DNA of 64,000 nt from Gemmatimonadota bacterium (lineage in GTDB: Bacteria > Gemmatimonadota > Gemmatimonadetes > Gemmatimonadales > GWC2-71-9), in assembly GCA_029863245.1 (NCBI GenBank), contig JAOTVV010000003.1, forward strand, positions 82,591 through 146,590, read 5' to 3'. Below, in pieces: positions 1-64,000 of this stretch. Under the pieces are notes generated by a model. It had not been told where the DNA came from. It saw only the letters and a list, made by a program, of their open reading frames with translations, and did no database searches. Numbering within the stretch: the stretch's first letter is position 1; the number at the start of each line of letters is the position of its first letter. The position numbers and the translations under genes are program-made.

Positions 1-310
1 GCGCAGCCTCGAGCGCGGTGAGGTGTTGGTCGTCGGCGTCAACGAATACACGGAGGACGAATCGCCGCCTGCGCTCGTCGAGCCGGACTACACGGCACTC
101 GCCGGGGAGCAGATCGTCCGCGTCGCCGAAGCCCGGTCATTGCGAACCGCGGGGGCGCATGCGGCTGCGTTGCAGGCCCTCGCGCAGGCCGCCTCGGGCC
201 CCGGATCGCTGATGCCCGTGATGGTCGAAGCCGTGCGCGCCCGAGCCACGGTCGGCGAGATCTCCGACACGCTGCGCCACTCGTGGGGGACCTTTCGGCC
301 GGCCGCTTGA
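1..310 (+). CDS. methylmalonyl-CoA mutase family protein, C-terminal end of the catalytic domain (5' end cut by window edge)
   Basis: The reading frame enters from the window start. The tail VGVNEYTEDE...ARATVGEISDTLRHSWGTFRP resembles the end of the mutase barrel domain. Stop TGA at 308-310. Confidence 0.65.
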   Translation, partial: RSLERGEVLVVGVNEYTEDESPPALVEPDYTALAGEQIVRVAEARSLRTAGAHAAALQALAQAASGPGSLMPVMVEAVRARATVGEISDTLRHSWGTFRPAA

Positions 311-368
311 CCGTGCTGTTTCAGGCGGCTAAGTTGGCTTTTCTCATTGAGTTACCGAGTCCGAGCCC

Positions 369-659
369 ATGCCGACCTATGCCTACAGATGCCCACAGTG
401 CGGCCACACGTACGAGAAGCTCCAGAAGATCACCGACGACACTCGCGCCAAATGCCCAGAATGTGGGACGCGGGGTGAGCGGGTGATTACCGGGGGGGCT
501 GGGCTCGTGTTCAAGGGGTCGGGGTTCTACGCGACGGACTACAAGCGGTCGGGGACGGAGCCGACCGAGCCGAGCGGTGGGTCGGACAAGGAATCCGATA
601 GCGGTCCGAAGCCCGAGAAGTCCAAGCAGCCCGACAAAAGCGCGGGAGCTGACTCCTGA
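369..659 (+). CDS. FmdB-family zinc-ribbon protein
   Basis: N-terminus MPTYAYRCPQCGHTYEKLQKITDDTRAKCPECG has two CxxC pairs typical of the FmdB/CxxC_CxxC_SSSS family. The tail is low-complexity and acidic/lysine-rich. Confidence 0.8.
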   Translation: MPTYAYRCPQCGHTYEKLQKITDDTRAKCPECGTRGERVITGGAGLVFKGSGFYATDYKRSGTEPTEPSGGSDKESDSGPKPEKSKQPDKSAGADS

Positions 660-688
660 CTCCGGGAGCCGACCGGCTCCGAGAGGCG

Positions 689-2305
689 TTGGGTCGGGTG
701 GCGGCAGGCTTGGGACAGCCCGACGTCGAGATCCAGCTCGAGCGGCCGCGCGATTCCTCTCACGGAGACCTGGCGACGAATCTCGCTCTGCAGTTGGCGC
801 GGCCGCTCCGTCGCAAGCCACGCGACGTGGCCGAGTCGATCGTGGCCCAGCTTGCACCACTGCCCGGCTTGGTCGACAGGATGGAGATCGCCGGTCCCGG
901 ATTCATCAACTTCTGGCTGGCCGGCACAGCGCTCGCGATCGTGCTGGCTCGGATCGTAGAGGAGGGGGAACGCTATGGGCGCTCCGATACCGGGAAGGGA
1001 CGGCGGGTCAACGTCGAGTTCGTGTCGGCGAATCCCACGGGCCCGCTCCATGTTGGCCACGGGCGCGGCGCGGCGTTGGGTGATGCCATCGCGTCGCTGC
1101 TCGAAGCGACCGGTCACGAGGTCAGCCGGGAGTTCTACGTCAACGACGCCGGCCTGCAGATCGAGCGACTAGCACTGTCGGTATGGGCCAGGGTGCAGCA
1201 GGCCACCGGACGCGACGCGGAGATCCCCGAAGGGGGCTATCACGGCGCATATCTGGAGGAGCTGGCGCGCCGCCTGCTCGCGGAAGAAGGAGCCGGTTTC
1301 GCCGACCTGCCGGCCGACGAAGGGATCTCGCGGTGTCGCGACGTGGCTGTTCTCACGCAGCGCGAGGAACAGGACCAGGATCTCGTGGATTTCGGGGTGC
1401 GGTTCGAGGTGGTGTTCCCCGAAAGCCGGCTCTACCGGACAGGCGCGCTGCAGGACACGTTGGCCGAGCTCGAGCGCCGGAAACTGGTGTACGAGCGCGA
1501 CGGTGCCCTCTGGCTCCAGACGAGCGCGTTCGGCGACACGAAGGACCGAGTACTCCGCAAGGGGGATGGGAGTTACACGTACTTCCTGCCCGACATTGCC
1601 TACCATCGGGACAAGCTCACACGCGGGTTCGATCTCGCCATCGACGTCTGGGGCGCGGATCATCATGGGTACGTGCCGCGCATGCACGCTGCCCTGACCG
1701 CGCTCGGTGCGCCGGACGGGTTCTTCCACACCGTGATTGTGCAGCTCGTCAAGATCATGCGGCAGGGGTCCGAGGTGAGGTTCTCCAAGCGCTCGGGGGA
1801 GTTCGTGACGCTTCGGGATCTCTACGATGAGACGGGAGTCGACGCGGCCCGGTACTTCTTCCTGATGCGGCGCGGGGACGCGCAGTTCGTGTTCGACATC
1901 GATCTTGCCACGAAGCAGTCCGAAGAGAACCCCGTCTACTACGTGCAGTATGCCCACACCAGGATGGTCGGGATCTTCCGGGTCGCCGGTGTGGATCCGG
2001 AGTCGGTGGACCCGGACGGTGCCGATCTGTCGCTGCTCGCCGAGCCAGGGGAACAGGAGCTCATTAAGCGGCTCGCGGAATACCCGGGCGTTGTCGCCAA
2101 CGCCGCCGAGTTGCTCGAGCCACACCGCGTGGTCGTCTATCTGGAAGACCTCGCGCGATCGGTGAACGCGTGGTATCACCACCATCGTGTGCTGGGGGCC
2201 GAACCGCCGCTCGAGCGGGCGCGTCTGGTGTTGGCGCGGGCGTCGCAAATCGTGTTGGCGAACGGCCTCAATTTGCTGGGGGTGACTGCCCCGGAACGGA
2301 TGTAG
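689..2305 (+). CDS. argS: arginine--tRNA ligase
   Basis: 538-aa ORF with the class I HIGH-type motif (PTGPLHVGHGRGA) and an ArgRS-like Add-1 N-domain. The listed start is TTG 689. ArgRS-like residues (DRLREAL) continue upstream in frame, so the real start may be CTG 656 (see findings). Confidence 0.9.
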   Translation: MGRVAAGLGQPDVEIQLERPRDSSHGDLATNLALQLARPLRRKPRDVAESIVAQLAPLPGLVDRMEIAGPGFINFWLAGTALAIVLARIVEEGERYGRSDTGKGRRVNVEFVSANPTGPLHVGHGRGAALGDAIASLLEATGHEVSREFYVNDAGLQIERLALSVWARVQQATGRDAEIPEGGYHGAYLEELARRLLAEEGAGFADLPADEGISRCRDVAVLTQREEQDQDLVDFGVRFEVVFPESRLYRTGALQDTLAELERRKLVYERDGALWLQTSAFGDTKDRVLRKGDGSYTYFLPDIAYHRDKLTRGFDLAIDVWGADHHGYVPRMHAALTALGAPDGFFHTVIVQLVKIMRQGSEVRFSKRSGEFVTLRDLYDETGVDAARYFFLMRRGDAQFVFDIDLATKQSEENPVYYVQYAHTRMVGIFRVAGVDPESVDPDGADLSLLAEPGEQELIKRLAEYPGVVANAAELLEPHRVVVYLEDLARSVNAWYHHHRVLGAEPPLERARLVLARASQIVLANGLNLLGVTAPERM

Positions 2306-2310
2306 GTGCC

Positions 2311-3246
2311 ATGACTCTCCTAGTGGTGGGAAGCATTGCGCTCGACTCGGTCGAGACGCCTTTCGGCGCGACCGCCGATGCGTTGGGTGGATCGGCCGTC
2401 TTCTTCGCCCATGCGGCGAGCATTCTCCATCCGGTGCGGATGGTTGGGGTGGTCGGCGACGACTATCCGTTCCACTCGCTGGAGGCGCTTGCCAAGCAGG
2501 GCGTGGATCTCAGTGGCGTGGAACGGCGCAAGGGTGAGAGCTTCCGGTGGAAGGGCAAGTACTCCTATGATCTGCAGAACCGCGAGACGCTGGAAACCCG
2601 ACTGGGCGTCTTCGCCGAGTTCCAGCCGGATATTCCCAAGGCGTTTCGGGATTCACGCTACGTCTTTCTCGGGAACATCGATCCCGTGCAGCAGCTCAGC
2701 GTGCTGGACCAGATCCAGAACCCGACGCTCGTGGCCTGCGACACGATGAACTACTGGATCCACGGCAAGCGACGCTTGTTGCTTCAGCTGCTGGAGCGCA
2801 TCGACGTGTTGCTCGTGAACGACTCCGAGGTGCGGGAGCTGTCGGGTGACTGGAACGTCTATCGGGCGGCCAAGTGGGTCCTTAAACGGGGACCCGACAT
2901 GGTGGTCGTGAAGCAAGGCGTGTACGGCGCGGTGCTCGTCCAGAGCGACCACGTCTTCTACATCCCCGCGTATCCGCTCGACGAGGTGTACGATCCCACG
3001 GGCGCCGGCGATTCGTTCGCCGGGGGGTTCATGGCGCACCTGGCGCGCACCGACGACTTGTCGGCCGGCAACGTGCGGCGGGCGATGGTCTACGGCGCCG
3101 CCATGGGGTCGTTCGCCGTTGAGCGCTTCTCGGTGCGTCGGTTCGAGGAGATCGGGCTGGCCGAGGTGACGGCGCGGGTCCGGGAGTTTGCGGATCTGGT
3201 GCGCTTCGACATCGATCCCGAGCCGGCGATCGACGGCGGGCGCTGA
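2311..3246 (+). CDS. PfkB-family carbohydrate kinase
   Basis: ATG 2311 (MTLLVVGSIALDSVETPFG) lies inside the longer track ORF. The C-terminal PfkB signature DPTGAGDSFAGGF is present. Confidence 0.85.
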   Translation: MTLLVVGSIALDSVETPFGATADALGGSAVFFAHAASILHPVRMVGVVGDDYPFHSLEALAKQGVDLSGVERRKGESFRWKGKYSYDLQNRETLETRLGVFAEFQPDIPKAFRDSRYVFLGNIDPVQQLSVLDQIQNPTLVACDTMNYWIHGKRRLLLQLLERIDVLLVNDSEVRELSGDWNVYRAAKWVLKRGPDMVVVKQGVYGAVLVQSDHVFYIPAYPLDEVYDPTGAGDSFAGGFMAHLARTDDLSAGNVRRAMVYGAAMGSFAVERFSVRRFEEIGLAEVTARVREFADLVRFDIDPEPAIDGGR

Positions 3247-3310
3247 GGCGGTGCATGACCCCGCGCCAGGGTGGTCGGGCGGCGTCAGGCGTGAAAGGAA
3301 CGAGACTGGC

Positions 3311-4333
3311 GTGAGCACAGCCGATCGATATCGAGCGGCCGGCGTCGATCTGGATGCCGCCGAGCGCGCCAAGCATCGGATTGCCGAGGCGGTGGCATCG
3401 ACGCGGACCGAGCTCGCCCGTGGCATGGTTGGCGCCTTCGGCGGCATGCTGCGCCTCCCCACCGATATCGAACGTCCGACGTTGGTGATGAGCACCGATG
3501 GGGTCGGCACCAAGGTGCTCGTCGCGATCCGGACCGGTCGGCACGACACGGTTGGCGAGGATCTGGTGAACCATTCGGTCAACGACATCTTGGTTCACGG
3601 TGCGCGACCGCTTGCCTTTCTCGACTACATCGCGCACGCTGACGCGCCGGCGGACACGCTGGCGGCCCTCGTCGATGGGGTGGCCCGTGGGTGCCGTGCC
3701 CACGGCACGACCCTCGTCGGTGGCGAGACGGCTCAGCTTCCCGATCTCTATCGCTCGGGCCACTACGACCTGGCGGGCACTATCGTCGGGGTCGTCGGAG
3801 AGGATGAGGCGCTCGATGGTGATCGGGTGGCAGTGGGGGACGTGCTCGTCGGCTACGCCTCGAGCGGATTGCACACGAATGGCTACACGTTGGCGCGTCG
3901 CATTCTCTTCGACGAGATGGGGCTGGACGTGGACGACGATGTCCCCGCTCTCGGCAAGCCGGTGGGCGACGTGTTGCTCGCGGTCCATCGGAGCTATCGG
4001 AGCGCGATCGAGCCGGCATTGTCAGCGGTGCATGCACTGGCGCACATCACGGGCGGTGGCATTCCCGGGAACCTCGCGCGCTCACTCCCGATGAACCGGG
4101 CCGCTCGGATCGATCGCACGACGTGGCCCGTACCACCGCTGTTTCGGGTGCTTCAGGAGGCGGGTCGGGTGAGTCGGGACGAGATGTACCGGGTGTTCAA
4201 CATGGGCCTCGGCATGATCGCAGTGGTTCCGCCGGACGCCACGGCCGGGGTTCGGCGTGCCGCGACCGGGGCGGGGGTCGAGACGTGGGAGATCGGGACC
4301 GTCGTCGAGGGCGACGGCGTTCAGCTCGTGTGA
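3311..4333 (+). CDS. purM: phosphoribosylformylglycinamidine cyclo-ligase (AIR synthetase)
   Basis: GTG 3311 (VSTADRYRAAGVDLDAAERAK). PurM-like throughout (MSTDGVGTKV, HITGGGIPGNL). The track ORF is over-extended at its 5' end. Confidence 0.9.
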   Translation: MSTADRYRAAGVDLDAAERAKHRIAEAVASTRTELARGMVGAFGGMLRLPTDIERPTLVMSTDGVGTKVLVAIRTGRHDTVGEDLVNHSVNDILVHGARPLAFLDYIAHADAPADTLAALVDGVARGCRAHGTTLVGGETAQLPDLYRSGHYDLAGTIVGVVGEDEALDGDRVAVGDVLVGYASSGLHTNGYTLARRILFDEMGLDVDDDVPALGKPVGDVLLAVHRSYRSAIEPALSAVHALAHITGGGIPGNLARSLPMNRAARIDRTTWPVPPLFRVLQEAGRVSRDEMYRVFNMGLGMIAVVPPDATAGVRRAATGAGVETWEIGTVVEGDGVQLV

Positions 4334-4340
4334 CGTTGCC

Positions 4341-5426
4341 GTGACGGACGCCGAGGCGATGGCTCGGGCGCTGGAGTTGGCCCGGCGTGGCTGGGGACGG
4401 GTGGCCCCCAATCCGCTGGTCGGGGCGGTGCTCGTGCGCGAGGGTCGCCTGCTCGCCGAGGGATATCATGCCGAGTTTGGCGGCGAGCACGCAGAGATCC
4501 GGGCGCTCGGGGATTGTGCCGACCCCAGCGGCGCCACCTGCGTGGTCACGCTCGAGCCGTGCGCCCATCACGGCAAGACCCCTCCCTGCGCCGATGCGCT
4601 TGTCGCGGCGGGTGTTGCACGTGTTGTCTTCGCGCTTCCTGATCCAGACCCCGTGGCGGGGGGGGGCGCCGCGCGGCTGCGGCAGGCGGGGATCGAGGTC
4701 GCCGAAGGAGTTGGCCGTCTGGACGCGGCGGCGCTCAATGCCCCGTTCCTGTGGTCGCGTCTGCGGCCCGAGCGCCCGTTCGTGGCGCTCAAGATGGCCA
4801 CCTCGTTGGATGGATTCGTGGCCGACCGATCCGGCGCGTCGCAGTGGATATCGGGTCCGGACGCGCGCGAGTACGCCCACTGGCTCCGAGCGGGATTCGA
4901 TGCGGTCGCGGTGGGGCGGGGGACGGCGGTCGCCGACGATCCGGCGCTCACCGTGCGTGGGAGCGTGGCGCCGCGCGTGGCGCCGACGCGTGTGGTGTTT
5001 GCCCGGGACGGGGAGCTGCCCCAAACCTTGAAGCTGGTACGAACGGCCCGCGACCAGCGTACGGTCATCTTCGTGCGTCCAGAGGCCGAGGCCCGCGTGC
5101 GCCGATCGCTGGCGGGGAGGGAGGTTGCGGTTCGGGCGGCGTCCGATCTTGGGGCGGCGCTGCGGGACCTTGCGGCGCAAGGCGTGGCCTCGATCCTGGT
5201 GGAGGGTGGTGGGACCTTGGCCACCGCCTTGCTGGACGCGGACCTCGTGGACCGCGTGCACTGGATTCAGGCGCCGCGTTGGCTGGGTGACGGCCGCCGA
5301 GCGTTCGGTCGGCGCACGCCGACCGCGCTCGGCGACGCGCGGGCATGGACAGTCACCGAGCGCCGCGCCCTGGGACCGGATACATTATTGGTGATCGATC
5401 GAGAGCTATGTTTACGGGAATCGTGA
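4341..5426 (+). CDS. ribD: bifunctional riboflavin biosynthesis deaminase/reductase
   Basis: GTG 4341. Deaminase zinc motifs HAEIRAL and TLEPCAHHGKTPPC are followed by a reductase domain (FVALKMATSLDG). Confidence 0.9.
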   Translation: MTDAEAMARALELARRGWGRVAPNPLVGAVLVREGRLLAEGYHAEFGGEHAEIRALGDCADPSGATCVVTLEPCAHHGKTPPCADALVAAGVARVVFALPDPDPVAGGGAARLRQAGIEVAEGVGRLDAAALNAPFLWSRLRPERPFVALKMATSLDGFVADRSGASQWISGPDAREYAHWLRAGFDAVAVGRGTAVADDPALTVRGSVAPRVAPTRVVFARDGELPQTLKLVRTARDQRTVIFVRPEAEARVRRSLAGREVAVRAASDLGAALRDLAAQGVASILVEGGGTLATALLDADLVDRVHWIQAPRWLGDGRRAFGRRTPTALGDARAWTVTERRALGPDTLLVIDRELCLRES

Positions 5427-6010
5427 CCGCATTGGGTTCGGTGGAGGCCGTGAGCCGTGATGGTGATCGGCTCGCCATCGCCATCACAGCGCCATACGAG
5501 GATCTGGCCGTGGGCGAGAGCGTCGCGGTCAACGGTGTCTGTCTCACGGTGGTCGAGTGTGGCCCGCGCTGGTTCAAGGTCGAGGCCGTCGTCACCACAC
5601 GCGGGCGCACTCGCCTCGGCGAGATTCAGGACGGCGAGCCGGTGAATCTGGAACGGGCCATGCAAATGGGAGATCGATTCGGTGGGCACCTGGTGCAGGG
5701 GCATGTCGACGGGGTGGGCGAAGTCGTGGCGGTGCGCCCAACGGCCGATGCCCTGCTCATCGATATCGCCGTCTCGGGTGAGGTAGCCGAGATCAGTGTA
5801 CCCTACGGCTCGATCGCGGTCGACGGCGTGAGCATGACCGTAAACGCCGTTCCGGCACCGGGCGTCGTTCAACTGTCCGTGATTCCGTTTACCCGGGATC
5901 ACACGACGCTCGGCCGTCTGGCCCCGGGTGATGGTGTTCATGTGGAAGCCGACGTGATCGGCAAGTACGTTCGCCAGCTGCTGCAGCAGCGGGGCGCGGT
6001 GCAGGCATAG
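5408..6010 (+). CDS. ribE: riboflavin synthase
   Basis: ATG 5408 gives MFTGIVTALGSV, the canonical riboflavin synthase N-terminus. The internal repeat GHLVQGHVDG is present. Confidence 0.9.
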   Translation: MFTGIVTALGSVEAVSRDGDRLAIAITAPYEDLAVGESVAVNGVCLTVVECGPRWFKVEAVVTTRGRTRLGEIQDGEPVNLERAMQMGDRFGGHLVQGHVDGVGEVVAVRPTADALLIDIAVSGEVAEISVPYGSIAVDGVSMTVNAVPAPGVVQLSVIPFTRDHTTLGRLAPGDGVHVEADVIGKYVRQLLQQRGAVQA

Positions 6011-6019
6011 GAGGCCGTC

Positions 6020-7225
6020 ATGCCGTTCGGGACCATCGAACAGGCGATCGAAGACATCGCGCAGGGCAAGCTCATCCTGGTGGCCGACGACGAAGATCGA
6101 GAGAGTGAGGGCGATCTCGTCGGTGCGGCTCAGCACGCGACACCCGAGATGGTCAACTTCATGGCCAAGCACGGGCGGGGATTGGTGTGTCTCGCGCTCA
6201 CTCCGGAACGGACGCTGGAGCTCGGCCTACCGCAAATGACCGAGACGAACTCCGATTCCTATGAAACCGCCTTCACCGTGAGCATCGATGCGGCCAAACG
6301 GTTTGGGGTGACCACGGGGATCTCCGCCGCCGACCGCGCCAAGACGATCCAGGTGGCGATCGATCCTGCCACCGTGTCCTCCGATCTTCGTCGGCCCGGA
6401 CACGTATTCCCGCTCCGGGCCCGGCCCGGAGGCGTGTTGCAGCGGGTGGGACACACCGAGGCGAGCGTCGACCTCGCGCGGGTGGCGCGTCTCAACCCAA
6501 GCGGCGTGATCTGCGAGGTCCTGTCCGACGACGGCACGATGATGCGGCGCCCGCAACTCGAGCGGTTCGCCGTGGAGCACGGGCTCACCTTCGTGACCGT
6601 CGCACAGCTCGTCGCGTACCGGTTGCAGAACGAACGGCTGGTGCACCGTGTGGCCGAGGCGCGGTTGCCCACCCCGCACGGAGACTTCCGGGTCATCGGG
6701 TACGAAAACGACGTCGATGCGCACGAACACGTGGCCTTGGTGTACGGGGACGTGGATGGCCGCGAGAACGTCCTGGTCCGCATGCACTCCAAGTGTCTCA
6801 CGGGCGACGTCTTTCGGTCGTCGCGCTGTGACTGTGGACCACAGCTGCACGCGGCCATGCGGCTCGTCGTCGAGGCTGGGGCCGGGGTGGTCGTGTACCT
6901 GGATCAGGAGGGGCGGGGAATCGGACTCCTCAACAAACTCAAGGCGTACCAACTCCAGGACAAAGGTCACGACACGGTCGAAGCCAACCAAGCGCTCGGG
7001 TTCGCCCCGGACCATCGCGACTACGGGATCGGGGCGCAGATCCTCATCGACCTCGGCCTGAGCTCGATCCGTATTCTGACCAACAACCCGCGCAAGATGG
7101 TCGGACTCGACGGGTATGGTCTCGAGATTGTCGAGCGTGTTCCCCTGATCGCCAGCCCGACCGACGAGAATCGGGCCTATCTCAAGGTCAAACGCGACAA
7201 GCTCGGTCACCTCTTTGCCAGCTAA
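6020..7225 (+). CDS. ribBA: bifunctional 3,4-dihydroxy-2-butanone-4-phosphate synthase / GTP cyclohydrolase II
   Basis: 401 aa. The RibB half has [11 protein letters not shown] and the RibA half has [24 protein letters not shown] sits upstream of ATG 6020. Confidence 0.9.
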
Positions 7226-7706
7226 GGTTCCCTTCGATCCCCGCCCCGCGAACCCCGCCGATGCGTGGGCGTTGGTGGTCGTCAGCCGGTTCAACGAAGG
7301 TGTGACCCGCCGGCTCCTCGACGGGGCGCGTGCCGCACTGCGCGAGGAGGGGTTTGCGGACGGCCGCGTCGACGTCGTGTGGGTTCCCGGGGCGTTCGAG
7401 CTGCCGGTTGCGTTGCACCGAGGGATCGAGACCGGGCGCTACGCGATCGGCGTCGCCTTGGGCGCGGTGATTCGGGGTGAGACGCCACATTTCGACTATG
7501 TGTCCGATACGGCGAGCCACGGGATCATGGCGGTTTCGACCCGCTTCGGCGTCCCCGTCGGCTTCGGCCTGCTCACCTGCGACACCCTGGGGCAGGCGCT
7601 CGCCAGAGCCGGCGGCGAGGCGGGCAACAAGGGTGAGGAGGCGGCGCACGCGGCGGTCGAAACGCTGCGGGCGCTCGCGGCGTTCCGCCCAGGTGCTGCG
7701 ACCTGA
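7215..7706 (+). CDS. ribH: 6,7-dimethyl-8-ribityllumazine synthase
   Basis: TTG 7215. Motifs VVVSRFNEGVTRRLLDGA and VIRGETPHFDYV match lumazine synthase. Confidence 0.9.
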   Translation: MPAKVPFDPRPANPADAWALVVVSRFNEGVTRRLLDGARAALREEGFADGRVDVVWVPGAFELPVALHRGIETGRYAIGVALGAVIRGETPHFDYVSDTASHGIMAVSTRFGVPVGFGLLTCDTLGQALARAGGEAGNKGEEAAHAAVETLRALAAFRPGAAT

Positions 7707-8106
7707 AAGTCGGGTCCGGGCCCGTGCCCTGCAACTCCTCTACGCGTGGGAGCTTCAGGGACGGCCGCCGATGGGGAGCGTGGTGGTCGGTCTGCTCGCC
7801 GGGGCCCCGCTCCGGCGATCGGCCCTCGAGCACGCAGAGCCGCTCGCGAGCGCGGTTGCGGCGAACGTGGCGCGGCTAGACGACGAGATTGCCGCGGCCA
7901 TCGAGCACTGGGAGCCGCAGCGGGTGGGCATGATCGAGCGCACCATCCTGCGGCTTGCGCTGCACGAGTTGTGGACCGATCGCGCGCCGCCTCGGGTCGT
8001 CATCTCCGAGGCGGTTCGACTGGCACATTGGTTTGCGGGTGCCAAGGCACCGGCCTTCGTCAACGGCGTACTCGACGCGCTCGCCCGACGCGCGGGACGG
8101 TTGTGA
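7693..8106 (+). CDS. nusB: transcription antitermination factor NusB
   Basis: In-frame GTG 7693 gives about 137 aa (SRVRARALQLLYAWELQG ... FVNGVLDALAR), a typical NusB length. It follows ribH as in many rib-nusB clusters. Confidence 0.8.
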   Translation: MLRPESRVRARALQLLYAWELQGRPPMGSVVVGLLAGAPLRRSALEHAEPLASAVAANVARLDDEIAAAIEHWEPQRVGMIERTILRLALHELWTDRAPPRVVISEAVRLAHWFAGAKAPAFVNGVLDALARRAGRL

Positions 8107-9233
8107 AGATCCTGGCGGTGAACTGGCTGGACCGGGAAAACCCGCAGGCCGGTGGTGCGGAAGTCCACTTCTTCGAGATCTTCCGACGGTTGGTGGCGCG
8201 CGGTCACGAGGTGACGCTCGTCGCGTCCGGGTGGCGAGGGGCCGCACACCGTTCGACAATCGACGGCATCGATGTACGACGGTGTGCGGGGCGGCACACC
8301 TTCGCGTTCGTGGCGCGCCGGCAGGCGCGAAATCTGCTCCGACACGATGCCTACGACGTGGTCGTGGAGGATATCAACAAGCTGCCGCTCTTCTTGCCTA
8401 CGCTGACCGCACGACCGGTCTACGTGATCGTGCCACACCTGTTCGGCACGACGGCGTTCCGCGAAGCCTCGTGGCCCATCGCCTCGGTCGTGTGGCTCGC
8501 CGAACGCCCAATTCCTCGCGTGTATCGGCGCTCGGCGTTCCATGCGATCAGCGAGAGCACGCGGGACGATCTGATCGACCGCGGCGTGCCGGCCGAGGCC
8601 GTGCGGGTGATCTACCCCGGCGTAGACGCGTCGGCGTACACGCCGGATCCGACCGGGGCCCGCCGGCCGGTGCCGACGTTTGCCTACGTCGGCAGGCTCA
8701 AGCGGTACAAGGGGCTCGAGCTGGCGCTCGAGGCGGTGGCGCTGGCACGGCGCCAGGTGCCCACGATCCGGTTGGACATCGCGGGATCGGGAGACGACCG
8801 TCCTCGACTGGAGCGAATCGTGCAGCAGCTGGGGCTCGGCGACTGTGTGCGCTTCCTTGGCTTCATCGGCGAGGAGGAGAAGCGTGAGCTGCTGCGGGAG
8901 GCGTGGGCGGTCGTGTTCCCGTCACCCAAGGAGGGCTGGGGAATCACGAACGTCGAGGCGGCGGCCTGCGGCACCCCGGCCGTGGCGTCCGACAGCCCCG
9001 GCTTGCGCGAGTCCGTCCTCAACGATGAAACTGGAATACTGGTTCCCCATAACCACCCGGAGGCTCTAGCGGGCGTACTACGACGCCTGAGTGGCGATCT
9101 CGATCTGGTCAATCGCCTTGGACGCGGCGGCCGGGCATTTGCGGAGACCCTGTCGTGGGACCGAGCTGCCCAGCTCACCGAGGCGCACCTGCACGAAACA
9201 GTTCGCAACGCCCCCCCGAGGGGGAAGGAGTGA
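8103..9233 (+). CDS. glycosyltransferase family 4 (GT-B, GT1/RfaG-like)
   Basis: GTG 8103 overlaps the nusB stop (GTGA). Sequence VKILAVNWLDRENPQAGGAEVH ... EGWGITNVEAAACGTPAVASD carries the E-x7-E type GT4 C-terminal motif. Confidence 0.8.
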   Translation: MKILAVNWLDRENPQAGGAEVHFFEIFRRLVARGHEVTLVASGWRGAAHRSTIDGIDVRRCAGRHTFAFVARRQARNLLRHDAYDVVVEDINKLPLFLPTLTARPVYVIVPHLFGTTAFREASWPIASVVWLAERPIPRVYRRSAFHAISESTRDDLIDRGVPAEAVRVIYPGVDASAYTPDPTGARRPVPTFAYVGRLKRYKGLELALEAVALARRQVPTIRLDIAGSGDDRPRLERIVQQLGLGDCVRFLGFIGEEEKRELLREAWAVVFPSPKEGWGITNVEAAACGTPAVASDSPGLRESVLNDETGILVPHNHPEALAGVLRRLSGDLDLVNRLGRGGRAFAETLSWDRAAQLTEAHLHETVRNAPPRGKE

Positions 9234-9240
9234 GCGAGCC

Positions 9241-9537
9241 ATGCGAATCATCGTGACCGCACGTCACTGTGAGATTTCCGACGAGCTGAGAGAGCGAGCC
9301 GAGACGGTGGTCGAAAAGCTCTCCAAGGCGGCACACCGGCCCCAGCGGGCCGAAATCATATTCGATGCCGACCATGGGCACAAAGTTGTCGAGATTCAGC
9401 TCTACCTCCCACGCGGTCAGGTGAAAATCGCCTCGGCAGAGGCTGAAGATTTTCGTTCCGCCTTGGATCGGGTTGGGGCCAAGCTGCGGAATCAACTCGA
9501 CAAGAACTCCGGTCGGCCGGTGCGAGGACCGGCCTAG
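9241..9537 (+). CDS. hpf: ribosome hibernation promoting factor / RaiA family (short form)
   Basis: ATG 9241, 98 aa, MRIIVTARHCEISDELRERAETVVEKL..., sigma-54 modulation/S30EA family pattern. Confidence 0.85.
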   Translation: MRIIVTARHCEISDELRERAETVVEKLSKAAHRPQRAEIIFDADHGHKVVEIQLYLPRGQVKIASAEAEDFRSALDRVGAKLRNQLDKNSGRPVRGPA

Positions 9538-9538
9538 C

Positions 9539-10516
9539 ATGGGCAAGCCCACCCTCACGATCCGGGACATCCTGGAGCGCAAAGGCGAGTCCCTGAAGCT
9601 CGAGGTCCTCACGGGAGACGCGGGGCTGGATCGCGAAGTCCGAGTTCCCGAGGTCTCGAGCCCCGGGCTCGTCTTTGCCGGCTTCACCCGCCGGTTCGCC
9701 GCCGAGCGCCTGCACGCATTGGGCGAGACGGAAATCGCCTACCTGGACTCCCTGACGGCCGACGATCTGAAACACGCACTGGAGAGGTTCATGAGCTATG
9801 AGCTCCCGTGTGTGTTCGTCACCAAAGGACAAGAGGTTCCGGCCGGGCTCGTGAGCCTTGGCAAGGAGCGCAATATCGCGGTTCTCCGGTCGCAGCTCGG
9901 GACGGCGGACTTCTACCGCAAGATCTCGCCCTATCTGATCGAGATGTTCGCACCGGCGACACAGATCCATGCGTCGATGGCGGACGTGTACGGGGTGGGA
10001 CTGCTGTTCGTTGGTCGGTCGGGCATCGGCAAGAGCGAGTGCGTGCTCGACCTCGTGGAGCGTGGTCATCGGCTCGTCGCCGACGATGTCGTTCACGTCA
10101 CCCTGCGGGGCGCGGGAGTGCTGATTGGGCGGTCGCACGAGTTGGCGCATCGGTACATGGAGATCCGGGGTATCGGGCTCGTCGATGTCATGGCGCTGTT
10201 CGGCGTCCGGGCGGTTCGGCAGCAGAAGCGTATCGAGGTGGTCGTCGAGCTGCAGGATTGGGAGAGTGCCCAGCAGGACGTGGAACGAACGGGTCTGGAC
10301 GGTCGCACCGCCACGATCCTCGGCGTCGAGCTGCCACTGGTCCGGATTCCGCTCAACCCGGGCAAGAATCTGACAGTGATCTGCGAGGTCGTCGCGATGA
10401 ACCACCTGCTGCGCTACAGCGGGGTGGATGCCGCGCGACAATTCAACGAACGCCTGATCCAGCGACTCGTGGAACAGGCGGAACTCCGGGAGTACCTGGC
10501 GGAGGACTATGAGTGA
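9539..10516 (+). CDS. hprK: HPr kinase/phosphorylase
   Basis: ATG 9539. Walker A GRSGIGKSE and the HprK signature MEIRGIGLVDV are present. Confidence 0.9.
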   Translation: MGKPTLTIRDILERKGESLKLEVLTGDAGLDREVRVPEVSSPGLVFAGFTRRFAAERLHALGETEIAYLDSLTADDLKHALERFMSYELPCVFVTKGQEVPAGLVSLGKERNIAVLRSQLGTADFYRKISPYLIEMFAPATQIHASMADVYGVGLLFVGRSGIGKSECVLDLVERGHRLVADDVVHVTLRGAGVLIGRSHELAHRYMEIRGIGLVDVMALFGVRAVRQQKRIEVVVELQDWESAQQDVERTGLDGRTATILGVELPLVRIPLNPGKNLTVICEVVAMNHLLRYSGVDAARQFNERLIQRLVEQAELREYLAEDYE

Positions 10517-10898
10517 GCCGCTCCGAGCCGTGATCGTGTCGCATGCCGGCATCGCGAGCGCGTTGATCGACGCGGTGAAGGGCATTGCAGGAGACGCCAG
10601 TGGGATCGTCGCGATCACGAATACCGGGGCGTCCCCCGACCGCCTTTGCTCCGACATCGGCGCGGCCGTCGGGTCCGGCCCGGCCGTGGTGTTCGTCGAC
10701 ATGCCCGGTGGGAGCTGCCTCCATGCCGCGCTGGCGGAGCTGCGAGCCCGGTCGGACGTGGCTGTCGTGGCGGGGGTCAATCTCCCGATGCTGTTGGATT
10801 TCGCATTTCATCGCGAGTTGCCGCCGTTCGAGGCGGCCGAGCGCGCGGTGGCCGCGGGCACCCGGGCCATCCGGTCAGTGACGCTGTCCGCGGGATGA
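10509..10898 (+). CDS. PTS mannose/fructose/sorbose family EIIA component
   Basis: 129 aa. N-terminal AVIVSHAGIASAL carries the phospho-histidine position of EIIA-Man. Overlaps the hprK stop. Confidence 0.8.
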   Translation: MSEPLRAVIVSHAGIASALIDAVKGIAGDASGIVAITNTGASPDRLCSDIGAAVGSGPAVVFVDMPGGSCLHAALAELRARSDVAVVAGVNLPMLLDFAFHRELPPFEAAERAVAAGTRAIRSVTLSAG

Positions 10899-11368
10899 GC
10901 ATCGTCCTCACGCGCCTCGATGATCGGCTGATTCACGGTCAAGTGGTGGTCGGCTGGGTCCAACACCTCGGGGTGAAGCGGATCGTGTTGGTTGACGACG
11001 AGGTTCGATCCAATGCCTGGGAGCAGGAGTTGTACACGCTCGGCGTGCCCGGGGACATCACGGTGGAGTTCGCCTCGGTAGACGAGGCGGTCCAAGCCGT
11101 GAGGGACTGGAACGCCGATCCGACGCGAACCCTCCTTCTCGCCGGTCGCGTCGACGCGATCGTTCGGCTCTGCGAGGGCACCGACGTGATTCGCAAGATC
11201 AATGTCGGTGGTCTGCACGAAGGGAGTGGGCGAACCCAACGGCTCGCCTTCGTGTACCTGACCGGTGAGGAAGCGGAGCAGCTGCGTCGGCTCCACGACC
11301 AGGGAGTCGAGGTCAGCGCCCAGGACGTGCCAACCGCCAACCGCGCTCCGCTGAAGGACTGGGCATGA
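10895..11368 (+). CDS. PTS mannose family EIIB component
   Basis: ATG 10895 in an ATGA overlap with EIIA. MSIVLTRLDDRLIHGQVVVGW contains the conserved EIIB-Man active-site His motif. Confidence 0.85.
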   Translation: MSIVLTRLDDRLIHGQVVVGWVQHLGVKRIVLVDDEVRSNAWEQELYTLGVPGDITVEFASVDEAVQAVRDWNADPTRTLLLAGRVDAIVRLCEGTDVIRKINVGGLHEGSGRTQRLAFVYLTGEEAEQLRRLHDQGVEVSAQDVPTANRAPLKDWA

Positions 11369-12036
11369 CCCCCGAGTGGGGATGGCTCGTGGTGTGGGGG
11401 GCCATTGTCAGCCTCGATCTGGTCAGTGTGGGCCAGTTCATGCTGGCCCGGCCACTGGTAGCGGGGACGGTGGCAGGCGTGATCCTGGGGGATCCGCTGG
11501 CCGGCGGCACGGTCGGCGCCATCCTCGAGCTGTTTGCGCTCGACGTGCTCCCGATCGGCGGGGTTCGCTATCCCGATTACGGGGTCGGCGCCGTGGCGGC
11601 CGCGGCGACCGCCGCTGGGGCACCAGGTGCGCTCGGGACGGGGATCGCCGTCTGCACGGGACTCGTCGTGGCCTACGTCGGGGAATGGGTGATGCTCGTC
11701 GTGCGGCAGGCGAACACCGCGGATGTTCGGCGACATCGGGAGGCGCTGGACGCGGGACACCCACCGACGATCGCGGCGGTCCATGTCCGCGGATTGGGGC
11801 GGGACCTGGTGCGCTCGGTTGTCCTGACGGTCGGCGGCCTGGCACTGGCGGCCGCGGTGCATCGCTGGCCCCCGGTCGACGAGGTTCGCGGGGCGGTGCT
11901 CGTGGGCATCGTCGTCATCGGTGCCGGTCTCGGGGCTGCGACTGCCGGCGTGCTCCGTGCCGTGGGGCAGACCGTCACGGTACGGTGGTTCGGCCTCGGG
12001 CTCATCGTCGGCGTGATCTGGACGTTCAGCCAATGA
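11365..12036 (+). CDS. PTS mannose family EIIC component
   Basis: ATGA overlap with EIIB. 223-aa polytopic hydrophobic protein in the EIIC position of a man-type operon. Confidence 0.75.
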   Translation: MTPEWGWLVVWGAIVSLDLVSVGQFMLARPLVAGTVAGVILGDPLAGGTVGAILELFALDVLPIGGVRYPDYGVGAVAAAATAAGAPGALGTGIAVCTGLVVAYVGEWVMLVVRQANTADVRRHREALDAGHPPTIAAVHVRGLGRDLVRSVVLTVGGLALAAAVHRWPPVDEVRGAVLVGIVVIGAGLGAATAGVLRAVGQTVTVRWFGLGLIVGVIWTFSQ

Positions 12037-12770
12037 CGCGGGGCCTGGGGGCGAGTTGGCTGCGGACATTCCTGCTGCAGGCGTCGTTCAACTTCGACCG
12101 CATGGTGGGGATCGGGTGGGCGTGGGCGGCGGAACCGATCTTGCGTGCCTTGCCCGGCGGCCGTGGCGGCGAGGCGTACCACGGTGCCATGCGGCGGGCG
12201 ACGCGCTTCTTCAATGCGCATCCGTACCTGGCCGGGATGGCCGTGGGCGCCGTGGCGCGGGCGGAACACGAGGGACTGCCGCCGGACAAGGTGGAGCGGC
12301 TGCGGCAGGCGTTGATTGGTCCGTTGGGCTCGGTCGGCGACAAGCTCATCTGGGCGGGGGTCCTGCCGGCCTCGGTGGGCCTCGGACTTCTCGTCGCGGC
12401 ACTGGTATCGCCGGTGGCGGGGGCAGTGGTCTTCTTTGTCGGTTACAATGCCGTGCATCTCCCGCTGCGCTGGTGGGCCTTGCGTGAGGGGTGGCGCCGC
12501 GGCGCGGACGTTTCGGGCGCCCTGACCGCGGGGGGTATCAAGCGCGGTATGCGCCTGTTGGGCCCCTTCGGAGCCCTGCTTGTCGGCATCGCCATTCCCG
12601 TGTTGGGGGGATGGCTCGCACGGGACTATGTTTTGGAGACGAAACTCAGCATCGCCTTGGTCGGCGCCCTCGGGGTCGCGTTTGCGCGGTGGATCCTCCC
12701 GGCGTTCAGAGGGCTTAGGTTCGGACTCGTGGCGGCGGCAGTCGCCTTGCTCGTGGGGTGGCTGTCATGA
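12033..12770 (+). CDS. PTS mannose family EIID component
   Basis: ATG 12033 in an ATGA overlap. N-terminal FLLQASFNFDRMVGIGWAWA resembles the EIID NYERMQ-type motif. Membrane protein. Confidence 0.75.
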   Translation: MTRGLGASWLRTFLLQASFNFDRMVGIGWAWAAEPILRALPGGRGGEAYHGAMRRATRFFNAHPYLAGMAVGAVARAEHEGLPPDKVERLRQALIGPLGSVGDKLIWAGVLPASVGLGLLVAALVSPVAGAVVFFVGYNAVHLPLRWWALREGWRRGADVSGALTAGGIKRGMRLLGPFGALLVGIAIPVLGGWLARDYVLETKLSIALVGALGVAFARWILPAFRGLRFGLVAAAVALLVGWLS

Positions 12771-13036
12771 CGATCGAACGCACAACGACAATACGGAATC
12801 GACTCGGACTCCACGCCCGACCGGCGGCGGACTTCGTCAAGGTGGCGGCGAAGTTCCAGTCCGAGATCTCACTGGGGAAAGACGGCGTGTGGGTGAACGG
12901 TAAGAGTATCATGGGCGTCATGACCCTCGCGGCGGAGTTCGGCAGTACCGTGACCGTGCGCGCCGAGGGCGAGGACGCCAAGAATGCGATCGAGGCATTG
13001 GCACACTGCCTGAGTCGGGAGTACGTGGAACAATGA
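12767..13036 (+). CDS. ptsH: phosphocarrier protein HPr
   Basis: ATG 12767 in an ATGA overlap with EIID. Both the His-15 context (RLGLHARPAA) and the Ser-46 context (GKSIMGVMTL) are present. Confidence 0.85.
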   Translation: MTIERTTTIRNRLGLHARPAADFVKVAAKFQSEISLGKDGVWVNGKSIMGVMTLAAEFGSTVTVRAEGEDAKNAIEALAHCLSREYVEQ

Positions 13037-14856
13037 CCGAGTCGCGGCTGCTCAAGGGCGTCGGGGTAGCGCCGGGCATCAAGATTGGCACGGCGCGGGT
13101 GGTGCAGTGGGAACTCCCCACCGTGACGCGGACCTTCGTGACCGCGGACGAGGTCCAGGGCGAGATCGCGCGCCTGCACGAGTCGCTTGCCGCCGTGCGC
13201 GTTTTGCTCGAGGAGCTTCGCGACCGAACGCGTGAGCGGGCGGGCGTCGAGGAATCCAAGATTTTCGACGCTCAGATCCTGATGCTTCAGGACCCCGAGT
13301 TTCTCCGCGAGGTCGAGGTCCTCATTCACGATAACCACCTGTCGGCGGAGCGGGCCTTCGAGTTCGAGACGCTCGAGATGCAGGCGATGTGGGCGCAGTC
13401 GTCGAGCTTCCAGCTCCGCCAGCGGGTTGCCGACATCTCAGGCATTCAGGTGCGCGTCCTGAATCATCTCATGGGCCGGTCGGTGGGTGATGCCATCCCA
13501 ACGATTGAGGAAACCCCGACGATCGTGTTCGCCCGCGAGCTCACGCCGGGGCTCACGGTGCAGCTCGAGCGTGAGGATGTTGCCGGCCTCGCGAGCTCCG
13601 GCGGCGCTCGGACCGCACACGCTGCGATTCTGGCCCGGAGTCTCGGTATCCCATCGGTCATGGGGGTGATCGAAGGGTTCGATCGCGTGCAGGACGGCAT
13701 GGAGGTGATCCTCGACGGGACACACGGGATCGTGCTGCTCACGCCGACGGCCGAGGAGTTGGCCGCGGCTCGTGCCACCGAGCGGTTGCGCATCGAGCTG
13801 GATGAGAAGCTCGAGGAGATCGTCGGGCTCCCTGCCGTCACGACCGATGGTCGCCAGATCGCGCTCCGAGGAAACGTCGACCTGCCCGAAGAGCTGGACG
13901 GTACCGTCCTCCACGGTGGCGAAGGGGTGGGGCTCCTGAGGACCGAGTTCTTGATTCTGGGTCGGACCGAGCTCCCGACCGAAGATGATCAGGCCTTCTA
14001 TTTCGAGCACGTCGCCAGGAGCTTCCCGGGTCACCCGGTCGTGGTCCGCACGTACGATCTCGGCGGCGACAAGTTCCCAGCGGCGTTCCGAACTGCACCC
14101 GAGGCTAACCCGTTTCTCGGGTGGCGGGCCATCAGGGTCTGTCTCGACCAACCGGATCTGTTCCGGGTGCAGATCCGGGCGGCGCTCCGGGCGCGGCTGC
14201 ACGGCGACGTGCGGCTCATGATCCCGATGGTGACGCAACTCGAAGAGATCACGTGTACCCAGGAGCTCGTGGCCGAATCGGCTCGGGAGCTTGAACGGGA
14301 TGGGATCCCGGCCGCCGACTCCATCCCGCTTGGCGTCATGATCGAGACCCCGGCGGCGGCGATCCTCGTGGATCAGTTCGCCAACCACTGCGATTTCATG
14401 AGTATCGGTACCAACGATCTCACCCAGTACACGCTGGCGGTCGATCGCGGCAACGCGAGGCTCGCCGATCGGTTCACGCCACACAACCCGGCCGTGTTGC
14501 AGTTGCTGGAGCGCATTGTGGATGGCGCGGCACGCTCGGGCATCGAAGTGAGCGTCTGCGGCGAGATGGCGTCCGATCCGCTCTCGACGTTCCTCCTGCT
14601 GGGACTCGGCTACCGGGTGCTCAGCGTTTCGCCGCCGTCGCTCCCGCTCGTGCGGTGGGTCATCCGGCAGGTGGACGTTGATGGGGCGGCGGCTGCAGCC
14701 AATGCCGCGTTGCTCGCCCCGACGAAGGACGAGGCCGAGGCGATACTGGAGCGCGGACTCGCGGAGTTCGTCGACGTCGAGCTCCTCAAAGGCGGGCGGT
14801 TGCCCACCATGGTGGGCTCCGCTAGGTTGAGAAGCTTCTCTACCGGACGGCTTTAA
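13033..14856 (+). CDS. ptsI: phosphoenolpyruvate-protein phosphotransferase (PTS enzyme I)
   Basis: 607 aa in an ATGA overlap with ptsH. Phospho-His region [18 protein letters not shown] and the PEP-utilising C-terminal domain ([14 protein letters not shown]) are present. Confidence 0.9.
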
Positions 14857-14869
14857 AGGTGCGAACCGC

Positions 14870-17469
<2,600 letters not shown>

Positions 17470-17475
17470 GGCTCG

Positions 17476-17973
17476 ATGATCGAAGTCAAGGTCGCCCATC
17501 TCGGTCTCGATCGTGCCACTAACACTCCAGTGGTCATCCTTCAGGAGAAGGAGGGTGAGCGGGTCCTGCCCATTTGGATTGGGCCCGCAGAGGCGAGCGC
17601 GATCGCCATGGAGTTGGCCGGGGTGAAGTTCGCTAGGCCGCTGACCCACGATCTCGTCAAACAGATCGTGATCGGACTTGGCGCGACGCTTTCGCGGGTA
17701 TTCATTACACAGGTAAAGGAGAACACGTACTTCGCCGAGCTGCATCTCCACCGCGATGACCACGTCATTCACATCGACGCCAGACCGTCGGACAGCATCG
17801 CGGTCGCGCTCCGGCTGAAGGCTCCCATCTTCACGCAGGATGGCCTCTTGGAGCTCACAACCATTGATACCGTCGAGCCCATGGGGCCCGAGTCTGGAGA
17901 GGTGGATGCCGACTCGCTCCGCTCGTATCTCGAGAACCTGGATCCTGAAGATTTCGGCAAGTTCACGCCGTAG
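17476..17973 (+). CDS. bifunctional nuclease domain protein (DNase/RNase, DUF151 family)
   Basis: 165 aa. PVVILQEKEGERVLPIWIGPAEASAIA and ARPLTHDL match the BFN/DUF151 pattern. Confidence 0.75.
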   Translation: MIEVKVAHLGLDRATNTPVVILQEKEGERVLPIWIGPAEASAIAMELAGVKFARPLTHDLVKQIVIGLGATLSRVFITQVKENTYFAELHLHRDDHVIHIDARPSDSIAVALRLKAPIFTQDGLLELTTIDTVEPMGPESGEVDADSLRSYLENLDPEDFGKFTP

Positions 17974-19075
17974 CATACTCATCGCGTCACTCGTGGCCCT
18001 GGGGCTCGTCGGAACTCTCGAGGCCCAGGGCCTTCGTGTGACCGGCAGGGTAGTCCGCATGGTCGGCGGCGACTCGACCGCAGTTGTAGGACGATGGGTG
18101 GTGCTGCATGCCGTCGTGGGGCCGATGGCAGGAGCGGCGATCGATTCGCAGCGCACCGATCGCGCAGGGCGCTACGCGTTTGGCCAGGCATTGGTCGACA
18201 CCTCCGCCCTCTACCTGACCAGCGTCGAGCACCAAGACGTTGCCTACTTCGGCGAACCGTTCGCACCGCCGCCGTCTGGCGTCGAGATGGTTCCTCCCCT
18301 CGTCGTGTACGATACGTCGGCCACCGGTCCCCCGATCGTGGTTGCCGAGCGGCACGTGCTCGTGCGCCGTCCCGAGTCGGATGGTCGCCGGGTGGTCGAG
18401 TTGTTCGTATTGGTCAATCGCGGGGAGCGGACCCGGGTCGCGGCGGATTCATTCTCTCCCGTCTGGCGGGGGGCGGTCACGCCGCTCGCACGGGAATTCG
18501 AGATCGGCATGAGCGACCTTGGCACGGATGCGATCGAGTATCGTGCCGATACCCTCACGGTATTCGCCCCGATTCCCCCGGGCGAGCGGCAGATCCTCGT
18601 GGGATATTTGCTGCCGTCGAACCTGGATTCGATGGCCGTCATCGTGGACCAGCCGGTCGAGCGCCTCAGCGTCCTGCTGGAAGACAGCCTGGCGTCGCTC
18701 GACGCGCCGGCCCTTGCCCTTCGCGGCGTGGAAGAACTGGATGGCTCGACGCTGCGCCGCTACGGTGCCGAGTCCATCGAACGTGGGGCGCAGGTCACGG
18801 TGCGATTCGGGACCGGTCGACGGGCCCGATCGCCGGTCGTGTGGATCGTGATTCCGCTCGCCGCGGTCGTCCTGTTCGGGGTGTTTGCCGTGTGGTGGCG
18901 CCGGACCCGGATGTCAGCGGCACCCGTCGGGGACGATCCCGCGGCGCTCGCGGCCGACATCGCCGCGCTGGACGCGGCACGCACGACAATGGATGAGGAG
19001 ACGTATCGCGCGCGCCGAGCGGAGCTGAAAGCACGGCTGTCGGCTGCCCTGGCGCCGCCTTCGGCACCCCACTAG
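17906..19075 (+). CDS. hypothetical secreted/membrane-anchored protein with N-terminal carboxypeptidase-regulatory-like fold
   Basis: ATG 17906 is the only canonical in-frame start ahead of the signal-like segment SILIASLVALGLVGTLEAQG. A C-terminal TM helix (VVWIVIPLAAVVLFGVFAVWW) is followed by a charged helical tail. The start is uncertain and overlaps the previous gene. Confidence 0.5.
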   Translation: MPTRSARISRTWILKISASSRRSILIASLVALGLVGTLEAQGLRVTGRVVRMVGGDSTAVVGRWVVLHAVVGPMAGAAIDSQRTDRAGRYAFGQALVDTSALYLTSVEHQDVAYFGEPFAPPPSGVEMVPPLVVYDTSATGPPIVVAERHVLVRRPESDGRRVVELFVLVNRGERTRVAADSFSPVWRGAVTPLAREFEIGMSDLGTDAIEYRADTLTVFAPIPPGERQILVGYLLPSNLDSMAVIVDQPVERLSVLLEDSLASLDAPALALRGVEELDGSTLRRYGAESIERGAQVTVRFGTGRRARSPVVWIVIPLAAVVLFGVFAVWWRRTRMSAAPVGDDPAALAADIAALDAARTTMDEETYRARRAELKARLSAALAPPSAPH

Positions 19076-19094
19076 ACTTCGATTAAGCAGGTTT

Positions 19095-19245
19095 TCGACC
19101 ATAGTCGCGACCGCGATGGCGGAAGGCCGGTGAGAATCCGGCGCGGCCCCGCCACTGTAACGGGCACCGTCGGCTGGTTCAGCACGCCACTGGAAAAACC
19201 GGGAAGGCGAACCAGCTGCCCGAAGCCAGGAGACGCCACGCGCTC
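19095..19245 (+). promoter_or_regulatory. cobalamin (B12) riboswitch aptamer
   Basis: GGAAGGCCGGTGAGAATCCGGCGCGGCCCCGCCACTGTAACGGG ... GCCACTGGAAAAACCGGGAAGGC ... AAGCCAGGAGACGCC matches the conserved cobalamin riboswitch core and B12-box. It lies directly upstream of a btuF/C/D/TBDR operon. Confidence 0.85.
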
Positions 19246-19312
19246 GCACCACCACACGGATCCCTCGCGGGGGGGTAGGTGGACACGCCAATCAGCGTCA
19301 TCTTGATCGCGT

Positions 19313-19360
19313 CCGCTCACTCTGCGAAGGTCGGGACAGCGTGAGCGGTCTTGTCGTTCG
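19313..19360 (+). terminator. riboswitch expression-platform hairpin (terminator/sequestrator)
   Basis: CCGCTCAC (19313-19320) pairs with GTGAGCGG (19341-19348). It is followed by TCTTGTCGTT, which contains the TTG start of btuF at 19351. Confidence 0.5.
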
Positions 19361-20220
19361 GACTTAAGGCTCTCCTCCTCGCGGCGGCGCTGGCCCTTGC
19401 CTGTGGCGAGAGGCCGGAGCTGGCCACCGTAGTGGACCACGCGGGCCACCCGGTGCGGCTTGCCTCGCCACCGGAACGGATCGTCTCGCTGTCTCCCTCG
19501 CTCACCGAGTTGCTGTTCGCCCTGGGGTGGGGCGAGCGGCTGGTGGGGCGCACCCGGTGGAGTGCCTATCCGCCCGAAGCCCAGGCGATCCCCAGCGTGG
19601 GTGACGGTCTCGATCCCAACCTCGAGATCGTCACCGCTCGCCGGCCCGACTTGGTGGTGTTCTACCACACGCCCGCCAATGCCGCCGCCATCGCCCGGCT
19701 CGACGACCTCGGTATCGCGTCACTCAGCGTCCGACTCGATCAATTGGACGACGTCGATCCCGCGGTTCGGCTCCTGGGACGGGTGATGGGAGACAGCGTT
19801 CGGGCCGACTCGATCGCGGACGCCTTCCAGCGCGAGCTGGATCGAATGCGTCGGCGATCGTTCGATGTCCGAGTCGGCGCGTTGCTGCTCGCGTGGGATG
19901 CTCCACCCATCGTGATCGGGGGAGGGAGCTTCCTGTCGGAAATCGTCCACCTGGCCGGCGGTCGGAACGTCTTCGCCGATCTCCGGCAGCCGTCGGCGAC
20001 CGTGAGTATCGAAGCGATCGCCGTGCGAGCGCCAGACGTGGTGTTGCTCGTAGAAGAGAGCGATCTCGCCGTGGCAGGCCGGCCCGAATGGGAGACGATC
20101 ACGGCGGTGCGCGAGGGGCGGTTCGTCCGGGTCCACGGGTCGGAGTTCAGCTGGCCGTCCCTGCGTGCCGGTCAGGCAGTGGCGAAGCTCGCAAAGGCGC
20201 TATCCACGGGGTCACCGTGA
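19351..20220 (+). CDS. btuF: ABC transporter periplasmic binding protein, cobalamin/siderophore type (BtuF-like lipoprotein)
   Basis: TTG 19351. Lipobox LALAC. RIVSLSPSLTELLFALG is typical of BtuF/PF01497 proteins. Sits downstream of the B12 riboswitch. Confidence 0.8.
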   Translation: MSFGLKALLLAAALALACGERPELATVVDHAGHPVRLASPPERIVSLSPSLTELLFALGWGERLVGRTRWSAYPPEAQAIPSVGDGLDPNLEIVTARRPDLVVFYHTPANAAAIARLDDLGIASLSVRLDQLDDVDPAVRLLGRVMGDSVRADSIADAFQRELDRMRRRSFDVRVGALLLAWDAPPIVIGGGSFLSEIVHLAGGRNVFADLRQPSATVSIEAIAVRAPDVVLLVEESDLAVAGRPEWETITAVREGRFVRVHGSEFSWPSLRAGQAVAKLAKALSTGSP

Positions 20221-21188
20221 CGCGCTGGCTCGTGCTCATCGCGGTGGTGGCGGCCGTCCTGCTCGGTGCCGTAGCGCTCGGTCCGGCGCCACTCGGGCTC
20301 GTGGACGTCTGGCGTGGCCTGACCGGATCGGCTGAGGGCCCTGCTGCCACGATCGTCCGGGACCTCCGGCTGCCGCGCGTGCTGCTCGCGTTTCTCGTGG
20401 GCGGCTCGCTCTCGGTGACGGGTGCGGCGTTGCAGGCCCTGGTCCGCAATCCGTTGGCCGACCCGTACCTCCTCGGTCTCTCGGGCGGCGCGGGACTCGG
20501 GGCCGTGACGGCCATCGCGCTCCAGCTCACCAGCCCGTGGGCCGTTCCCGTCGCGGCGCTCGTCGGCGCCATCGGTGCCATCCTGCTCGTGTACCGCGTG
20601 GCCGTGGTCACTGGCAGCGTGCTGGACACCCGCGTGCTGCTGCTTGGAGGTGTGGTGGTGGGTGCGTTCGCCGCCTCGGTGATGGGAGCCATCATGGCGT
20701 TGTCGCCGGCACCGGAGGTACGCAACGCCCTCATGTGGCTATTGGGAAGCTTCGGGCGGGCGTCATGGCAGGCGGTAGCGGTCTTCGCCGTCTATGCCGT
20801 GATCCCGCTCGCCGTGCTGTACGGGTTGGCCCGGCCGCTCGATCTCCTGGCGTTGGGCGAGGAACCGGCCCGCTTTTTGGGCACCGACGTCGAGCGCACC
20901 AAGCGCGTGCTGTATCTCACCGCCTCGGCGCTCACTGCCGTCGCGGTATCGCTCTCGGGAATCATCGGGTTCGTCGGGCTCGTGGTACCGCATGCCGTGC
21001 GCCTCACCTGGGCCCGCCTCCATCGGGCGCTGCTCCCGGCCGCATTCGTCGTGGGCGGCGCATTGGTGGTGATCGCCGATGCGCTTGCTCGAACGGTGTT
21101 CGCACCACTCGAGATGCCGGTTGGCATCGTCACGGCGCTGATCGGTGTTCCGGTCTTCGTGCTCTTGGTGCGGCGATGGGCGAGCTGA
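20217..21188 (+). CDS. btuC: FecCD-family ABC permease (BtuC-like)
   Basis: GTG 20217 in a GTGA overlap with btuF. Polytopic, with PYLLGLSGGAGLGAV typical of the FecCD family. Confidence 0.85.
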   Translation: MTRWLVLIAVVAAVLLGAVALGPAPLGLVDVWRGLTGSAEGPAATIVRDLRLPRVLLAFLVGGSLSVTGAALQALVRNPLADPYLLGLSGGAGLGAVTAIALQLTSPWAVPVAALVGAIGAILLVYRVAVVTGSVLDTRVLLLGGVVVGAFAASVMGAIMALSPAPEVRNALMWLLGSFGRASWQAVAVFAVYAVIPLAVLYGLARPLDLLALGEEPARFLGTDVERTKRVLYLTASALTAVAVSLSGIIGFVGLVVPHAVRLTWARLHRALLPAAFVVGGALVVIADALARTVFAPLEMPVGIVTALIGVPVFVLLVRRWAS

Positions 21189-21994
21189 TCGTCCGAGCCG
21201 ATGGGGTGTGGTTCCGGTACGCTGGGGCCGAGGCCGACGCGGTGCGCGACATCACGCTGTCGGTCGCACCCGGCGAGTTGGTCGGAATCGTCGGTCCCAA
21301 CGGGAGTGGCAAGACGACGCTGCTCCGACTGGTCCTCGGCGTGCTCCGACCTACGGCAGGCGCGGTGGAGGTGGCCGGTCAGCCGGTTGGTCGCTGGTCG
21401 CGCCGCGGTCTGGCACGATTGGTTGGCGTGGTGGCGCAGCGGGAAGAGCCAATGTTCCCCCTGCGCGTGGACCAAACCGTGCTGTTCGGTCGCTACCCGC
21501 ATCTCGGTCCGCTCGGCGCGCCTCGTCGGCACGATCTGGAAGCGGTCCAGAACGCGCTGGACCGATGTGACGTGGCCGACCTGGCTGAGCGCTGGGTCGA
21601 TACGCTGTCGGGCGGCGAGTGGCAGCGTGTGCGGATTGCCCGTGCGCTGGCGCAGGAGCCGAAAGCCCTCGTGCTCGACGAGGCTACCGCCAACCTCGAC
21701 ATCCGGCACGAGATGGAGGTGTTCGAGCTCGCGGCGCGGCTGGTTCGGCAGGAGGGGATCGCCGCCATCGTGGTGACGCATCACGTGAATCTCGTTGCAC
21801 GCTACGCCGACCGTATCGTGGTCATGGATCGCGGCGCGGCTCGCGCGAGTGGCCGGCCGGGGGACGTGCTACGGAAGGAAATCCTGGAAGAGGTGTTCGA
21901 GTGGCCGGTCGCCGTGACTCAGTGGGGCGGCGTTCCACAATACGTACCGCTCCGGCGCGACGAGTCCGGGACAGATGGGGCAGTAACGCCGTGA
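21176..21994 (+). CDS. btuD: ABC transporter ATP-binding protein (BtuD-like)
   Basis: ATG 21176. Walker A GPNGSGKTT, signature LSGGEWQR and Walker B LVLDEATANLD. Confidence 0.85.
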   Translation: MGELIVRADGVWFRYAGAEADAVRDITLSVAPGELVGIVGPNGSGKTTLLRLVLGVLRPTAGAVEVAGQPVGRWSRRGLARLVGVVAQREEPMFPLRVDQTVLFGRYPHLGPLGAPRRHDLEAVQNALDRCDVADLAERWVDTLSGGEWQRVRIARALAQEPKALVLDEATANLDIRHEMEVFELAARLVRQEGIAAIVVTHHVNLVARYADRIVVMDRGAARASGRPGDVLRKEILEEVFEWPVAVTQWGGVPQYVPLRRDESGTDGAVTP

Positions 21995-23994
21995 AGTCCG
22001 GGGCCACCTCGACGCGGCAGACGGCGGCGCGACGCGGAGCACCAATCGGGATGGCCGCGCTGCTGGTCGCCAGCGGTAGCGGAGCCGCGCTGGCGCAAGC
22101 ATCGGCGGACACGGTCCGGCTGAGCCCCGTCGTGGTGACGGCGAGTCGGATCCCGACACCCCGCGATGCGGAGCCGGCATCGGTCACCGTGCTCGACGGG
22201 CGTGAGCTGGAGACGCTCGGCGTTCGCTCGCTCGCCGAGGCGCTGCGTGACGTGGCGGGCGTCGATCTGGCACGGAACGGATCGTTCGGCGGGGCCACCA
22301 GCCTGTTTGTGCGGGGCGGCGAGAGCGACTATGTGAAAGTCCTGATCGACGGCGTGCCGCTCAACGACCCCGGTGGCGCCATCGATCTTGCCGACCTCGG
22401 TATCGACGCCGTCGAGCGGATCGAGATCGTGCGGGGACCCGCGAGCGTCCTCTACGGCTCGGATGCCGTCACCGGGGTGGTGCAGGTCTTCACGCGGCGA
22501 GGGGAGGGGCCGGCCAGGGTCGATCTCGGTCTGCGAGCCGGGTCGTATGCGTCCGTCGATGCTACAGGCGGCGTCCGTGGTCGCACCGGACCGTTCGGAT
22601 ACGCGATGACGGTTTCCCACGCGCGCACAGACGGGATCTACGACCTCAACAATGTCTTCACCAACTCGATCTGGACCGGACGCGTCTCCGCACGACCGGA
22701 TTCGCGCACCGACGTGACGCTGGGCGCGCGGTACGGGGGGAGCCGATACCACTTTCCCACCGAGTCGTCGGGACAGGCGAACGACATGAACGCGTTCCAG
22801 GACCGCGACCGGCTGACGGCCGCGCTGGAGATTGGCCACCGCTTCACACCCACGCTCGAGGGCCGCGTATCGGTGGCCTGGAGCCGGAGCGCAGACGGCA
22901 TCGACGACCGACCGGACGGTGCGGCCGACACGCTCGGCTTCTACGCGTTCGCAAACGATCGAACGGTCCGCCGCCGCAGCACCGACCTGCGGCTTACGGC
23001 TGTCCCGACGCCGTGGACGACGGTGACGGCAGGCGCATCGGTGGAATGGCAGGACGAACGGAGTGCGAGTGAGTCCTGGAGTGAATTCGGGGCGAGCAGC
23101 TCGGCGTTCGACGCCAACCGCGTGAGCGGCGGTGTTTACGCGCAAGTCCAAATGATGCCGGTGCGCGGAATCGCACTGGTGCTGGGCAGCCGAATTGACC
23201 GAAGTGACGTGTTCGGGACCTTCCTCTCCTACCGCGGCGGCGTGAGCTACCGGCTGGCGGGCGGGACGCGCGCGCGCGCAACGCTGGGGCGCGCGTTCAA
23301 GGAACCGACCTTCTTCGAGCAGTTCGCGGACGATCCGTTTGCCCGCGGCAATCCGGCGCTTCGCCCCGAGCGATCCCTATCCTGGGAGGTCGGCTTGGAG
23401 CAGGAGGCGCTGGGCGGGGCCGTCCTGGTCGGCGCGACGTATTTCGATCAACGATTCCTGGATCTCGTCCAGTACGTCTTCGCGCCCGATCCAGCGGAGC
23501 CCAGCTACGTGAACGTCGCGGCGGCGACAGCGCGCGGGCTCGAGCTGGAGGCCGAGCTCGATCTGCCGGGCGCCGGTACGCTCAGGGGATCCTATACCTA
23601 CCTGCTGACGCAGGTGACCGATGCGGGCGTAGAGTCGGGGTCCGGTGGGGCGTTCGTCGACGGAGCGCGGCTCCTCCGGCGACCCACACACTCGGCGCGA
23701 CTCACGATGATCGAGCGACTCAGCCCACGTGCCACCTTCTCGGGCACGCTGCGATTTGTCGGAGACCGGGACGACCGAGACTTCGCCTCGTTCCCCGCGG
23801 AGACCGTCACGATGGGAGCGTACGCCACGATCGATCTGTCGGCTGAGGCCGAGGTCTGGCGCAGCACGGGCAGTGAGCGCCGACTCGCGGTCACCGGCGC
23901 CGTCCGCGACCTGTTCGACCGGCACCCGGCAGAGGTCTTCGGGTTCCTGAGTCCCGGCCGGACGGTGATGGTTGGGGTCCGTGCAGGGTGGTAA
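21991..23994 (+). CDS. TonB-dependent receptor (BtuB-like)
   Basis: GTG 21991 in a GTGA overlap with the ATPase. Signal peptide, TonB-box-like DTVRLSPVVVTA, plug motifs (IEIVRGPASVLYGSDAVTGVVQVFT) and a C-terminal beta-barrel ending in an aromatic residue. Confidence 0.85.
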   Translation: MKSGATSTRQTAARRGAPIGMAALLVASGSGAALAQASADTVRLSPVVVTASRIPTPRDAEPASVTVLDGRELETLGVRSLAEALRDVAGVDLARNGSFGGATSLFVRGGESDYVKVLIDGVPLNDPGGAIDLADLGIDAVERIEIVRGPASVLYGSDAVTGVVQVFTRRGEGPARVDLGLRAGSYASVDATGGVRGRTGPFGYAMTVSHARTDGIYDLNNVFTNSIWTGRVSARPDSRTDVTLGARYGGSRYHFPTESSGQANDMNAFQDRDRLTAALEIGHRFTPTLEGRVSVAWSRSADGIDDRPDGAADTLGFYAFANDRTVRRRSTDLRLTAVPTPWTTVTAGASVEWQDERSASESWSEFGASSSAFDANRVSGGVYAQVQMMPVRGIALVLGSRIDRSDVFGTFLSYRGGVSYRLAGGTRARATLGRAFKEPTFFEQFADDPFARGNPALRPERSLSWEVGLEQEALGGAVLVGATYFDQRFLDLVQYVFAPDPAEPSYVNVAAATARGLELEAELDLPGAGTLRGSYTYLLTQVTDAGVESGSGGAFVDGARLLRRPTHSARLTMIERLSPRATFSGTLRFVGDRDDRDFASFPAETVTMGAYATIDLSAEAEVWRSTGSERRLAVTGAVRDLFDRHPAEVFGFLSPGRTVMVGVRAGW

Positions 23995-24041
23995 CCGGCC
24001 TGTCGGCGCGGCGCACGCCCATACCGTCTAGCTTTCTCTCT

Positions 24042-24791
24042 ATGCCGCCGGTACACACCCGGGCCCTGATTCTGCACGCCTTTCCCTACGGGGAGACCTC
24101 CAAGATCGTGCGGCTGCTCACGCGGGAGCACGGATCGCAGAGCGCGATCGCGAAGGGGGCGCAGCGGCCCAAGAGCCCATTCGGGGCGCGACTGCAGGTG
24201 CTGAGCGAGGGCACGGCCCACGTGTACATCAAACCCCATCGCGATCTGCACACTCTTGCCGACTTCGACGTGACGAGACAGCACGAGGAGTTGACGCGAG
24301 ACCTCAGGCGGTTCGCGGCCGCCACGGCGCTGGCTGAACTCCTGATCCGGCTATGTCCTGCGGAGCCGCACCCGGAGATTTACGATCTCACCGTTTCGTC
24401 GCTTGCACAGCTGGAGACCGTTCCCGGCGAGGCGCTCGACCTGGCGAGCCTCTCGGTCTTGTGGGCCGCAGTCGAAGCGCTGGGGTTCGCCCCGCAGCGG
24501 GACGCCTGTGCGCGGGACGGACGGGCGCTCCCGGCCGGAGCGACGGTGTTCTCGGTGGCCGATGGCGGGTTCCTTTGTTCGCGCTGCGCGCGCGGCACCC
24601 GGAGCGCGCGACTCGGCGCCGACGACCGCCGCGTGCTGGAACGTTTGATCGCTGGCGAAGTCTCCGACATCGCGCTGCTCGATGCGAAGCACGCCGCCGC
24701 GCACCGACGGCTCCTGGTACGGTTCGTGGAACGGCATTTGGCGGAAGATCGGGAGCTCAAGGCCCTGGCCATGTGGCGAGAGCTGGCATGA
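24042..24791 (+). CDS. recO: DNA repair protein RecO
   Basis: ATG 24042 (MPPVHTRALILHAFPYGETSKIVRLLTREHG), an OB-fold N-terminus, plus a Cys-containing zinc region (FLCSRCA). Confidence 0.85.
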   Translation: MPPVHTRALILHAFPYGETSKIVRLLTREHGSQSAIAKGAQRPKSPFGARLQVLSEGTAHVYIKPHRDLHTLADFDVTRQHEELTRDLRRFAAATALAELLIRLCPAEPHPEIYDLTVSSLAQLETVPGEALDLASLSVLWAAVEALGFAPQRDACARDGRALPAGATVFSVADGGFLCSRCARGTRSARLGADDRRVLERLIAGEVSDIALLDAKHAAAHRRLLVRFVERHLAEDRELKALAMWRELA

Positions 24792-26677
24792 CGCGACACG
24801 TCGTCATCGGCACAGCCGGACACGTCGACCACGGGAAAACGGCGCTCGTGAAGGCCCTCACCGGCATCGATACCGACCGCTGGGAAGAGGAAAAGCGTCG
24901 CGGCATCACCATCGACCTCGGGTTCGCCCACCTCGACCTCCCCGATGGTCTCCACGCGAGCATCGTGGACGTTCCGGGCCACGAGGACTTCGTTCGCAAC
25001 ATGGTGGCGGGAGCCACCGGGATCGACGTGGCCCTGATGGTGGTGGCGGCGGACGAGGGCGTGATGCCCCAGACCGCGGAGCACCTCGCGATCCTCGAGT
25101 TCCTGGGTGTGCGGAGCGGGGTCGTGGCGATCACCAAGGCCGATCTCGCAGAGGACGAATGGCTGGATCTCGTGGAGAGCGACATCGCATCCCGGCTCGA
25201 GGGCTCCGCAGTGGAGTGGGAAACGCCGGTACGCTGCTCGGCGTTCACGGGGCAGGGCCTCGACCGACTCACCGACGCGCTCGCACGCGCCGCGAGCCGC
25301 GCCGCCGACCGGTCCACTGATGACCTGTTCCGCATGCCCATCGACCGCGTCTTCAGTGTTGCCGGGGCCGGTACCGTCGTCACCGGTACCACGTGGAGCG
25401 GGACGGTGGCGGTCGGCCAGGACGTTCGGATTCTGCCGGGAACCGCAACGGCGCGGGTGCGGTCGGTCGAGGTCCATGGGACCGCGCGGCCTGCTGCGGA
25501 GCCCGGACGGCGCACGGCGCTCGCCCTTCCCGGCCTGGAACGGTCGGCGATTGCCAGAGGCTACGTGGCAGTCGCCGATCCCGCGTGGCGAACGACGACC
25601 GCCCTCGATGTCACCCTGCGTTTGCTCCCCGAGGCCAAGCCGCTGACGCAGCGGACACGGGTGCGGCTCCACCTTGGCACGGCGGAGGTGCTCGCCCGCG
25701 TCACACCGGAAGCCGGCGACATCGCACCTGGGAGCACGGGGTCGGCGCGGTTGCGTCTGGAGGCGCCCGTGGTGGCACGGTGGGGCGATCGGGGCGTGCT
25801 GCGCTCATATTCGCCCATGCGCACGATCGGTGGATGTGTGGTGGCCGACCCCATGCCAGCACTCCGTCCGCGACGTCCTCGGCAGCTGGAGCGACGGCTC
25901 GATCCCGATCCGACGGCGCGACTCAGCGCGCTGGTCGAGTCGGCCGGCGACGACGGTGTACCGCAGGCAGATCTACCGGTTCGGATCGGCCTCCATCCGG
26001 CATCGGTGGAACGCGTCATCGACGCGGCCGGCGACGGATTGCTCCCGGTGGGCGACCGGCTGGTCCGCCGCCAGGTGGTGGCCGACGCGGAGGCCTCCAC
26101 GCTCGCGGCCCTCAAAGGGCACCATCGCCAGCGTCCCCTCGATCCCGGGATGCCCCGGGAGCTCCTCCGGGCCATACAGCGTTCACCCGCCTTGGCCGAC
26201 CTGGTTCTCGAGCGGCTGGCCGACCGCGGGGCGATCGTCTTGGACGGCGGATCGGTCCGACTCGCAGGATTCACTCCGACTCTTTCTGGGGAGGCGGAAG
26301 CGTTCACATCGCTGCTTCGCACGGCGCTCGAGCAGGCGGGCCCGCAGGGCCTGACCGAGCAGGAAATGGCGACGATCGTACCCCCCGATCGGGCTCGGGA
26401 TCTGGCAGAGTACCTTGTGCGGCAGCGCACAGCCGGGCGGATCGGCCGGGACCGATATTACGATCGGCGTGCGATCGAGCGGCTGAGGACCGACGTGGTC
26501 GCAGCGATCCGAGAATCTGGTCGAGCAACGCCGGCTGAACTGCGTGATAGGACAGGACTTACGCGGAAGTACCTGATTCCGGTTCTTGAATGGCTCGACG
26601 GGCTCGGTGTGACCGTCCGGGATGGAGATGCACGACGTCTCGGACCCGCGGCCGACCAGGCGGCAACCGACTCTTGA
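24788..26677 (+). CDS. selB: selenocysteine-specific translation elongation factor
   Basis: ATG 24788 in an ATGA overlap with recO. GTPase motifs AGHVDHGKT, DVPGHEDF and TKAD. The long C-terminal winged-helix extension ends in TRKYLIPVLEWLDGLGVTVRDGDARRL, as in SelB mRNA-binding domains. Confidence 0.9.
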   Translation: MTRHVVIGTAGHVDHGKTALVKALTGIDTDRWEEEKRRGITIDLGFAHLDLPDGLHASIVDVPGHEDFVRNMVAGATGIDVALMVVAADEGVMPQTAEHLAILEFLGVRSGVVAITKADLAEDEWLDLVESDIASRLEGSAVEWETPVRCSAFTGQGLDRLTDALARAASRAADRSTDDLFRMPIDRVFSVAGAGTVVTGTTWSGTVAVGQDVRILPGTATARVRSVEVHGTARPAAEPGRRTALALPGLERSAIARGYVAVADPAWRTTTALDVTLRLLPEAKPLTQRTRVRLHLGTAEVLARVTPEAGDIAPGSTGSARLRLEAPVVARWGDRGVLRSYSPMRTIGGCVVADPMPALRPRRPRQLERRLDPDPTARLSALVESAGDDGVPQADLPVRIGLHPASVERVIDAAGDGLLPVGDRLVRRQVVADAEASTLAALKGHHRQRPLDPGMPRELLRAIQRSPALADLVLERLADRGAIVLDGGSVRLAGFTPTLSGEAEAFTSLLRTALEQAGPQGLTEQEMATIVPPDRARDLAEYLVRQRTAGRIGRDRYYDRRAIERLRTDVVAAIRESGRATPAELRDRTGLTRKYLIPVLEWLDGLGVTVRDGDARRLGPAADQAATDS

Positions 26678-26780
26678 CACACCTTGCGGTTGCGACCTAA
26701 CTTCTCAAACGTCGGAGAGATACGCACTCAAGCCAAAGGGGTAGCAAGCCACGAACATTTCCGTTAGATAGGAGCTGGTG

Positions 26781-27206
26781 ATGAAAAGTCTAGCCTGGGC
26801 GGCCGTAGCGCTCGGGCTCCTGACAGCTGCTCCGGCGGTCGCCCAGGCACAACAGGGCACGCCCACACCGCAGGTCCAGCTACACAGGAACTACCCGAAT
26901 CCGTTCAATCCGGAGACGACGATTCCGTTCACCCTGGACCAGGGTCTCTGGGCAGGTGGACAGCAGCCCGTCGTAACCCTCCGGATCTACAACATCCTCG
27001 CCCAGCTCGTCGCGATTCCCATGTTGCAGGGATCCGGAGAGCTGCTGGACAACGTGGCACTCCAGTGGAATGGGACCGGTGAGTACGCAGCGTACTGGGA
27101 CGGGACGGTGCAGGGGACGAACCGCGAAGCGGCTTCAGGAGTCTACGTGTATCAACTCGTGGTGAACGGCAAGTCGTTCACGAAGAAGATGACCGTCGTC
27201 AAGTAG
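26781..27206 (+). CDS. small secreted protein consisting of a signal peptide plus a T9SS-type/FlgD-Ig-like C-terminal sorting domain
   Basis: ATG 26781 is preceded by AGGAG. The signal peptide ends in AVAQAQQ. HRNYPNPFNPETTIPFTL ... GVYVYQLVVNGKSFTKKMTVVK matches the Por-secretion-tail pattern. There is no cargo domain. Confidence 0.7.
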   Translation: MKSLAWAAVALGLLTAAPAVAQAQQGTPTPQVQLHRNYPNPFNPETTIPFTLDQGLWAGGQQPVVTLRIYNILAQLVAIPMLQGSGELLDNVALQWNGTGEYAAYWDGTVQGTNREAASGVYVYQLVVNGKSFTKKMTVVK

Positions 27207-27248
27207 GGAGAACAGCACGAGGCACCGACATTTCTGTCAGGATTTCAG

Positions 27249-27277
27249 GACGCGCCGGCTCCAGTGGCTGGCGCGTC
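27249..27277 (+). terminator. candidate intrinsic terminator hairpin
   Basis: GACGCGCC (27249-27256) pairs with GGCGCGTC (27270-27277). It is followed by TGTCTTTGTGG, about 40 nt after the stop of the upstream gene. Confidence 0.45.
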
Positions 27278-27386
27278 TGTCTTTGTGGCGCATCGCTGCC
27301 AGGTTTGCGTAATTCCCAGGGCACGCTGCTTGCCGCCTGAGTGACGGGAATCAAGTGCGTCTCGTAAGCGAGGTTGGTTTTCGAAG

Positions 27387-30020
27387 ATGATTCGCCCCGA
27401 CCGTCTGACCGTAAAGGCCGGTGAAGCGGTCCAGAGCGCGGTGGCACTGGCCACCTCGCGTGGTAACCCCGTCGTGAACGATGCCCATCTGTTTCTCGCC
27501 CTGCTCCAGCAGGACGAGGGGATCGTCGTGCCTGTTCTGCAGAAGACCGGCGTCAACGTCACCGAGCTGCGCACCGAGGCGGAGCGTGAGTTGGATCGGC
27601 TCCCTCGGCAGGAGGGCGGGGCCACCCCCACGCCGTCCCGCGAGCTGAACGCAGCGCTCGACCGGGCAGACCGCGTCGCCAAAGACCTCGACGATGCCTA
27701 TGTCTCGACCGAGCATCTCTTGATCGGCCTGGTCGAAGCCAAAGGCACCTCGGCCAGGGAGCTGCTCAACGCCAGGGGCGTCAACAAGGCGCAACTCCTT
27801 GAGGCGCTCGAGGGCGTGCGCGGCAGTCACCGCGTGACCGATGTGGATCCGGAGCAGAAATATCAGGCGCTGGAGCGGTTCACGAGGGATCTCACCGAGC
27901 TGGCACGGGAAGGCAAGCTCGATCCGGTGATCGGTCGGGATGACGAGATCCGGCGGGTGATGCAGGTGCTCTCGCGCCGGACCAAGAACAATCCGGTGTT
28001 GATAGGTGAGGCCGGCGTCGGAAAGACGGCCATCGTCGAGGGACTCGCGCAGCGGATCGTAGACGGTGACGTGCCGGAATCGCTGCGCGGCAAGCGGATC
28101 ATCGTGCTCGACATCGGTCAGTTGCTGGCCGGCGCCAAGTATCGCGGCGAGTTCGAGGAACGCCTCAAGGCGGTGCTCAAGGAGGTCACGAGCCAGGAAG
28201 GGCAGTTCGTCGTCTTCATCGACGAGCTGCATACGTTGGTGGGGGCCGGCGCAGCCGAGGGAGCGGTAGATGCGTCGAACATGCTGAAGCCGGCTCTGGC
28301 GCGTGGCGAGCTGCACGTGGTCGGCGCCACGACCTTGGACGAGTACCGCAAGCACGTCGAAAAGGACAAGGCCCTGGAGCGTCGGTTCCAGCCTGTCTAC
28401 GTAGGCGAGCCATCGGTGGAGCACACGATCGCCATTCTGCGGGGACTCAAGGAACGCTACGAGGTGCACCACGGCGTGCGCATCACCGACGCCGCGTTGG
28501 TGGCCGCGGCCACTCTGTCGGACCGCTACCTGGGTGAGCGGCACCTCCCGGACAAGGCGATCGATCTGGTCGACGAGGCCGCGAGTCGGCTCCGGATGGA
28601 AATCGACAGCCTGCCCCAGGAGATCGACGAGGTCGAGCGGCGCAAAATCCAGCTACAGATCGAAGAACAGGCGCTGACCCGTGAAAAGGACCGGGCCAGC
28701 AGGGACCGGCTCGCGGTGCTCCGCAAGGAGCTTTCGGAGCTCGAGGAGCGCGCCCAAGGGATGAAGGCGCAGTGGCAGGCTGAGAAGGACGCGATCACCA
28801 AGCTGCGAGAAAAGAAAGCCGAACTCGAGGAATCGCGACTCGAGGCGGAGCAGGTCACCCGGAGCGGCGACCTGCAGCGCGCCGCGGAAATCCGCTATGG
28901 GCGCGTGCCGCAGCTCGAGGCCGACATCGAGCTGGAGAAATCGCGCCTCGCCGAGATCCAGACGAAGGCCAAGTACCTAAAGGAGGAGGTCGACGCCGAA
29001 GACGTCGCCCAGATCGTGGCACGATGGACCGGTATTCCGGTGACCCGGATGCTCGAGTCGGAGCGGGCGCGGCTCACGAAGCTCGAGGCGGAGTTGCATC
29101 GCCGCGTGGTGGGGCAGGACGAGGCGGTCGCTGCGGTCGCCAACGCCGTGCGCCGGGCACGGGCGGGCCTTCAGGACCCGAACCGTCCCGTCGGGAGCTT
29201 CATCTTCCTGGGTCCCACCGGCGTGGGTAAGACCGAGACGGCGCGAGCGCTGGCCGAGTTCCTGTTCGACGACGAGCGGGCGCTGGTGCGCCTCGACATG
29301 TCGGAGTACGGGGAAAAGCATTCGGTGGCCCGCATGCTCGGCGCACCGCCGGGCTACGTCGGCTACGAGGAGGGGGGCCAGCTCACCGAAGCAGTCCGTC
29401 GCCGTCCTTATTCGGTCGTGTTGTTCGACGAGATCGAAAAGGCACATGCCGAGGTATTCGACGTGCTGCTCCAGATCCTCGACGATGGACGGCTCACCGA
29501 CGGGCAAGGGCGTACCGTCGATTTCAGGAACGCGGTGCTGATCATGACATCCAACCTCGGCGGGCAGTGGATCATCGAGCTGGGACGAGACCACTGGGAC
29601 GATGCCGAGCGTCGCGTGATGGAGACGTTGCGGCAGCAGTTCAAGCCGGAGTTCCTGAACCGGGTGGACGACGTCATCGTGTTCCGGCCGCTGGAGCGTG
29701 CGGATCTGCTTCGGATCTTCGATCTGCAGTTGGAGCGGGTCGCCACGCTCGCCGCCGATCGCGGGCTCACGCTCGACGTTTCGGACCGGGCGAAGAACAT
29801 ACTGGTGGAGGAGGGCTACGATCCGCTTTACGGGGCCCGGCCACTCAAGCGGGTGATCCAGCGGCGACTCCAGAACCCGCTCGCGCTCGCATTGCTCGAG
29901 GGCGGATACGCCGAGGGGGACACGGTACGGGTGGACGTCGCGGTGAATGGCGAGCTCGCATTCGAGCGGGTAGCGCCCACCGCGCCCATCCCGTCGGTAT
30001 CCGCGCGTGCCCGCGCCTAG
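27387..30020 (+). CDS. clpB: ATP-dependent chaperone ClpB
   Basis: 877 aa. Two AAA+ modules (GEAGVGKTA and GPTGVGKTE), a long coiled-coil middle domain and a Clp N-domain. Confidence 0.95.
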
Positions 30021-30483
30021 GCGGGGCGTCCTGAACGACGGAGACCGCGTTGGGATGGAGGCGGCGTTGGCGGAGGCCCGTCGTGCCCACGACAGCGGTG
30101 AGGTCCCGGTCGGTGCCGCCGTCGCGGTGGGTGGGCAGGTGGTGAGTCACGCGCACAACGAGACGGTGGCGCGACGCGACCTGACGCAGCACGCCGAACT
30201 GCTGGTGATCCAGCGGGCGATGGCGGTCTTGGCCAGCGACCGGCTGGACGACGCGACGCTCTATGTCACGCTCGAACCCTGCGCGCAGTGCGCTGGCGCC
30301 ATCGTCCTCGCGCGCGTGGGCCGCGTTGTGTTCGGTGCCTACGATCCGAAGGCAGGCATGGCTGGAAGCGTAGGCGATCTCCTTCGCCACCCCAAACTCA
30401 ACCGTCGTCCAGAAGTGATGGGCGGTGTCATGGAGACCGCTTGCGGTGAGCTGCTGCGCGAGTTCTTCGAGGCCCGCCGGTGA
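30007..30483 (+). CDS. tadA: tRNA adenosine(34) deaminase
   Basis: CDA motifs HAELLVI and [15 protein letters not shown] 30007 overlaps the clpB end. ATG 30055 is an alternative start. Confidence 0.85.
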
Positions 30484-31259
30484 ACCGGTCGCGTCGGGTC
30501 GTCGCGGTGACGCGACCACCCACCGAAGCGCTGGCACGCTGCGAGCTGACCCATCTCGACCGACAGCCCATCGACATCGCGCTGGCACTCGCACAACACC
30601 GAGCGTACGAGGCGTGTCTGGCACGCCTCGGTGCGGAGGTGATGTCGCTCCCGCCGGAGCCCGACCTGCCTGACGCCGTGTTCGTCGAGGACGTCGCGGT
30701 GGTGCTGGATCGGGTGGCAATCATCACCCGTCCCGGCGCTCCGTCACGACGAAGAGAGCGTGCGTCCACCGCGGCGGCGCTGAAAGCGTTTCGCTCCGTC
30801 CAGCACGTCGCAGCCCCCGCGATGCTCGACGGGGGAGACGTGCTCTGTGTGGGCAAGGTCCTGTATGTCGGAAGATCGACACGTACCGATGCGGCCGGCA
30901 TCGCGGAGCTCGAGCGGATCGCGGCACCGTTCGGATACGTGGTGCGGCCAGTCGCCGTCACGGGGTGTCTCCACCTGAAATCGGCATGTTCATATGTGGG
31001 TGATGGGATGCTGCTCGTGAACCGGAACTGGATCGATGCAGCAGCCGTTCAGGAAGAACAACTCGTCGACGTCCCGCCAGGGGAGCCGCACGCGGCCAAT
31101 ACGCTGATGGTGGGTGACACGGTGGTCGCTGCCGTTGGCTTCCCCCGGACTGTAGCGCTCTTGGAGCGGCTCGGCCGCACGGTGGAGACCGTCGAGTTGT
31201 CTGAGCTTCGCAAGGCGGAAGCCGGCGGGAGCTGCATGAGCGTCATATTCGAGGTGTGA
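30480..31259 (+). CDS. dimethylarginine dimethylaminohydrolase-like amidinotransferase (DDAH/arginine deiminase superfamily)
   Basis: GTG 30480 in a GTGA overlap with tadA. 259 aa ending in AEAGGSCMSVIFEV, the catalytic-Cys context of DDAH-type enzymes. Confidence 0.75.
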   Translation: MNRSRRVVAVTRPPTEALARCELTHLDRQPIDIALALAQHRAYEACLARLGAEVMSLPPEPDLPDAVFVEDVAVVLDRVAIITRPGAPSRRRERASTAAALKAFRSVQHVAAPAMLDGGDVLCVGKVLYVGRSTRTDAAGIAELERIAAPFGYVVRPVAVTGCLHLKSACSYVGDGMLLVNRNWIDAAAVQEEQLVDVPPGEPHAANTLMVGDTVVAAVGFPRTVALLERLGRTVETVELSELRKAEAGGSCMSVIFEV

Positions 31260-31275
31260 AGAAGAAGCAGGTGGA

Positions 31276-31314
31276 GAGCCGGGGACGCGCACGACGACGG
31301 CGGGTCCCCGGCTC
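31276..31314. terminator. bidirectional hairpin between convergent genes
   Basis: GAGCCGGGGAC (31276-31286) pairs perfectly with GTCCCCGGCTC (31304-31314), with a 17-nt loop. It lies between the + strand gene ending at 31259 and the - strand gene ending at 31327. Confidence 0.55.
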
Positions 31315-31326
31315 GGTGGAGTAGTC

Positions 31327-32019
31327 CTACTGCACGAACTCCGGCTTGACGGTCAGGATCACGGTCCCACCGCCGCTGGCCAGCTGTGCGTTTCCAACCA
31401 CGATCGTCTGACCGGCCCGCGCGTTGACCGTCGTCTCCAGGGTACCCCGATAGGGACTGCGGATCCCCACGCGCAGCTCGACGCTGCCCGAGTCACCGAA
31501 CGCCCGTACGGTCCCGATGTTGGCGGTGATCATCCACGAGTTGCCGTCGGGCGTCGTTATGTCGCCGACCGCCTGCTCGATGTGGCTTCCCTCGGTTCCG
31601 CCGACCACGGCGTCATTGAGTAATCGATACCGCTGGTACTTGAACAGCTTCCGCAACTCGGCTTCGACGTCGGCGATGGCCGGGTCGAACTGTTCCGCGG
31701 GGCCTCGGTCGCTGGCTTCGATGATCTGGAAGTGCAGCCGCACGCCCGGCTTCGGGCGGTCGAACTCGGTCAGCACGCGAGAGATCTTGTCGAGGTTGTC
31801 TTTCGTCTCACGCACGGTGAGGGTGTTCCCCGCATGACCCATCCGGCCCGGCGCCCCCTCCCGGTCGTGGTACACGTACGGGTCGATCAGCTGGGCCGCT
31901 TCCTGCGCGTCGAGGTGTTGGAGTTGAAAGGTCTGCGTGTCCAGCCGATCCAACGCCGAGCCGCCGCATGCCGCGAGGGATGCGAGCAGTAGGACACTCA
32001 GGATCTGGAATGTGCGCAT
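31327..32019 (-). CDS. lipoprotein with secretin-N/NolW-like short domain
   Basis: ATG 32019 is preceded by GAGGAG. Lipobox LLASLAAC. TFQLQHLDAQEAAQLIDPYV...NTLTVRETKDNLDKISRVLTEFDRPKPGVRLHFQIIEAS resembles the NolW-like/secretin N-domain repeat. Confidence 0.6.
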   Translation of the reverse strand: MRTFQILSVLLLASLAACGGSALDRLDTQTFQLQHLDAQEAAQLIDPYVYHDREGAPGRMGHAGNTLTVRETKDNLDKISRVLTEFDRPKPGVRLHFQIIEASDRGPAEQFDPAIADVEAELRKLFKYQRYRLLNDAVVGGTEGSHIEQAVGDITTPDGNSWMITANIGTVRAFGDSGSVELRVGIRSPYRGTLETTVNARAGQTIVVGNAQLASGGGTVILTVKPEFVQ

Positions 32020-32033
32020 GATGTCTCCTCGAT

Positions 32034-32474
32034 CTAGAAGAACCACACCACCACGATATCCGGGTTGTTTGTGTTGAAGACTGCGACATCGACTCCCGCA
32101 GGCTGTTCCACGAGGGGGCTAGCGACCCGTGCCGCTCGCACCGGTGGATCGATCTCGGGGCCGACGTTCGCCGTGTCCGACGTGAGCAGCAGGGTGGCAA
32201 GTCCTGCCGCAGCGAGGGCCGGCGCGGCGACCAGCCAGCGGCGGCGGCGGCGCTGCAGCTTTGGCGCGCGCTCCGGCGCCCTCGCTGGCGGGTGGGACGG
32301 CACGCTCGCGTTCATCGCCTGCCGGAGCGCGTCCGTGTGCGTGAGGATCGCCACGGCTGCCGCGCCGCAGCGGGAACAACTTCGGATGTGCTGCGACAGC
32401 TCGGTCGACCCGCGTCCGGTGAGTTCGGCCGGGGCGGCGGTCAGCAACTGCTGGTAGGCATCCGTGCACTTCAT
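32034..32474 (-). CDS. anti-sigma factor (zf-HC2 type), single-pass membrane protein
   Basis: ATG 32474 in an ATGA overlap with the sigma gene. The H-x3-C-x2-C motif (HIRSCSRC) is followed by an RRRRRW-anchored TM helix. The track ORF is over-extended. Confidence 0.65.
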   Translation of the reverse strand: MKCTDAYQQLLTAAPAELTGRGSTELSQHIRSCSRCGAAAVAILTHTDALRQAMNASVPSHPPARAPERAPKLQRRRRRWLVAAPALAAAGLATLLLTSDTANVGPEIDPPVRAARVASPLVEQPAGVDVAVFNTNNPDIVVVWFF

Positions 32475-33067
32475 TCTCGATGGTCCTCCACGAGCTCCGG
32501 GTGTCGCTCCAGCATGCGGCCGCGGATCGCCTGACGGGCGCGGAACAGGTGCGCGCGAACCGTGTTGGGGTTCATCACGAGCAACACGCTCACCTCGAGC
32601 GGAGTCATGCCCTGCAGGTCCACCAGATCGAACACCTCCCGCTGCATCCGGGGCAGATCCCGAAACAGCGCCATGATCGCGTCCACCGTGTCGGCGCTCT
32701 GCATCGCGTCGACGGGGTCGGGCGGCTCGACCACAGTCCGGTTCCCCTCGTGGGCCGCCCGCTCGGCGAGCTTCGTGCGACGGCGGTGTCGCCGCTGATG
32801 GTCGATGACGAGGTTCCGCGTCACCTGATACAGCCACGTTGTGAATCGCGACTGAAACCGGTAACGACCGAGATCGGCGTGAAGCCGGACAAGCACGTCC
32901 TGCGCGACGTCGTCGGCCTCGTCGGGATGCCCCGTCTGGGCCAGCGCCCAGCGGTACACCCGTGCATGGCACTGCCCGACCAGATCGTTGAAGGCATGTC
33001 GGTCTCCGGCCTGGGACCGTCTCACCAGAGGTTCCAGCAGCGCGTTGAGCTGTTCGAGCCCGCTCAC
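32471..33067 (-). CDS. ECF-type RNA polymerase sigma-70 family factor
   Basis: GTG 33067, 198 aa. Region 2 (DDVAQDVLVRLHADLGRYRFQSRFTTWLYQVTRNLVIDHQRR) and region 4 (MTPLEVSVLLVMNPNTVRAHLFRARQ). Confidence 0.85.
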   Translation of the reverse strand: MSGLEQLNALLEPLVRRSQAGDRHAFNDLVGQCHARVYRWALAQTGHPDEADDVAQDVLVRLHADLGRYRFQSRFTTWLYQVTRNLVIDHQRRHRRRTKLAERAAHEGNRTVVEPPDPVDAMQSADTVDAIMALFRDLPRMQREVFDLVDLQGMTPLEVSVLLVMNPNTVRAHLFRARQAIRGRMLERHPELVEDHRE

Positions 33068-33100
33068 GGGTGATCCCGGTCCGCCCTCATTCCGATCATG

Positions 33101-33128
33101 AGACGTCTGAGCGGGCGATGGCGTTTAC
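33101..33128 (-). promoter_or_regulatory. candidate ECF-type promoter (GTAAAC-N17-CGTCT) upstream of the sigma gene
   Basis: On the minus strand, GTAAAC (33128-33123), a 17-nt spacer, then CGTCT (33105-33101), about 35 nt upstream of GTG 33067. It resembles the AAC / CGT ECF promoter architecture. Confidence 0.3.
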
Positions 33129-33174
33129 AGCAGAGGCCCCGCGACTGGAATGCTGGCCGCGGGGCAACGGAAGG

Positions 33175-33259
33175 GGTGAAACGTGAAGCACAAAATGTGG
33201 GCTGTTGAGCAGCGGTGAGCTGGACAAGCTCGTTCACACCTCACACTTCACGTTTCACC
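33175..33259. repeat. perfect 14-bp inverted repeat with 57-nt spacer
   Basis: GGTGAAACGTGAAG (33175-33188) and CTTCACGTTTCACC (33246-33259), in the intergenic region between the apbE stop and the ECF sigma start. Confidence 0.7.
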
Positions 33260-33290
33260 TTTTCTCGCGTTTGGGTCATTCTGCTAGCCG

Positions 33291-34277
33291 TTACACCACC
33301 TCCACGCCTTCTCTCGACCGTCGAAGCAGCGCCTCGGCCGCGACACCTGGCAACCCGAACACCGCGGTGGCCGCTGCATCGGCCGCGAGACACGATGGGC
33401 CCCGGACGGTGACGCTGTGCACCGCCGTCACGCGCGGCGCCCCGGTCGAGGGATCGAGCAGGTGATGGTACACGCGGCCGCCGTACCGGAAGGCGCGCAG
33501 ATAGTCACCCGATGTGGCCACGGCGGCGTCACTTACCCGGATCTTTCCCGACAGCATCCCGGGATTCTCCGGAGACCGGATACCGACGGTCCACGCGTCG
33601 CCGTCCTCCGAGGTGCCGAGCGCGTAGAGATCCCCACCGACGTTCACGAGACCACGGCGTATGCCCCATTCGCGCAGGGCCGCTACCGCACGATCCACAC
33701 CGTACCCCTTGCCGATGCCACCGAGGTCGATTGCCACGTCGGGATCGGTGAACCGTACCCGAGCCATAGTGCCGCTGCGATCGAGGTCCAGTTCTCGATA
33801 CAGTGCTCGGCCCGCGAGGCGCCCAACGTCCCCAGCGGCTGGCGGCGCCGATCGGTGCTCCACGTCCCACAGCGCCGCCGCCCCCCCGAGACACGGATCG
33901 AATCTGCCATCGCTCGTTTCGGCCCACTGCAGGGCGTTGGCCAAAACGAATCCGGTCTCGTCAGATACCGCCACGGCATCGCGGGCCGCCGACGCATTGG
34001 CCCGACCCACGTCAGACGTGGCCGTGAAGCGCGTCAACAGGCGCTCGGTGCGCCGCAGCTCAGCAAACGCCGCATCGATGGCCGCGTGGGCGTACGCGGG
34101 GTGGGCATGCACCACGCCGACCTCCGCGAGGGTGCCCATGACGGGGACTGTCCGCCGTATCAGACGAGACCGCCGTGCTCGGAGGAAGGGCACGGCGCTC
34201 ACTACGAAGGCGCCGACGCCGAGCGCGATCACCTCGCGCCGAGTGGGGTGACGCTCGGGAGAATTATCCTGTTCCAT
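33291..34277 (-). CDS. apbE: FAD:protein FMN transferase (ApbE family)
   Basis: ATG 34277 (MEQDNSPERHPTRREVIALGVGAFVV, Tat-like RR leader). ApbE motifs VMGTLAEV and IDLGGIGKGYGVDRA. Last gene of the rnf operon. Confidence 0.85.
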   Translation of the reverse strand: MEQDNSPERHPTRREVIALGVGAFVVSAVPFLRARRSRLIRRTVPVMGTLAEVGVVHAHPAYAHAAIDAAFAELRRTERLLTRFTATSDVGRANASAARDAVAVSDETGFVLANALQWAETSDGRFDPCLGGAAALWDVEHRSAPPAAGDVGRLAGRALYRELDLDRSGTMARVRFTDPDVAIDLGGIGKGYGVDRAVAALREWGIRRGLVNVGGDLYALGTSEDGDAWTVGIRSPENPGMLSGKIRVSDAAVATSGDYLRAFRYGGRVYHHLLDPSTGAPRVTAVHSVTVRGPSCLAADAAATAVFGLPGVAAEALLRRSREGVEVV

Positions 34278-34440
34278 GCGAAGTCTCCGATTGCTCGTGG
34301 AGCAACTCACACATATTGCAGTCGTGGCCATCGGACTTGAGCCCGCACGAGCCGCAGCGGTCCTGATGACCCTTGCGGTTCATCAGGCCGAACACGATCG
34401 CCAGCACAGCGAGTCCGAGGATGCCAAGTGCTTCGTTCAT
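34264..34440 (-). CDS. 58-aa single-TM Cys-rich peptide, NqrM (DUF539)-like maturation factor candidate
   Basis: Not in the ORF track because it is under 60 aa. My translation is MNEALGILGLAVLAIVFGLMNRKGHQDRCGSCGLKSDGHDCNMCELLHEQSETSHGTG. Its ATG sits in an ATGA overlap with the rnfA stop, and its end overlaps the apbE start by 14 nt. Confidence 0.55.
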   Translation of the reverse strand: MNEALGILGLAVLAIVFGLMNRKGHQDRCGSCGLKSDGHDCNMCELLHEQSETSHGTG

Positions 34441-35015
34441 GACGAGCTCAACAGACCGGCGAAGCCCATGAACGCCAGCGATAGGCTCCCCGCGATAATC
34501 AGCACCAGCGCCATTCCCTTGGCGAGGGCCGGGACGTCAGCCATCTCGCTCGATTCGCGAATCGACGCCATCAGCACCAGAGCGAGTGTCAAACCGAGCC
34601 CGCCGCCGACGGCGAAGAACAGCCCTTCAAGGAGGTTGTAGCCTCGATTGGTCTGGAAGATCGCGAGCCCGAGAATGGCGCAGTTCGTGGTGATGAGCGG
34701 CAGGTAGATCCCAAGCTGCCGGAACAGCACGGGGCTCACCTTCTTGATCACCATCTCGACGATCTGTACTAGCGAGGCGATCACCACGATGAACGAGATC
34801 AGCCGAAGGTACGGCGCGTAGGGTAAGATGAAGGTGTTCAGGAACCACGCGCACACCGATGCGATCACGAGCACGAAGATGTCGGCCAGTCCGAGGCGCA
34901 GAGCCGTGGAGACGCGCGCCGACACTCCCATGAACGGACACAGTCCGAGGAAATAGGCGAGGGTGAAGTTGTTCACCACCATCGCGGAAAGCAGGATCCA
35001 GACCAGCTCGCCCAT
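34437..35015 (-). CDS. rnfA: Rnf electron transport complex subunit A
   Basis: ATG 35015, 192 aa. VNNFTLAYFLGLCPFMGVS and LPLITTNCAILG are collinear with RnfA/RsxA. Confidence 0.9.
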   Translation of the reverse strand: MGELVWILLSAMVVNNFTLAYFLGLCPFMGVSARVSTALRLGLADIFVLVIASVCAWFLNTFILPYAPYLRLISFIVVIASLVQIVEMVIKKVSPVLFRQLGIYLPLITTNCAILGLAIFQTNRGYNLLEGLFFAVGGGLGLTLALVLMASIRESSEMADVPALAKGMALVLIIAGSLSLAFMGFAGLLSSS

Positions 35016-35674
35016 CACGCCGCCTCCTCCCGTGCACCCACGCCGTGCGGCCACTCACGCACGCGTGCGCGCTCCACCCGGCGCTTCTCGATCCATCCGA
35101 ACAGGAGCAGCCAGAAGCCGAGGGTGAGAAAGCCACCGGGCGGCAGTATGAAGATGACCCACGGCTCGAACGGGCCGGGAATGACCTTCATACCGAGTAG
35201 CGCGCCGGTGCCGAGGATCTCGCGGATCGACCCCATCATCACCATCGCAATGATGAAGCCGAACCCGGTGCCGAAGGCGTCCAGCAGTGATCGGCCGACG
35301 GGGTTCTTCGAGGCAAAAGCCTCCTGCCGGCCCAGTATCATGCAGTTCACCACGATCAGCGCGACAAAGGCTCCCAGCGCCTTGTGGATGTCGGGGACCA
35401 GTGCCTCGAGCGTCATGTCGGCCACCGTGACGAACGTCGCGATGATCAGGATGTACGTCGATATCCGCACCTCTCCGGGCACCGCCTTCTTCACGATCGA
35501 CACGAGCAGGCTCGATCCGGTGAGCACGAAGAACGTCGCGATTCCCATGACGAGCGAGTTCTCAAGGGTGTTGCTCACTGCCAAGGCCGGGCACAGGCCC
35601 AGCATCTGGATCAAGACCGGGTTCTCGCGCCAGATACCGCGGAAGAAATCCTGTTGCGGCGACGTCTTGCTCAT
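35015..35674 (-). CDS. rnfE: Rnf electron transport complex subunit E
   Basis: ATG 35674, 219 aa. NPVLIQMLGLCPALAVS and ALIVVNCMILGRQEAFA are RnfE/RsxE-like. Confidence 0.9.
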   Translation of the reverse strand: MSKTSPQQDFFRGIWRENPVLIQMLGLCPALAVSNTLENSLVMGIATFFVLTGSSLLVSIVKKAVPGEVRISTYILIIATFVTVADMTLEALVPDIHKALGAFVALIVVNCMILGRQEAFASKNPVGRSLLDAFGTGFGFIIAMVMMGSIREILGTGALLGMKVIPGPFEPWVIFILPPGGFLTLGFWLLLFGWIEKRRVERARVREWPHGVGAREEAA

Positions 35675-36351
35675 TGCGCGACCTCCGCACTCTGGGGACC
35701 CGTCGCGGCAGCCTGATACGACTCGAGCATCGGCCCCATCCGTTGGAGCGCGTTGTTGATGATCTTGATGACCGTGCGGGACGAGATGGTGGCGCCCGTG
35801 ATCATGTCCACTTCGTGCGGGTCTCCCGTGCTTTGACGGGGCTTCACCCCCGTGAGCGGTGTCTGGACACCGTCGAACTGCGACACGAAGTCCACGTTCT
35901 TCTCGATCTTGTCGCCGAGCCCCGGGGTCTCCTTGCTCTCGAGCACCTTCATGCCCAGGAGCGTCTGCGTCGCGTGGTCGTAGCCGAAGATGAGCCGCAC
36001 GACGTCCTGAAACCCAGGCTCGCCCGACGCGATCGCAAACCCGATAGGGGAGCTGTCGGCGTGATACCCGAAGTAGATCTGCTCGAGCTTCTTCGGGTCG
36101 GCATCGGCCGGCAGCTGACGCGTGAGCGTCCCCTGATAGACGTAGAGAGTATCGTAGTGATCGGGTGCTTTGAGCACCTCTTGGATCGCCGCGGCAAGGC
36201 GCTCGGCCCGGTTGCGCTCGATGGTGGGGAGCGTGGCTTGGTAGACGAACACCAGGACGAACCCCGCGAGGGCACCGGCAAGTCCCAGGGTCACCAACAG
36301 GCGCCACGCCGGGACGTCGGGCTTTGGCTGAAACTGCGCGGGGGCGCTCAT
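35671..36351 (-). CDS. rnfG: Rnf electron transport complex subunit G (FMN-binding)
   Basis: ATG 36351, 226 aa. N-terminal TM anchor and the flavinylation motif DMITGATISSRTV. Confidence 0.85.
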   Translation of the reverse strand: MSAPAQFQPKPDVPAWRLLVTLGLAGALAGFVLVFVYQATLPTIERNRAERLAAAIQEVLKAPDHYDTLYVYQGTLTRQLPADADPKKLEQIYFGYHADSSPIGFAIASGEPGFQDVVRLIFGYDHATQTLLGMKVLESKETPGLGDKIEKNVDFVSQFDGVQTPLTGVKPRQSTGDPHEVDMITGATISSRTVIKIINNALQRMGPMLESYQAAATGPQSAEVAQ

Positions 36352-37352
36352 TCCGTCACCTTCACCGCGGCGCGCGTTCCGAACACTCTGGGTTGCGTAG
36401 CGCGGTTGATGAATGGCACCATCGCGTTCATGAGCAGGATGGCGTACATCACCCCTTCGGCGAGCCCGCCCCACAGCCGGATGACCACCACCAGCACCCC
36501 GATACCGACGCCGTAGAGCCAGCACCCGCGGTTGGTGACCGGCGAGGTCACCATGTCGGTGGCCATGTAGACCGCGCCGAGCATGAGGCCGCCCGAGAAC
36601 AGCATGAACAGCGCGCCCGGAAAGGCGGGGTTGAGCCAGTGCGTGAGCGTGGCAAGCGCCGCGACGGTGAGGAAGATGCTGATCGGGATGCGCCAGTTCA
36701 GGTAGTTCCGCCACGCCAGGTACGCACCGCAGAGCAGAATCAGGATGCCTGCCGTCTCGCCCAGCGAACCGCCGGTGGCACCGATCATGAGCTTGCCCAG
36801 TTCCGTGCTCTGCTGCTCGAACTTCATGAGTCCGAGCGGCGTAGCGCTGGTGAGCACGTCCACCTCGCCGGGACTCATGAGGGGCAGCGCCAGATTGTCG
36901 CCCCGGAGCGCCCACCAGTTCTCGCGAATCACGGGCCACGTGGTGAGCGCCACGGGGAACGCCGCCTGCAGGAACGCCCGGCCCAGCAGCGCCGGGTTGA
37001 AGATGTTCTGACCCAACCCGCCAAAGATGAGCTTGCCGAACCCAATGGCGAACGCGCCGCCCACGAAGGCCATCCACATCGGGAGTCCGGCCGGCAGGCA
37101 GAGGCCGAGCAATAGGCCCGTGATCACCGCAGAGCCGTCGAACAGCGTCTCCCGGCTTCCGAACAGCCATTCGGTTGCGAGACACCCCGCGAGGGCCGCC
37201 ACGATGACCAGTACGGCGCTCGGGCCGAAATAGTAGATGGCCGCCACGATCACCGGGATGAGCGAGACGTTCACCGTCCACATGATCCGCGGCGTACTGT
37301 CGCGCTCGGCCAGGTGCGGCCACGCGGTGATGAGCAGGCGTGGCGCCGTCAT
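36348..37352 (-). CDS. rnfD: Rnf electron transport complex subunit D
   Basis: ATG 37352, 334 aa, polytopic. GQNIFNPALLGRAF and the flavinylation-type motif LTSATPLG. Confidence 0.9.
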   Translation of the reverse strand: MTAPRLLITAWPHLAERDSTPRIMWTVNVSLIPVIVAAIYYFGPSAVLVIVAALAGCLATEWLFGSRETLFDGSAVITGLLLGLCLPAGLPMWMAFVGGAFAIGFGKLIFGGLGQNIFNPALLGRAFLQAAFPVALTTWPVIRENWWALRGDNLALPLMSPGEVDVLTSATPLGLMKFEQQSTELGKLMIGATGGSLGETAGILILLCGAYLAWRNYLNWRIPISIFLTVAALATLTHWLNPAFPGALFMLFSGGLMLGAVYMATDMVTSPVTNRGCWLYGVGIGVLVVVIRLWGGLAEGVMYAILLMNAMVPFINRATQPRVFGTRAAVKVTE

Positions 37353-38689
37353 GCAGCCTTGGGCTTGGGTGGCTGCCGCTTGAGCTGGTTCTTCGCCAGT
37401 GCGAACAGCTGAGTGAGCGGGATATTGGACGGACAAGTGTAGCCGCAGCAGCCGCACACCATGCAGTCCATCAGGTGGTTCTCCACCATCTCGTCGTACC
37501 GGTCGTGCATGGCTAGCTGCCCGAGGAGCTGCGGGTTGAGAAACACGGGACACGCGTCGAGGCAGTGCCCGCAGCGGATGCACGGGTACGAGTGCTGGGA
37601 CTTCACCTCGGCGCCGGTGAGCGCGATGACCCCGGTCGTGCCCTTGGTGATCGGCACGTCGAGGCTGGCCTGCGCTGCACCCATCATGGGACCACCGAAC
37701 ACGATCTCGCGCGCCGTCTCGGTGAGGCCGCCGCACGCATCGAACACATCGCGCACCTTGGTGCCGACCGGCACGATCAGGTTTGCAGGCCGACGCACGC
37801 CGGGACCGGTTACCGTCACGATCCGCTCGATGAGCGGCAGGCCCGTCTCGAACACCTCCGCGATGGTTGCCACCGAGGCCACGTTGTGGACGACCACGCC
37901 CACGTGCATCGGCAGTCTGCCCGACGGCACTTCGCGGCCGAGCAGCGCCTTGATGAGCATCTTCTCGGCCCCCTGTGGGTACTTCACCGTGAGGCCGTGA
38001 ATGGTGACGTGTCCTTCCAGGTCGTCGGGGAGCGTCGCCCGCAGGCGTTCGATGGCGTCCGGCTTGTTCTTCTCGATGCCCACCATCACGCGATCCGCCC
38101 CGATCGTCTTCATCATGAGCCGGATGCCGAGATGCACGCGCCCGGGGTATTCCACCATGGTGCGGTGATCGGTCGTGAGGTACGGCTCGCACTCGCACCC
38201 GTTGATGACGATCGTGTCGATGGAGACGTCGTCGGGCGGGACGAGCTTGACGTGGGTGGGGAAGGCGGCACCGCCCAGGCCGACCACGCCGGCTTGCCGG
38301 ACCGCATCCACGAGCTGCTTGCGGTCCAGGCCACGCCAGTCGGGGATGATCCGTTTCCGCGGTACCTGGGCGTCGTATGGGGCCACGGCAATCCGGATCG
38401 CATCCTGGTAGCCGCCTGTCGGGTGCGGCCACAGCTCGATCGCCGTCACGGTCCCGGCCGCCGAGGTGTGGATCGGCGACGAGATGAACCCGTCGGCTTC
38501 GGCCACCTTGTCACCGCGCTCCACGCGGTCACCTATTCGGACAATGGGCACGGCCGGCTTCCCCGTGTGCTGACTGAGCGGCAGCACGATCTCGTCGGGG
38601 AAGGGCAGCCGGCGGACAGGAATCGCAGCCGTGAGCTGTTTCAGCTCCGGCGGGTGCACCCCGTGGCGGAACCGCATTCGCTTCGCCAT
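37349..38689 (-). CDS. rnfC: Rnf electron transport complex subunit C
   Basis: 446 aa. NADH-binding region GLGGAAFPTHVK and two 4Fe-4S motifs, CIRCGHCLDACP and CMVCGCCGYTCP. Confidence 0.9.
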   Translation of the reverse strand: MAKRMRFRHGVHPPELKQLTAAIPVRRLPFPDEIVLPLSQHTGKPAVPIVRIGDRVERGDKVAEADGFISSPIHTSAAGTVTAIELWPHPTGGYQDAIRIAVAPYDAQVPRKRIIPDWRGLDRKQLVDAVRQAGVVGLGGAAFPTHVKLVPPDDVSIDTIVINGCECEPYLTTDHRTMVEYPGRVHLGIRLMMKTIGADRVMVGIEKNKPDAIERLRATLPDDLEGHVTIHGLTVKYPQGAEKMLIKALLGREVPSGRLPMHVGVVVHNVASVATIAEVFETGLPLIERIVTVTGPGVRRPANLIVPVGTKVRDVFDACGGLTETAREIVFGGPMMGAAQASLDVPITKGTTGVIALTGAEVKSQHSYPCIRCGHCLDACPVFLNPQLLGQLAMHDRYDEMVENHLMDCMVCGCCGYTCPSNIPLTQLFALAKNQLKRQPPKPKAA

Positions 38690-38696
38690 GAATCGC

Positions 38697-41600
38697 TCAG
38701 TTGAACGGCTCCGCCCGCTTCATCCACTTCTCGAGGTCCTTCTCTTTCGGATTGAGCGGCGTGCCCGGGTGGATGATCCGCACCGGACAGCGCTCAGCGC
38801 TCGTGACCAGTTCCTTGAAGGTCCCCGCCTTCGGGTCCTTGATGTACGCCTGCTTCTTGTCGTCGTAGACGAACATCTTCTTGTTGACCTTGATGCACTC
38901 TTCGCAGCTCGTGCACCGCGCGGTGTCGATGTACGGCTCGAGTGCGAGACCTTCCTCCTCCTCGACGGCAGGGGCGGCGACTGCCGCTGTGGCAACGGCC
39001 GCGCCACCTCCCCTCGGAGCCGGCGCCACGGCGGGCCCGGTATCGAGGCTCAACCCGCCCACATCCAGCTTGAGCGGCTGGATCGGCATTGCCTGCACCT
39101 CGCTCAGGAGTTCGGCGATGGTACGCTGACCGTTGCCGGCCCGGACCAGGCCCTCGGCGAGCCGGTGGGCCACGAGTTGCGGATACTTCTGCTTCAGGTC
39201 CGCGATTCTGGCCTCGTACTCCGCCTTGATCTGCGCCGCCTGCGCCTCGAACTCCTGCTCCGCCTCCGCCGAGACGTCCACCGCGAGACCGGCCATCTCC
39301 TTGAGCAGCGACCACACGTGGAGCCGGTCCTCGGCCAGCTGCACCATCTCCGATGAGACGGCCACGCGGCCGAGCGTGCGGTCGGGCCGGAGCAGGTAGA
39401 TGAACGGGGTCTTGCCCTCGCGATCCTCCGGCGATGCCGTCAGGAACTCATGGAACGGCATCATGCTGTCCTCATCGAAGTCACCCCTGACGCGCTTGAA
39501 GTGCTTCTTGAATCGCGCCTCGGTCGCCGCCCAGTCGGCCGTCGTGACCGGCAGCTCCATCATCTGCTCCTGGCCGTTCTCGTCCACGTACTTGAGGTCG
39601 TAGCTTGGCCACGTGTCGTCGATCGACGGGTTGCCGTCGAGCGAGAGCCGCTCCGCCATCGTGTAGCCCTCGGCAGGATCGTAGACGAGCACTGGGTACG
39701 CCCGGCTCTCGAGCATGAGCTTCGCCGCGTCGGGCGCCTGATCGTCACCCACCCCATGCTCGGGCGGGCACGGACAGTGCAGCGCCAGCACCGAGGGGTA
39801 GCGCGACTGCAGGCTCTTGAGCACGCCGGCCAACAGGTGCGACGGGTTCGCCTGGGACGCCTGGAGCACGAACACGTTGCGGTGTGCCATGGCGATCAGC
39901 GCCAACTCCTTGCGCGTCTCCTCCTTGCCGTGCTGTGCCGCGCCGTAGGCCGCCATGTCGCTCACCTGACCGGTGAAGCCGCTGGTGCAGGCCTGGCCGC
40001 CCGTGTTCGAGTACACCTGGGTGTCGAGCACCATCACGCGAATCGGTTTCCCCGACGCCAGGAGTCGCGACATGTTCTGGAACCCGATGTCCAGCATGGC
40101 CCCGTCGCCGCCGGTGGCGAAGATGGGCGGACACAGGTCGAACTCCTTGTCGCTGAACTGCCGCCACTCGAACCGGGTGAAGAACGGCTCGTGGACGGCC
40201 GGATCGTATTCCTCGGCCAGCTCCAGCTCAGCACGCCGCACCGCCACGAACCCGTCGGCCATCTTCCGCATGTGCCCTTCGAAGATGCCGATGGCAATCG
40301 AGGGCGCGTCCTGGAACAGGTGGTTCACCCACGGGAAGGGATAGGGGTTGAACGGATAGGTGCTGCCCCATACCGAGGAGCAGCCTGTGGCGTTGGTCAT
40401 CGCCATGACCGACCGGCCCTTGCCCGTCGGCCCTTCGACGTAGCGCCACCTGAGATCGCGCAAATCGTCGAGCATGGTGCGGATCCGCGCCACCGCCTGC
40501 TTCTGTTCGTCGTCGAGCGTGAGGTCGGCCTTCCCTCCCGCCACGTCCACGGCGTTCAGGTCGGCGTCGGCGGCCAGGAGCGTCCTGGCCTTGGCGTCGA
40601 GACCTGCGATCAACTCGTCCAGTTCGGCGATGTGCCGCTTCACCCGCGGCATCATCAGGGCATTCACCGCCGAGAGCACCAGGTGCACGACGGTCTTCTC
40701 GCCGCAGCCCATGCAGGCGCCGTCGCCGCCGGCCATCGACCGGTAGGTCTCCTTCTTCAGCAGGAGCGACGACAGCACGCCGATGCCCTCCTCGATGTCC
40801 GACACGTTGACGTACCGGTCGTTGGTGTCGGGCAAGAGTTCCCAGAGCTTCCAGTCTTTGCGGAGCTTGTCGACGATCTCGTCGGTCTGCTTGACCGTGA
40901 TGAGCGCCTCGTCGGGACACACGTGCACGCAGATATTGCAGCCCTTGCACGCGTCCGGATTGACCGTGATCGAGAGCAGCCCCCCCGTGTTCTTCTCGCG
41001 TCCCTCCGGTAGGTCGAAGAACGCGGTTGTCTTGGCGAGCGGGAAGTCCTCGAGCACGGCATAGACCGGCGCGAACTCCGCGTCGAGCGCCGCACGGCGC
41101 TCAGGGTCGAGCTTCATCTTGTCGACCACCGTCTTGTAGGCCTCCGACAACACGGCGCCAAACGTCGTGAACGGCACGCCCTTCATGATCTTCCGCGACT
41201 CGTTGCCGAGGTGCTTCGTGATCTGGCGCAGGCGGTCGAGCGACCGGCCGTTGGAGACGAACCGGATGGCCGTGTCGAGTACTTCTTCGACCTCGTTCAC
41301 CAGGCCCGGAATGGCAGCGTCGGGGCACTGCACCCAGCACTGCCCGCAGCCGGTGCACTTCTCCGCGATGAACTCCGGTACTTCGAACCGCACGTCCGTC
41401 ATGTCGCGGATCGTGCTCGTAGCCGCCGGAATCGCGCTCAGTGCGGCAAATGGGTCGGCGATACCGTCGTCACCGGTCTTGTACAGGTAGCAGACCTGTT
41501 CCCAGAACCGGCCGGGGTTTCCAATGCCGGCCCGGACCTTTGAGCCGTCGAGCATTGCGGGCATCTGCGGTGGGGGGATCACCACGTCCTGCGACACCCC

Positions 41601-43718
41601 GTACGCCTCAATGTCGACCGGCTCCACCTCGTCGTAGCCGCGACGGATGACGCGGACATTGTCCTCCACCACCCGCTCCCCAAGGTGACCGAACTTCTTC
41701 TGCAGCTGCTTGCGGATCCCCTCGAACAGTTGCTGCTCCTCGAGGCCTTCGCGCTCGGCCAGGCCGGAGACGCGGAAGAAGGCGCCCATGAAGGCCGCGC
41801 CCTGCATCCGGTACCGCAGCTCCGCGTCCGACGCCTCCTCCATCGCGATCTTGAAGGCATCCAGGCTGAAGAGCCGGATCTTCCGGTCCTTGATGGTCTG
41901 CTGTGCCTCGGCGGGCAGGCTGTGCCACAGGTCCTCCGCGCTGCGATCGCTCTGGAGAATGAACACGCCGTCGGGCGCGAGACCGGCCAGCGGGTCGGAG
42001 TTGCGGAACACGTTCGGATCGGGCGAGAGCACCACGTTGACATGCTTCAGCTCGCAGTTGAGCCGGATGGGCTCGTGCGCCAGCGTGGTGTAGAACGTGG
42101 TCGGCTGGCCCTTCTTTTCCGAGCCGTACTTCGGGTTGGCCTTGATGTACATCCCCATCAGCTCGGAGGCTGTCATCGCCAGATTCTTGCCCATCGTGAT
42201 CGCGCCCCAGCCGCCGACGGAGTGAATGCGGATGGAGGTCGCGCCCTTGGGCAGGAGGTTCACGTTTTCCGTGGGGAGGAGCGACAGATTGGCCACCTCG
42301 GGATACGCTGCAAGCAACTCGTCCTGCCAAATCTGGAGCTTGGGCAGCTTGGTGCCCACCCGCACGAAGTCGATGCCGAGATAGTACTGGCGCTGCTTCT
42401 TCCCGCCGTCGAGCATGTTGTCCACGGCGGCGATGAGATCGGCCGGCTGGAGGTCGCGGCTACCGAGGCCGAAGGTCCCGGAGTAGAATGCCGGTGCGTC
42501 GCCCGGGCCGTACGCGGCGATGCCAGCGAAGGGCAGCTTCCCGTTACCCGCCACGCCGTTCTCCATCGCCTTGTTCACGGCGGCACGAATCTCCCGCAGG
42601 ATCGGCTGGTCCACTGCGAGCGGCTGGTCCACGCGCTCGAGCACCGCCACGGCCTTCTTGCCCTTCAGCAGATGCGTGATGAGGTCGGCCGGGAATGGCC
42701 GGAACATCGTGACGTTGAGCACGCCGAATTTGACCCCGCGCGTCTCGCGCAGGTAGTCGCACACCGCCTCGGCATTGGGGATGAGCGAGCCCTGGCCGGC
42801 GATCACGTATTCCGCATCGTCCAGCCTATACCCCATGGTGCGGGCATACTGGCGGCCCGTGAGCACGGCTAGCTCCGCCATCGCCTGGTCGGTGAACTCC
42901 GCGACGTGGTCGAAGTAGAACGGACGCTGCGCTGCCACGCCCTGCTGGTAGCTGTCCTGGTTCTGGACGACGCCCAGCATGGCGGGGTAGTCGAGGTCGA
43001 ACATCTCCGGAATGCGTCGCCGCTTCTCGCCGAACACCCACCGCTGCGCCGGCGTGGGTGAGTCGATCAGATCGGCTGGGTCGCCGAGGAACTCCTTCAC
43101 TAACTCCCGCTCTGGAAGCGTGATCGACTCGATCACATGGGTGGTGAGGAACCCGTCCTGCGCCAAAATCCCCGGGTTGAGCGACAGTTCGGCCACGCGG
43201 TGCGCGATCAGGTTGAGATCGGCCGACTCCTGCGCGTCCTTGGCGAACAGCTGGAAGAAGCCCGTGTCGTCCACCGCGTGATAGTCGTCGTGGCCGGCGT
43301 GCACGTTGAGCGCGTGCTTGGTCATGGCGCGCGCGCCGATGTTGAGCACGTAGGTGAGCCGCTTGCCCACGGCGGCATACAGCGACTCGTGCATGTACGC
43401 GATGCCCTGCCCACTCGAGAAGTTGGCAGCACGCAGCCCGACCATGCTCATGCCGGCGGTCACCGCCGCGGCGGCGTGTTCGCCCTCGGGCTCGAAGAAC
43501 AGCAGCCGACGGCCATGCACGTTGGTCTGACCTGCGGCGACGGCCGCAGCCCAGCCCTCGCCCATCTGCGTGGACGGCGTAATCGGATACGCGCCGGCTG
43601 CCTCGCTTCCCGCGGTCTCCATGTCCACGACGGCTTGCGTGCCGTCGACGGCCATGGGTATGCCAGGGTACTTCGGCTGCTCGGGAGGTTTGGGATTCGA
43701 TTTGCGCTTGAACATCAT
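38697..43718 (-). CDS. pyruvate:ferredoxin (flavodoxin) oxidoreductase-like 2-oxoacid oxidoreductase, single-chain, 1673 aa, with C-terminal ferredoxin-like domain
   Basis: ATG 43718 in an ATGA overlap with the rnfB stop. It has a PFOR domain I (YPITPSTQMGEGW), a gamma-like domain, two 4Fe-4S motifs (CTGCGQCWVQCPDAAI and CKGCNICVHVCPDEAL), the TPP motif GGDGAMLDIGF...NTGGQ, and an extra C-terminal CTSCEECIKV...CPVRIIHPG module. Confidence 0.9.
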   Translation of the reverse strand: MMFKRKSNPKPPEQPKYPGIPMAVDGTQAVVDMETAGSEAAGAYPITPSTQMGEGWAAAVAAGQTNVHGRRLLFFEPEGEHAAAAVTAGMSMVGLRAANFSSGQGIAYMHESLYAAVGKRLTYVLNIGARAMTKHALNVHAGHDDYHAVDDTGFFQLFAKDAQESADLNLIAHRVAELSLNPGILAQDGFLTTHVIESITLPERELVKEFLGDPADLIDSPTPAQRWVFGEKRRRIPEMFDLDYPAMLGVVQNQDSYQQGVAAQRPFYFDHVAEFTDQAMAELAVLTGRQYARTMGYRLDDAEYVIAGQGSLIPNAEAVCDYLRETRGVKFGVLNVTMFRPFPADLITHLLKGKKAVAVLERVDQPLAVDQPILREIRAAVNKAMENGVAGNGKLPFAGIAAYGPGDAPAFYSGTFGLGSRDLQPADLIAAVDNMLDGGKKQRQYYLGIDFVRVGTKLPKLQIWQDELLAAYPEVANLSLLPTENVNLLPKGATSIRIHSVGGWGAITMGKNLAMTASELMGMYIKANPKYGSEKKGQPTTFYTTLAHEPIRLNCELKHVNVVLSPDPNVFRNSDPLAGLAPDGVFILQSDRSAEDLWHSLPAEAQQTIKDRKIRLFSLDAFKIAMEEASDAELRYRMQGAAFMGAFFRVSGLAEREGLEEQQLFEGIRKQLQKKFGHLGERVVEDNVRVIRRGYDEVEPVDIEAYGVSQDVVIPPPQMPAMLDGSKVRAGIGNPGRFWEQVCYLYKTGDDGIADPFAALSAIPAATSTIRDMTDVRFEVPEFIAEKCTGCGQCWVQCPDAAIPGLVNEVEEVLDTAIRFVSNGRSLDRLRQITKHLGNESRKIMKGVPFTTFGAVLSEAYKTVVDKMKLDPERRAALDAEFAPVYAVLEDFPLAKTTAFFDLPEGREKNTGGLLSITVNPDACKGCNICVHVCPDEALITVKQTDEIVDKLRKDWKLWELLPDTNDRYVNVSDIEEGIGVLSSLLLKKETYRSMAGGDGACMGCGEKTVVHLVLSAVNALMMPRVKRHIAELDELIAGLDAKARTLLAADADLNAVDVAGGKADLTLDDEQKQAVARIRTMLDDLRDLRWRYVEGPTGKGRSVMAMTNATGCSSVWGSTYPFNPYPFPWVNHLFQDAPSIAIGIFEGHMRKMADGFVAVRRAELELAEEYDPAVHEPFFTRFEWRQFSDKEFDLCPPIFATGGDGAMLDIGFQNMSRLLASGKPIRVMVLDTQVYSNTGGQACTSGFTGQVSDMAAYGAAQHGKEETRKELALIAMAHRNVFVLQASQANPSHLLAGVLKSLQSRYPSVLALHCPCPPEHGVGDDQAPDAAKLMLESRAYPVLVYDPAEGYTMAERLSLDGNPSIDDTWPSYDLKYVDENGQEQMMELPVTTADWAATEARFKKHFKRVRGDFDEDSMMPFHEFLTASPEDREGKTPFIYLLRPDRTLGRVAVSSEMVQLAEDRLHVWSLLKEMAGLAVDVSAEAEQEFEAQAAQIKAEYEARIADLKQKYPQLVAHRLAEGLVRAGNGQRTIAELLSEVQAMPIQPLKLDVGGLSLDTGPAVAPAPRGGGAAVATAAVAAPAVEEEEGLALEPYIDTARCTSCEECIKVNKKMFVYDDKKQAYIKDPKAGTFKELVTSAERCPVRIIHPGTPLNPKEKDLEKWMKRAEPFN

Positions 43719-44566
43719 GCAACCGCCTTCTCGAGAGGCTGTGCGGACGCTTGGAACTGCGCGCCCTCGACCCAGACGATGGCGCCGGTCGGGCATCGCG
43801 CGATGGCCGACACGTCCGCCAGATCGTTCTTGCTGTAATCCACCACCGCCAACCCGTCCCTGATCTCGATGAGCCCGGGCGCGGCGTCCGCCACGCACCG
43901 CTCGCAGGCGGTGCAGGCCACCCGGCACAGGGCTTCGATCTCGTCACCTTCCAACGCGCTCTTGCACTGCACAATCAGTTTCTGCTCGATCGGCATGAGC
44001 ACGAACAGATCCTTCGGGCACGCGTCCACGCAGTCTCCGCACGCGGTGCACTTGTCCGGGATGACTACGGGAATGCCATACTGGTTCATGTAGATCGCGT
44101 CGAAGTCGCACGCGACCTCGCAATCGTCGAGACCGAGGCACCCCCAGCGACAGCCCTTGCCGCCGCCGGCCACGGCTGCTGCGGCCTTGCACGTGTCGAG
44201 CCCCAGATAGTCGGCCTCCTGCACCGCCACGTTGCTCCCGCCGGCGCAGAGGAGCCGCGCCACCCGCTTGTTCGCTTCGCCCGCTTCCACCCCGAGGAAC
44301 TGCGCCATCGAGAGCACGTCGTCAGCACCCATCACCGTGCAGGTAGCGGGCTGGATGCGGCCCAGCACCACACCCTCGGCGAACGCGCGGCACCCCGCCT
44401 CGCCGCAGGCGCCGCAGTTGGCGCCCGGCAGCATGTCGGTCACCGCGTCGATCCGCGGATCCTCCCACACCTTGAACTTCCAGTGCGTGAGCGCGATCGC
44501 CGCGGCGAACGTGAGGCCCACGCCACCCAGGATGGCGACCGAGAGCAGAATGGTGGTGATGCTCAT
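43715..44566 (-). CDS. rnfB: Rnf electron transport complex subunit B
   Basis: ATG 44566, 283 aa. N-terminal TM helix, the CGACGEAGC Fe-S region, and ferredoxin motifs CTACGDCVDACP and CTACERC. Confidence 0.85.
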   Translation of the reverse strand: MSITTILLSVAILGGVGLTFAAAIALTHWKFKVWEDPRIDAVTDMLPGANCGACGEAGCRAFAEGVVLGRIQPATCTVMGADDVLSMAQFLGVEAGEANKRVARLLCAGGSNVAVQEADYLGLDTCKAAAAVAGGGKGCRWGCLGLDDCEVACDFDAIYMNQYGIPVVIPDKCTACGDCVDACPKDLFVLMPIEQKLIVQCKSALEGDEIEALCRVACTACERCVADAAPGLIEIRDGLAVVDYSKNDLADVSAIARCPTGAIVWVEGAQFQASAQPLEKAVA

Positions 44567-44576
44567 CCACGCGCTC

Positions 44577-45596
44577 CTAGATGTCCGACAGGTTGGCCTG
44601 CGACAGGAGCCACGCAGCGAGCTTGTCGACCGGATCGGCGGGTGCGGCTGGCGTGACCGGAGTCGCCGACGCGTCCGTCCCCACCGCCGGCCTCGTTCCA
44701 ACCGTGATGTCCGCCAGTGACCGCAGTTGCCGGATCTCCTCAGCCTGCTGGGACCCGCTCCGGCCGCCAACAGACATCTTCGGCTCGGTCGCGGGCAGAT
44801 GCTCCACCGTCAAGCGACCGGCCAGGTGCAGCCCGCCCTTGGGATCGTGAACGAACCGTGCGGCCGACTCGGGGACCAGGGCGCCGATGCCCGGACCGTC
44901 GTGCGTTGCCAGCCGGTCCAAGCCCGTGCCATCGTGGGTTTGGATGACGAAGGTGCCCGGCGTGATGAGCCGCACCAGCGGGGCGGGGGAGCAGGCCCCA
45001 CGCACGACCAGCACGATCTTCTGCGATCCATCCAGGAAGTCCGTGAGCATTTCGGCGCGCAGATCGGCACCGTCGACCGCCACCACCAGTGGGGGCGCGA
45101 GCCGGCGTTCTCCTTTGCTCCATTTCTGGAAGGGGAACGATCCCAGTGAGCGCGCGTGCTCGTTGCCGCGATAGCTCCCCGACCGCGTCAACTCGAAGAT
45201 CCGCACAGCCCCGAAGGCGCGTCCAATCTCCTCGAGTGCCTTCGCAACAGCGGTCCGGAGGTCGCCGCCCGGATTCACTTTCACCAGGAAGAGATCATGA
45301 TTGCGCTGCGACAGTTCGTTCATCGTGTCGCGCGCTTTCTCGATCGTCTCGACGGTGAGCGTGTCGAGCTTCAGCGAGCCTCCGAACAGCTTGGCCAGCC
45401 GGTCGGTGTCGAAGCGATCGGCCGCGAACGGTCCCAGCTCGGCAGCCACGCGGTTCACGCCGCCGTTCTGGGACTGCCGATGCTCGGCGAGGAACGTCTG
45501 CACCTGCTCGACGGTCGTGCCCAGCGCCGACCGGAACGCATCCCGCTGCCCAGCCAGCGCCGTCAGAGCGAGCTCCACTCGGTCGTCAGAGGGCAT
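44577..45596 (-). CDS. hypothetical protein (339 aa), no family recognised
   Basis: ATG 45596 overlaps the korB end by 11 nt. Its stop is 10 nt before the rnfB start, with AGGAG in between. Predicted soluble with a helical N-terminus. No metal or cofactor motif was seen. Confidence 0.6.
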   Translation of the reverse strand: MPSDDRVELALTALAGQRDAFRSALGTTVEQVQTFLAEHRQSQNGGVNRVAAELGPFAADRFDTDRLAKLFGGSLKLDTLTVETIEKARDTMNELSQRNHDLFLVKVNPGGDLRTAVAKALEEIGRAFGAVRIFELTRSGSYRGNEHARSLGSFPFQKWSKGERRLAPPLVVAVDGADLRAEMLTDFLDGSQKIVLVVRGACSPAPLVRLITPGTFVIQTHDGTGLDRLATHDGPGIGALVPESAARFVHDPKGGLHLAGRLTVEHLPATEPKMSVGGRSGSQQAEEIRQLRSLADITVGTRPAVGTDASATPVTPAAPADPVDKLAAWLLSQANLSDI

Positions 45597-46539
45597 AAGT
45601 GTCAAGCTCCGCATTGAGGATGGCGATCTTCTCGTCCGCCGTCTTGGGGGATACCCTCCGGACCTCCTCGTACACGGGCAGATCGTCATTCCGGTAAAAC
45701 ACGCCAAGCCGGATCTTGTCATCGAGCTGAGCCAGCCGAAATGCGTTCACGAGGTCCGCGGGATCGTGATAGACCTCGTTCTTGTAGATCTGCTTCAGCG
45801 CCGGCACGTCGACACCGTCGGGGTGGACCAAGAGCTCGATCGTGTTGGAATCGCGCATGGCGTTGAGGTACAGCTGGTCCGTGTACTGGGGACACCGCTG
45901 CAGGATGCGTACGAACGAGAACCCCCGATGCTCGTAGGCCGCCTTCAGCACGGCGTAGATGTGATCGGGCACCCAGTCGCCGGTCTGCGCCACGAACGAG
46001 GCGTTCTCCACACCGAGGGTCGTCGCGATCGGGTTCATCCCTTCGAGGAACGCGCCTTTGGGCTGCGTGTTGCTCCGCACGCCCTTTGGGCTCGTGGGCG
46101 ACGTCTGGTTCTTGGTGAGCCCGTAGACGCCGTTGTCGAGCATGAGGGCCACCATGTTGGGGTTGTAGCGCGTGGTGTGGATCCAGTGTGCCGCCCCGAT
46201 GGAGCAGCAGTCTCCGTCGCCCATGACCACGAACACCTGCAGCTCGGGCCGCCGCAGCTTGATACCGGTCGCCAGCGGTAACGCCCGGCCGTGGAGGCCG
46301 TGGAAGCCGTACGAGTTGATGTAGTGGGGAAACCGGCTCGAGCAGCCGATGCCCGAGACGAACACCGTCTCTTCGGGCGGGAGCTGCAGGTCGGCCAGGA
46401 AGCGTTGCACGGCGGCGAGCACGGCGTGGTCACCGCATCCCGAGCACCAGCGCGCGGTCGCCGCCTGGTAGTCGTCCATCTCCCAAGAGCGGTCGTCGGC
46501 TATCGCGCTGCCAAGCAGTGAGCATCCGAGTTGAATCAT
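45586..46539 (-). CDS. korB: 2-oxoacid:ferredoxin oxidoreductase beta subunit (KorB-like, TPP-binding)
   Basis: 317 aa. WCSGCGDHAVL and the TPP motif VMGDGDCCSIGAAH...DNGVYGLTKNQ. Confidence 0.9.
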   Translation of the reverse strand: MIQLGCSLLGSAIADDRSWEMDDYQAATARWCSGCGDHAVLAAVQRFLADLQLPPEETVFVSGIGCSSRFPHYINSYGFHGLHGRALPLATGIKLRRPELQVFVVMGDGDCCSIGAAHWIHTTRYNPNMVALMLDNGVYGLTKNQTSPTSPKGVRSNTQPKGAFLEGMNPIATTLGVENASFVAQTGDWVPDHIYAVLKAAYEHRGFSFVRILQRCPQYTDQLYLNAMRDSNTIELLVHPDGVDVPALKQIYKNEVYHDPADLVNAFRLAQLDDKIRLGVFYRNDDLPVYEEVRRVSPKTADEKIAILNAELDTYAL

Positions 46540-46541
46540 GA

Positions 46542-48458
46542 TCAGGCTCCCTTGGGCATGTGTGCCCGGATCGCCTCGTGGATCTGGCCCGGGCGCAGCG
46601 GATGGCCGGGCACCCGGGTCCAGCAGTCCACATCCACCAGTGTCGTGGCGCGCAGCAGCCAGGCGAGCTGGCCGCGGCGGCGGTTCTCATCGGTGATGTA
46701 GGGCGCGTTGGGGTCGTCGGAGTAGTTGACCTCCACCGTCATCACTTTCGTGAACCGGTTGAAGATCTCCTTGAGCCCCGGCTCGAGCGGGGAGAGGAAT
46801 CGGAGGTGGAGCGACGAGACCGCGAGCCCTTCTTCGCGTGCCCGGTCCACCGCTTCCTCGATGGCGCCAATCGTGCTGCCCCACCCGACGACCAGGAGAT
46901 CGCCGTGATCGACCCCATAAACTTTGGGCGGTCTCAGTGATTGCTGGAACACGGCCATCTTGCGCGCCCGCATCTCACAGCCGCGCTCGTGCACGTCGGG
47001 GCTGTAGGCGATCTTGCTGTCTTCGTCGTGTGACAGCCCCGTCGCGCGGAACATCCCGTTCTGACGACCCGGAATGATGCGGGCCGACAGGCCGGTCTTG
47101 GGATCCCAGTCATATGGTTTCTGGCCATCGGGCACAGGGCTCAGGTCGAGCGGCGCCGCGATCCAGTCGCGGGTCACGTTGGGCCGCGGGAATGGCTGGA
47201 CACCGGTGGCTAGGTTCGCGTCCGAAAGGACCATCACCACGCAGCGGAACGCCTCGGCGATGCGGCGGGCCGTGATCATGCAGAGGAAGCACTCCTCCAT
47301 GGTCGCCGGCGCCATCACCACCTTGGGTGCGTCGCCGGGCTGGCCCCAGATGGCCGCGAGTAGGTCCGACTGCTCGATCTTGGTGGGGAGTCCCGTGCTC
47401 GGTCCGCCGCGCTGCACGTCCACCAGCACGAGCGGCGTCTCGGTCATGACGGCGAGCCCGATGAACTCGGTTTTGAGCGCCAGACCCGGCCCGGACGTGA
47501 TGGTGAAGGCCACCTTGCCGGCGAACGAGGAGCCGATCGCGACGCCCACGGCGGCGATCTCGTCTTCGGCCTGGTGCACGATGCCACCATAATTCTCGAA
47601 GATCTCGCTCAAGTGGTGCGACGCCGACGTGGCCGGTGTGATGGGGTACATGGCGCACAACTCCATGCCCGACGCCACCGCACCCATGGCGATCGCCTGG
47701 TTCCCGTTCATCACCACCATGGGCACCGGCGGGGGCTCAATCGGCACGTCGACCGTGAAGTCGAGGTTCGCCTCGGCCCACGCATGCCCGAGATCGAGCA
47801 GGGCCAGGTTGGCGTCGATCACCGCTTGGGACTTCTTCCGGAATTCGACCTCGATCTGCTCCCGAATGAGATCCAGGTTGCGGGAGTAGATGTTCGCCAG
47901 CATCCCGAGGACGAACATGTTCTTCCCCTTGCGGGGATTGTCGACCACCGTGAGGCACTGCTCTTCCATCGGCACCTTGATGAAGCGGTAGCGCTTGCCG
48001 CTCATCTCCTCCATGGCCGCCGCCCACTCCTTGCGGATATCCTCGTCGTCGTGGGCTTCCCACATGCTCTCGATGAGCACGGCACAGTCGTCGTTGAGCG
48101 CGTTTGCGCGGTGGCGGTGGAGCAGCACCTGCTCGTTGAACGCCACCACGAGGTGGGCGGCATCGCCCCAGTTCGTCACCGGCTTGGTGCCGATGCGTAC
48201 CCGGTTCCCGCTGGTGCTGGGCGGGGTGCGCGGTGGGGGCTGGATCTCGGCCGGGATGATCTCCACGGTCCAGACGCCGTTCCCCATCTTCGCCGACACG
48301 CGGCCAAAGGTCTGGGCGCACTTCTGCGCGCCCTCGCCGGGGTCGGAGACCACCTCGACGGTGTGCTCGGCGACTTTGATGATGCTCTTGTTCTGGGGGG
48401 ACGGCGTCTTGGCCTTCTTCTTCTTCGCGGCGGGTGCCGCGGCGGATGAACTGGCCAT
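46542..48458 (-). CDS. korA: 2-oxoacid:ferredoxin oxidoreductase alpha subunit (KorA-like, fused gamma-alpha)
   Basis: ATG 48458 (MASSSAAAPAAKKKKAK...), about 638 aa. The N-terminal POR-gamma-like part is followed by YPITPATSASHHL of the alpha domain. Confidence 0.9.
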   Translation of the reverse strand: MASSSAAAPAAKKKKAKTPSPQNKSIIKVAEHTVEVVSDPGEGAQKCAQTFGRVSAKMGNGVWTVEIIPAEIQPPPRTPPSTSGNRVRIGTKPVTNWGDAAHLVVAFNEQVLLHRHRANALNDDCAVLIESMWEAHDDEDIRKEWAAAMEEMSGKRYRFIKVPMEEQCLTVVDNPRKGKNMFVLGMLANIYSRNLDLIREQIEVEFRKKSQAVIDANLALLDLGHAWAEANLDFTVDVPIEPPPVPMVVMNGNQAIAMGAVASGMELCAMYPITPATSASHHLSEIFENYGGIVHQAEDEIAAVGVAIGSSFAGKVAFTITSGPGLALKTEFIGLAVMTETPLVLVDVQRGGPSTGLPTKIEQSDLLAAIWGQPGDAPKVVMAPATMEECFLCMITARRIAEAFRCVVMVLSDANLATGVQPFPRPNVTRDWIAAPLDLSPVPDGQKPYDWDPKTGLSARIIPGRQNGMFRATGLSHDEDSKIAYSPDVHERGCEMRARKMAVFQQSLRPPKVYGVDHGDLLVVGWGSTIGAIEEAVDRAREEGLAVSSLHLRFLSPLEPGLKEIFNRFTKVMTVEVNYSDDPNAPYITDENRRRGQLAWLLRATTLVDVDCWTRVPGHPLRPGQIHEAIRAHMPKGA

Positions 48459-48838
48459 CACACTCTCGCTCGAACTCGTGGTCGTGTGAAGGTCGAGGAG
48501 TCCGGGCGGAGCTCGGCTCGGCACCGAGAGGCAAACCACCACCTCAGCGGAGAGCCGACCAACAGCTCCTCCACCCCTCCCGACCGTCTATGCGGTAGGT
48601 GGTCCGACCGGCGGGACGCAGCGCCGTGGCGCTCGCGCAGCTGATCCTGTCAGAATTCCACTCACCGCTGCTCAACCAACAATTCTAATAGGAATGGGGC
48701 ACGGGAGGGGAAAGACGGGATGAAGAGGTCTTTACAAGACGTTGTGCTACTTGGGGTTTGGGGATATTCGTGCCCACGGTCCGCCCGCCAGGAGCTCTCG
48801 CTCAGGGACGGATCAATGACCACCGAATCGGTTGTCGA

Positions 48839-48926
48839 CGGACAGGGTGGGATTCGAACCCACGGAACCCTTGCGAGGTTCACACGCTCTCCAGGCGTGT
48901 GCCTTCAGCCGCTCGGCCACCTGTCC
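48839..48926 (-). tRNA. tRNA-Ser (anticodon GGA)
   Basis: The minus-strand sequence GGACAGGTGGCCGAGCGGCTGAAGGCACACGCCTGGAGAGCGTGTGAACCTCGCAAGGGTTCCGTGGGTTCGAATCCCACCCTGTCCG folds as follows. Acceptor GGACAGG/CCTGTCC. Anticodon stem CACGC/GCGTG with loop CTGGAGA. Long variable arm. T-loop GGTTCGAATCC. No encoded CCA. Confidence 0.9.
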
Positions 48927-49292
48927 CTGTGAAGCTAAACGGAAGAAGTAAAGCAAGTTACGGTGAAGGGGTCAACCCTGGCGTTGTGCGCTGGGGTCGA
49001 TTGAATCGAGCCGAATCCACGCGACGTGTTCGCCGAAGGCCCGACGCTGCACGAGCGCGCGCATTCGGTCGTCGTCCGGCTGATAGCACGCCAGCAGGGT
49101 CGTGCAGTCCTTCTCCGCAAGCACGCGAGGACCTTGGCGGTAGTTTTGACCGCCATCGCCAGCGTCCGACGGAGTCTGTGCCCAACGTGCTCCCGCGGGA
49201 AGTGTGATCGCGGCGCGACTGGGGCGGGCGCCCGGCTCTGCCAACAAGGCGCCGGGCGCGCGCTGGACCTGCGTATGGTAGATAGTGAGTAT

Positions 49293-49344
49293 GATTGTGG
49301 CTAACCTGGTCATAGGGTTACTAGATTGTGGTTAACCTGATATA
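49293..49344 (+). repeat. tandem direct repeat GATTGTGG(C/T)TAACCTG, 31-nt periodicity, in the AT-rich region upstream of susC
   Basis: Copy 1 starts at 49293 and copy 2 at 49324. The 16-nt core matches at 15/16 positions. Copy 2 contains the palindrome GGTTAACC. The repeat ends about 53 nt upstream of the susC ATG. Confidence 0.6.
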
Positions 49345-49396
49345 AGTTATAGTCTAAGGGATTACAGGTAGACTTCCTAACCGCAGGAGCAGACCC

Positions 49397-52300
49397 ATGG
49401 CGATGAGTCGTAAGGTCCTTTCCGTATTCCTCGTCAGCCTGTTGTCGGCGGGCCCGCTCGCCGCGCAGACCCAGACGGGCAACATCTCCGGACGGGTGGC
49501 GGACGCCACGACCGCGGATGCCGTGGTTGGTGCCAGCGTCCTGCTCGAGGGAACGCGGCGCGCGACGAACACGGGAGCCGACGGTACGTTCCTGCTGACC
49601 GACGTCCCCGTGGGAACCCAACTGGTGACCGCGCGTCTCATCGGGTATGGCCCCCAGACGCAGGAAGTCACGGTCAGGGCCGGACAAACCACCACGGTGG
49701 AGTTCGTGCTGCCGCGTCAGGCCGTGGTGATGGACGAGATCGTGGTGACCGGCTACGGTTCCCAGCGCCGCGCGGCCATCACCGGATCGGTCGCGACGGT
49801 CAACGCGGACCAGGCCAACGTCGGGGTGACCACCAACGCCGACGATCTGATCAAAGGCCGGGTGGCCGGGGTGAACATCACGCAGAACAGCGGTGAACCT
49901 GGAGCGGCGGTTCAAATCCGGATCCGCGGTGGCACCTCGATCAACGCCAGCAACGACCCGCTGTACGTGATCGACGGGGTTGCCATCCAGAACCTGTCGA
50001 CCGAGGCGGGCGGGATCGGCATTGGTGGTGACCCCCCGCTGGACCGCAACCCGTTGAACCTCATCAATCCCAGCGACATCGAATCCATCACCGTGCTCAA
50101 AGACGCCGCCGCGGCCGCCATCTACGGCGCCCGAGGCGCGAACGGTGTGATTCTGATCGAGACGAAGCAGGGCCAGCGGGACAGGACGACCTTCGAATAC
50201 GACGGCTATGTCTCCGTGGCGAACCGGGCCAACTCTCTGGATGTGCTGAACGGGGACCAGTACCGGCAGTTCGTGGAGCAACAGGTTGCGCTTGGCAATC
50301 TGTCGGCGGCGCGCCTCGCGGCACTCGGGTCGGCAAACAACGACTGGCAGAAGGCGGTTACCCGCACTGCCGTTTCGCACAACCACAACCTGGTCTTCTC
50401 CGGCGGGACGGAGGCCACGCAGTATCGTGCGTCCCTCAACTACATGAGCCAAAAGGGGGTGGCGATCAGCGACGGTCTGGAGCGCTATCAGGCCCGGCTC
50501 AACGGCACGCACTACGCGTGGGGCGACCGGTTGCAGTTGCGTGTTAATCTGACCGCCTCCCACGTCGAAAACGACTATCTGCCAGCCCAGGACGAGGGGG
50601 GGTTCGAAGGGGACGTGTTCCATAACATGGTCAACTTCGACCCGACGCAGCCGATCATGGTCACCGATCCGGCCACAGGCCAGCAGAAGTTTTACGAGAT
50701 CGGAGCCGGTGTGCAATCGGTGCGGAACCCGGTGGCGCTGGCGGAGCAACTCCAAGATTTTGCCAGCTCGGACCGAACCCTCGGCAACGTCAGGGCCCAG
50801 CTCGATATCGTGCCGGATCTCCTGAGTGGCCAGCTGACGGTAGGAGTAGACCGGAGTGAGAGCACGCGGCGGATCTACTACCCCGGCATCAGTCCCGCCG
50901 GCGCCCAGTGGAACGGGCGTGCCGCTCAACGGAGTCGCGATCTCACGGCCGTGACGGTACAGGGCCTCCTCACGCTGACTCAGAATTTCGCCGACGCACA
51001 CGACGTCGAAGTCGTCGGCGGTTACGAGTTCAATGACTTCAGCACCGACGACTTCGGGGCGGAGTCCCGCGACTTCCTCACCGACGCGTTCAGTTTCGAC
51101 AATCTGGCCGGCGGTGCGCAGGTCGAGACCCCGTATTCCTTCAGGGCGGATAGGCGGCTCGTCGGGTTCTTCAGCCGGGCCACCTACGGTTTCAAGGACC
51201 GTTACTTCTTGACCGGTGTCCTCCGCTACGACGGATCGTCCGTGTTCGGAGCCGACAACAAGTGGGGGGTGTTCCCCGCCGTGTCGGGCTCGTGGCGGCT
51301 GAGCGAAGAGGGCTTCCTGCAGAACGGGCCGTTCTCCGAGCTACGCCTCCGCGCGGGCTACGGCGTGCAGGGCATCGAGGCCGTGCCCGCCTACGCATCC
51401 CTGCTGACGCTGGAGCCGAGCGACGGCAACAGCTACCCCTTCGGAGACAACAAGACGGTCGGGGTGGCGGGGACCCAGAATCCGAATCCGGATCTCAAGT
51501 GGGAAAGAACGTCGCAGTTCAACGTCGGCATCGACTACGGGTTCTCGGACAACCGGTTCTCGGGCAGTTTCGAATACTACGTCAAGAACACGTCGGACCT
51601 CCTGCTGAGGGTTTCCGTACCGCAGCCCGCGATCGTGCCGGACCAGCTGCAGAACATCGGGAAGGTCAGGAACCGGGGTATCGAGGCCACGCTGGATGCG
51701 TTGCTGATCAATAGTTCGAACATGACCTGGGACGCCGGGCTCGTGTTTGCGGCGGAGAAGAACGAAGTGCGAGATCTGGGCGACCAGAGTTTCATCGTCA
51801 CGGGGCGCGTGAGCGGCCAGGGGCAGTCCGACCAGTACGCCCAGCGCATCATCCCGGGCTTCCCGCTGGGTACGTTTTTCGGGCGGGAGTTCGTGCGTGT
51901 CGACGACCAAGGGGTGGAGGTGTTCAGCGACTACGACGCGGACGGCAACCTCATCGGGGAGACCACGTCACCGGGCGCGGATGACTTTGTCCCCATCGGC
52001 GATGCCAATCCGAACTTCGCCCTCGGTATTCGCAGCCAGATGACGTGGGGCCGGTTCGACGCAAGCTTCCTCGCTCGGGCCAAAATGGGGTTGGACGTGT
52101 TCAACAACACCGCACTCGTCTACTCGACGAAGAGCAACGCCCTGCAGGGCAAGAACTTCCTGGCTTCGGCGTTGGACGACCCGACTGGGATCACCCAGCC
52201 GGCGATCTACTCATCCCGCTGGATCGAAGACGGTTCGTTCCTGCGGCTCGAGAACATTTCGGTGGGATACAACTTCGACCTGCCGGCATTTTTCGGAACC

Positions 52301-52471
52301 GCCCGCAGCGGCCGGTTCTACGTGTCGGCCGACAACTTGTTGCTCATCACGGGCTATTCCGGGTACGATCCTGAAGCCCACACGGATAATGGCCTGGCGG
52401 CACGCGGGACCGACTATCTCAGCTATCCACGCGCGCGCTCGTTCACGACCGGCGTTCGGTTCTCGTTCTGA
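49397..52471 (+). CDS. susC: SusC/RagA-family TonB-linked outer membrane protein
   Basis: 1024 aa with AGGAG upstream. It has a signal peptide and a carboxypeptidase-regulatory-like N-domain (GNISGRVADATTADAVVGASV). Plug motifs are DIESITVLKDAAAAAIYGARGANGVILIETK. The C-terminus ends in an aromatic residue (...TTGVRFSF). Confidence 0.9.
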   Translation: MAMSRKVLSVFLVSLLSAGPLAAQTQTGNISGRVADATTADAVVGASVLLEGTRRATNTGADGTFLLTDVPVGTQLVTARLIGYGPQTQEVTVRAGQTTTVEFVLPRQAVVMDEIVVTGYGSQRRAAITGSVATVNADQANVGVTTNADDLIKGRVAGVNITQNSGEPGAAVQIRIRGGTSINASNDPLYVIDGVAIQNLSTEAGGIGIGGDPPLDRNPLNLINPSDIESITVLKDAAAAAIYGARGANGVILIETKQGQRDRTTFEYDGYVSVANRANSLDVLNGDQYRQFVEQQVALGNLSAARLAALGSANNDWQKAVTRTAVSHNHNLVFSGGTEATQYRASLNYMSQKGVAISDGLERYQARLNGTHYAWGDRLQLRVNLTASHVENDYLPAQDEGGFEGDVFHNMVNFDPTQPIMVTDPATGQQKFYEIGAGVQSVRNPVALAEQLQDFASSDRTLGNVRAQLDIVPDLLSGQLTVGVDRSESTRRIYYPGISPAGAQWNGRAAQRSRDLTAVTVQGLLTLTQNFADAHDVEVVGGYEFNDFSTDDFGAESRDFLTDAFSFDNLAGGAQVETPYSFRADRRLVGFFSRATYGFKDRYFLTGVLRYDGSSVFGADNKWGVFPAVSGSWRLSEEGFLQNGPFSELRLRAGYGVQGIEAVPAYASLLTLEPSDGNSYPFGDNKTVGVAGTQNPNPDLKWERTSQFNVGIDYGFSDNRFSGSFEYYVKNTSDLLLRVSVPQPAIVPDQLQNIGKVRNRGIEATLDALLINSSNMTWDAGLVFAAEKNEVRDLGDQSFIVTGRVSGQGQSDQYAQRIIPGFPLGTFFGREFVRVDDQGVEVFSDYDADGNLIGETTSPGADDFVPIGDANPNFALGIRSQMTWGRFDASFLARAKMGLDVFNNTALVYSTKSNALQGKNFLASALDDPTGITQPAIYSSRWIEDGSFLRLENISVGYNFDLPAFFGTARSGRFYVSADNLLLITGYSGYDPEAHTDNGLAARGTDYLSYPRARSFTTGVRFSF

Positions 52472-52527
52472 TGCGAGTCGACGAGACACGGAGACTACAT
52501 AACGACCTCACAAGGGTTAAGACACTT

Positions 52528-54078
52528 ATGAATACACGTCGTAAACTCATCAATCGGGTGATTCTCGCCCCGGCCGTGGCATTCCTACTCGTCGCAGGCT
52601 GCACGGATCTGGGTGAATCCCCCACGAGCGTGATCACGCCGGACAACTTCAACCAGACCGAGCAGGAAGTGCTCGGTAGTCTGGCGTCCGTGTACGCGGT
52701 GCTGCGCAATACGACCAACTCTTACTTCGACGTGAGCACGATCAGCTCGGACGAACTGATCGCGCCCACGCGCGGCAGCGACTGGTTCGACAACGGGAAG
52801 TGGCTCGAGCTTCACCGCCACACCTGGACGGCGATCAGCCCGCTCGGGCTCCAAGATATCAACAACATCTGGAACGATATGTTCAGCGGCGTCACGCGGG
52901 CCAACGTCTTACTCGAGGCGCTCAAGAGTGTCACCGTAGCAGATCAGGCGGCCGTCGAAGCCGAGGTCCGGACGCTCCGGGCCTTCTATTACTACATACT
53001 GCAGGACATGTTCGGCGGTGTGCCGATCGTCACGACCATCGAGCTCGCGGCGCGGGCGAGAAACACGCGCGCCGAGGTGTTCCAGTTCATTAGCGACGAG
53101 CTGAATGCGGCCCGGGTGGACCTGCCGGACAACTGGCCGGCGTCCCAGCACGGGCGCATGACGAAAGGCGCGGCCGATGCCATCCTGGCCAGTTTGTATC
53201 TGAACGCCGCGGTGTTCACGACAGACGCGCCCAGTGCGACCGCCTACAACTCGTGCACCACCGTGCAGGTGGGGGGGGAGACCGCCTGCGCTGCCGCCAT
53301 CGCAGCCGCGGACCGCATCCTGAACTCCGGTGTTTACAGCCTGGCTACCGAGGGCAGCTGGCGTGACAACTTCGGACCCGACAACGCTTCGTCGCCGGAG
53401 AACATCCTGGTCGTCAAGTTCATGAACCAGTCAGGCTTGGGACTCAACTTCCTGATGCGGGTGCTGCACTACAACCAGTACACCCCCAGCCCCTGGAACG
53501 GCTTCGCGGCCTTGGCAGAGACGTACAACGCCTTCGATGCGGACGACCAGCGCCGGGAGATCTTCCTCGAAGGACCGCAGGTCAACCTCGACACCGGCGA
53601 CCCTGTCTTTGAACGGGGCGGCGCGCCACTGGTCTTCACGGTGGACATCCAAGACCCGACCCAGGCTACGGAAGCTGAGGGCGCCCGTATCATCAAGTGG
53701 CCTCCGGATCCGGACCGCGTTGCCCAGGAGTCCGGCAACGACTTCGCCTTCTTCCGCCTTGCCGAGATCTATCTGATCAAGGCCGAGGCGGAGTTCGAGC
53801 TTGGGACGGGCGCTCCCCTTGGCACCTTGAATATGCTCCGCGCCCGGGTCTTCGAACCGGACGAGCCGCTTGCAGCCGTCGACCGTGACGTGATCCTCCA
53901 GGAGCGACTGTTCGAGCTCACCAACGAAGCCAAGCGGCGACTGGATCTGATCCGGCATGGGAGGTTCACGGATCCGTGGTCGTTCAAGGCGCAGGGAGCA
54001 CCCCATCTGGTCCTGATGCCGATTCCGCAGCCGCAGTTGGACGCCAACCCGGAACTCACGCAAAACCCCGGGTACTGA
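52528..54078 (+). CDS. susD: SusD/RagB-family nutrient-binding outer membrane lipoprotein
   Basis: ATG 52528. Lipobox LLVAGC. TPR-like helical SusD pattern (RAFYYYILQDMFGGVPIV, EIYLIKAEAEFEL). Lies immediately downstream of susC. Confidence 0.85.
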   Translation: MNTRRKLINRVILAPAVAFLLVAGCTDLGESPTSVITPDNFNQTEQEVLGSLASVYAVLRNTTNSYFDVSTISSDELIAPTRGSDWFDNGKWLELHRHTWTAISPLGLQDINNIWNDMFSGVTRANVLLEALKSVTVADQAAVEAEVRTLRAFYYYILQDMFGGVPIVTTIELAARARNTRAEVFQFISDELNAARVDLPDNWPASQHGRMTKGAADAILASLYLNAAVFTTDAPSATAYNSCTTVQVGGETACAAAIAAADRILNSGVYSLATEGSWRDNFGPDNASSPENILVVKFMNQSGLGLNFLMRVLHYNQYTPSPWNGFAALAETYNAFDADDQRREIFLEGPQVNLDTGDPVFERGGAPLVFTVDIQDPTQATEAEGARIIKWPPDPDRVAQESGNDFAFFRLAEIYLIKAEAEFELGTGAPLGTLNMLRARVFEPDEPLAAVDRDVILQERLFELTNEAKRRLDLIRHGRFTDPWSFKAQGAPHLVLMPIPQPQLDANPELTQNPGY

Positions 54079-54106
54079 TTGGGGGACGTCGTTGCCTGAT
54101 GGTTAC

Positions 54107-54145
54107 CGCCATAGCCTGGTCTCGCATCGAGGCCAGGCTATGGCG
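54107..54145 (+). terminator. strong intercistronic hairpin after susD
   Basis: CGCCATAGCCTGG (54107-54119) pairs with CCAGGCTATGGCG (54133-54145), a 13-bp perfect stem with a 13-nt loop. There is no U-tract. Confidence 0.45.
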
Positions 54146-54198
54146 CAATAGGCCGCTTCCTTGCGTCACACACCTCTCGGTGATTTCGACCCAAAGAC

Positions 54199-57100
54199 GT
54201 GAACATGGTATCAAGCCGCAGGCTCCCGCTCCTGCTTGCTGCGTCGTGCCTCCTCGCCGGCTGCTCCGGCGCAGACAGGTCTGCTCCGGAAACGCGGCTG
54301 CGTGAGCCACCCGCGGCCGGTGACCAGCTCTTCAGCAGGCTTCCGTCCAGCTATACCGGCGTCCGCTTCGAGAACCGCCTCGCCGATACTCGCGAGCTGA
54401 ACGTCTTCACCTATCGCAACTACTACAACGGCGGCGGGGTGGCGCTGGGCGACCTCTCCGGGGACGGGCTCCCGGAGCTCCTGTTCACGTCGAATCTGGG
54501 CGAAAACCGGCTGTACCTGAACGAGGGTGAGTTCCGCTTTCGGGACGTGACCGAGGTGGCCGGCGTGGCCGGCAAGGGGTCCTGGGCGACGGGGGTCACC
54601 TTTGCCGACGTCAACGGTGACGGACTCCTCGACATCTACGTCTGCTACGCCGGCAACGCGGCAGGCGAGCGCCGCGCCAACGAGCTCTACATCCATCGGG
54701 GCCTCAACGCAGACGGGGTGCCCACCTTCGCCGAAATGGCGGCTGCGTACGGTATCGCGGACGAGGGCTACTCGACGCACGCTGCGTTCTTCGACTACGA
54801 TCGTGATGGATACCTGGACCTGTATGTGGTCAACAACTCTCCCCGGCCTGTCTCGAGCTTCGGTCTCAGAAACATCCGCCACGTGCGCGATGCGCTCGGA
54901 GGCGACAAACTCTACCACAACGTGGGCGGACGCTTGCTCGATGTGAGCGAGCGGGCCGGGATCTTCGGGAGCGAGATCGCCTTCGGTCTGGGGGTCGCCG
55001 TGGGCGACGTGAACCGCGACGGCTGGCCGGACATCTACGTCTCCAACGACTTCTTCGAGCGGGACTATCTCTACATCAACAACGGAGATGGAACCTTCGC
55101 CGAGCTGCTCGACCGGCAGATGCCCTCCATCAGCTTGTCCTCTATGGGACTGGACATCGCCGACATCGACAACGATGGGTGGCTGGACATCTACGTGGCC
55201 GACATGCTGCCGGAGGACGACTACCGGCTCAAGACGACCTCCACGTTCGAGGACTGGGACGGCTACCAGGCCAAGTTGAGGCACGACTATCACCACCAGT
55301 TCATGCGAAGCATGCTCCATCTGAACAACCGTAACGGGACGTTCAGCGAGATCGGGCAACTGGCCGGCGTGGCGCGCACAGACTGGACCTGGGGCGCGCT
55401 CATCGCAGATTTCGATCAGGACGGTTTCAAGGATATCCATGTCACGAACGGCATCCTCGCGGATGTGACCTCGCAGGACTACATCTCCTTCCTGGCCGAC
55501 CCGCGGACGATGAGGGCCGCCGTCAAGGGCGAGCGGGTCGAGTTCCTGGGACTCATCGAGGCGATGAGCTCGACTCCGCTGCCAAACTATGCATTCCGGA
55601 ACGCCGGGAACCTGACCTTCTGGAACTCAGGCGCAGCCTGGGGCCTGAACGCGCCGGGCTTTTCCAGTGGCGCGGCTTACGGCGATCTGAACGGCGACGG
55701 CGCACTAGATCTGGTCGTCAATAATGTCAATCAGGAAGCCTTCGTCTATCGGAACAACGCCCGAACACTCTTGGACAACCATTATCTGCAGGTCGTGCTC
55801 GAAGGAGAGGGCTCCAACCGCTTCGGCATCGGGGCCAAGGTGACGCTTCGGAGCGCGGAGCGTTTGTTCTTTCAGGAGATGATGCCATCACGCGGATTCC
55901 AGTCGAGTGTCGACTACGTTCTGACCTTCGGGGTCGGTCAGATCGAGACGGTTGATTCGGTGCTGGTCGAGTGGTCGGACGGGCGGGTCAATGTGCTGAC
56001 CGACGTCACGGCGAACCAGCGTATCACGGTACGGCACGCCGAGTCTGCGGCAGCGCCGCCCGTCACGCCGGAGTCCGCCCCGCCGTTGTTCGCCGACGTC
56101 ACGGAAAGCATCGCGCTCGAGTTCGTGCACCGGGAAAACACGTTCGTCGATTTCAGCCGGGAGCGTCTGATGCCAAAGATGCTCTCCACCGAGGGGCCGT
56201 TCATGGCCGTGTCCGATGTCAACGGAGACGGCCTTGACGACGCGTTCATTGGCGGCGCTAAGGATCAGCCGGGGCAGCTCCTCGTCCAGCGGCGCTCCGG
56301 CGGGTTCGTCAGGAGCAACGAGGGGCTGTTCGAGCAGGACCGGGTGTCGGAAGATCTGGGAGCGGTGTTCTTCGATGCGACCGGAGACGGTCACCCCGAT
56401 CTCTACGTGGTCAGCGGCGGCAGCGAGTTCTCGGATATGGCGCCCGCCATCCAGGACCGGCTGTACCTAAACGATGGTGGGGGCACCTTCCGGAAGACAG
56501 ACGGCCACCTGCCACCCATGAACATTAGCGGATCGCGTGCGGCGCCGGCCGATTTCGATGGCGATGGCGACATCGATCTCTTTGTCGGCGGGCGCGTCGT
56601 TCCCTGGCGCTACGGCATCGATCCGAGAAGCGTGCTGCTCGAGAACGACGGCCGGGGCCGCTTCCGCGACGTCACGCAGCAGGTGGCGCCCGATCTGGTG
56701 CGTATCGGCATGGTCACCGATGCCCTGTGGGACGATGTGGACGGCGACGGTCGACTGGATCTGGTAGTGGTCGGCGAGTGGATGCCGATCACGATCTTCC
56801 GCAATACGGGGTCCGGAACGCTCGAACCAATGGCCCCGCGTGGGCTCGAGCGGAGCCACGGATGGTGGAACCGGATTGTCGCCGGCGACTTTACCGGAGA
56901 CGGCCGCACCGATTTCGTCGTCGGAAACCTGGGGCTCAACACGCGTCTCCGAGCTTCCGAGGACGAGCCGGTTACGATGTATGTCAAGGATTTCGATCGC
57001 AACGGGTTCGTCGAGCAGATCGTGTCCTCGTATGACAACGGGGTCAGTTATCCCCTCGCGCTGCGCGATGATCTCATCAGAGTCCTTCCGTTCCTCGAGG

Positions 57101-57597
57101 CGCGCTACCCTACCTACGAATCGTATGCCCAGCAGACCGTGGCGGATATCTTCCCGCCCGCGGACTTGGCCGATGCGGTGCTGAAGCAGGCGTACACCTT
57201 CGCCACGACACTCGTGCGGAACAACGGTGACGGGTCGTTCACGCGCGTGCCGCTGCCGCTCGAAGCGCAGCTGGCTCCGGTCTACGGTATCCTGGCCGCC
57301 GAGCTGGACGGCGACGGAACGCTCGATCTTCTGCTGGCCGGGAATTTCGACGGCGTAGAGCCCAAGATCGGCCGGATGAGCGCCAGCTATGGACTGTTTC
57401 TGCGCGGAGACGGTAGTGGAGGCTTCACGCCGGTCCGAACGTCGGAGAGCGGATTCCTCGTGCCCGGACAGGCACGTGACATCCAGCGTATCGGTACGCG
57501 GCAGGGCGATTTGTACGTGGTGACCCGGAACGACGACCGTCCGCTCATCTTCCGCACCGCTGCTGGCGGTCGGGCGCTAGCGCTTGCCGGTCACTGA
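54199..57597 (+). CDS. CRTAC1-family / ASPIC-UnbV protein with FG-GAP (VCBS) repeats, lipoprotein, paralogue 1
   Basis: 1132 aa. Lipobox LLAGC. Repeated FG-GAP/VCBS motifs ([38 protein letters not shown]). Central UnbV_ASPIC-like segment [13 protein letters not shown]...GFQSSVD. Start is GTG 54199 or ATG 54205. Confidence 0.85.
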
Positions 57598-58046
57598 TCC
57601 GGTTGCTTCGTCCTGATGACGATGACCCCGTTAGCGCCCCGCACGCCGTACATTGTTGTGCTGGCGGCGTCCTTCAGTACTTCGATGGATTCGATGTCGT
57701 ACGGGTTGATCCCGAATAGGGCGCCTCCCGGTCCCGGCTCGATGGGGACACCGTCGATCACATACAGCGGCTCGTTGCTGCCGCGGATCGACGTGGTGCC
57801 TCGGATGCGAATCGAAAGGCCGCCGTCCGACGATCGCACCACCGTGACACCGGGGAACCGACTTGCGAGTACCTCTTCGATAGGCTTGCCGGGGGTGCGC
57901 TGAATATCTTCTGCTGTTACCGCGCGTGGCGCACTCGGCTCCGGTGAATCCTCGACGCCACCCGCGGCCGTTCTGCTGGCCTGGGAACATCCGAACAGGA
58001 GCCCGACGAGCAGACCGATTGGCAATAGGACGCGCGGTGAGACCAT
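57591..58046 (-). CDS. stand-alone TonB-dependent-receptor plug domain lipoprotein
   Basis: ATG 58046 ([20 protein letters not shown] lipobox). Plug motifs [28 protein letters not shown] and [31 protein letters not shown]. No barrel follows. Confidence 0.75.
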
Positions 58047-58240
58047 AGTGTAAGATACGTCAGTCCCCGGGCCGGCGCTCGGACCCGGCACGGGCTCGTG
58101 CCCTCACGAATGTGAATGGAGAGAGCAATGGAGGATGTGCTGCTCGGCTCGCCGCCGTGCGCTCGGCCTCCGTAGGCTTGTAAATGACCTTCCTGAATCA
58201 CCTCAGCGATCTCCGCGTTCTCTGCGGTGAGGCGCACACC

Positions 58241-61200
58241 GTGTCTGTAGAACACCGTATCACGCTACTCGGTGCCGCGGGTCTGCTCGTCCTGGCGGGC
58301 TGTGGTCGCGCGGAGCAGGCCCCGCCGCTGTTCGATCTCCTCCCCGCGGAAAGAACCGGGGTCTCGTTCGTCAACGAGCTACCGGAAGCGCCCGAGATCA
58401 ACATCCTCAATTATCTCAATTACTACAACGGCGGGGGCGTGGCGGCGGGCGACGTCGATGGCGACGGCCTGGTAGACCTCTACTTCACGTCAAACCTCGG
58501 TCCCGACCGGCTCTATCGCAACAAGGGCGATTACCGGTTCGAGGACATCACGGAGCGGGCAGGGGTGGGAGGCGCCCAGGGCTGGACGACCGGCGCCACG
58601 ATGGCCGACGTCAACGGCGACGGGCACCTCGACATCTACGTCTCGACCGTCACCCATCTCACGCTGCGCGGCGGGAATGTGCTGTACATCAATGACGGTA
58701 GCGGCACCTTCACCGACCGGACCGCGGAATACGGGCTCGAGCACGTCGGCTATTCGACCCAGGCTGCCTTCTTCGATTATGACGGAGACGGCGACCTGGA
58801 CATGTACCTCTTGAACCATTCGACTCACGAGGAGCGCGGGAGAACCTGGAACCCGCAGCGGGAAACGCGGCACCCGACAGCGGGTGATCGCCTCTTCAGG
58901 AACGACGGCAACCGCTTCGTGGATGTCAGCCAAGCGTCTGGTATCTATGGTGGCGTCGAAGGGTACGGTCTGGGCGTGATCGTCAGCGACCTCGATGTCG
59001 ATGGCTGCCCCGACATCTTCGTGACCAACGATTTTCACGAGAGTGATTTTCTCTACCTCAACAACTGCGACGGCACGTTCACCGAATCGGTCGCCACCTC
59101 AACCGGTCACACCAGCCTTTCCTCGATGGGCGTCGATGCCGCCGACTTCACCAACGACGGCCGACCGGACCTGATGGTCCTCGACATGCTTCCGGAACGG
59201 GAGGAGGTCCTCAAGAGCGCTGCCAGCGCCGAAGACATGGACGTCTATCAGATGAAGCTCCGGGTCGGCTATCATCCCCAGTACGTGCGGAACACGCTGC
59301 AGGTGAATCGCGGCCGGGGTCGATTCAGCGAGATTGGCTACCTAGCCGGCGTGTATGCGACCGACTGGAGTTGGACGCCGCTCTTCGCTGACTTGGACAA
59401 CGATGGTGACAAGGATCTTCTCGTCACGAACGGGATCTACCGGCGGCCGAACGACCTGGACTTCATCACTTACGTGGCTGACCGGGATGTTCAAGCGTCA
59501 CTGGCGGACGGGATTACCGAAGAGCTCCTGGCGACGCTTGAGGAGAAGATGCCCCAGGTCCCGATTTCCAACTACGCGTATCGGAACAACGGGGATCTGA
59601 CGTTCACGAACATGGCCGACGCGTGGGGCCTGGCGCAACCGGGGTTCTCAACCGGCGCCGTCTACGTGGACCTGAACAACGACGGCGCGCTCGATCTCGT
59701 AGTGAACAACATCAACGCGCCTGCCGGGATCTACCGAAATCGGGCGCGCGAGATCAACGGCCATCATTTCCTGACCGTACGTCTCGAGGGATCGGGCGCC
59801 AATACGGGCGGTATCGGCGCGAAGGTCGTCGTCGAACATGACGGCATCATGCAGCTGCTGGAACTGATGCCAACCCGCGGCTTCCAGTCGTCCGTCGATC
59901 CTCGCCTCCACTTCGGGTTGGGGGCTTCCCCGCGGATAGACTCGCTGATCGTCATTTGGCCGGATCATCGCTATCAGGTCCTGAGGGATGTGGCGGTCGA
60001 TCAGACGGTCACGCTCTCCCAGGAGGACGCCGCCGGCCGGTATCCGAATCGGCAACCGGCGGGTGAGCCGCTGTTTGCGGACATCACCACCCAGCTGGCC
60101 ATCGACGTCAAACATGAAGAGAACAGGTTCTTTGACTACACCCGCGAACCGCTGATCCCGCACCAGCTCTCTACCGAAGGACCCGCCCTCGCCGTCGGCG
60201 ACGTGAATGGCGATGGTCTTGACGACCTCTACGTGGGTGGCGCTAAGTGGCAGGCCGGACAGCTCCTGGTCCAGCAGCGTGATGGCCGGTTCCGCCGCAC
60301 CAATGAGACCGTCTTCCAGGCCGACAGCCTACACGAAGACGTGGACGCGGTCTTGTTCGATGCCAACGGCGACGGATATCAGGATCTCTACGTCGTGAGC
60401 GCCGGGAACGAGTTCTGGGGAGATCAGGAAGCGTTGCGGGATCGGCTGTATGTCAACGACGGGCAGGGTCGTTTCCACCGCGACGAGGACGCCCTCCCGG
60501 CATTCTTCGAAAACGGCTCCTGCGTGGTGCCGGGCGACTTCGACGGGGATGGCCATCTCGATCTGTTCGTCGGCGGCCGGGTGGTCTCCCGCCGCTACGG
60601 CCTCGCTCCGCGAAGCTACCTACTGCAGAATGACGGCACGGGACGGTTCCGCGACGTGACCGTCGAGAAGGCGGAGGCGCTGGCCGAAGTCGGGATGGTG
60701 TCCTCGGCCGCTTGGGTGGATTACGACGATGATGGACGGCTCGACCTGATCGTCGTCGGAGAATGGATGCCGGTACGTGTCTTTCGGCAACAGGCTGGCC
60801 GGTTCGTGGACCGCACCACCGAAGCCGGCTTGTCGGGCACAAACGGCTGGTGGAACAGCGTGTCGGTGGCCGACCTGCGGGGAACCGGGCGCCCCGATCT
60901 CATCCTAGGCAACCTCGGGTTGAACTCCTACATCCGGGCGTCACCCAAGGAGCCGGCCCGGTTGTACATCCATGACTTCGCGCAAAGCGGCGGGCTCCAG
61001 CAGATCCTGACGTTCTACAAGAACGGCGTGAGCTACCCGCTCGCGGGCCGCGACGAGTTGGTCAGGGCGATCCCGCAGCTGCAGAGCCGGTACGCCTCCT
61101 ACGCCGAGTTCGGCGCCAGCCGGATCCAGGACATCTTTCCACCGTCGACATTGCGGCAGGCAGAGGTCCGGGAAGCGTACCTGTTTGCCAGCTCCGCGGC

Positions 61201-61591
61201 CCTGAACAACGGCGACGGAACCTTCACCCTCCAGCCCCTGCCCACCGAGGCCCAGTTCGCCCCGATCTACGCCGCGCTGCCGGGTGACTTCGATGGCGAC
61301 GGGCTCACCGATGTCGTCGTCGCAGGCAACTTCTTTGGGGTCACGCCCGCGCGCGGGCGGTACGATGCCAGTTATGGCCTGTTACTTCGCGGGGACGGCA
61401 CTGGTGGCTTGGCAGCGGTCGACCTGGAGGAGAGCAATCTGGTGATCGTTGGCCAGGTGCGGCACCTGGCACTGCTGCGACATGCGGACGGCGGCCGATT
61501 GATCGTCGTGGCGCGGAACGACGACACGCTCCGGATCATCCGCCCCCTGCGCTCGCCTCATCCGGGCGGCGGCTCGGCCACCACGCCCTGA
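58241..61591 (+). CDS. CRTAC1-family / ASPIC-UnbV protein with FG-GAP (VCBS) repeats, lipoprotein, paralogue 2
   Basis: Collinear with paralogue 1 ([28 protein letters not shown]..., GIGAKVVVEHDG...GFQSSVD). GTG 58241 gives the lipoprotein signal ...LLVLAGC. The track start at ATG 58184 is an alternative. Confidence 0.85.
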   Translation: MSVEHRITLLGAAGLLVLAGCGRAEQAPPLFDLLPAERTGVSFVNELPEAPEINILNYLNYYNGGGVAAGDVDGDGLVDLYFTSNLGPDRLYRNKGDYRFEDITERAGVGGAQGWTTGATMADVNGDGHLDIYVSTVTHLTLRGGNVLYINDGSGTFTDRTAEYGLEHVGYSTQAAFFDYDGDGDLDMYLLNHSTHEERGRTWNPQRETRHPTAGDRLFRNDGNRFVDVSQASGIYGGVEGYGLGVIVSDLDVDGCPDIFVTNDFHESDFLYLNNCDGTFTESVATSTGHTSLSSMGVDAADFTNDGRPDLMVLDMLPEREEVLKSAASAEDMDVYQMKLRVGYHPQYVRNTLQVNRGRGRFSEIGYLAGVYATDWSWTPLFADLDNDGDKDLLVTNGIYRRPNDLDFITYVADRDVQASLADGITEELLATLEEKMPQVPISNYAYRNNGDLTFTNMADAWGLAQPGFSTGAVYVDLNNDGALDLVVNNINAPAGIYRNRAREINGHHFLTVRLEGSGANTGGIGAKVVVEHDGIMQLLELMPTRGFQSSVDPRLHFGLGASPRIDSLIVIWPDHRYQVLRDVAVDQTVTLSQEDAAGRYPNRQPAGEPLFADITTQLAIDVKHEENRFFDYTREPLIPHQLSTEGPALAVGDVNGDGLDDLYVGGAKWQAGQLLVQQRDGRFRRTNETVFQADSLHEDVDAVLFDANGDGYQDLYVVSAGNEFWGDQEALRDRLYVNDGQGRFHRDEDALPAFFENGSCVVPGDFDGDGHLDLFVGGRVVSRRYGLAPRSYLLQNDGTGRFRDVTVEKAEALAEVGMVSSAAWVDYDDDGRLDLIVVGEWMPVRVFRQQAGRFVDRTTEAGLSGTNGWWNSVSVADLRGTGRPDLILGNLGLNSYIRASPKEPARLYIHDFAQSGGLQQILTFYKNGVSYPLAGRDELVRAIPQLQSRYASYAEFGASRIQDIFPPSTLRQAEVREAYLFASSAALNNGDGTFTLQPLPTEAQFAPIYAALPGDFDGDGLTDVVVAGNFFGVTPARGRYDASYGLLLRGDGTGGLAAVDLEESNLVIVGQVRHLALLRHADGGRLIVVARNDDTLRIIRPLRSPHPGGGSATTP

Positions 61592-62400
61592 TCCGAGGAG
61601 AAAGGCGGGGTCGCCCGCGCATCGGGCCGCCCCGCATTCGCACGGGAGGTCCACCACATCTCGACGAGCAGCGCGACCGGCCCCACGAGGAACAGCGCGT
61701 AGAACGGTGCATAGATGACCTCGGCCAGCCGCAGAAGCATCTCCACGAACGCGATGATACACACGACCACGATGGCGCCCCGCATGGACGATACGGTGGT
61801 CTTTGGATCCGTAATCATGAACAGCGCAAAGAGCTGGTACATAGGACCGGTGATTGGGGCCGCCTCGGTCACGAACGCACTGCCTGTGATCAGGCTCCGC
61901 ACGAAGGCCAAGATGAAAAAGGACACCACGTAGGCCACCGTGATGTGCGCGCGCTTGGCACGCCAGATCGTGAACAGACCCACTGCCCAGATCACGAGCA
62001 TCGGCCACAGGTCGTTCCCCCACTGTACGCTCAAGGGCGCCACGGCAAACGGCGCCAGAAAGAGCAGGGCGCAGATGCCGAAATTGGAGGGGTTCCAGAG
62101 GTGCCGCCCCTTCGTGCGCAGGACGTACTTGGACATGATGGAGAGCACCCCGCCGACGGCGTAGGGCCACAACATGGGCGAACGCACGAGGATCGCTATG
62201 CTGATCCCGGAGATGTAGGCGCTGGCGAGCTGGTGCGGCGTGCCCGTGAGGAGTCGGCGCAGCGAGACTTCCGTCGCAATGGCCGAGAGCACGGCGAGGG
62301 CGATCGCCTCGTACCCGCGCAGCACACCGTATGACCAGTGGGCGCCGAGCAGGATGAGCGTGATGAGGAGGGGACCCGTCAGGCGCCTGTCGACCTTCAC
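61558..62400 (-). CDS. polytopic integral membrane protein, family not recognised
   Basis: GTG 62400 in a GTGA overlap with the upstream CRTAC1-like gene. 280 aa with about 8 hydrophobic segments. It contains HLWNPSNFG, reminiscent of the NP-loop of RnfD/NqrB-type proteins, but no flavinylation motif. Confidence 0.6.
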   Translation of the reverse strand: MKVDRRLTGPLLITLILLGAHWSYGVLRGYEAIALAVLSAIATEVSLRRLLTGTPHQLASAYISGISIAILVRSPMLWPYAVGGVLSIMSKYVLRTKGRHLWNPSNFGICALLFLAPFAVAPLSVQWGNDLWPMLVIWAVGLFTIWRAKRAHITVAYVVSFFILAFVRSLITGSAFVTEAAPITGPMYQLFALFMITDPKTTVSSMRGAIVVVCIIAFVEMLLRLAEVIYAPFYALFLVGPVALLVEMWWTSRANAGRPDARATPPFSSDQGVVAEPPPG

Positions 62401-64000
62401 TTGGGCTCCCTGATGGCATGCAGCGTGTTGATGGCGGGCGTCGGAATGGTCTGCACGATGCCCGAGGGCCAGCGGATCACGACGCTGTCGACCTGTGAGG
62501 CCGCGCCGAGGCCGAAATGTGCACGGCGCTGGTTCTGCGCGGCGAACCCGTTGCCCCCCTCGATCTGCCGAAGCTGCTCCATCCCGGCCCGATAGAGGCG
62601 GATCTCCGCGCCGATCGCGCTCCGGTTGCTCCGTGTGCCCTCCAACGTGAACGCGATCCAGCCGTGCGTCGGAGTGACCGTGTTCCTATAGACCAGCAGC
62701 GGCCCGCGCTGGTTGGCCACTATGGCGTCGAGCGCGCCGCGGTTCCACAGATCGGCGAACGCCACGGCGCGCCCATCGTTCGCGTTGACGGATCCGACCG
62801 CTCGCGTGACGTCCTGAAAGCGGCCCGCACCGTCATTCAGCCACACGCGGTCCTCCTGGTAGCCGGAGAGGCTGCGGCCGCGCATGGCCGGCCAGTTACC
62901 CGCGTCGGCGATGATGTTGCGATAGCCACCGGCGACCATCGAGTAGTCGTACCAGTAGCTCTCGCGCGTCTCGCCTGACACGTATCCGTTTGTCACGAAG
63001 AGATCGAGCCAGCCGTCGTTGTTCAGGTCGCCGAACTGGGCGCCGAAGGCGAAACCGGCCAGCTCGACACCCATGGCGCCAGCCAGGTTCCGATAGCTGG
63101 GGTTCTCGCCTGGTACGTGCGTGGGCACCCACAGATCGTTGCCGTGGATGAGCACTCCGGGCTCGGAGATGTTGCTCACGTAGAGGATCCACTCCCCGCG
63201 GTTGAACACGTCCCCGAACGACGCATTCATGCCGCTCTTGGGGGTGCGGGCCACATTCGCAGCCCGGCCGATCTCACGAAAGCGCTGACCTCCGTCGTTG
63301 AGATAGAGCTCGTTGATCCCATAGTCGTTGGCCACGAAGAGATCCGGATCGCCGTCGCCATCCACATCGGCCGTCGCCGCGGCGAGCGTCCAGCGTCTCG
63401 TGATGAGACCGGCGCCATCGGCAACTTCTTCGAACGAGCCATCACCCCGATTGCGCAACAGATAGTTTCGCCCGCCATTTTGCGCGTACTCGAAGCTCTC
63501 CGGCATGATGCGCGTGTGCGGAAGGTTCCACAGATCCACGTCCGCCGGGTAGAAGGCGCCCACAAAGAGATCCAGCCAACCGTCGCGGTCGTAGTCGAAC
63601 CAGACAGCCGTGTTGGCATTGATCCAAGCAGGGAGCTCGACGCGCTCGGTGACGCGCGAGAAGCCCCGCCCACCGTCGTTGCGGAACAGCTCGGGGTGAC
63701 CCCACCGGTAGAGGAACAGGTCTTCGTAGCCGTCGTTGTCGTAGTCGCCCCAGACGGCGCCCATCGAGACGCCGGTGGCTCGCCGATTCACGTCTGCCAC
63801 GCCCAGTCGGGCGGCCACGTCCTCGAATGTGCCGTCGCCCCTGTTGCGGTAGAGCGCGTTCCGGCCACCCACCGCGCTATTCGTCACGTACAGGTCCTGC
63901 CATCCGTCGCGGTCGAAATCCATAACCGAGACGGCGGCGCCGTACGCTGCCACCGCCGGCATGATCGGCTCGAGTTTGGGGTCGAGCACCGGGGGCTGGT
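62397..64000 (-). CDS. CRTAC1-family / ASPIC-UnbV protein with FG-GAP repeats, paralogue 3 (5' end beyond window)
   Basis: The frame stays open to the window edge. FG-GAP motifs (DFDRDGWQDLYV, DVDGDGDPDLFVAND). C-terminal UnbV_ASPIC-like NRSAIGAEIRLY...GFAAQNQRRAHFGLG...VVIRWPSG. Confidence 0.8.
   Translation of the reverse strand, partial: QPPVLDPKLEPIMPAVAAYGAAVSVMDFDRDGWQDLYVTNSAVGGRNALYRNRGDGTFEDVAARLGVADVNRRATGVSMGAVWGDYDNDGYEDLFLYRWGHPELFRNDGGRGFSRVTERVELPAWINANTAVWFDYDRDGWLDLFVGAFYPADVDLWNLPHTRIMPESFEYAQNGGRNYLLRNRGDGSFEEVADGAGLITRRWTLAAATADVDGDGDPDLFVANDYGINELYLNDGGQRFREIGRAANVARTPKSGMNASFGDVFNRGEWILYVSNISEPGVLIHGNDLWVPTHVPGENPSYRNLAGAMGVELAGFAFGAQFGDLNNDGWLDLFVTNGYVSGETRESYWYDYSMVAGGYRNIIADAGNWPAMRGRSLSGYQEDRVWLNDGAGRFQDVTRAVGSVNANDGRAVAFADLWNRGALDAIVANQRGPLLVYRNTVTPTHGWIAFTLEGTRSNRSAIGAEIRLYRAGMEQLRQIEGGNGFAAQNQRRAHFGLGAASQVDSVVIRWPSGIVQTIPTPAINTLHAIREPK

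Follow-up and report, generated by a model that had tools for sequence, protein, structure and literature searches.

Does a 15-kb stretch of minus-strand genes in a 64,000-nucleotide Gemmatimonadota bacterium sequence (GCA_029863245.1 JAOTVV010000003.1:82591-146590; "the window" below) really join two 2-oxoacid:ferredoxin oxidoreductases to a complete Rnf ion pump, and if so is this arrangement particular to one genome? The original prediction, made from the sequence alone, described twelve genes at positions 33291-48458 that run head to tail, and proposed that they form one expression unit. All twelve open reading frames were found, and they have the codon-position GC signature of real genes in this 66% GC genome, with GC3 values of 0.81-0.88. 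The gaps (+) and overlaps (-) between them, in the order korA, korB, X (an unknown 339-aa protein), rnfB, long PFOR, rnfC, rnfD, rnfG, rnfE, rnfA, 58-aa peptide and apbE, are +2, -11, +10, -4 (ATGA), +7, -4, -4, -4, -1, -4 and -14 nt, exactly as originally listed, except that the AGGAG before rnfB overlaps the TAG stop codon of X rather than lying wholly inside the 10-nt gap.

The rnf-like genes were identified with Pfam and NCBIfam models as follows, and for every subunit the Rnf models score better than the Nqr models: rnfC (37349..38689, 446 aa, the NADH/FMN-binding subunit) scores 523 bits with TIGR01945 against a cutoff of 246 and also matches RnfC_N, Complex1_51K and SLBB; rnfD (36348..37352, 334 aa) scores 302 against 207 with TIGR01946; rnfG (35671..36351, 226 aa) scores 111 against 102 with TIGR01947 and matches FMN_bind; and rnfE (35015..35674, 219 aa) scores 229 against 213 with TIGR01948. 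The rnfA gene (34437..35015, 192 aa) is marginal, with a TIGR01943 score of 226.8 that is just under the cutoff of 229.3, but it scores 179 bits with the Rnf-Nqr Pfam model. The rnfB gene (43715..44566, 283 aa, 20 Cys) matches the PF04060 FeS domain and Fer4 domains and scores 72 against 69 with TIGR01944. It is of the long polyferredoxin type, the closest solved chains being 9eri_B (E=1e-54) and 7zc6_B, while the short 8ahx_B matches only weakly. The sequence motif DVLTSAT in RnfD is a candidate flavinylation site, DMITGAT is present in RnfG, and apbE (33291..34277, 328 aa, FAD:protein FMN transferase) scores 233 bits with PF02424. The cluster thus resembles the Rnf complexes of the anaerobes Acetobacterium woodii and Clostridium tetanomorphum (PDB 9eri, 7zc6) in its six subunits, its long RnfB and its ApbE partner; however, the known rnf operons described in a 2025 RNF/NQR review (PMC12174285) carry no oxidoreductase gene, and "PFOR" does not occur in that text.

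Two genes upstream of rnfB encode a two-subunit 2-oxoacid:acceptor oxidoreductase of the KorAB type. The korA-type alpha subunit (46542..48458, 638 aa, fused gamma+alpha) scores 511 bits with TIGR03710 against a cutoff of 483, matches the Pfam models POR, POR_N and PFOR_II, and is closest among solved chains to 6n2n_A (E=7e-78). The korB-type beta subunit (45586..46539, 317 aa, thiamine-diphosphate binding with a single [4Fe-4S] cluster) matches TPP_enzyme_C and PFO_beta_C, retains Cys32, Cys35, Cys66 and Cys216, and scores 243.6 with TIGR02177, just under its cutoff of 261.9. Only subfamily-level models pass for KorA, so the name korAB (2-oxoglutarate) is a substrate guess. The fused gamma-alpha subunit, the beta subunit with one cluster and the lack of a delta ferredoxin are shared with the Magnetococcus 6n2n and Sulfurisphaera tokodaii 5b46 enzymes and apparently with KorAB of Mycobacterium and Thauera; here, however, korB is translationally coupled to the uncharacterised protein X and to rnfB.

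Between rnfB and rnfC lies the gene for a PFOR-like protein of 1673 aa (38697..43718). It has domains I, II, III, V and VI in the same order as the homodimeric PFORs of Desulfovibrio africanus (1b0p) and Moorella thermoacetica (6cin), and its cofactor motifs are intact: YPITPS, the substrate Arg (Arg130), the GDG...N thiamine-diphosphate motif and all 12 Cys of three [4Fe-4S] clusters. It nevertheless scores only 414 bits with the PFOR equivalog model TIGR02176, far below the cutoff of 911, so pyruvate is also a substrate guess that rests on a few conserved pocket residues only. It is about 500 aa longer than those enzymes, and against PDB PFORs it matches in 5 pieces, leaving insertions at about 396-473, 807-908, 1017-1104 and 1350-1673; three are internal, including about 100 aa between the two cluster motifs of the ferredoxin domain, and the last is a roughly 320-aa C-terminal extension that ends in a tethered extra ferredoxin. 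This single-cluster domain (38754..38936; Cys1602, 1605, 1608 and 1644-Pro) matches Fer4_13 (E=3e-6) and ferredoxin I of PDB 1dax (E=1.5e-5), and its Cys are invariant in the alignments examined (A1 and A3), although Foldseek gives only weak hits to [3Fe-4S]/[4Fe-4S] ferredoxins and the AF2 confidence for the domain is only about 62. It is preceded by an Ala/Pro-rich linker of variable sequence (38937..39086, about residues 1545-1594) that is predicted to be disordered (AF2 pLDDT about 30).

Two genes in the cluster match no Pfam family. X (44577..45596, 339 aa) has no Pfam or NCBIfam hit; its AF2 model (pLDDT 81) has a helical bundle, an alpha/beta domain, a disordered Ala/Pro linker and a conserved C-terminal amphipathic helix (DPVDKLAAWLLSQA), and gave no Foldseek PDB hit at E<0.001. 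It contains only one Cys. More than 1400 homologues were found, all "hypothetical", in 594 representative clusters that are mostly about 315-375 aa with a few longer (up to 457 aa) and with no clear fusion. X starts with MPSD(D/E)R like all its homologues, which supports the chosen start codon. The 58-aa peptide (34264..34440) has an N-terminal transmembrane helix followed by a Cys-rich tail (CGSCG...C..C), and an equivalent small ORF (transmembrane helix plus 3-6 Cys) sits right after rnfA in 44 of the 47 loci examined, in all phyla sampled. Its position next to apbE at the 3' end of the structural genes resembles that of NqrM in Na+-NQR operons, where a small single-transmembrane protein also has a Cys-rich cytoplasmic tail (PMC12174285), but the suggestion in the original prediction that it is an Fe maturation factor is an analogy that the NqrM HMM does not support; no Pfam family passes, and some orthologues give only a sub-threshold FeoB_associated match.

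Are these twelve genes transcribed together? A consensus scan of positions 31000-50000 found 0 promoter-like and 3 terminator-like sites, where 1.9 and 7.8 were expected from shuffled sequences. There is therefore no sign of internal punctuation, but this is a weak test for this phylum, internal promoters inside coding sequence cannot be excluded, and a single transcript is inferred from gene spacing only. Directly after the apbE stop codon are two stable hairpins (33136..33259, minus strand; -95.5 kcal/mol, z=-4.75, including a 25-bp stem) whose 14-nt arms GGTGAAACGTGAAG occur only here in the window, and these are the likely 3' end of the unit. Upstream of korA (48459..48926, minus strand), ARAGORN and Rfam detect a tRNA-Ser(GGA) at 48839-48926, which is followed by about 380 nt of non-coding leader. 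The promoter presumably lies in this region, although no sigma-70 consensus was found and the fold of the leader is not unusual (z=-1.5).

The above arrangement is not unique to this genome. Among the 80 best related loci, rnfC directly follows the long PFOR gene in 53 of the 56 with enough flanking sequence, rnfCDGEA is complete in 47 of 49, rnfB is directly upstream in 55 of 66 (and otherwise lies just downstream, in Bacteroidota), and korAB lies upstream in 39 of 53. The loci span at least seven phyla, with taxa that include Gemmatimonadota, Acidobacteriota, Planctomycetota, Rokubacteria, Myxococcota, Gammaproteobacteria and Bacteroidota, and they include the cultured Ectothiorhodospira magna and Algoriphagus kandeliae. 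The long PFORs are about 1640-1720 aa and 51-85% identical across phyla. Translational coupling is also conserved: the 11-nt korB/X overlap is present in 37 of 39 loci, and rnfB/PFOR overlaps in 8 of the 9 loci where both ends could be scored. The placement of KorAB differs between lineages; it is upstream in one group of loci (clade 1), in most of which apbE follows rnfA and the peptide, downstream of rnfB in Algoriphagus, and divergent in one other locus. In 14 of the 20 loci of a second group (clade 2) a ferredoxin-NADP-reductase-like gene follows the peptide. Conserved order and intact catalytic motifs contradict a fortuitous juxtaposition or decaying genes with no joint function, for which we found no evidence. 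The original prediction did not recognize the layout as a described system, and our literature searches agree in that we found no paper describing it.

We favor, with moderate confidence and without expression, protein-interaction or activity data, the following explanation. The twelve genes would be one functional unit in which the long PFOR-like enzyme oxidizes pyruvate, or a similarly small 2-oxoacid, plus CoA, and passes electrons through its three [4Fe-4S] clusters to its own C-terminal ferredoxin domain, which hangs on the roughly 50-residue flexible linker and acts as a swinging arm that delivers electrons to RnfB. This would recall the lipoyl domains of 2-oxoacid dehydrogenase E2, which also sit behind long, disordered Ala/Pro-rich linkers, except that the carrier is an Fe-S ferredoxin and that its mobility is predicted. 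Rnf would then reduce NAD+ at RnfC and export Na+ or H+. In the Gemmatimonadota-type version KorAB, which has no ferredoxin domain of its own, would feed the same acceptor, and X is probably an adaptor or scaffold for this link. ApbE would attach FMN to RnfD and RnfG, and the peptide probably helps to mature the membrane Fe-S center, by analogy with NqrM.

Could the operon instead merely co-express physically independent enzymes that communicate through a free ferredoxin or flavodoxin pool, with the C-terminal ferredoxin domain being an internal wire or an oxygen-protection element like domain VII of Desulfovibrio PFOR? Synteny alone does not prove contact, PFOR and Rnf work through free ferredoxin in all characterized systems (PMC12174285), and KorAB placement varies (above), so this remains possible, but we consider it less likely. 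The PFOR gene sits inside the rnf gene set across phyla, often with overlapping stop and start codons, a ferredoxin on a roughly 50-residue disordered tether is hard to explain as an internal wire, and no separate ferredoxin gene is present in the cluster.

The overall reaction is close to equilibrium by textbook potentials and so is reversible, and we take the oxidative, energy-conserving direction as the default; the original prediction's alternative, in which Rnf runs in reverse, also has support. In that reading, Rnf would use NADH plus the ion gradient generated by aerobic respiration to reduce the tethered ferredoxin, and the long PFOR and KorAB would act as pyruvate synthase and 2-oxoglutarate synthase, assimilating acetyl-CoA and succinyl-CoA with CO2 for anaplerosis or mixotrophy in nominal heterotrophs. 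Most carriers look like aerobes or facultative aerobes, largely of non-fermenting lineages, and in such organisms the known Rnf roles (Azotobacter, Rhodobacter, E. coli Rsx) run in the ferredoxin-reducing direction (PMC12174285); the 6n2n relative of KorA is probably a CO2-fixing, reverse-TCA 2-oxoglutarate synthase; a DabAB inorganic-carbon pump lies just upstream of the cluster in Algoriphagus kandeliae; and exactly this role was proposed for an unlinked Rnf, PFOR and KFOR in Ignavibacterium (PMC3362086). On the other hand, the DabAB adjacency occurs in only 1 of 80 loci, RnfB is the long type of anaerobes, whose Rnf complexes oxidize ferredoxin (PMC12174285), rather than the short Azotobacter/Rhodobacter type, no rnfH is present, the ferredoxin-NADP-reductase-like partner in clade 2 fits ferredoxin oxidation better than generation of very low-potential ferredoxin, and no other reverse-TCA genes lie in the 64-kb window. 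We consider the reverse direction the less likely of the two, but the direction remains open.

The Fpr-like gene in the clade-2 clusters and an ECF sigma factor gene that lies 224 nt downstream in the window might also suggest a redox-stress or NADPH-supply system like E. coli YdbK-flavodoxin-Fpr or Rsx-SoxR, YdbK and Rsx seemingly being tied to oxidative stress. This is very doubtful, as there is no SoxR-like or flavodoxin gene in the cluster, the sigma factor gene is separated from it by the strong hairpins (above), and a full six-subunit pump with ApbE and two large oxidoreductases, about 15 kb, is a heavy investment for a stress circuit.

If the favored explanation is correct, the net result would be an ion-pumping 2-oxoacid:NAD+ oxidoreductase that needs no free ferredoxin. 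The idea of a 2-oxoacid:ferredoxin oxidoreductase hard-wired to a pyridine-nucleotide reductase has parallels in the pyruvate:NADP+ oxidoreductase of Euglena and Cryptosporidium, which appears to be a PFOR fused to an NADPH-cytochrome P450 reductase module, and in the Azoarcus three-subunit NADP-dependent KorABC, and the clade-2 clusters even add an FNR-like gene. The link here, however, would be through a membrane ion pump and a tethered ferredoxin, not a fused flavoprotein, and it would therefore conserve or consume ion-motive force.

The window is about 66% GC, and all twelve minus-strand ORFs that the original prediction had assigned to one operon are present with the predicted ends. They have the high GC3 (0.81-0.88) of genuine genes in this genome, and the protein encoded by the PFOR gene is 100% identical to one already on record from a Gemmatimonadota MAG. 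The spacings of the eleven junctions, read directly from the sequence, are as follows: korA/korB, +2 nt; korB/X (X being the conserved 339-aa protein of unknown function), -11 nt; X/rnfB, +10 nt; rnfB/PFOR, -4 nt (ATGA); PFOR/rnfC, +7 nt; rnfC/D, D/G and G/E, -4 nt each; rnfE/A, -1 nt; rnfA/peptide, -4 nt; and peptide/apbE, -14 nt. These agree with the original prediction, and the only correction is that the AGGAG before rnfB, which had been placed inside the 10-nt gap, overlaps the stop codon of X.

Upstream of korA there is a tRNA-Ser(GGA) gene at 48839-48926 on the same (minus) strand, followed by about 380 nt of leader, and read-through from the tRNA promoter into the cluster is conceivable. 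A search of this region with Rfam found only the tRNA, and the leader fold is not remarkable (z=-1.5), so there is no indication of a riboswitch or structured leader. Beyond the tRNA gene a divergent SusC/SusD pair (a SusC-like TonB-dependent receptor and a SusD-like protein) starts at 49397 and is followed by three large FG-GAP/ASPIC-UnbV repeat proteins of 1132, 1135 and 530 aa; this stretch (49397-63989) resembles a polysaccharide-utilisation-like locus. Directly after the apbE stop codon lie two very stable hairpins at 33136-33259 on the minus strand (fold z=-4.75). The first is unusually large and perfect, with 14-nt exact arms GGTGAAACGTGAAG that are unique in the window and lie within a 25-bp stem whose loop contains two small hairpins, and the second is GC-rich; there is no T-run, so this is not a classical intrinsic terminator. 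An ECF sigma factor gene follows. A consensus scan found no promoter-like site and fewer terminator-like sites than shuffled sequence inside the cluster, which is compatible with a single unit but is a weak test and is uninformative for non-sigma-70 promoters. Elsewhere in the window, a cobalamin riboswitch at 19073-19256 on the plus strand (Rfam RF00174, 72 bits, E=7e-16) lies directly upstream of a plus-strand periplasmic-binding-protein gene at 19351-20220 (Peripla_BP_2, BtuF-like) and looks like the control element of an ordinary B12-regulated uptake gene. The stretches 1-17469 and 27387-30483 hold housekeeping genes (argS, a PfkB kinase, an AIR-synthase-like protein, ribD, ribBA, hprK, ptsI, metK, ahcY, clpB and a tRNA-adenosine-deaminase-like gene), none of which bears on the cluster.

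Pfam and NCBIfam profile searches identify a complete set of Rnf subunits. The scores in bits against the curated cutoffs are 523/246 for rnfC, 302/207 for rnfD, 111/102 for rnfG, 229/213 for rnfE and 72/69 for rnfB, while rnfA, at 226.8/229.3, is marginal and falls 2.5 bits short. Could these be Nqr genes instead? The Nqr models score far lower for every subunit and below their own cutoffs, and no NqrF-like gene is present, so this possibility was rejected. RnfB (283 aa, 20 Cys) has the FeS domain plus Fer4 domains and is of the long polyferredoxin type; it is closest to the solved RnfB chains 9eri (9eri_B, E=1e-54) and 7zc6 and only weakly similar to the short 8ahx subunit. RnfC has the RnfC_N, Complex1_51K and SLBB domains. 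RnfD and RnfG carry the motifs DVLTSAT and DMITGAT, respectively, which fit the probable covalent-FMN acceptor motif, DxxT(S/G)AT, and ApbE is a match to PF02424 that scores 232.8 bits against 25.6 and covers profile positions 1-264 of 266.

KorA passes the alpha subfamily model of the two-subunit 2-oxoacid:acceptor oxidoreductases (TIGR03710, 510.8 against 482.75), whereas KorB is slightly below the cutoff of the corresponding beta model (TIGR02177, 243.6 against 261.9); the Pfam domains of both nevertheless pass, and KorB has the four Cys of the single cluster. The nearest solved relative of KorA is 6n2n. No equivalog model passes (PRK09627 scores 198 against 579, and NF041170 scores 244 against 800), so 2-oxoglutarate as the substrate is a guess.

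The 1673-aa protein has PFOR domains I, II, III, V and VI in that order (POR_N, PFOR_II, POR, two Fer4 and TPP_enzyme_C matches), the YPITPS loop, the substrate arginine, the thiamine-diphosphate motif (GDG at 1204-1206 and N1238) and all twelve Cys ligands of three [4Fe-4S] clusters (Cys788/791/794/798, Cys924/927/930/934 and Cys1002/1005/1113/1244). The Thr of YPITPS, Arg130, Val139 (Ile in the reference) and Asn1238 align with residues that probably contact pyruvate in the D. africanus enzyme, although pyruvate as the substrate is only inferred. In spite of these features the protein reaches only 414 bits, in three stretches, against the 911-bit cutoff of the homodimeric PFOR equivalog model (TIGR02176), and at 1673 aa it is far longer than the approximately 1170-1230 aa, without extra redox domains, of that type. 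Alignment to solved PFORs, including 6cin, shows insertions at about residues 396-473, 807-908 (between the two CxxCxxCxxxCP motifs) and 1017-1104, and a C-terminal extension of roughly 320 residues. An AF2 model of this extension predicts a confident small domain, a 45-residue helix, a disordered Ala/Pro-rich stretch of about 50 residues (pLDDT about 30) and a single-cluster ferredoxin domain with the pattern CxxCxxC...CP. The ferredoxin assignment is supported by the Fer4_13 profile, by a match to PDB 1dax at E=1.5e-5 and by Foldseek hits to ferredoxins that are only weak; the domain at about 1370-1475 and the long helix match nothing.

The long PFOR belongs to a tight family. The 120 best database hits are nearly all 1645-1723 aa long and are annotated from Gemmatimonadota, Rokubacteria, Planctomycetota and Deltaproteobacteria, and mean column identity is 79% in a ten-sequence cross-phylum alignment. 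A scan of one genome per GTDB species found 527 relatives, from which the best 80 loci (numbered with the prefix L below) were fetched and searched by tblastn with the twelve window proteins. Among loci with enough flanking sequence, rnfC lies directly after the long PFOR in 53 of 56, rnfCDGEA is complete in 47 of 49, rnfB is directly upstream in 55 of 66, korAB is upstream in 39 of 53 and X is present in 38 of 53. Where rnfB is not directly upstream it lies a few genes downstream, as in Bacteroidota. The 11-nt korB/X overlap occurs in 37 of 39 loci, so translational coupling is itself conserved. Exceptions to the synteny are rare and look secondary: L053 has a truncated PFOR with no rnf genes within 10 kb, L051 has rnfB after the PFOR, and in L050, a Gemmatimonadota MAG, about 6.8 kb (15088-21923) is inserted between the long PFOR and rnfC. 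In L034 and L048 apbE is inserted between rnfG and rnfE instead of after rnfA, which shows that it is a mobile but persistent member of the cluster.

Two versions of the cluster exist. Clade 1 (60 loci, PFOR at least 59% identical) has the layout korA-korB-X-rnfB-PFOR-rnfCDGEA-peptide-apbE and is carried by Gemmatimonadota and some Acidobacteriota, Planctomycetota and Rokubacteria. Clade 2 (20 loci, about 51-53% identical) has the layout [rnfB]-PFOR-rnfCDGEA-peptide-(FNR-like gene)-[rnfB] and is carried by Bacteroidota, Gammaproteobacteria, Myxococcota and others. The FNR-like gene (NAD_binding_1, about 285-330 aa, 49-86% identical to the Algoriphagus copy) lies just after the peptide gene in 14 of the 20 clade-2 loci (L060, L063, L064, L066, L067, L071 and L073-L080, but not L072), and is absent from the window's clade. 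A conserved 119-aa protein of unknown function with no Pfam domain directly precedes the long PFOR in Bacteroidota clusters (L073-L077 and L079; for example L074 9605-9964). In Algoriphagus korAB follows rnfB, and the pairing of two oxidoreductases with Rnf therefore recurs in a different gene order.

Protein X has more than 1400 homologues, all annotated 'hypothetical' and without Pfam domains, which form 594 representative clusters. Most representatives are about 315-375 aa and a few are longer, up to 457 aa, but no clear fusion that might have hinted at function was found. Its AF2 model (pLDDT 81) predicts an N-terminal helical bundle, a central alpha/beta domain, a disordered Ala/Pro linker and a conserved C-terminal amphipathic helix, and Foldseek finds no solved fold at E<0.001. 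X has one Cys, so it is not an Fe-S carrier, and a relationship to the FNR-like protein of the clade-2 clusters was rejected (hhalign probability 0.4%). It is found only where korAB lies immediately upstream. The 58-aa peptide has equivalents right after rnfA in 44 of the 47 loci examined, in every phylum sampled, each with one transmembrane helix followed by a Cys-rich tail. This architecture, and a position next to apbE after the structural genes, are those described for the maturation factor NqrM (PMC12174285), but the NqrM profile (PF04400) gives no hit at E<=10 for the window peptide or at E<=1 for eight orthologues; the only resemblance is a sub-threshold FeoB_associated match in some orthologues (best E=2.8e-4, 21.5 bits against a cutoff of 27). 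We retain NqrM only as an architectural analogy, and the role of the peptide in Fe maturation that was suggested in the original prediction is inferred.

How might these proteins work together? PFOR-type enzymes reduce ferredoxin at about -500 mV. Rnf reversibly couples ferredoxin:NAD+ electron transfer to ion export, ApbE flavinylates RnfD and RnfG, and NqrM matures the membrane Fe-S centre of the homologous NQR (PMC12174285). From the anatomy of the cluster we infer that the long PFOR is the dedicated partner of this Rnf and that its tethered ferredoxin would shuttle electrons to RnfB, making an ion-translocating 2-oxoacid:NAD+ oxidoreductase. KorAB lacks a ferredoxin domain, so it would use the same acceptor, with X as an adaptor translationally coupled to korB. 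About 180 mV for two electrons against about two ions moved across 150-180 mV puts such a system near equilibrium, and its direction therefore depends on physiology. We lean toward the oxidative direction because RnfB is of the long type seen in ferredoxin-oxidising Rnf complexes and because clade 2 adds an FNR-like pyridine-nucleotide reductase. The reductive direction remains a serious rival, since the carriers are mostly aerobic lineages, the known Rnf roles in aerobes are ferredoxin-reducing, and KorA is nearest to 6n2n, which is apparently a reverse-TCA enzyme. In Algoriphagus kandeliae (L074) DabB and DabA, an inorganic-carbon pump, lie just upstream of the cluster at 3648-7688; this is suggestive of a link to CO2, but it is seen in only this one of the 80 loci and is thus anecdotal. 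The original interpretation, in which the oxidoreductases, the ion pump and its maturation factors look like one expression unit with two possible directions, is supported by these findings, although the substrates, the direction and a single transcript are still inferred.

Each of the better-known parts is a member or near-member of a known family (Rnf, ApbE, the two-subunit OFORs and the PFOR superfamily), while X and the peptide belong to no described family. In the literature searched, which does not cover most subscription journals and so cannot exclude a prior mention, and in a 2025 RNF/NQR review (PMC12174285), we found no description of a PFOR gene inside an rnf operon or of a PFOR with a tethered ferredoxin; genome papers on Ignavibacterium and Melioribacter mention extra unknown genes in rnfCDGEAB clusters but no PFOR there. 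The chemistry is not categorically new, and what appears to be undescribed is a conserved and widespread hard-wiring, as inferred here, of two well-known systems in unexpected organisms. It is possible, although we consider it less likely than not, that the long PFOR, KorAB-X and Rnf assemble into one membrane-bound supercomplex. This would be a previously unrecognised respiratory entry point that oxidises pyruvate and 2-oxoglutarate directly, passes electrons through a swinging-arm ferredoxin to RnfB and pumps ions while making NADH, and that, because it operates near equilibrium, could also run backwards to fix CO2 into pyruvate and 2-oxoglutarate. It would be widespread in aerobic and facultative soil and marine bacteria (Gemmatimonadota, Bacteroidota, Planctomycetota, Acidobacteriota and Gammaproteobacteria), where PFOR and Rnf are usually regarded as anaerobe equipment.

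Rnf and PFOR are textbook parts of anaerobic energy metabolism that communicate through free ferredoxin, and this cluster shows a conserved, cross-phylum version in which the oxidoreductase carries its own tethered ferredoxin and is encoded inside the rnf operon, in many cases in organisms considered to be aerobic heterotrophs. It also brings to light three uncharacterised conserved components, namely protein X (about 600 clusters, no known fold), the Rnf-linked Cys-rich membrane peptide and the PFOR insertions, and two cultured carriers, Ectothiorhodospira magna B7-7 and Algoriphagus kandeliae XY-J91, make its function directly testable. If the oxidoreductase and Rnf work as one machine, pyruvate (and 2-oxoglutarate) oxidation would yield about two extra translocated ions per turnover compared with the pyruvate dehydrogenase complex, and, run in reverse, the same machine would give 'heterotrophs' a gradient-driven route for CO2 assimilation.

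Follow-up and report, generated by a model that had tools for sequence, protein, structure and literature searches.

The redox pumps NQR and Rnf have in common a [2Fe-2S] centre that lies mid-membrane and is held by two Cys each from NqrD and NqrE, or from RnfA and RnfE (PMC12174285; PMC6209661). NQR seems to need NqrM for the insertion of this centre; NqrM is a small membrane-bound protein whose gene, together with apbE, closes the nqr operon, and it has been proposed to deliver Fe to NqrD/E (PMC12174285; PMC6209661). The reviews of Rnf that we examined describe no NqrM equivalent for this enzyme. Other small Cys-rich peptides, those of the FeoB-associated family PF12669, are presumed to be iron-binding and carry the motif Cx3-5Cx2-3Cx6-8C (PMC8749426).

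The rnf operon and the gene between rnfA and apbE

The window (the whole 64-kb stretch of DNA analysed here) contains an rnf operon on the minus strand, in agreement with the preliminary description of this DNA, and rnfC, D, G, E, A and B are all present. We assigned rnfC, G, E and A with Pfam/NCBIfam, and rnfD by tblastn matches to rnfD of related loci, one of them a called PF03116 gene. The genes, in the direction of transcription, are as follows:

43715..44566, minus strand: rnfB, 283 aa, with PF04060 FeS and 4Fe-4S domains; its stop overlaps the PFOR start
38697..43718, minus strand: pyruvate:ferredoxin oxidoreductase (PFOR), 1673 aa, with a C-terminal Fer4_13 ferredoxin domain
37349..38689, minus strand: rnfC, 446 aa, with RnfC_N, Complex1_51K, SLBB and 4Fe-4S domains
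36348..37352, minus strand: rnfD, 334 aa
35671..36351, minus strand: rnfG, 226 aa, with an FMN_bind domain; an ApbE substrate
35015..35674, minus strand: rnfE, 219 aa, with ligand Cys in GLCPA and VNCMILG
34437..35015, minus strand: rnfA, 192 aa, with ligand Cys in GLCPF and TNCAILG
34264..34440, minus strand: gene of a 58-aa membrane peptide, an ATG-started ORF between rnfA and apbE
33291..34277, minus strand: apbE (Pfam/NCBIfam), flavin transferase, 328 aa, with a twin-arginine-like signal; its start overlaps the end of the peptide gene

All junctions from rnfB to apbE overlap by 1-14 nt, PFOR/rnfC being the one exception, and these chained overlaps point to a single translationally coupled operon, rnfB-por-rnfC-D-G-E-A-peptide-apbE. 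Genes encoding the alpha and beta subunits of a 2-oxoacid:ferredoxin oxidoreductase lie upstream of rnfB. RnfA and RnfE keep the four canonical [2Fe-2S] ligand Cys, in columns that are 100% conserved, and a search of both proteins for clade-specific additional conserved Cys found none that was convincing. NqrF was not found in the operon; RnfC has intact Complex1_51K and 4Fe-4S domains, and RnfB is present. No feoB was identified among the characterised genes of the cluster from rnfB to apbE, nor among those of our comparison set, which consists of 80 loci that encode RnfA relatives. ApbE is the flavin transferase for RnfD and RnfG.

The minus-strand ORF at 34264..34440, wedged between rnfA and apbE, translates exactly to MNEALGILGLAVLAIVFGLMNRKGHQDRCGSCGLKSDGHDCNMCELLHEQSETSHGTG, the sequence given in the preliminary description. 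The two overlaps claimed for it are also confirmed: its ATG and the rnfA stop overlap as ATGA, and its 3' 14 nt overlap the apbE ATG at 34277. Gene callers agree on this apbE start for L082, L083 and L084, where the 14-nt overlap between the peptide gene and apbE is found as well. The count of five Cys has to be corrected, as the peptide contains four (C29, C32, C41 and C44), arranged as CxxC-x8-CxxC (spacing 2-8-2).

The length of a 58-aa ORF is not significant by itself, because such ORFs are common in GC-rich DNA, and 15 kb of the surrounding GC-rich sequence holds 150 ORFs of at least 30 aa. An 88%-identical ortholog of the peptide is present in a JGI metagenome (contig L081), which repeats the order rnfG-rnfE-rnfA-peptide-apbE together with the 4-nt overlap. 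Compared with this ortholog by the Nei-Gojobori method, the peptide gene of the window has a dN/dS of 0.087 (17.5 synonymous and 7.5 non-synonymous differences), which falls between the values for rnfA (0.031) and apbE (0.159). An identical protein (P0001) is annotated as hypothetical in a Gemmatimonadota MAG at NCBI. The dN/dS value, this annotated protein, the recurrence of such a peptide in about 50 of 80 loci and the conservation of four Cys (both described below) argue that the peptide is more than a chance ORF. Judged from its sequence, the 58-aa ORF is a real gene under purifying selection; the original proposal of a genuine gene thus stands, given also the independent gene calls and the overlap-coupled position inside the rnf operon. 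A search of the 1041 ORFs of the window found neither a further copy of the peptide nor any ORF that resembles NqrM.

Design and distribution of the peptide family

The peptide consists of a TM helix (approximately residues 4-20), a basic linker, the CxxC-x8-CxxC motif and an acidic/His tail. When 1.84 billion representatives were searched exhaustively with HMMER, only 14 matches to it were obtained at E <= 1e-3, and a word-indexed protein search with the single peptide gave only 2 clusters. Ten further family peptides of 56-73 aa, retrieved from the HMMER matches, have one common design, in which M-x-E-x-L-G-I-L-G is followed by a hydrophobic helix, a basic linker, CxxC, 7-9 residues, a second CxxC and an acidic 'ES.H' tail. 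By these searches, peptides of the window type are a small, fast-evolving family. Pfam and NCBIfam scans returned no family for the peptide, and public records label it 'hypothetical' or, wrongly, 'chemotaxis protein'.

The 60 family members collected have a median length of 59 aa, and their helix begins near residue 4. Net charge amounts to -0.35 ahead of the helix and to +1.8 over the 12 residues that follow it. Under the positive-inside rule, this charge bias places the N-terminus outside, and the Cys tail is predicted to be on the cytoplasmic side. Exactly four Cys are found in the tail of 51 of the 60 members, with 36 different spacing patterns among the 60 sequences, 2-8-2 being the commonest (13 cases). 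The preliminary description had asked whether the Cys pattern is conserved, and the answer is divided: the number of Cys is kept in most members, but their spacing varies. AlphaFold2 models the peptide with a mean pLDDT of 65.6, the helix reaching about 90 and the Cys tail, of low confidence and unstructured, only 50-60. This is consistent with a loop that would become ordered only around a metal.

Peptides in the 80 loci were called with a heuristic of our own, based on helix hydrophobicity and Cys count, which accepted ORFs of 46-80 aa near the rnfA stop with a hydrophobic helix at the N-terminus and three or more Cys in the tail. By this heuristic, about 50 of the 80 loci have a peptide whose start lies only a few bases from the rnfA stop, and in 23 loci this start is at an ATGA overlap with rnfA. 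A few calls are uncertain: no peptide is seen in L003, the peptide-like N-terminus in L031 runs on into a long ORF, and L017 stops at the contig edge. The short, window-like type is carried by Gemmatimonadota, Acidobacteriota, Eisenbacteria and Krumholzibacteriia. A longer type, with the segment RHPELGPFR before the Cys, is carried by sulfur-oxidising and other Beta- and Gammaproteobacteria (e.g., Thiothrix, Thiobacillus, Lamprocystis and Rhodocyclaceae), and a protein search with an alignment of mixed types retrieved this proteobacterial type only, in all cases without Pfam domains. Cultured carriers include Sulfurivermis fontis (AP018724.1), Thiothrix caldifontis (DSM 21228) and Lamprocystis purpurea.

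The peptide was found in none of the 13 loci in which rnfB directly follows rnfA, and in none of 8 loci from Ignavibacteria/Bacteroidota. In the latter the layout is rnfA, apbE, rnfB, and in four of them a TAT-signal NusG_II protein is encoded between rnfA and apbE. The lack of the peptide in these 21 operons suggests that it is not generally needed for Rnf to obtain its cluster.

A PFOR homologue is encoded immediately upstream of rnfC in 41 of the 80 loci, mostly peptide-bearing ones, and most peptide-bearing loci with upstream sequence have a PFOR homologue in this position. The complete genome of Sulfurivermis fontis has the order rnfB-PFOR-rnfCDGEA-peptide, followed by genes for PEP synthase and its regulator PpsR and not by apbE. 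Downstream of the peptide gene we found apbE in 18 loci, a gene encoding an FNR-like flavoprotein in 11 and other genes in the rest. Given these variable downstream partners, the invariant link of the peptide is to rnfA and the PFOR-linked Rnf subtype, not to apbE. The order rnfA-peptide-apbE, on which the preliminary description relied, therefore holds in the window and on L081, but adjacency to apbE is not universal, as an FNR-like gene or PEP synthase can take its place.

Profile comparisons with NqrM, PF12669 and RnfB

The preliminary description called the peptide NqrM/DUF539-like and named a search with the DUF539/NqrM profile as a check. With PF04400 (gathering score 22 bits) the peptide gave no match at E <= 0.1, and at E <= 1 none of 49 positional orthologs and none of 30 window-type orthologs was matched, whereas the same model matches 20 of 20 real NqrM sequences at about 1e-23. 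The real NqrM sequences were collected with a synthetic NqrM-like query, and a second profile was built from 120 of them, which are mostly from Gammaproteobacteria, the Pfam model being broader. Run against the 1041 ORFs of the window, this HMM did not retrieve the peptide at E <= 10, and its best match to any ortholog had an E value of 0.0015 (12.9 bits). The motif GSCGG-x9-CxCPEPCD, with a Cys spacing of 11-1-3, is invariant in 20 NqrM sequences; it is absent from the peptide, and the 11-1-3 spacing was never seen in the 60 members of the peptide family. Membership of NqrM/DUF539 is thus ruled out by the PF04400 and NCBIfam scans, the 120-sequence HMM and the absent motif.

Alignment-to-alignment comparison with hhalign gave a 65% probability and a score of 26.6 for the window-type alignment against that of NqrM (A4 vs A3), compared with a score of 24.4 for reversed NqrM; the mixed alignment (A1 vs A3) reached 88%. 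When the tail of NqrM was shuffled and its helix kept fixed, the mean score was 19.3 (sd 1.2, maximum 27.3), and 1 of 100 shuffles reached 26.6. After these reversed and shuffled controls we dropped the hhalign match as proof of homology with NqrM. The signal, as far as these alignments go, is mostly due to the helix, and the rest is a weak, non-decisive likeness in the placement of the Cys.

Dissimilarity of this kind is also seen between the two Rnf-linked peptide types, which match each other with a best E value of 0.0037 and are no closer to each other than either is to NqrM, while the RnfA proteins beside them are approximately 54-62% identical to RnfA of the window. Because these Rnf-linked positional equivalents are equally dissimilar to each other, sequence cannot resolve homology in this class. 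The failed DUF539 test therefore weakens the proposal that the peptide is NqrM, and not the proposal that it works like NqrM. What remains of the original comparison is the architecture, namely one N-terminal TM helix followed by a four-Cys tail that is predicted to be cytoplasmic, as in NqrM, and the adjacency to apbE at this locus; the profile, the motif and the Cys spacing all fail.

Among Pfam families, only PF12669 was matched repeatedly by the orthologs. At E <= 1, 13 of 30 window-type orthologs matched weakly, one of them scoring 29.2 bits (gathering score 27) and another 26.0 bits. The window peptide itself gave no match at this threshold, and PF12669 matches no real NqrM. As the model is short and compositionally simple, we take these matches to indicate the same general class, not membership.

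The N-terminal module of RnfB, PF04060, did not match the peptide, whereas it matches the RnfB of this operon at 3.6e-12. The idea of a mini-RnfB that replaces a missing RnfB is excluded, since a full rnfB is present at 43715..44566 and occupies the same place in S. fontis.

Candidate roles and comparison with known systems

The reading that we favour, and to which we give a little under an even chance, is that the peptide serves, by analogy with NqrM, as a membrane-tethered donor of, or chaperone for, Fe or Fe-S for the [2Fe-2S] centre of RnfA/RnfE. An NqrM-like function is plausible on the basis of matching architecture, predicted topology and operon position. The peptide would be a bitopic mini-protein with 3-4 periplasmic residues, one TM helix and a flexible cytoplasmic tail, in which the four Cys are placed about 9 residues past the helix. 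Its synthesis would be coupled translationally to that of RnfA within the conserved rnfB, PFOR-ferredoxin, rnfCDGEA, peptide module. At the cytoplasmic face of the membrane, the four thiolates could take up Fe or a small Fe-S unit and pass it to the four Cys of RnfA/RnfE that hold the mid-membrane [2Fe-2S] centre. The peptide would then act beside ApbE as a dedicated cofactor-insertion helper, a functional analogue of NqrM in Na+-NQR. We infer the metal binding, the target and an association that is transient rather than permanent.

This proposal draws on the four thiolates at the cytoplasmic surface, the co-translation with RnfA and the flavin-maturation gene alongside. It is further favoured by the purifying selection, the overlaps throughout the operon and the linkage to rnfA across phyla, as well as by the constant number of Cys despite varied spacing, the retention of the ligand Cys in RnfA/E, the slight profile similarity to NqrM outside the helix and the similarity to PF12669. 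Several results count against it. There is no significant match to NqrM and the reversed-NqrM control scored nearly as high; 21 compared rnf operons of other layouts lack the peptide; and adjacency to apbE is not conserved. In addition, the peptide's association with the PFOR-linked subtype is as tight as that with rnfA, which a subtype-specific subunit would fit equally well, and tight coupling would give a subunit-like stoichiometry.

Such a permanent small subunit of PFOR-linked Rnf is the main rival reading and is possible, though we consider it doubtful. Its TM helix would pack against RnfA/E or the anchor of RnfB, its Cys4 site could hold structural Zn, a redox-active (rubredoxin-like) Fe or a shared cluster, and it might help to dock or wire either RnfB or the ferredoxin domain that forms part of the PFOR fusion. 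Such a role would suit the co-occurrence of the peptide with a PFOR-ferredoxin gene just upstream of rnfC and its absence from the other rnf layouts compared, and in Sulfurivermis fontis the module rnfB-PFOR-rnfCDGEA-peptide is intact without an adjacent apbE. The ATGA coupling to rnfA suggests equimolar synthesis, and there is a precedent for a lineage-specific extra Rnf subunit in RnfH of A. vinelandii (PMC12174285). The 36 Cys spacings in 60 sequences and the fast evolution, however, would be atypical of a fixed redox site along an electron path. AlphaFold2 predicts no folded Cys domain, RnfA/E have no clade-specific extra conserved Cys with which a cluster could be shared, and the reviewed Rnf structures, though from other clades, contain no such chain.

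We regard it as improbable that the peptide is a generic one of the PF12669 type, acting as a membrane buffer or sensor for iron, other metals or thiol redox state and serving the iron-rich Rnf/PFOR module only loosely, for example through local Fe supply or regulation. The matches of 13 of 30 orthologs, one above the gathering cut-off, speak for such a peptide, as does the lack of any PF12669 match in real NqrM, and PF12669 peptides are thought to bind iron (PMC8749426). Against this, the window peptide is unmatched, the operon has no feoB, and matches to a short, low-complexity model of a TM helix plus Cys/Gly may reflect composition; the strict placement of the peptide gene behind rnfA in different phyla speaks for a role specific to Rnf. 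Finally, a non-functional ORF, whether a chance product of GC-rich DNA or an upstream ORF that merely passes ribosomes from rnfA to apbE, would agree with the frequency of similar-sized ORFs in this DNA and with the overlap of both neighbours, but it is very improbable in view of the low omega (0.087) in the peptide frame, the independent gene calls and a TM helix and four Cys that are conserved across phyla even where no apbE follows.

The module rnfB-PFOR(ferredoxin-fused)-rnfCDGEA-peptide is widespread and apparently undescribed; a literature search for an Rnf-associated small Cys peptide or for a PFOR-Rnf module found nothing. The module couples pyruvate/ferredoxin chemistry directly to the ion-pumping Rnf. 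To our knowledge, NqrM is the only candidate cluster-insertion helper for the sister enzyme Na+-NQR, and the rnfA-coupled Cys4 peptide provides a concrete, testable candidate for a helper of Rnf, or else for an overlooked subunit. It is also a further case of functional proteins of <60 aa that are missed by gene callers and domain databases.

Compared with NqrM (about 60-80 aa), the peptide is similar in size and has the same short N-terminus, single TM helix, basic stretch and four Cys that are predicted to be cytoplasmic. Both genes are found at the end of an operon for a homologous redox pump, beside apbE, and the presumed client of NqrM, the Cys4-ligated [2Fe-2S] centre of NqrD/E, corresponds to that of RnfE/A. 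Unlike NqrM, the peptide does not have a basic, helical C-terminal extension, and its gene precedes apbE instead of following it, in an rnf and not an nqr operon. The N-terminal module of RnfB, a component of the same complex, is likewise a membrane anchor followed by a CGxCG-type motif, but its linker length and Cys spacing (CxxCx4Cx16C in PF04060) differ. Peptides of PF12669 (approximately 45-60 aa) resemble it in that a TM helix is followed directly by a Cys/Gly-rich tail with four Cys. They differ from it in genomic context, which is feoB for them and rnfA here, and in the long x8 spacer and conserved acidic 'ES.H' tail of the window type, which the published motif does not fit.

We class the peptide with the small Cys4 membrane peptides that are attached to iron-handling membrane machines. 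Membrane-tethered Cys4 mini-proteins may even form one class of Fe/Fe-S inserters, although we put this forward only tentatively: NqrM would serve NQR, the rnfA-linked family described here the PFOR-coupled Rnf, and PF12669 peptides Feo. If so, the peptide would be the first assembly factor dedicated to the intramembrane [2Fe-2S] cluster of Rnf, and its restriction to rnfB-PFOR-rnfCDGEA would mark a distinct Rnf subtype that needs such help, possibly one that is oxygen-exposed and runs in reverse within a pyruvate-synthase machine.

The PFOR-linked Rnf module and its neighbours

The gene order rnfB, pyruvate:ferredoxin oxidoreductase (PFOR), rnfCDGEA and Cys4 peptide (the short peptide with one TM helix and four Cys) constitutes a conserved module common to Gemmatimonadota and Gammaproteobacteria, of which we found no account in the literature searched. 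The following features are referred to in the window and in the fetched loci:

window 38697-44566 (-), and L085 1-10204: rnfB/PFOR/rnfCDGEA/Cys4 peptide module
window 31327-32972 (-): two genes downstream of apbE, with counterparts at L002 7020-8658
window 44577-45722 (-): predicted ORF of 381 aa, flanked by the OFOR genes and rnfB
window 45586-48542 (-): two subunits of a 2-oxoacid:ferredoxin oxidoreductase (OFOR), alpha with 666 aa and beta with 317 aa, a short way upstream of the rnf cluster
L067 7702-10440 (-): protein of 912 aa that combines TIR, AAA/NB-ARC-like NTPase and TPR domains

The PFOR of the module is 1673 aa long and has a Fer4_13 ferredoxin domain at its C-terminal end. In Sulfurivermis fontis, genes encoding PEP synthase and PpsR lie next downstream of the module. 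The arrangement suggests a pyruvate-synthase/Rnf unit that works with reverse electron flow. In the window, the OFOR is a second ferredoxin-reducing enzyme adjoining Rnf; the 381-aa ORF has no Pfam match.

Of the two proteins encoded downstream of apbE in the window, one (312 aa) has no Pfam match and the other (239 aa) contains a Secretin_N domain. Both genes are again found 3' of the peptide gene in L002, a locus from which apbE is absent.

Exceptions to the peptide association

The clearest exception is L003, from a MAG labelled Deltaproteobacteria. Its RnfA shares 82% identity with the window RnfA and a PFOR gene lies upstream, and no peptide ORF was found after rnfA (6606-7000). In L031, an Acidobacteriota MAG, a 533-aa ORF (6621-8222) begins with a peptide-like N-terminus comprising a TM helix and CGDGPECAGCGG; possible explanations are a fusion, a frameshift and GC-rich read-through.

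Other peptide types and rnf layouts

The proteobacterial peptide type includes an extra RHPELGPFR-like segment, also present in the peptide of one Acidobacteriota locus. Directly 3' of the genes for this type is an FNR-like flavoprotein gene (FAD_binding_6/NAD_binding_1), not apbE (L032, L048, L056, L057, L059, L064, L067, L068, L071, L072 and L080). NCBI records label two of these peptides 'chemotaxis protein'. The 912-aa protein, with its defence-type architecture, adjoins the rnf/FNR cluster of Thiothrix caldifontis.

Ignavibacteria/Bacteroidota rnf loci (L052, L055, L061 and L074), in which no Cys peptide was found, encode between rnfA and apbE a TAT-signal protein of ~245 aa that contains a NusG_II domain (about 6650-7400 in L052), and their rnfB is located after apbE.

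Follow-up and report, generated by a model that had tools for sequence, protein, structure and literature searches.

Gene Organization of the Rnf Locus

The locus analyzed here is a minus-strand operon in a 64-kb stretch of DNA (the window), in which an Rnf complex is encoded together with genes related to 2-oxoacid oxidoreductases. The first operon gene, korA (46542..48458, ATG at 48458), encodes the 638-aa α subunit, a γ+α fusion, of a two-subunit 2-oxoacid:acceptor oxidoreductase (Pfam POR, POR_N, and PFOR_II) and scores 509.8 against NCBIfam TIGR03710 (OAFO_sf; cutoff 482.75). The 317-aa TPP-binding β subunit encoded by korB (45586..46539; Pfam TPP_enzyme_C and PFO_beta_C) falls slightly below the cutoff of NCBIfam PorB_KorB (243.6 vs 261.9). 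Pfam and NCBIfam scans retrieved no ferredoxin domain in KorAB.

The next gene, X (44577..45596), occupies the slot ahead of rnfB (slot 1) and encodes a 339-aa protein that lacks TPP and cluster ligands and has no match in Pfam and NCBIfam scans. An hhalign comparison of its 47 orthologues with a Bacteroidota family of ~850-aa proteins bearing the ferredoxin tail described below gave a probability of 97% (E 1.2e-10), and the match to residues 1148–1367 of the long PFOR was weak (E 4.6e-4, probability 33%). On sequence grounds, X is assigned as a degenerate remnant of PFOR domain VI, a putative pseudo-β protein. The adjacent rnfB (43715..44566; 283 aa; Pfam FeS and Fer4; TIGR01944 score 72, cutoff 68.7) encodes the ferredoxin-facing multi-cluster subunit of Rnf. 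Its full-length similarity to the RnfB proteins of A. woodii (9ERI_B, 1e-54) and C. tetanomorphum (7ZC6_B, 6e-46) places it with the ferredoxin-accepting, multi-cluster type.

Downstream of rnfB lies the slot-2 gene for the long PFOR (38697..43718), followed by rnfC (37349..38689), which encodes the 446-aa NADH/FMN-binding subunit (Pfam RnfC_N, Complex1_51K, SLBB, and Fer4; TIGR01945 score 523, cutoff 246). The remaining Rnf genes, rnfD (36348..37352; NQR2_RnfD_RnfE), rnfG (35671..36351; FMN_bind), rnfE (35015..35674; Rnf-Nqr), and rnfA (34437..35015; Rnf-Nqr), overlap one another by 1–4 nt across 34437..37352, and the operon genes overlap or sit 2–10 nt apart. The last gene of the cluster, apbE (33291..34331; Pfam ApbE, E 8e-69), encodes an FAD:protein FMN transferase; ApbE is needed for the flavinylation of RnfG and RnfD.

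A PFOR of Unusual Length

The minus-strand ORF in slot 2 spans 38697..43928, and translation from the ATG-ATG start at 43718 yields 1673 aa plus the stop codon. The start overlaps the rnfB stop as ATGA (...gttgcATGAtgttc), whereas the TGA stop (38699–38697) is separated from the rnfC ATG at 38689 by 7 nt; both junctions are thus as described in a first-pass annotation of the letters alone. The protein exceeds the single-chain PFORs of Moorella thermoacetica (6CIN, 1171 aa) and D. africanus (1B0P, 1231 aa), its closest solved relatives, by 440–500 aa. Its Pfam domains follow the canonical order (POR_N, PFOR_II, POR, Fer4, TPP_enzyme_C), and this content, like the length comparison, agrees with the earlier description of an oversized PFOR carrying ~450 extra residues. 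Against the nifJ-type equivalog HMM TIGR02176, it scores 414 bits (cutoff 911).

The same annotation had counted a linker, a spacer, and a terminal module among the extra mass. All three are present, but only ~260 aa, about half of the ~500-aa excess, are C-terminal, the rest being internal. It had also overlooked the two internal insertions, the upstream korAB and pseudo-β genes, and the dead paralogues found in other phyla.

More than 119 orthologues of 1600–1730 aa, drawn from independent assemblies (NCBI, JGI, ENA, and Logan), align collinearly with the long PFOR from end to end. All members found are derived from MAGs. The possibility that a frameshift or misassembly had joined a PFOR to a downstream ferredoxin gene was rejected, as the fused reading frame is conserved among these orthologues, an identical protein (100%) is encoded on two contigs, GC3 is 0.88 across the entire ORF, and the PFOR–ferredoxin fusion recurs in 80 species-level genomes. 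The long PFOR is therefore a real and widely conserved protein. Although the long form proved common, it carries generic names only, and its role is not described. No publication or specific annotation dedicated to it was found in the literature and annotations searched, and the long Rnf-embedded PFOR is uncharacterized.

Catalytic Core and Internal Insertions

The catalytic motifs noted at first pass (YPITPSTQ, a γ-like domain, two CxxCxxCxxxCP motifs, and GDG...NTGGQ) were all located. Domains I–II (aa 23–395; 42534..43652) align with 6CIN residues 5–360 and contain POR_N (aa 36–214), PFOR_II (aa 302–384), YPITPSTQ (aa 44–51), and Arg130; 146 of 373 columns are invariant across 119 orthologues. 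After ~45 additional residues at the domain II/III junction comes the γ-like domain III (aa 495–700; 41619..42236; Pfam POR aa 502–696, E 5e-31), which in known PFORs binds CoA. The TPP/Mg site (39993..40112) runs from GGDG (aa 1203–1206) to SNTGGQ (aa 1237–1242).

Two sizable insertions interrupt the cluster-binding regions. Ferredoxin domain V (aa 788–935; 40914..41357) is split by insert B, such that its two Fer4 matches lie ~130 aa apart. Its cluster motifs occupy aa 788–799 and 924–935 (C788/791/794/798-P and C924/927/930/934-P), and all eight Cys are invariant. Insert B (aa 806–909; 40992..41303) adds ~81 aa where 6CIN has residues 704–726 and is predicted to form a five-helix bundle (AF2 model residues 70–149). 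Insert C (aa 1016–1105; 40404..40673), located at the proximal cluster between the C1002/C1005 pair and the third Cys, C1113, adds ~83 aa in place of 6CIN residues 823–829. It is modeled as a long helical hairpin (model residues 267–308 and 330–354) with pLDDT mostly 60–95. The large AF2 model, predicted as a monomer, reaches only moderate confidence (pLDDT 68, pTM 0.57).

Alignment to 6CIN and 1B0P showed that YPITP, Arg130, Asn1238, and GGDG...SNTGGQ match residue by residue and that all 12 Cys of the three canonical clusters are retained. The catalytic motifs are present in 119/120 close homologues. The highest conservation resides in the catalytic domains, pointing to selection on catalysis, and a catalytically competent 2-oxoacid:ferredoxin oxidoreductase is the best explanation of the sequence. 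The most likely substrate is pyruvate, an assignment that the score far below the PFOR equivalog cutoff leaves short of assured.

The C-Terminal Ferredoxin Tail

The C-terminal extension begins with a helical region of ~130 aa (aa 1414–1543; 39090..39479), in which a Pfam scan gave no match and AF2 placed helices at model residues 716–735, 744–787, and 794–802. It includes a 44-residue Ala/Glu-rich helix (aa ~1484–1527), and 1318 clusters formed at 50% identity contain both this region and the tail. A flexible Ala/Pro/Gly/Glu linker of ~51 aa follows (aa ~1544–1594; 38937..39089), ending in an EEEE acidic patch. The earlier note had recognized both the Ala/Glu-rich helix and the Ala/Pro/Gly spacer. 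Predicted to be disordered (pLDDT <50 at model residues 804–861), the linker is the least conserved region of the protein, with a majority-residue frequency of 0.44 and zero invariant columns among 119 orthologues. In a set of 237 proteins, the linker has a median length of 46 aa (range 0–107), and its composition is conserved (A 28%, E 13%, P 13%) while its sequence is free to vary. The 15 residues preceding the tail domain always carry a net negative charge.

The tail itself (79 aa; 38700..38936) comprises a ferredoxin domain for a single [4Fe-4S] cluster (aa 1595–1654; C1602, C1605, C1608, and C1644-P) and a conserved C-terminal helix (aa 1655–1673). The domain matches Pfam Fer4_13 (28.2, cutoff 24.5) and, by phmmer, D. 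africanus ferredoxin I (1DAX, 1.5e-5). Its AF2 model (pLDDT 88) has 1FXR_A as the best Foldseek match (target-normalized TM 0.85, rmsd 0.8 Å, 31% identity). The four Cys are present in all ~280 intact homologues checked, so that the terminal cysteines, whose conservation had been proposed as a test, are kept throughout. The majority-residue frequency of the tail (0.84–0.85) is on a par with the 0.83–0.87 of the catalytic core. The first-pass view of the terminal module as a single-cluster ferredoxin is thus borne out, at the level of sequence and models, by profile, homology, fold, and ligands alike, and these support a ferredoxin domain tethered to the PFOR, which would serve in electron transfer.

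Two properties set the tail apart. Strong conservation extends through its last 19 residues, whose invariant columns include R1668, A1669, and F1672. Furthermore, the domain is near-neutral to basic (pI 9.0 in the window protein, family median 8.2), whereas the classical ferredoxins of PFOR and Rnf are acidic, raising the possibility that it docks differently or stays docked.

Conserved Synteny and Relocation of the Tail

The gene order korA-korB-X-rnfB-PFOR-rnfCDGEA-apbE is invariant. The long PFOR is immediately followed by rnfC in 70/70 loci and immediately preceded by rnfB in 49/49, and rnfCDGEA is complete in all 43 loci with enough flank. X is found in 47 of 48 loci and korB in 41 of the 42 with sufficient reach, the sole exception being a scaffold gap; korA is conserved upstream in related loci, and apbE is likewise in place in most loci that extend that far. 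The insertion between rnfB and rnfC, reported at first pass for this gene alone, is accordingly a strictly conserved arrangement, and within the loci examined the link between the long PFOR and Rnf is obligate. One related locus adjoins a nos (N2O reductase) cluster, and another adjoins a hemerythrin gene.

The operon template also occurs in Rokubacteria, a "Deltaproteobacteria" MAG, Bacteroidota, Riflebacteria, and others. Operons of other phyla carry catalytically dead PFOR paralogues that retain the insertions. Full alignment of the slot-2 paralogues from Bacteroidota and the L086 lineage showed loss of YPITP, the TPP motifs, and the proximal-cluster Cys, with both domain-V cluster motifs and inserts B and C kept. 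In these operons, the tail persists on the slot-1 gene. More generally, the tail resides on the gene before rnfB where that gene encodes 837–1565 aa and on the gene after rnfB where the first encodes only 336–339 aa. Every operon examined has it on just one of the two flanking genes, and one lineage possesses two tails in tandem. Among 25 diverse tail-bearing proteins that are 1100 aa or longer, a motif count found the catalytic motifs kept in only 5, and SNTGGQ is absent from some proteins with the architecture of the long PFOR (e.g., P0145).

Since the tail swaps its host protein across lineages, one per operon, both flanking proteins and RnfB can be argued to act in one assembly. The retention of electron-transfer parts in dead paralogues marks those parts, rather than catalysis, as the conserved core of the family. 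The emphasis thereby moves from a PFOR with an extra domain to a special Rnf operon equipped with an electron-transfer module of PFOR origin.

Proposed Electron Transfer to Rnf

The tethered ferredoxin and its location in the Rnf operon suggest that electrons from 2-oxoacid oxidation reach Rnf with no free ferredoxin pool in between. In the reading we favor, with a probability of roughly 0.55, the long PFOR represents a distinct long clade and a dedicated Rnf partner whose ferredoxin arm would swing between PFOR or KorAB and RnfB. We infer that the cluster sites are occupied, that the arm is mobile, and that it contacts RnfB and KorAB. Electrons from TPP would exit via the three canonical [4Fe-4S] clusters and reach the fourth, carried on the ~50-residue disordered Ala/Pro/Glu linker. 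The arm would then carry single electrons between the distal PFOR cluster and the poly-ferredoxin RnfB, probably also visiting the single cluster of KorAB, an enzyme that lacks a ferredoxin subunit. Rnf would subsequently reduce NAD+ and pump ions, making the operon an energy-conserving 2-oxoacid:NAD+ oxidoreductase system in no need of soluble ferredoxin. The docking scaffold may be formed by inserts B and C together with the C-terminal helical region and the 339-aa pseudo-β protein. Operon membership alone is no proof of a physical PFOR–Rnf complex.

Electron flow toward Rnf is likewise deduced, and the same wiring could operate in reverse. Rnf, drawing on the ion gradient and NADH, would then reduce the tethered ferredoxin to drive reductive carboxylation by PFOR (pyruvate synthase) and KorAB (2-oxoglutarate synthase), permitting acetate or CO2 assimilation in otherwise respiring organisms. 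Both Rnf and OFOR reactions are established as reversible (PMC3534657), and the operon joins to Rnf exactly the two types of carboxylating enzyme used in the reductive TCA cycle. A private low-potential carrier might also limit electron loss to O2, and the nos and hemerythrin neighbors hint at respiratory hosts. Against this, nothing in the sequence fixes a direction, citrate lyase and other reductive-TCA markers were not found in the 64-kb window, and lineages with dead paralogues retain KorAB as their only catalyst, a pattern equally consistent with 2-oxoglutarate oxidation. We regard reverse flow as possible but somewhat doubtful.

It appears unlikely that the ferredoxin domain is instead permanently docked, with its near-invariant C-terminal helix pinned at a fixed site on the PFOR core or inserts B/C. 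Such a pin could yield a static fourth cluster, lengthening the internal wire up to a site where electrons would leave for RnfB or a soluble acceptor. The conservation of the last 19 residues, the nonacidic character of the domain, and the conserved surfaces of inserts B and C are consistent with this arrangement. A fixed domain poorly explains a disordered linker of 0–107 aa with free sequence, however, and the presence of the tail on either of two proteins and its tandem duplication in one lineage also speak for the swinging arm.

Still less probable is a mainly noncatalytic role, in which the long PFOR, like its relatives from other phyla, would be a scaffold and electron conduit for KorAB and Rnf, its active site vestigial or devoted to another 2-oxoacid. 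The TIGR02176 shortfall, the degeneracy of most diverse tail-bearing relatives, and the loss of SNTGGQ in proteins such as P0145 point in that direction. The window clade nevertheless keeps all TPP, substrate (YPITP, Arg130, Asn1238), and cluster residues in nearly every homologue, and its catalytic domains are the best-conserved parts of the protein.

An oxygen-protection or regulatory device, in analogy to domain VII of Desulfovibrio africanus PFOR, a C-terminal extension that shields the proximal cluster, is very improbable: although the hosts are presumably oxygen-exposed bacteria of soil and sediment, the 1B0P alignment stops near residue 1104–1125, leaving domain VII unmatched, and the tail, which a long disordered linker keeps apart from the core, has a complete, universal four-Cys site and a ferredoxin I fold.

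Comparison with Known Systems

Single-chain PFORs (1B0P, 6CIN, NifJ/YdbK, TIGR02176) are the top sequence and fold matches to the long PFOR and share its domain order (I-II-III-IV-V-VI), YPITP, the Arg/Asn substrate residues, GDG...NTGGQ, and three [4Fe-4S] clusters with 12 Cys. The long PFOR differs by its two inserts, its extension with a fourth cluster domain, its lack of a domain VII counterpart, its low equivalog score, and its encoding within an rnf operon in all loci examined. The tail resembles D. africanus ferredoxin I (1FXR/1DAX) and other mono-cluster Fer4_13 ferredoxins in its CxxCxxC...CP pattern and fold, and ferredoxin I accepts electrons from a PFOR. It departs from these ferredoxins in being covalently tethered and near-neutral to basic, in having an additional, conserved helix at its C-terminus, and in being preceded by an acidic patch.

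Pyruvate:NADP+ oxidoreductase (PNO), known from Euglena and Cryptosporidium, consists of a PFOR core whose C-terminus continues into an electron-taking module, a flavoprotein resembling NADPH-cytochrome-P450 reductase. The long PFOR likewise carries a C-terminal redox partner, in its case a flexibly linked ferredoxin with one cluster, and would leave NAD+ reduction to the membrane-bound Rnf; a Pfam scan of the long PFOR found no flavodoxin, FAD, or NAD domain. A functional likeness, with no homology, is offered by the lipoyl domains of 2-oxoacid dehydrogenase E2, which are also small cofactor domains on low-complexity, variable Ala/Pro-rich linkers and serve the same metabolic step (2-oxoacid + CoA + NAD+). 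The tail bears an Fe–S cluster in place of lipoate, and its mobility is predicted.

The operon Rnf resembles those of A. woodii (9ERI) and C. tetanomorphum (7ZC6) in its six subunits, long multi-cluster RnfB, and ApbE. Its rnfB-first order agrees with the rnfBCDGEA arrangement of the Bacteroidetes/Chlorobi type (PMC3534657). Unlike these Rnf operons, it has two PFOR-derived genes flanking rnfB and korAB ahead, and the literature searched yielded no described Rnf operon that includes genes for 2-oxoacid oxidoreductases or for a tethered ferredoxin. KorAB itself is similar to Sulfolobus StOFOR (5B46) and Magnetococcus OGOR (6N2N), each a γ–α fusion plus β with one cluster and no δ ferredoxin subunit, and differs from them in being fixed in an operon with Rnf and tail-bearing PFOR-like proteins.

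A Long PFOR Encoded within an rnf Operon

A PFOR-family protein of 1673 aa is encoded on the minus strand of the window (38697..43718), between rnfB and rnfC. It belongs to a run of genes that all lie on that strand from korA to apbE (48458 down to 33291) and that overlap or sit at most ~10 nt apart, except for ~105 nt between rnfA and apbE. The run comprises korA (46542..48458), which passes TIGR03710; korB (45586..46539); an unannotated gene of 339 aa (44577..45596), termed gene X, for which no Pfam or NCBIfam match was found; rnfB (43715..44566, 283 aa); the long PFOR; rnfC (37349..38689); rnfD, rnfG, rnfE, and rnfA (34437..37352); and the flavin transferase gene apbE (33291..34331). By Pfam and NCBIfam, rnfB, C, D, G, E, and A are complete and contiguous with apbE. 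RnfB is similar over its full length to the multi-cluster, ferredoxin-accepting RnfB proteins of A. woodii (9ERI_B, 1e-54) and C. tetanomorphum (7ZC6_B, 6e-46), and KorAB displays a single cluster and no ferredoxin subunit. A tRNA-Ser gene (anticodon GGA, 48839..48926, minus strand) lies directly upstream of korA, across an intergenic region of ~380 nt, and is the likely upstream limit of the operon. A promoter and terminator consensus scan of the operon returned nothing over shuffled expectation.

The long PFOR occupies a minus-strand ORF (38697..43928) whose biologically sensible start is an ATG-ATG at 43718. The upstream gene ends in GTT GCA TGA, its TGA overlapping the long-PFOR ATG as ATGA, and 7 nt separate the long-PFOR stop from the ATG of the next gene. 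With a window G+C of ~66%, the GC3 of the ORF is 0.88, as in real genes of the window.

Domains and Catalytic Residues of the Long PFOR

Pfam searches of the long PFOR identified POR_N (aa 36-214), PFOR_II (aa 302-384), POR/gamma (aa 502-696), 4Fe-4S motifs of Fer4 (aa 779-800 and 917-939), TPP_enzyme_C (aa 1198-1310), and a single-cluster ferredoxin domain (Fer4_13/Fer4_15, aa 1596-1650). Domains I, II, III, V, and VI are found in one chain in canonical order, collinear with the closest solved relatives, the single-chain PFORs of Moorella thermoacetica (6CIN, E 2e-90) and Desulfovibrio africanus (1B0P). The NCBI equivalog for nifJ-type PFOR, TIGR02176, matches in three stretches at 414.3 bits, so far under its cutoff of 911.35 that the protein is best described as a PFOR-family enzyme outside the characterized clade and not as a nifJ equivalog. 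Every motif from which the first-pass annotation had recognized an oversized PFOR with a terminal ferredoxin-like domain was found in place, confirming that observation.

The TPP/Mg site is retained (GGDG at 1203-1206 and SNTGGQ at 1237-1242, aligned to the equivalent motifs of 6CIN and 1B0P), and the substrate residues YPITP (44-48) and R130 are invariant across 16 orthologues. The same 16 sequences also preserve all 12 Cys for three [4Fe-4S] clusters: C788/791/794/798, C924/927/930/934, and the proximal-cluster ligands C1002/1005/1113/1317, which align with the CxGCGE, ATGCSS, and PC motifs of 6CIN. Catalytic and cluster motifs are kept in 119 of 120 close homologues. From these conserved residues we infer that pyruvate is the probable substrate. 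The enzyme differs from pyruvate:NADP+ oxidoreductase, a PFOR-CPR fusion, in lacking the C-terminal flavodoxin/FAD/NADPH reductase module; flavodoxin, FAD_binding, and NAD_binding are absent from the whole protein by Pfam, which rules out a PNO-like flavoprotein fusion.

Alignments to 6CIN and 1B0P also ruled out that the excess length is wholly C-terminal, revealing two internal insertions and a junction expansion. Relative to 6CIN, the long PFOR gains 45 aa at the domain II/III junction (aa 395-474), 81 aa between the two cluster motifs of ferredoxin domain V (insert B, aa 806-909), 83 aa between the proximal-cluster CxxC pair and the third Cys (insert C, aa 1016-1105), and 259 aa after ~aa 1414; it loses 42 aa near aa 1183-1196. 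An AlphaFold2 model of aa 741-1673 (933 aa, 25-sequence alignment) reached a mean pLDDT of 68 and a pTM of 0.57 and is moderately reliable at most. In this model, insert B is predicted as a five-helix bundle and insert C as an extended hairpin of helices (pLDDT mostly 60-95, with one lower-scoring block), and the Ala/Glu-rich segment noted in the first-pass annotation becomes a single 44-residue helix (aa 1484-1527). Residues 1544-1601 are predicted to be disordered (pLDDT <50, mostly 23-32), and the terminal domain is folded. Foldseek of the 933-aa model against the PDB retrieved solely PFOR chains and OFOR beta subunits, with neither insert B nor insert C present in the solved structures. 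The inserts, gene X, and the helical region toward the C-terminus all fall outside the models of Pfam and NCBIfam.

A Ferredoxin Tail on a Variable Linker

Following a linker (aa 1544-1594), the protein ends in a ferredoxin domain (aa 1595-1654) and a terminal helix (aa 1655-1673), together referred to here as the tail. C1602, C1605, C1608, and C1644-P1645 make up a CxxCxxC...CP ligand set, and the tail scores 28.2 with Fer4_13 (Pfam gathering cutoff 24.5). The C-terminus separately matches D. africanus ferredoxin I (1DAX, E 1.5e-5). When the last 95 residues were modeled independently by AlphaFold2 with a 63-sequence alignment (pLDDT 88, pTM 0.76), the top PDB match by Foldseek was this same ferredoxin (1FXR_A; target-normalized TM 0.85, rmsd 0.8 Å over 58 columns, 31% identity), followed by the mono-cluster ferredoxins of Bacillus thermoproteolyticus, Pyrococcus furiosus, Thermotoga maritima, and D. 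gigas. Ligand set, family HMM, and fold all point to a mono-cluster ferredoxin that is predicted to bind its cluster.

The four tail Cys are invariant in three alignments, including proteins merely 44-60% identical in the tail region. The CxxCxxC...C set occurs in every intact homologue among ~280 sequences checked; a strict tail pattern missed IHPG variants and truncated or frameshifted entries alone. Measured as majority-residue frequency over 119 full-length orthologues, conservation of the ferredoxin domain (0.84, with 18 of 60 columns invariant) and the final helix (0.85, 3 of 19) is on the level of the catalytic domains (0.80-0.87), and the linker scores 0.44 with none of its 51 columns invariant. 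Across the family (237 proteins), linker length has a median of 46 aa (range 0-107); the sequence is not conserved, and the composition is 28% A, 13% E, 13% P, 9% V, and 7.5% G. A conserved cofactor domain on a freely varying, Ala/Pro-rich linker is the pattern of swinging-arm carriers, in which a disordered low-complexity linker likewise conserves its composition instead of its sequence.

Free ferredoxins are usually acidic. The tail domain is near-neutral to basic (pI 9.0 in the window, family median 8.2), and the 15 residues ahead of it always carry net negative charge (median −6), so the electrostatics of docking may be unusual.

Conservation of the Arrangement

The long PFOR has a match of 100% identity in the database, under the name [quoted passage not shown]. 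Its best 120 homologues (67-85% identity) comprise 119 proteins of 1645-1723 aa and one truncated 1494-aa entry, from MAGs labeled Gemmatimonadota, Rokubacteria, Planctomycetota, and "Deltaproteobacteria". Contigs from a Gemmatimonadota genome and from two MAGs, one of Rokubacteria and one of "Deltaproteobacteria", have an identical 11-gene order. When one genome for each GTDB species was scanned with the tail alignment, the module was located in at least 526 species-level genomes, mostly in phyla known from MAGs only (Gemmatimonadota, Rokubacteria, and some Planctomycetota and Bacteroidota). The best 80 of these genomes are mostly Gemmatimonadota and all MAGs, as are the named matches and cluster members, and no cultured host was found among any of them.

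Synteny was examined by tblastn of the window's proteins against those 80 loci, counting for each gene the loci with enough flank. The long PFOR is directly followed by rnfC at 70/70 loci and directly preceded by rnfB at 49/49, and rnfCDGEA is complete at 43/43. Gene X is present at 47 of 48 loci and korB at 41 of 42, the sole exception being a 100-N scaffold join. Apparent synteny exceptions at L003, L016, L018, and L068 were likewise ruled out, as all are 100-N scaffold joins in binned "chromosomes" (CP070815, CP070823, CP070722, and CP070670). Exact 100-N runs break the cluster in each of these (L003:18363-18462 and L016:5297-5396 in the first two), and such scaffold artefacts mimic truncations (a 58-aa rnfE) and missing upstream genes. 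At one locus on a contig labeled as a Phycisphaerales MAG (L006, JBFGEG010000144.1), PFOR, rnfC, rnfD, and rnfG share 85-95% identity with their counterparts in the window; since the other close relatives are all Gemmatimonadota, this contig is probably mis-binned, and the phylum labels of other matches (Armatimonadota, Planctomycetota) may call for the same caution.

Position of the Tail and Loss of Catalytic Motifs

A search with aa 1400-1673 against a 50%-identity representative library retrieved 1318 clusters at E ≤ 1e-3, of which 293 reach E ≤ 1e-30. The module extends to the C-terminus in nearly all the matches listed. Its hosts are PFORs of ~1560-1685 aa, proteins of ~1150-1460 aa, and, most commonly, proteins of ~800-900 aa. 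The ~850-aa proteins, named "ferredoxin" in a Cyclobacteriaceae (Bacteroidota) MAG, have Fer4_13 as their sole Pfam match and share 30% identity with long-PFOR aa 1145-1673, without GGDG and SNTGGQ.

We refer to the genes before and after rnfB as slots 1 and 2. In Bacteroidota, the order is korA - korB - 850-aa tail protein - rnfB - PFOR-like protein of 1229-1257 aa - rnfC - rnfD - rnfG - rnfE. The 1257-aa protein, which is 28% identical to the long PFOR over aa 51-503 and 736-1525, has neither YPITP nor GGDG nor SNTGGQ, and the proximal-cluster Cys and the entire gamma domain are missing as well; still present are the two cluster motifs of domain V (one minus the final Pro), inserts B and C, and the long C-terminal helix. 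Across Bacteroidota and other lineages, two PFOR-derived genes flank rnfB, with the tail on slot 1, at L004:3757-11065, L005:8001-15109, L086:9001-18806, and L089:9001-17186. At L086, the tail is carried by a degenerate PFOR paralogue of 1387 aa in slot 1, and slot 2 encodes a 1542-aa paralogue that has no catalytic motifs and retains the two cluster motifs. Full alignment of the slot-2 proteins of L004 and L086 indicated loss of YPITP, of the TPP motifs, and of the Cys of the proximal cluster, with the domain-V motifs and inserts B and C kept. Judged by this motif loss in pairwise alignments, the slot-2 paralogues of Bacteroidota and other lineages look like PFOR pseudoenzymes.

Further variants include a slot-1 protein of 1565 aa whose C-terminus bears two tails in tandem, from a Candidatus Riflebacteria MAG (P0126, L087:4398-9095) and a lineage with an 894-aa, tail-bearing slot 1 and a 1539-aa slot 2. 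A divergent lineage has the window-type architecture, with a slot 1 of 336 aa and a tail-bearing slot 2 of 1680 aa (P0145, L088:7323-12365). P0145 keeps YPITP and GGDG and lacks SNTGGQ and the TGCSS Cys, so catalytic decay occurs in the fused form too. By motif count, the complete catalytic set is present in just 5 of 25 diverse proteins that bear the tail and are at least 1100 aa long, and the electron-transfer parts persist even where catalytic motifs are lost.

Direct BLASTP of gene X against the ~850-aa family was marginal (E 0.003), which made a profile-profile comparison necessary. With 47 orthologues, the gene X profile matched the middle of the ~850-aa proteins by hhalign (Prob 97%, E 1.2e-10) and long-PFOR aa 1148-1367 weakly (E 4.6e-4, Prob 33%). 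By profile similarity, gene X is a putative degenerate remnant of PFOR domain VI and part of the same PFOR-derived series. The contexts across lineages yield a general template, korAB - slot 1 (PFOR-derived) - rnfB - slot 2 (PFOR or PFOR-like) - rnfCDGEA, and in every operon examined the tail is on one slot alone, never both. That its host alternates between the two genes flanking rnfB argues that their products work in one assembly.

Proposed Mechanism and Alternatives

In the window's clade, slot 2 would be an active PFOR whose three clusters relay electrons to the ferredoxin on its tether. With ~50 residues, the linker could give this ferredoxin a reach of tens of Å to >100 Å, enabling it to hand electrons to RnfB, upon which Rnf would reduce NAD+ and translocate ions. 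KorAB would probably be served by the same arm. We assign this mechanism as a whole a probability of roughly 0.55, in which the contacts, the movement of the arm, the occupancy of the clusters, the substrate, and the direction in which electrons flow are all inferred. In lineages whose PFOR appears dead, KorAB would be the only OFOR of the operon with intact catalytic domains, and the PFOR-derived proteins there would serve as scaffold and wire only.

A bolder and distinctly tentative extension is that korA-korB-X-rnfB-Y-rnfCDGEA-apbE (Y being slot 2) specifies a single supercomplex in the membrane that works as a hard-wired 2-oxoacid:NAD+ oxidoreductase and translocates ions. The PFOR-derived proteins would then be true Rnf accessory subunits (catalytic ones in Gemmatimonadota and Rokubacteria, dead ones in Bacteroidota, Riflebacteria, and other lineages), and a swinging [4Fe-4S] ferredoxin arm would stand in place of the soluble ferredoxin pool, providing oxygen-exposed bacteria with insulated low-potential ferredoxin chemistry. 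Such an assembly would constitute an unrecognized class of respiratory/anaplerotic complex and contain the first PFOR pseudoenzymes.

The same wiring might instead run in reverse, with NADH and the ion gradient powering pyruvate and 2-oxoglutarate synthesis; the architecture is compatible with this direction, which we regard as a possible, less favored reading. Static docking of the tail via its terminal helix, as a fixed fourth cluster, would account for the conservation of that helix and appears rather unlikely beside the freely varying linker. We doubt still more that the long PFOR is largely a scaffold or an enzyme for another 2-oxoacid, given its invariant YPITP and R130; decay of catalytic motifs in P0145 lends the scaffold version some precedent. 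Very improbable is an oxygen-protection device like domain VII of D. africanus PFOR: 1B0P alignments end at residues ~1104-1125 of 1231, ruling out domain VII homology, the extension after domain VI consists of a helical region, linker, and ferredoxin, and the cluster site of the tail is complete. An artefactual fusion by frameshift is excluded by the full-length frame kept in 119 orthologues and 80 species genomes.

Known and New Elements

PFOR, mono-cluster ferredoxin, KorAB, and an Rnf with rnfB-first order are all of known kinds. PFOR, KorAB, ferredoxin, and Rnf are textbook parts, thought to be linked by a diffusible ferredoxin pool. The operon suggests another design, in which the carrier is attached covalently and the Rnf operon itself encodes the 2-oxoacid oxidoreductases. 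What is new is the clade of long PFORs that carry inserts B and C, together with a ferredoxin attached by a covalent tether, an rnf operon that obligately houses korAB and two PFOR-derived genes, and PFOR paralogues that are putatively dead. The rnfB-first order has been reported for Bacteroidetes and Chlorobi (PMC3534657). No published description of the module was found in the full-text literature, a corpus that misses most subscription-journal papers, so an earlier description may exist; Rokubacteria and Gemmatimonadota genome papers give Rnf at most a passing mention. Database names are generic ("2-oxoacid:acceptor oxidoreductase family protein", "ferredoxin", "hypothetical protein") and conceal the module's design.

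If the proposed wiring is correct, its hosts could swap the pyruvate and 2-oxoglutarate dehydrogenase complexes for an energy-conserving alternative, or power reductive carboxylation from NADH. The natural fusion would make the long-standing question of ferredoxin-RnfB docking directly testable and offer synthetic biology a blueprint from nature for insulating low-potential electron transfer. PFOR paralogues that are dead and keep their electron-transfer parts alone would be a new example of enzyme-to-scaffold evolution.

Genomic Surroundings

In the Gemmatimonadota "chromosome" CP070815, a nitrous-oxide reductase cluster (L003:1-4915; nos propeller/cupredoxin, NosD, ABC transporter) sits immediately upstream of the korAB-rnf-PFOR cluster, which hints at a respiratory, denitrifying host. 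Elsewhere in the window, a cobalamin riboswitch (19073..19256, plus strand; Rfam RF00174, 72 bits) precedes a periplasmic binding protein gene (Peripla_BP_2, 19351..20220), together probably a B12 or corrinoid uptake system. A SusC-like TonB-dependent receptor (49397..52471) is followed by a SusD-family protein (52471..54078) and three large FG-GAP/ASPIC-UnbV repeat proteins (54199..57597, 58184..61591, and 62397..63989, the last on the minus strand); the region 49397..63989 is a polysaccharide-utilization-like locus in a Gemmatimonadota genome.
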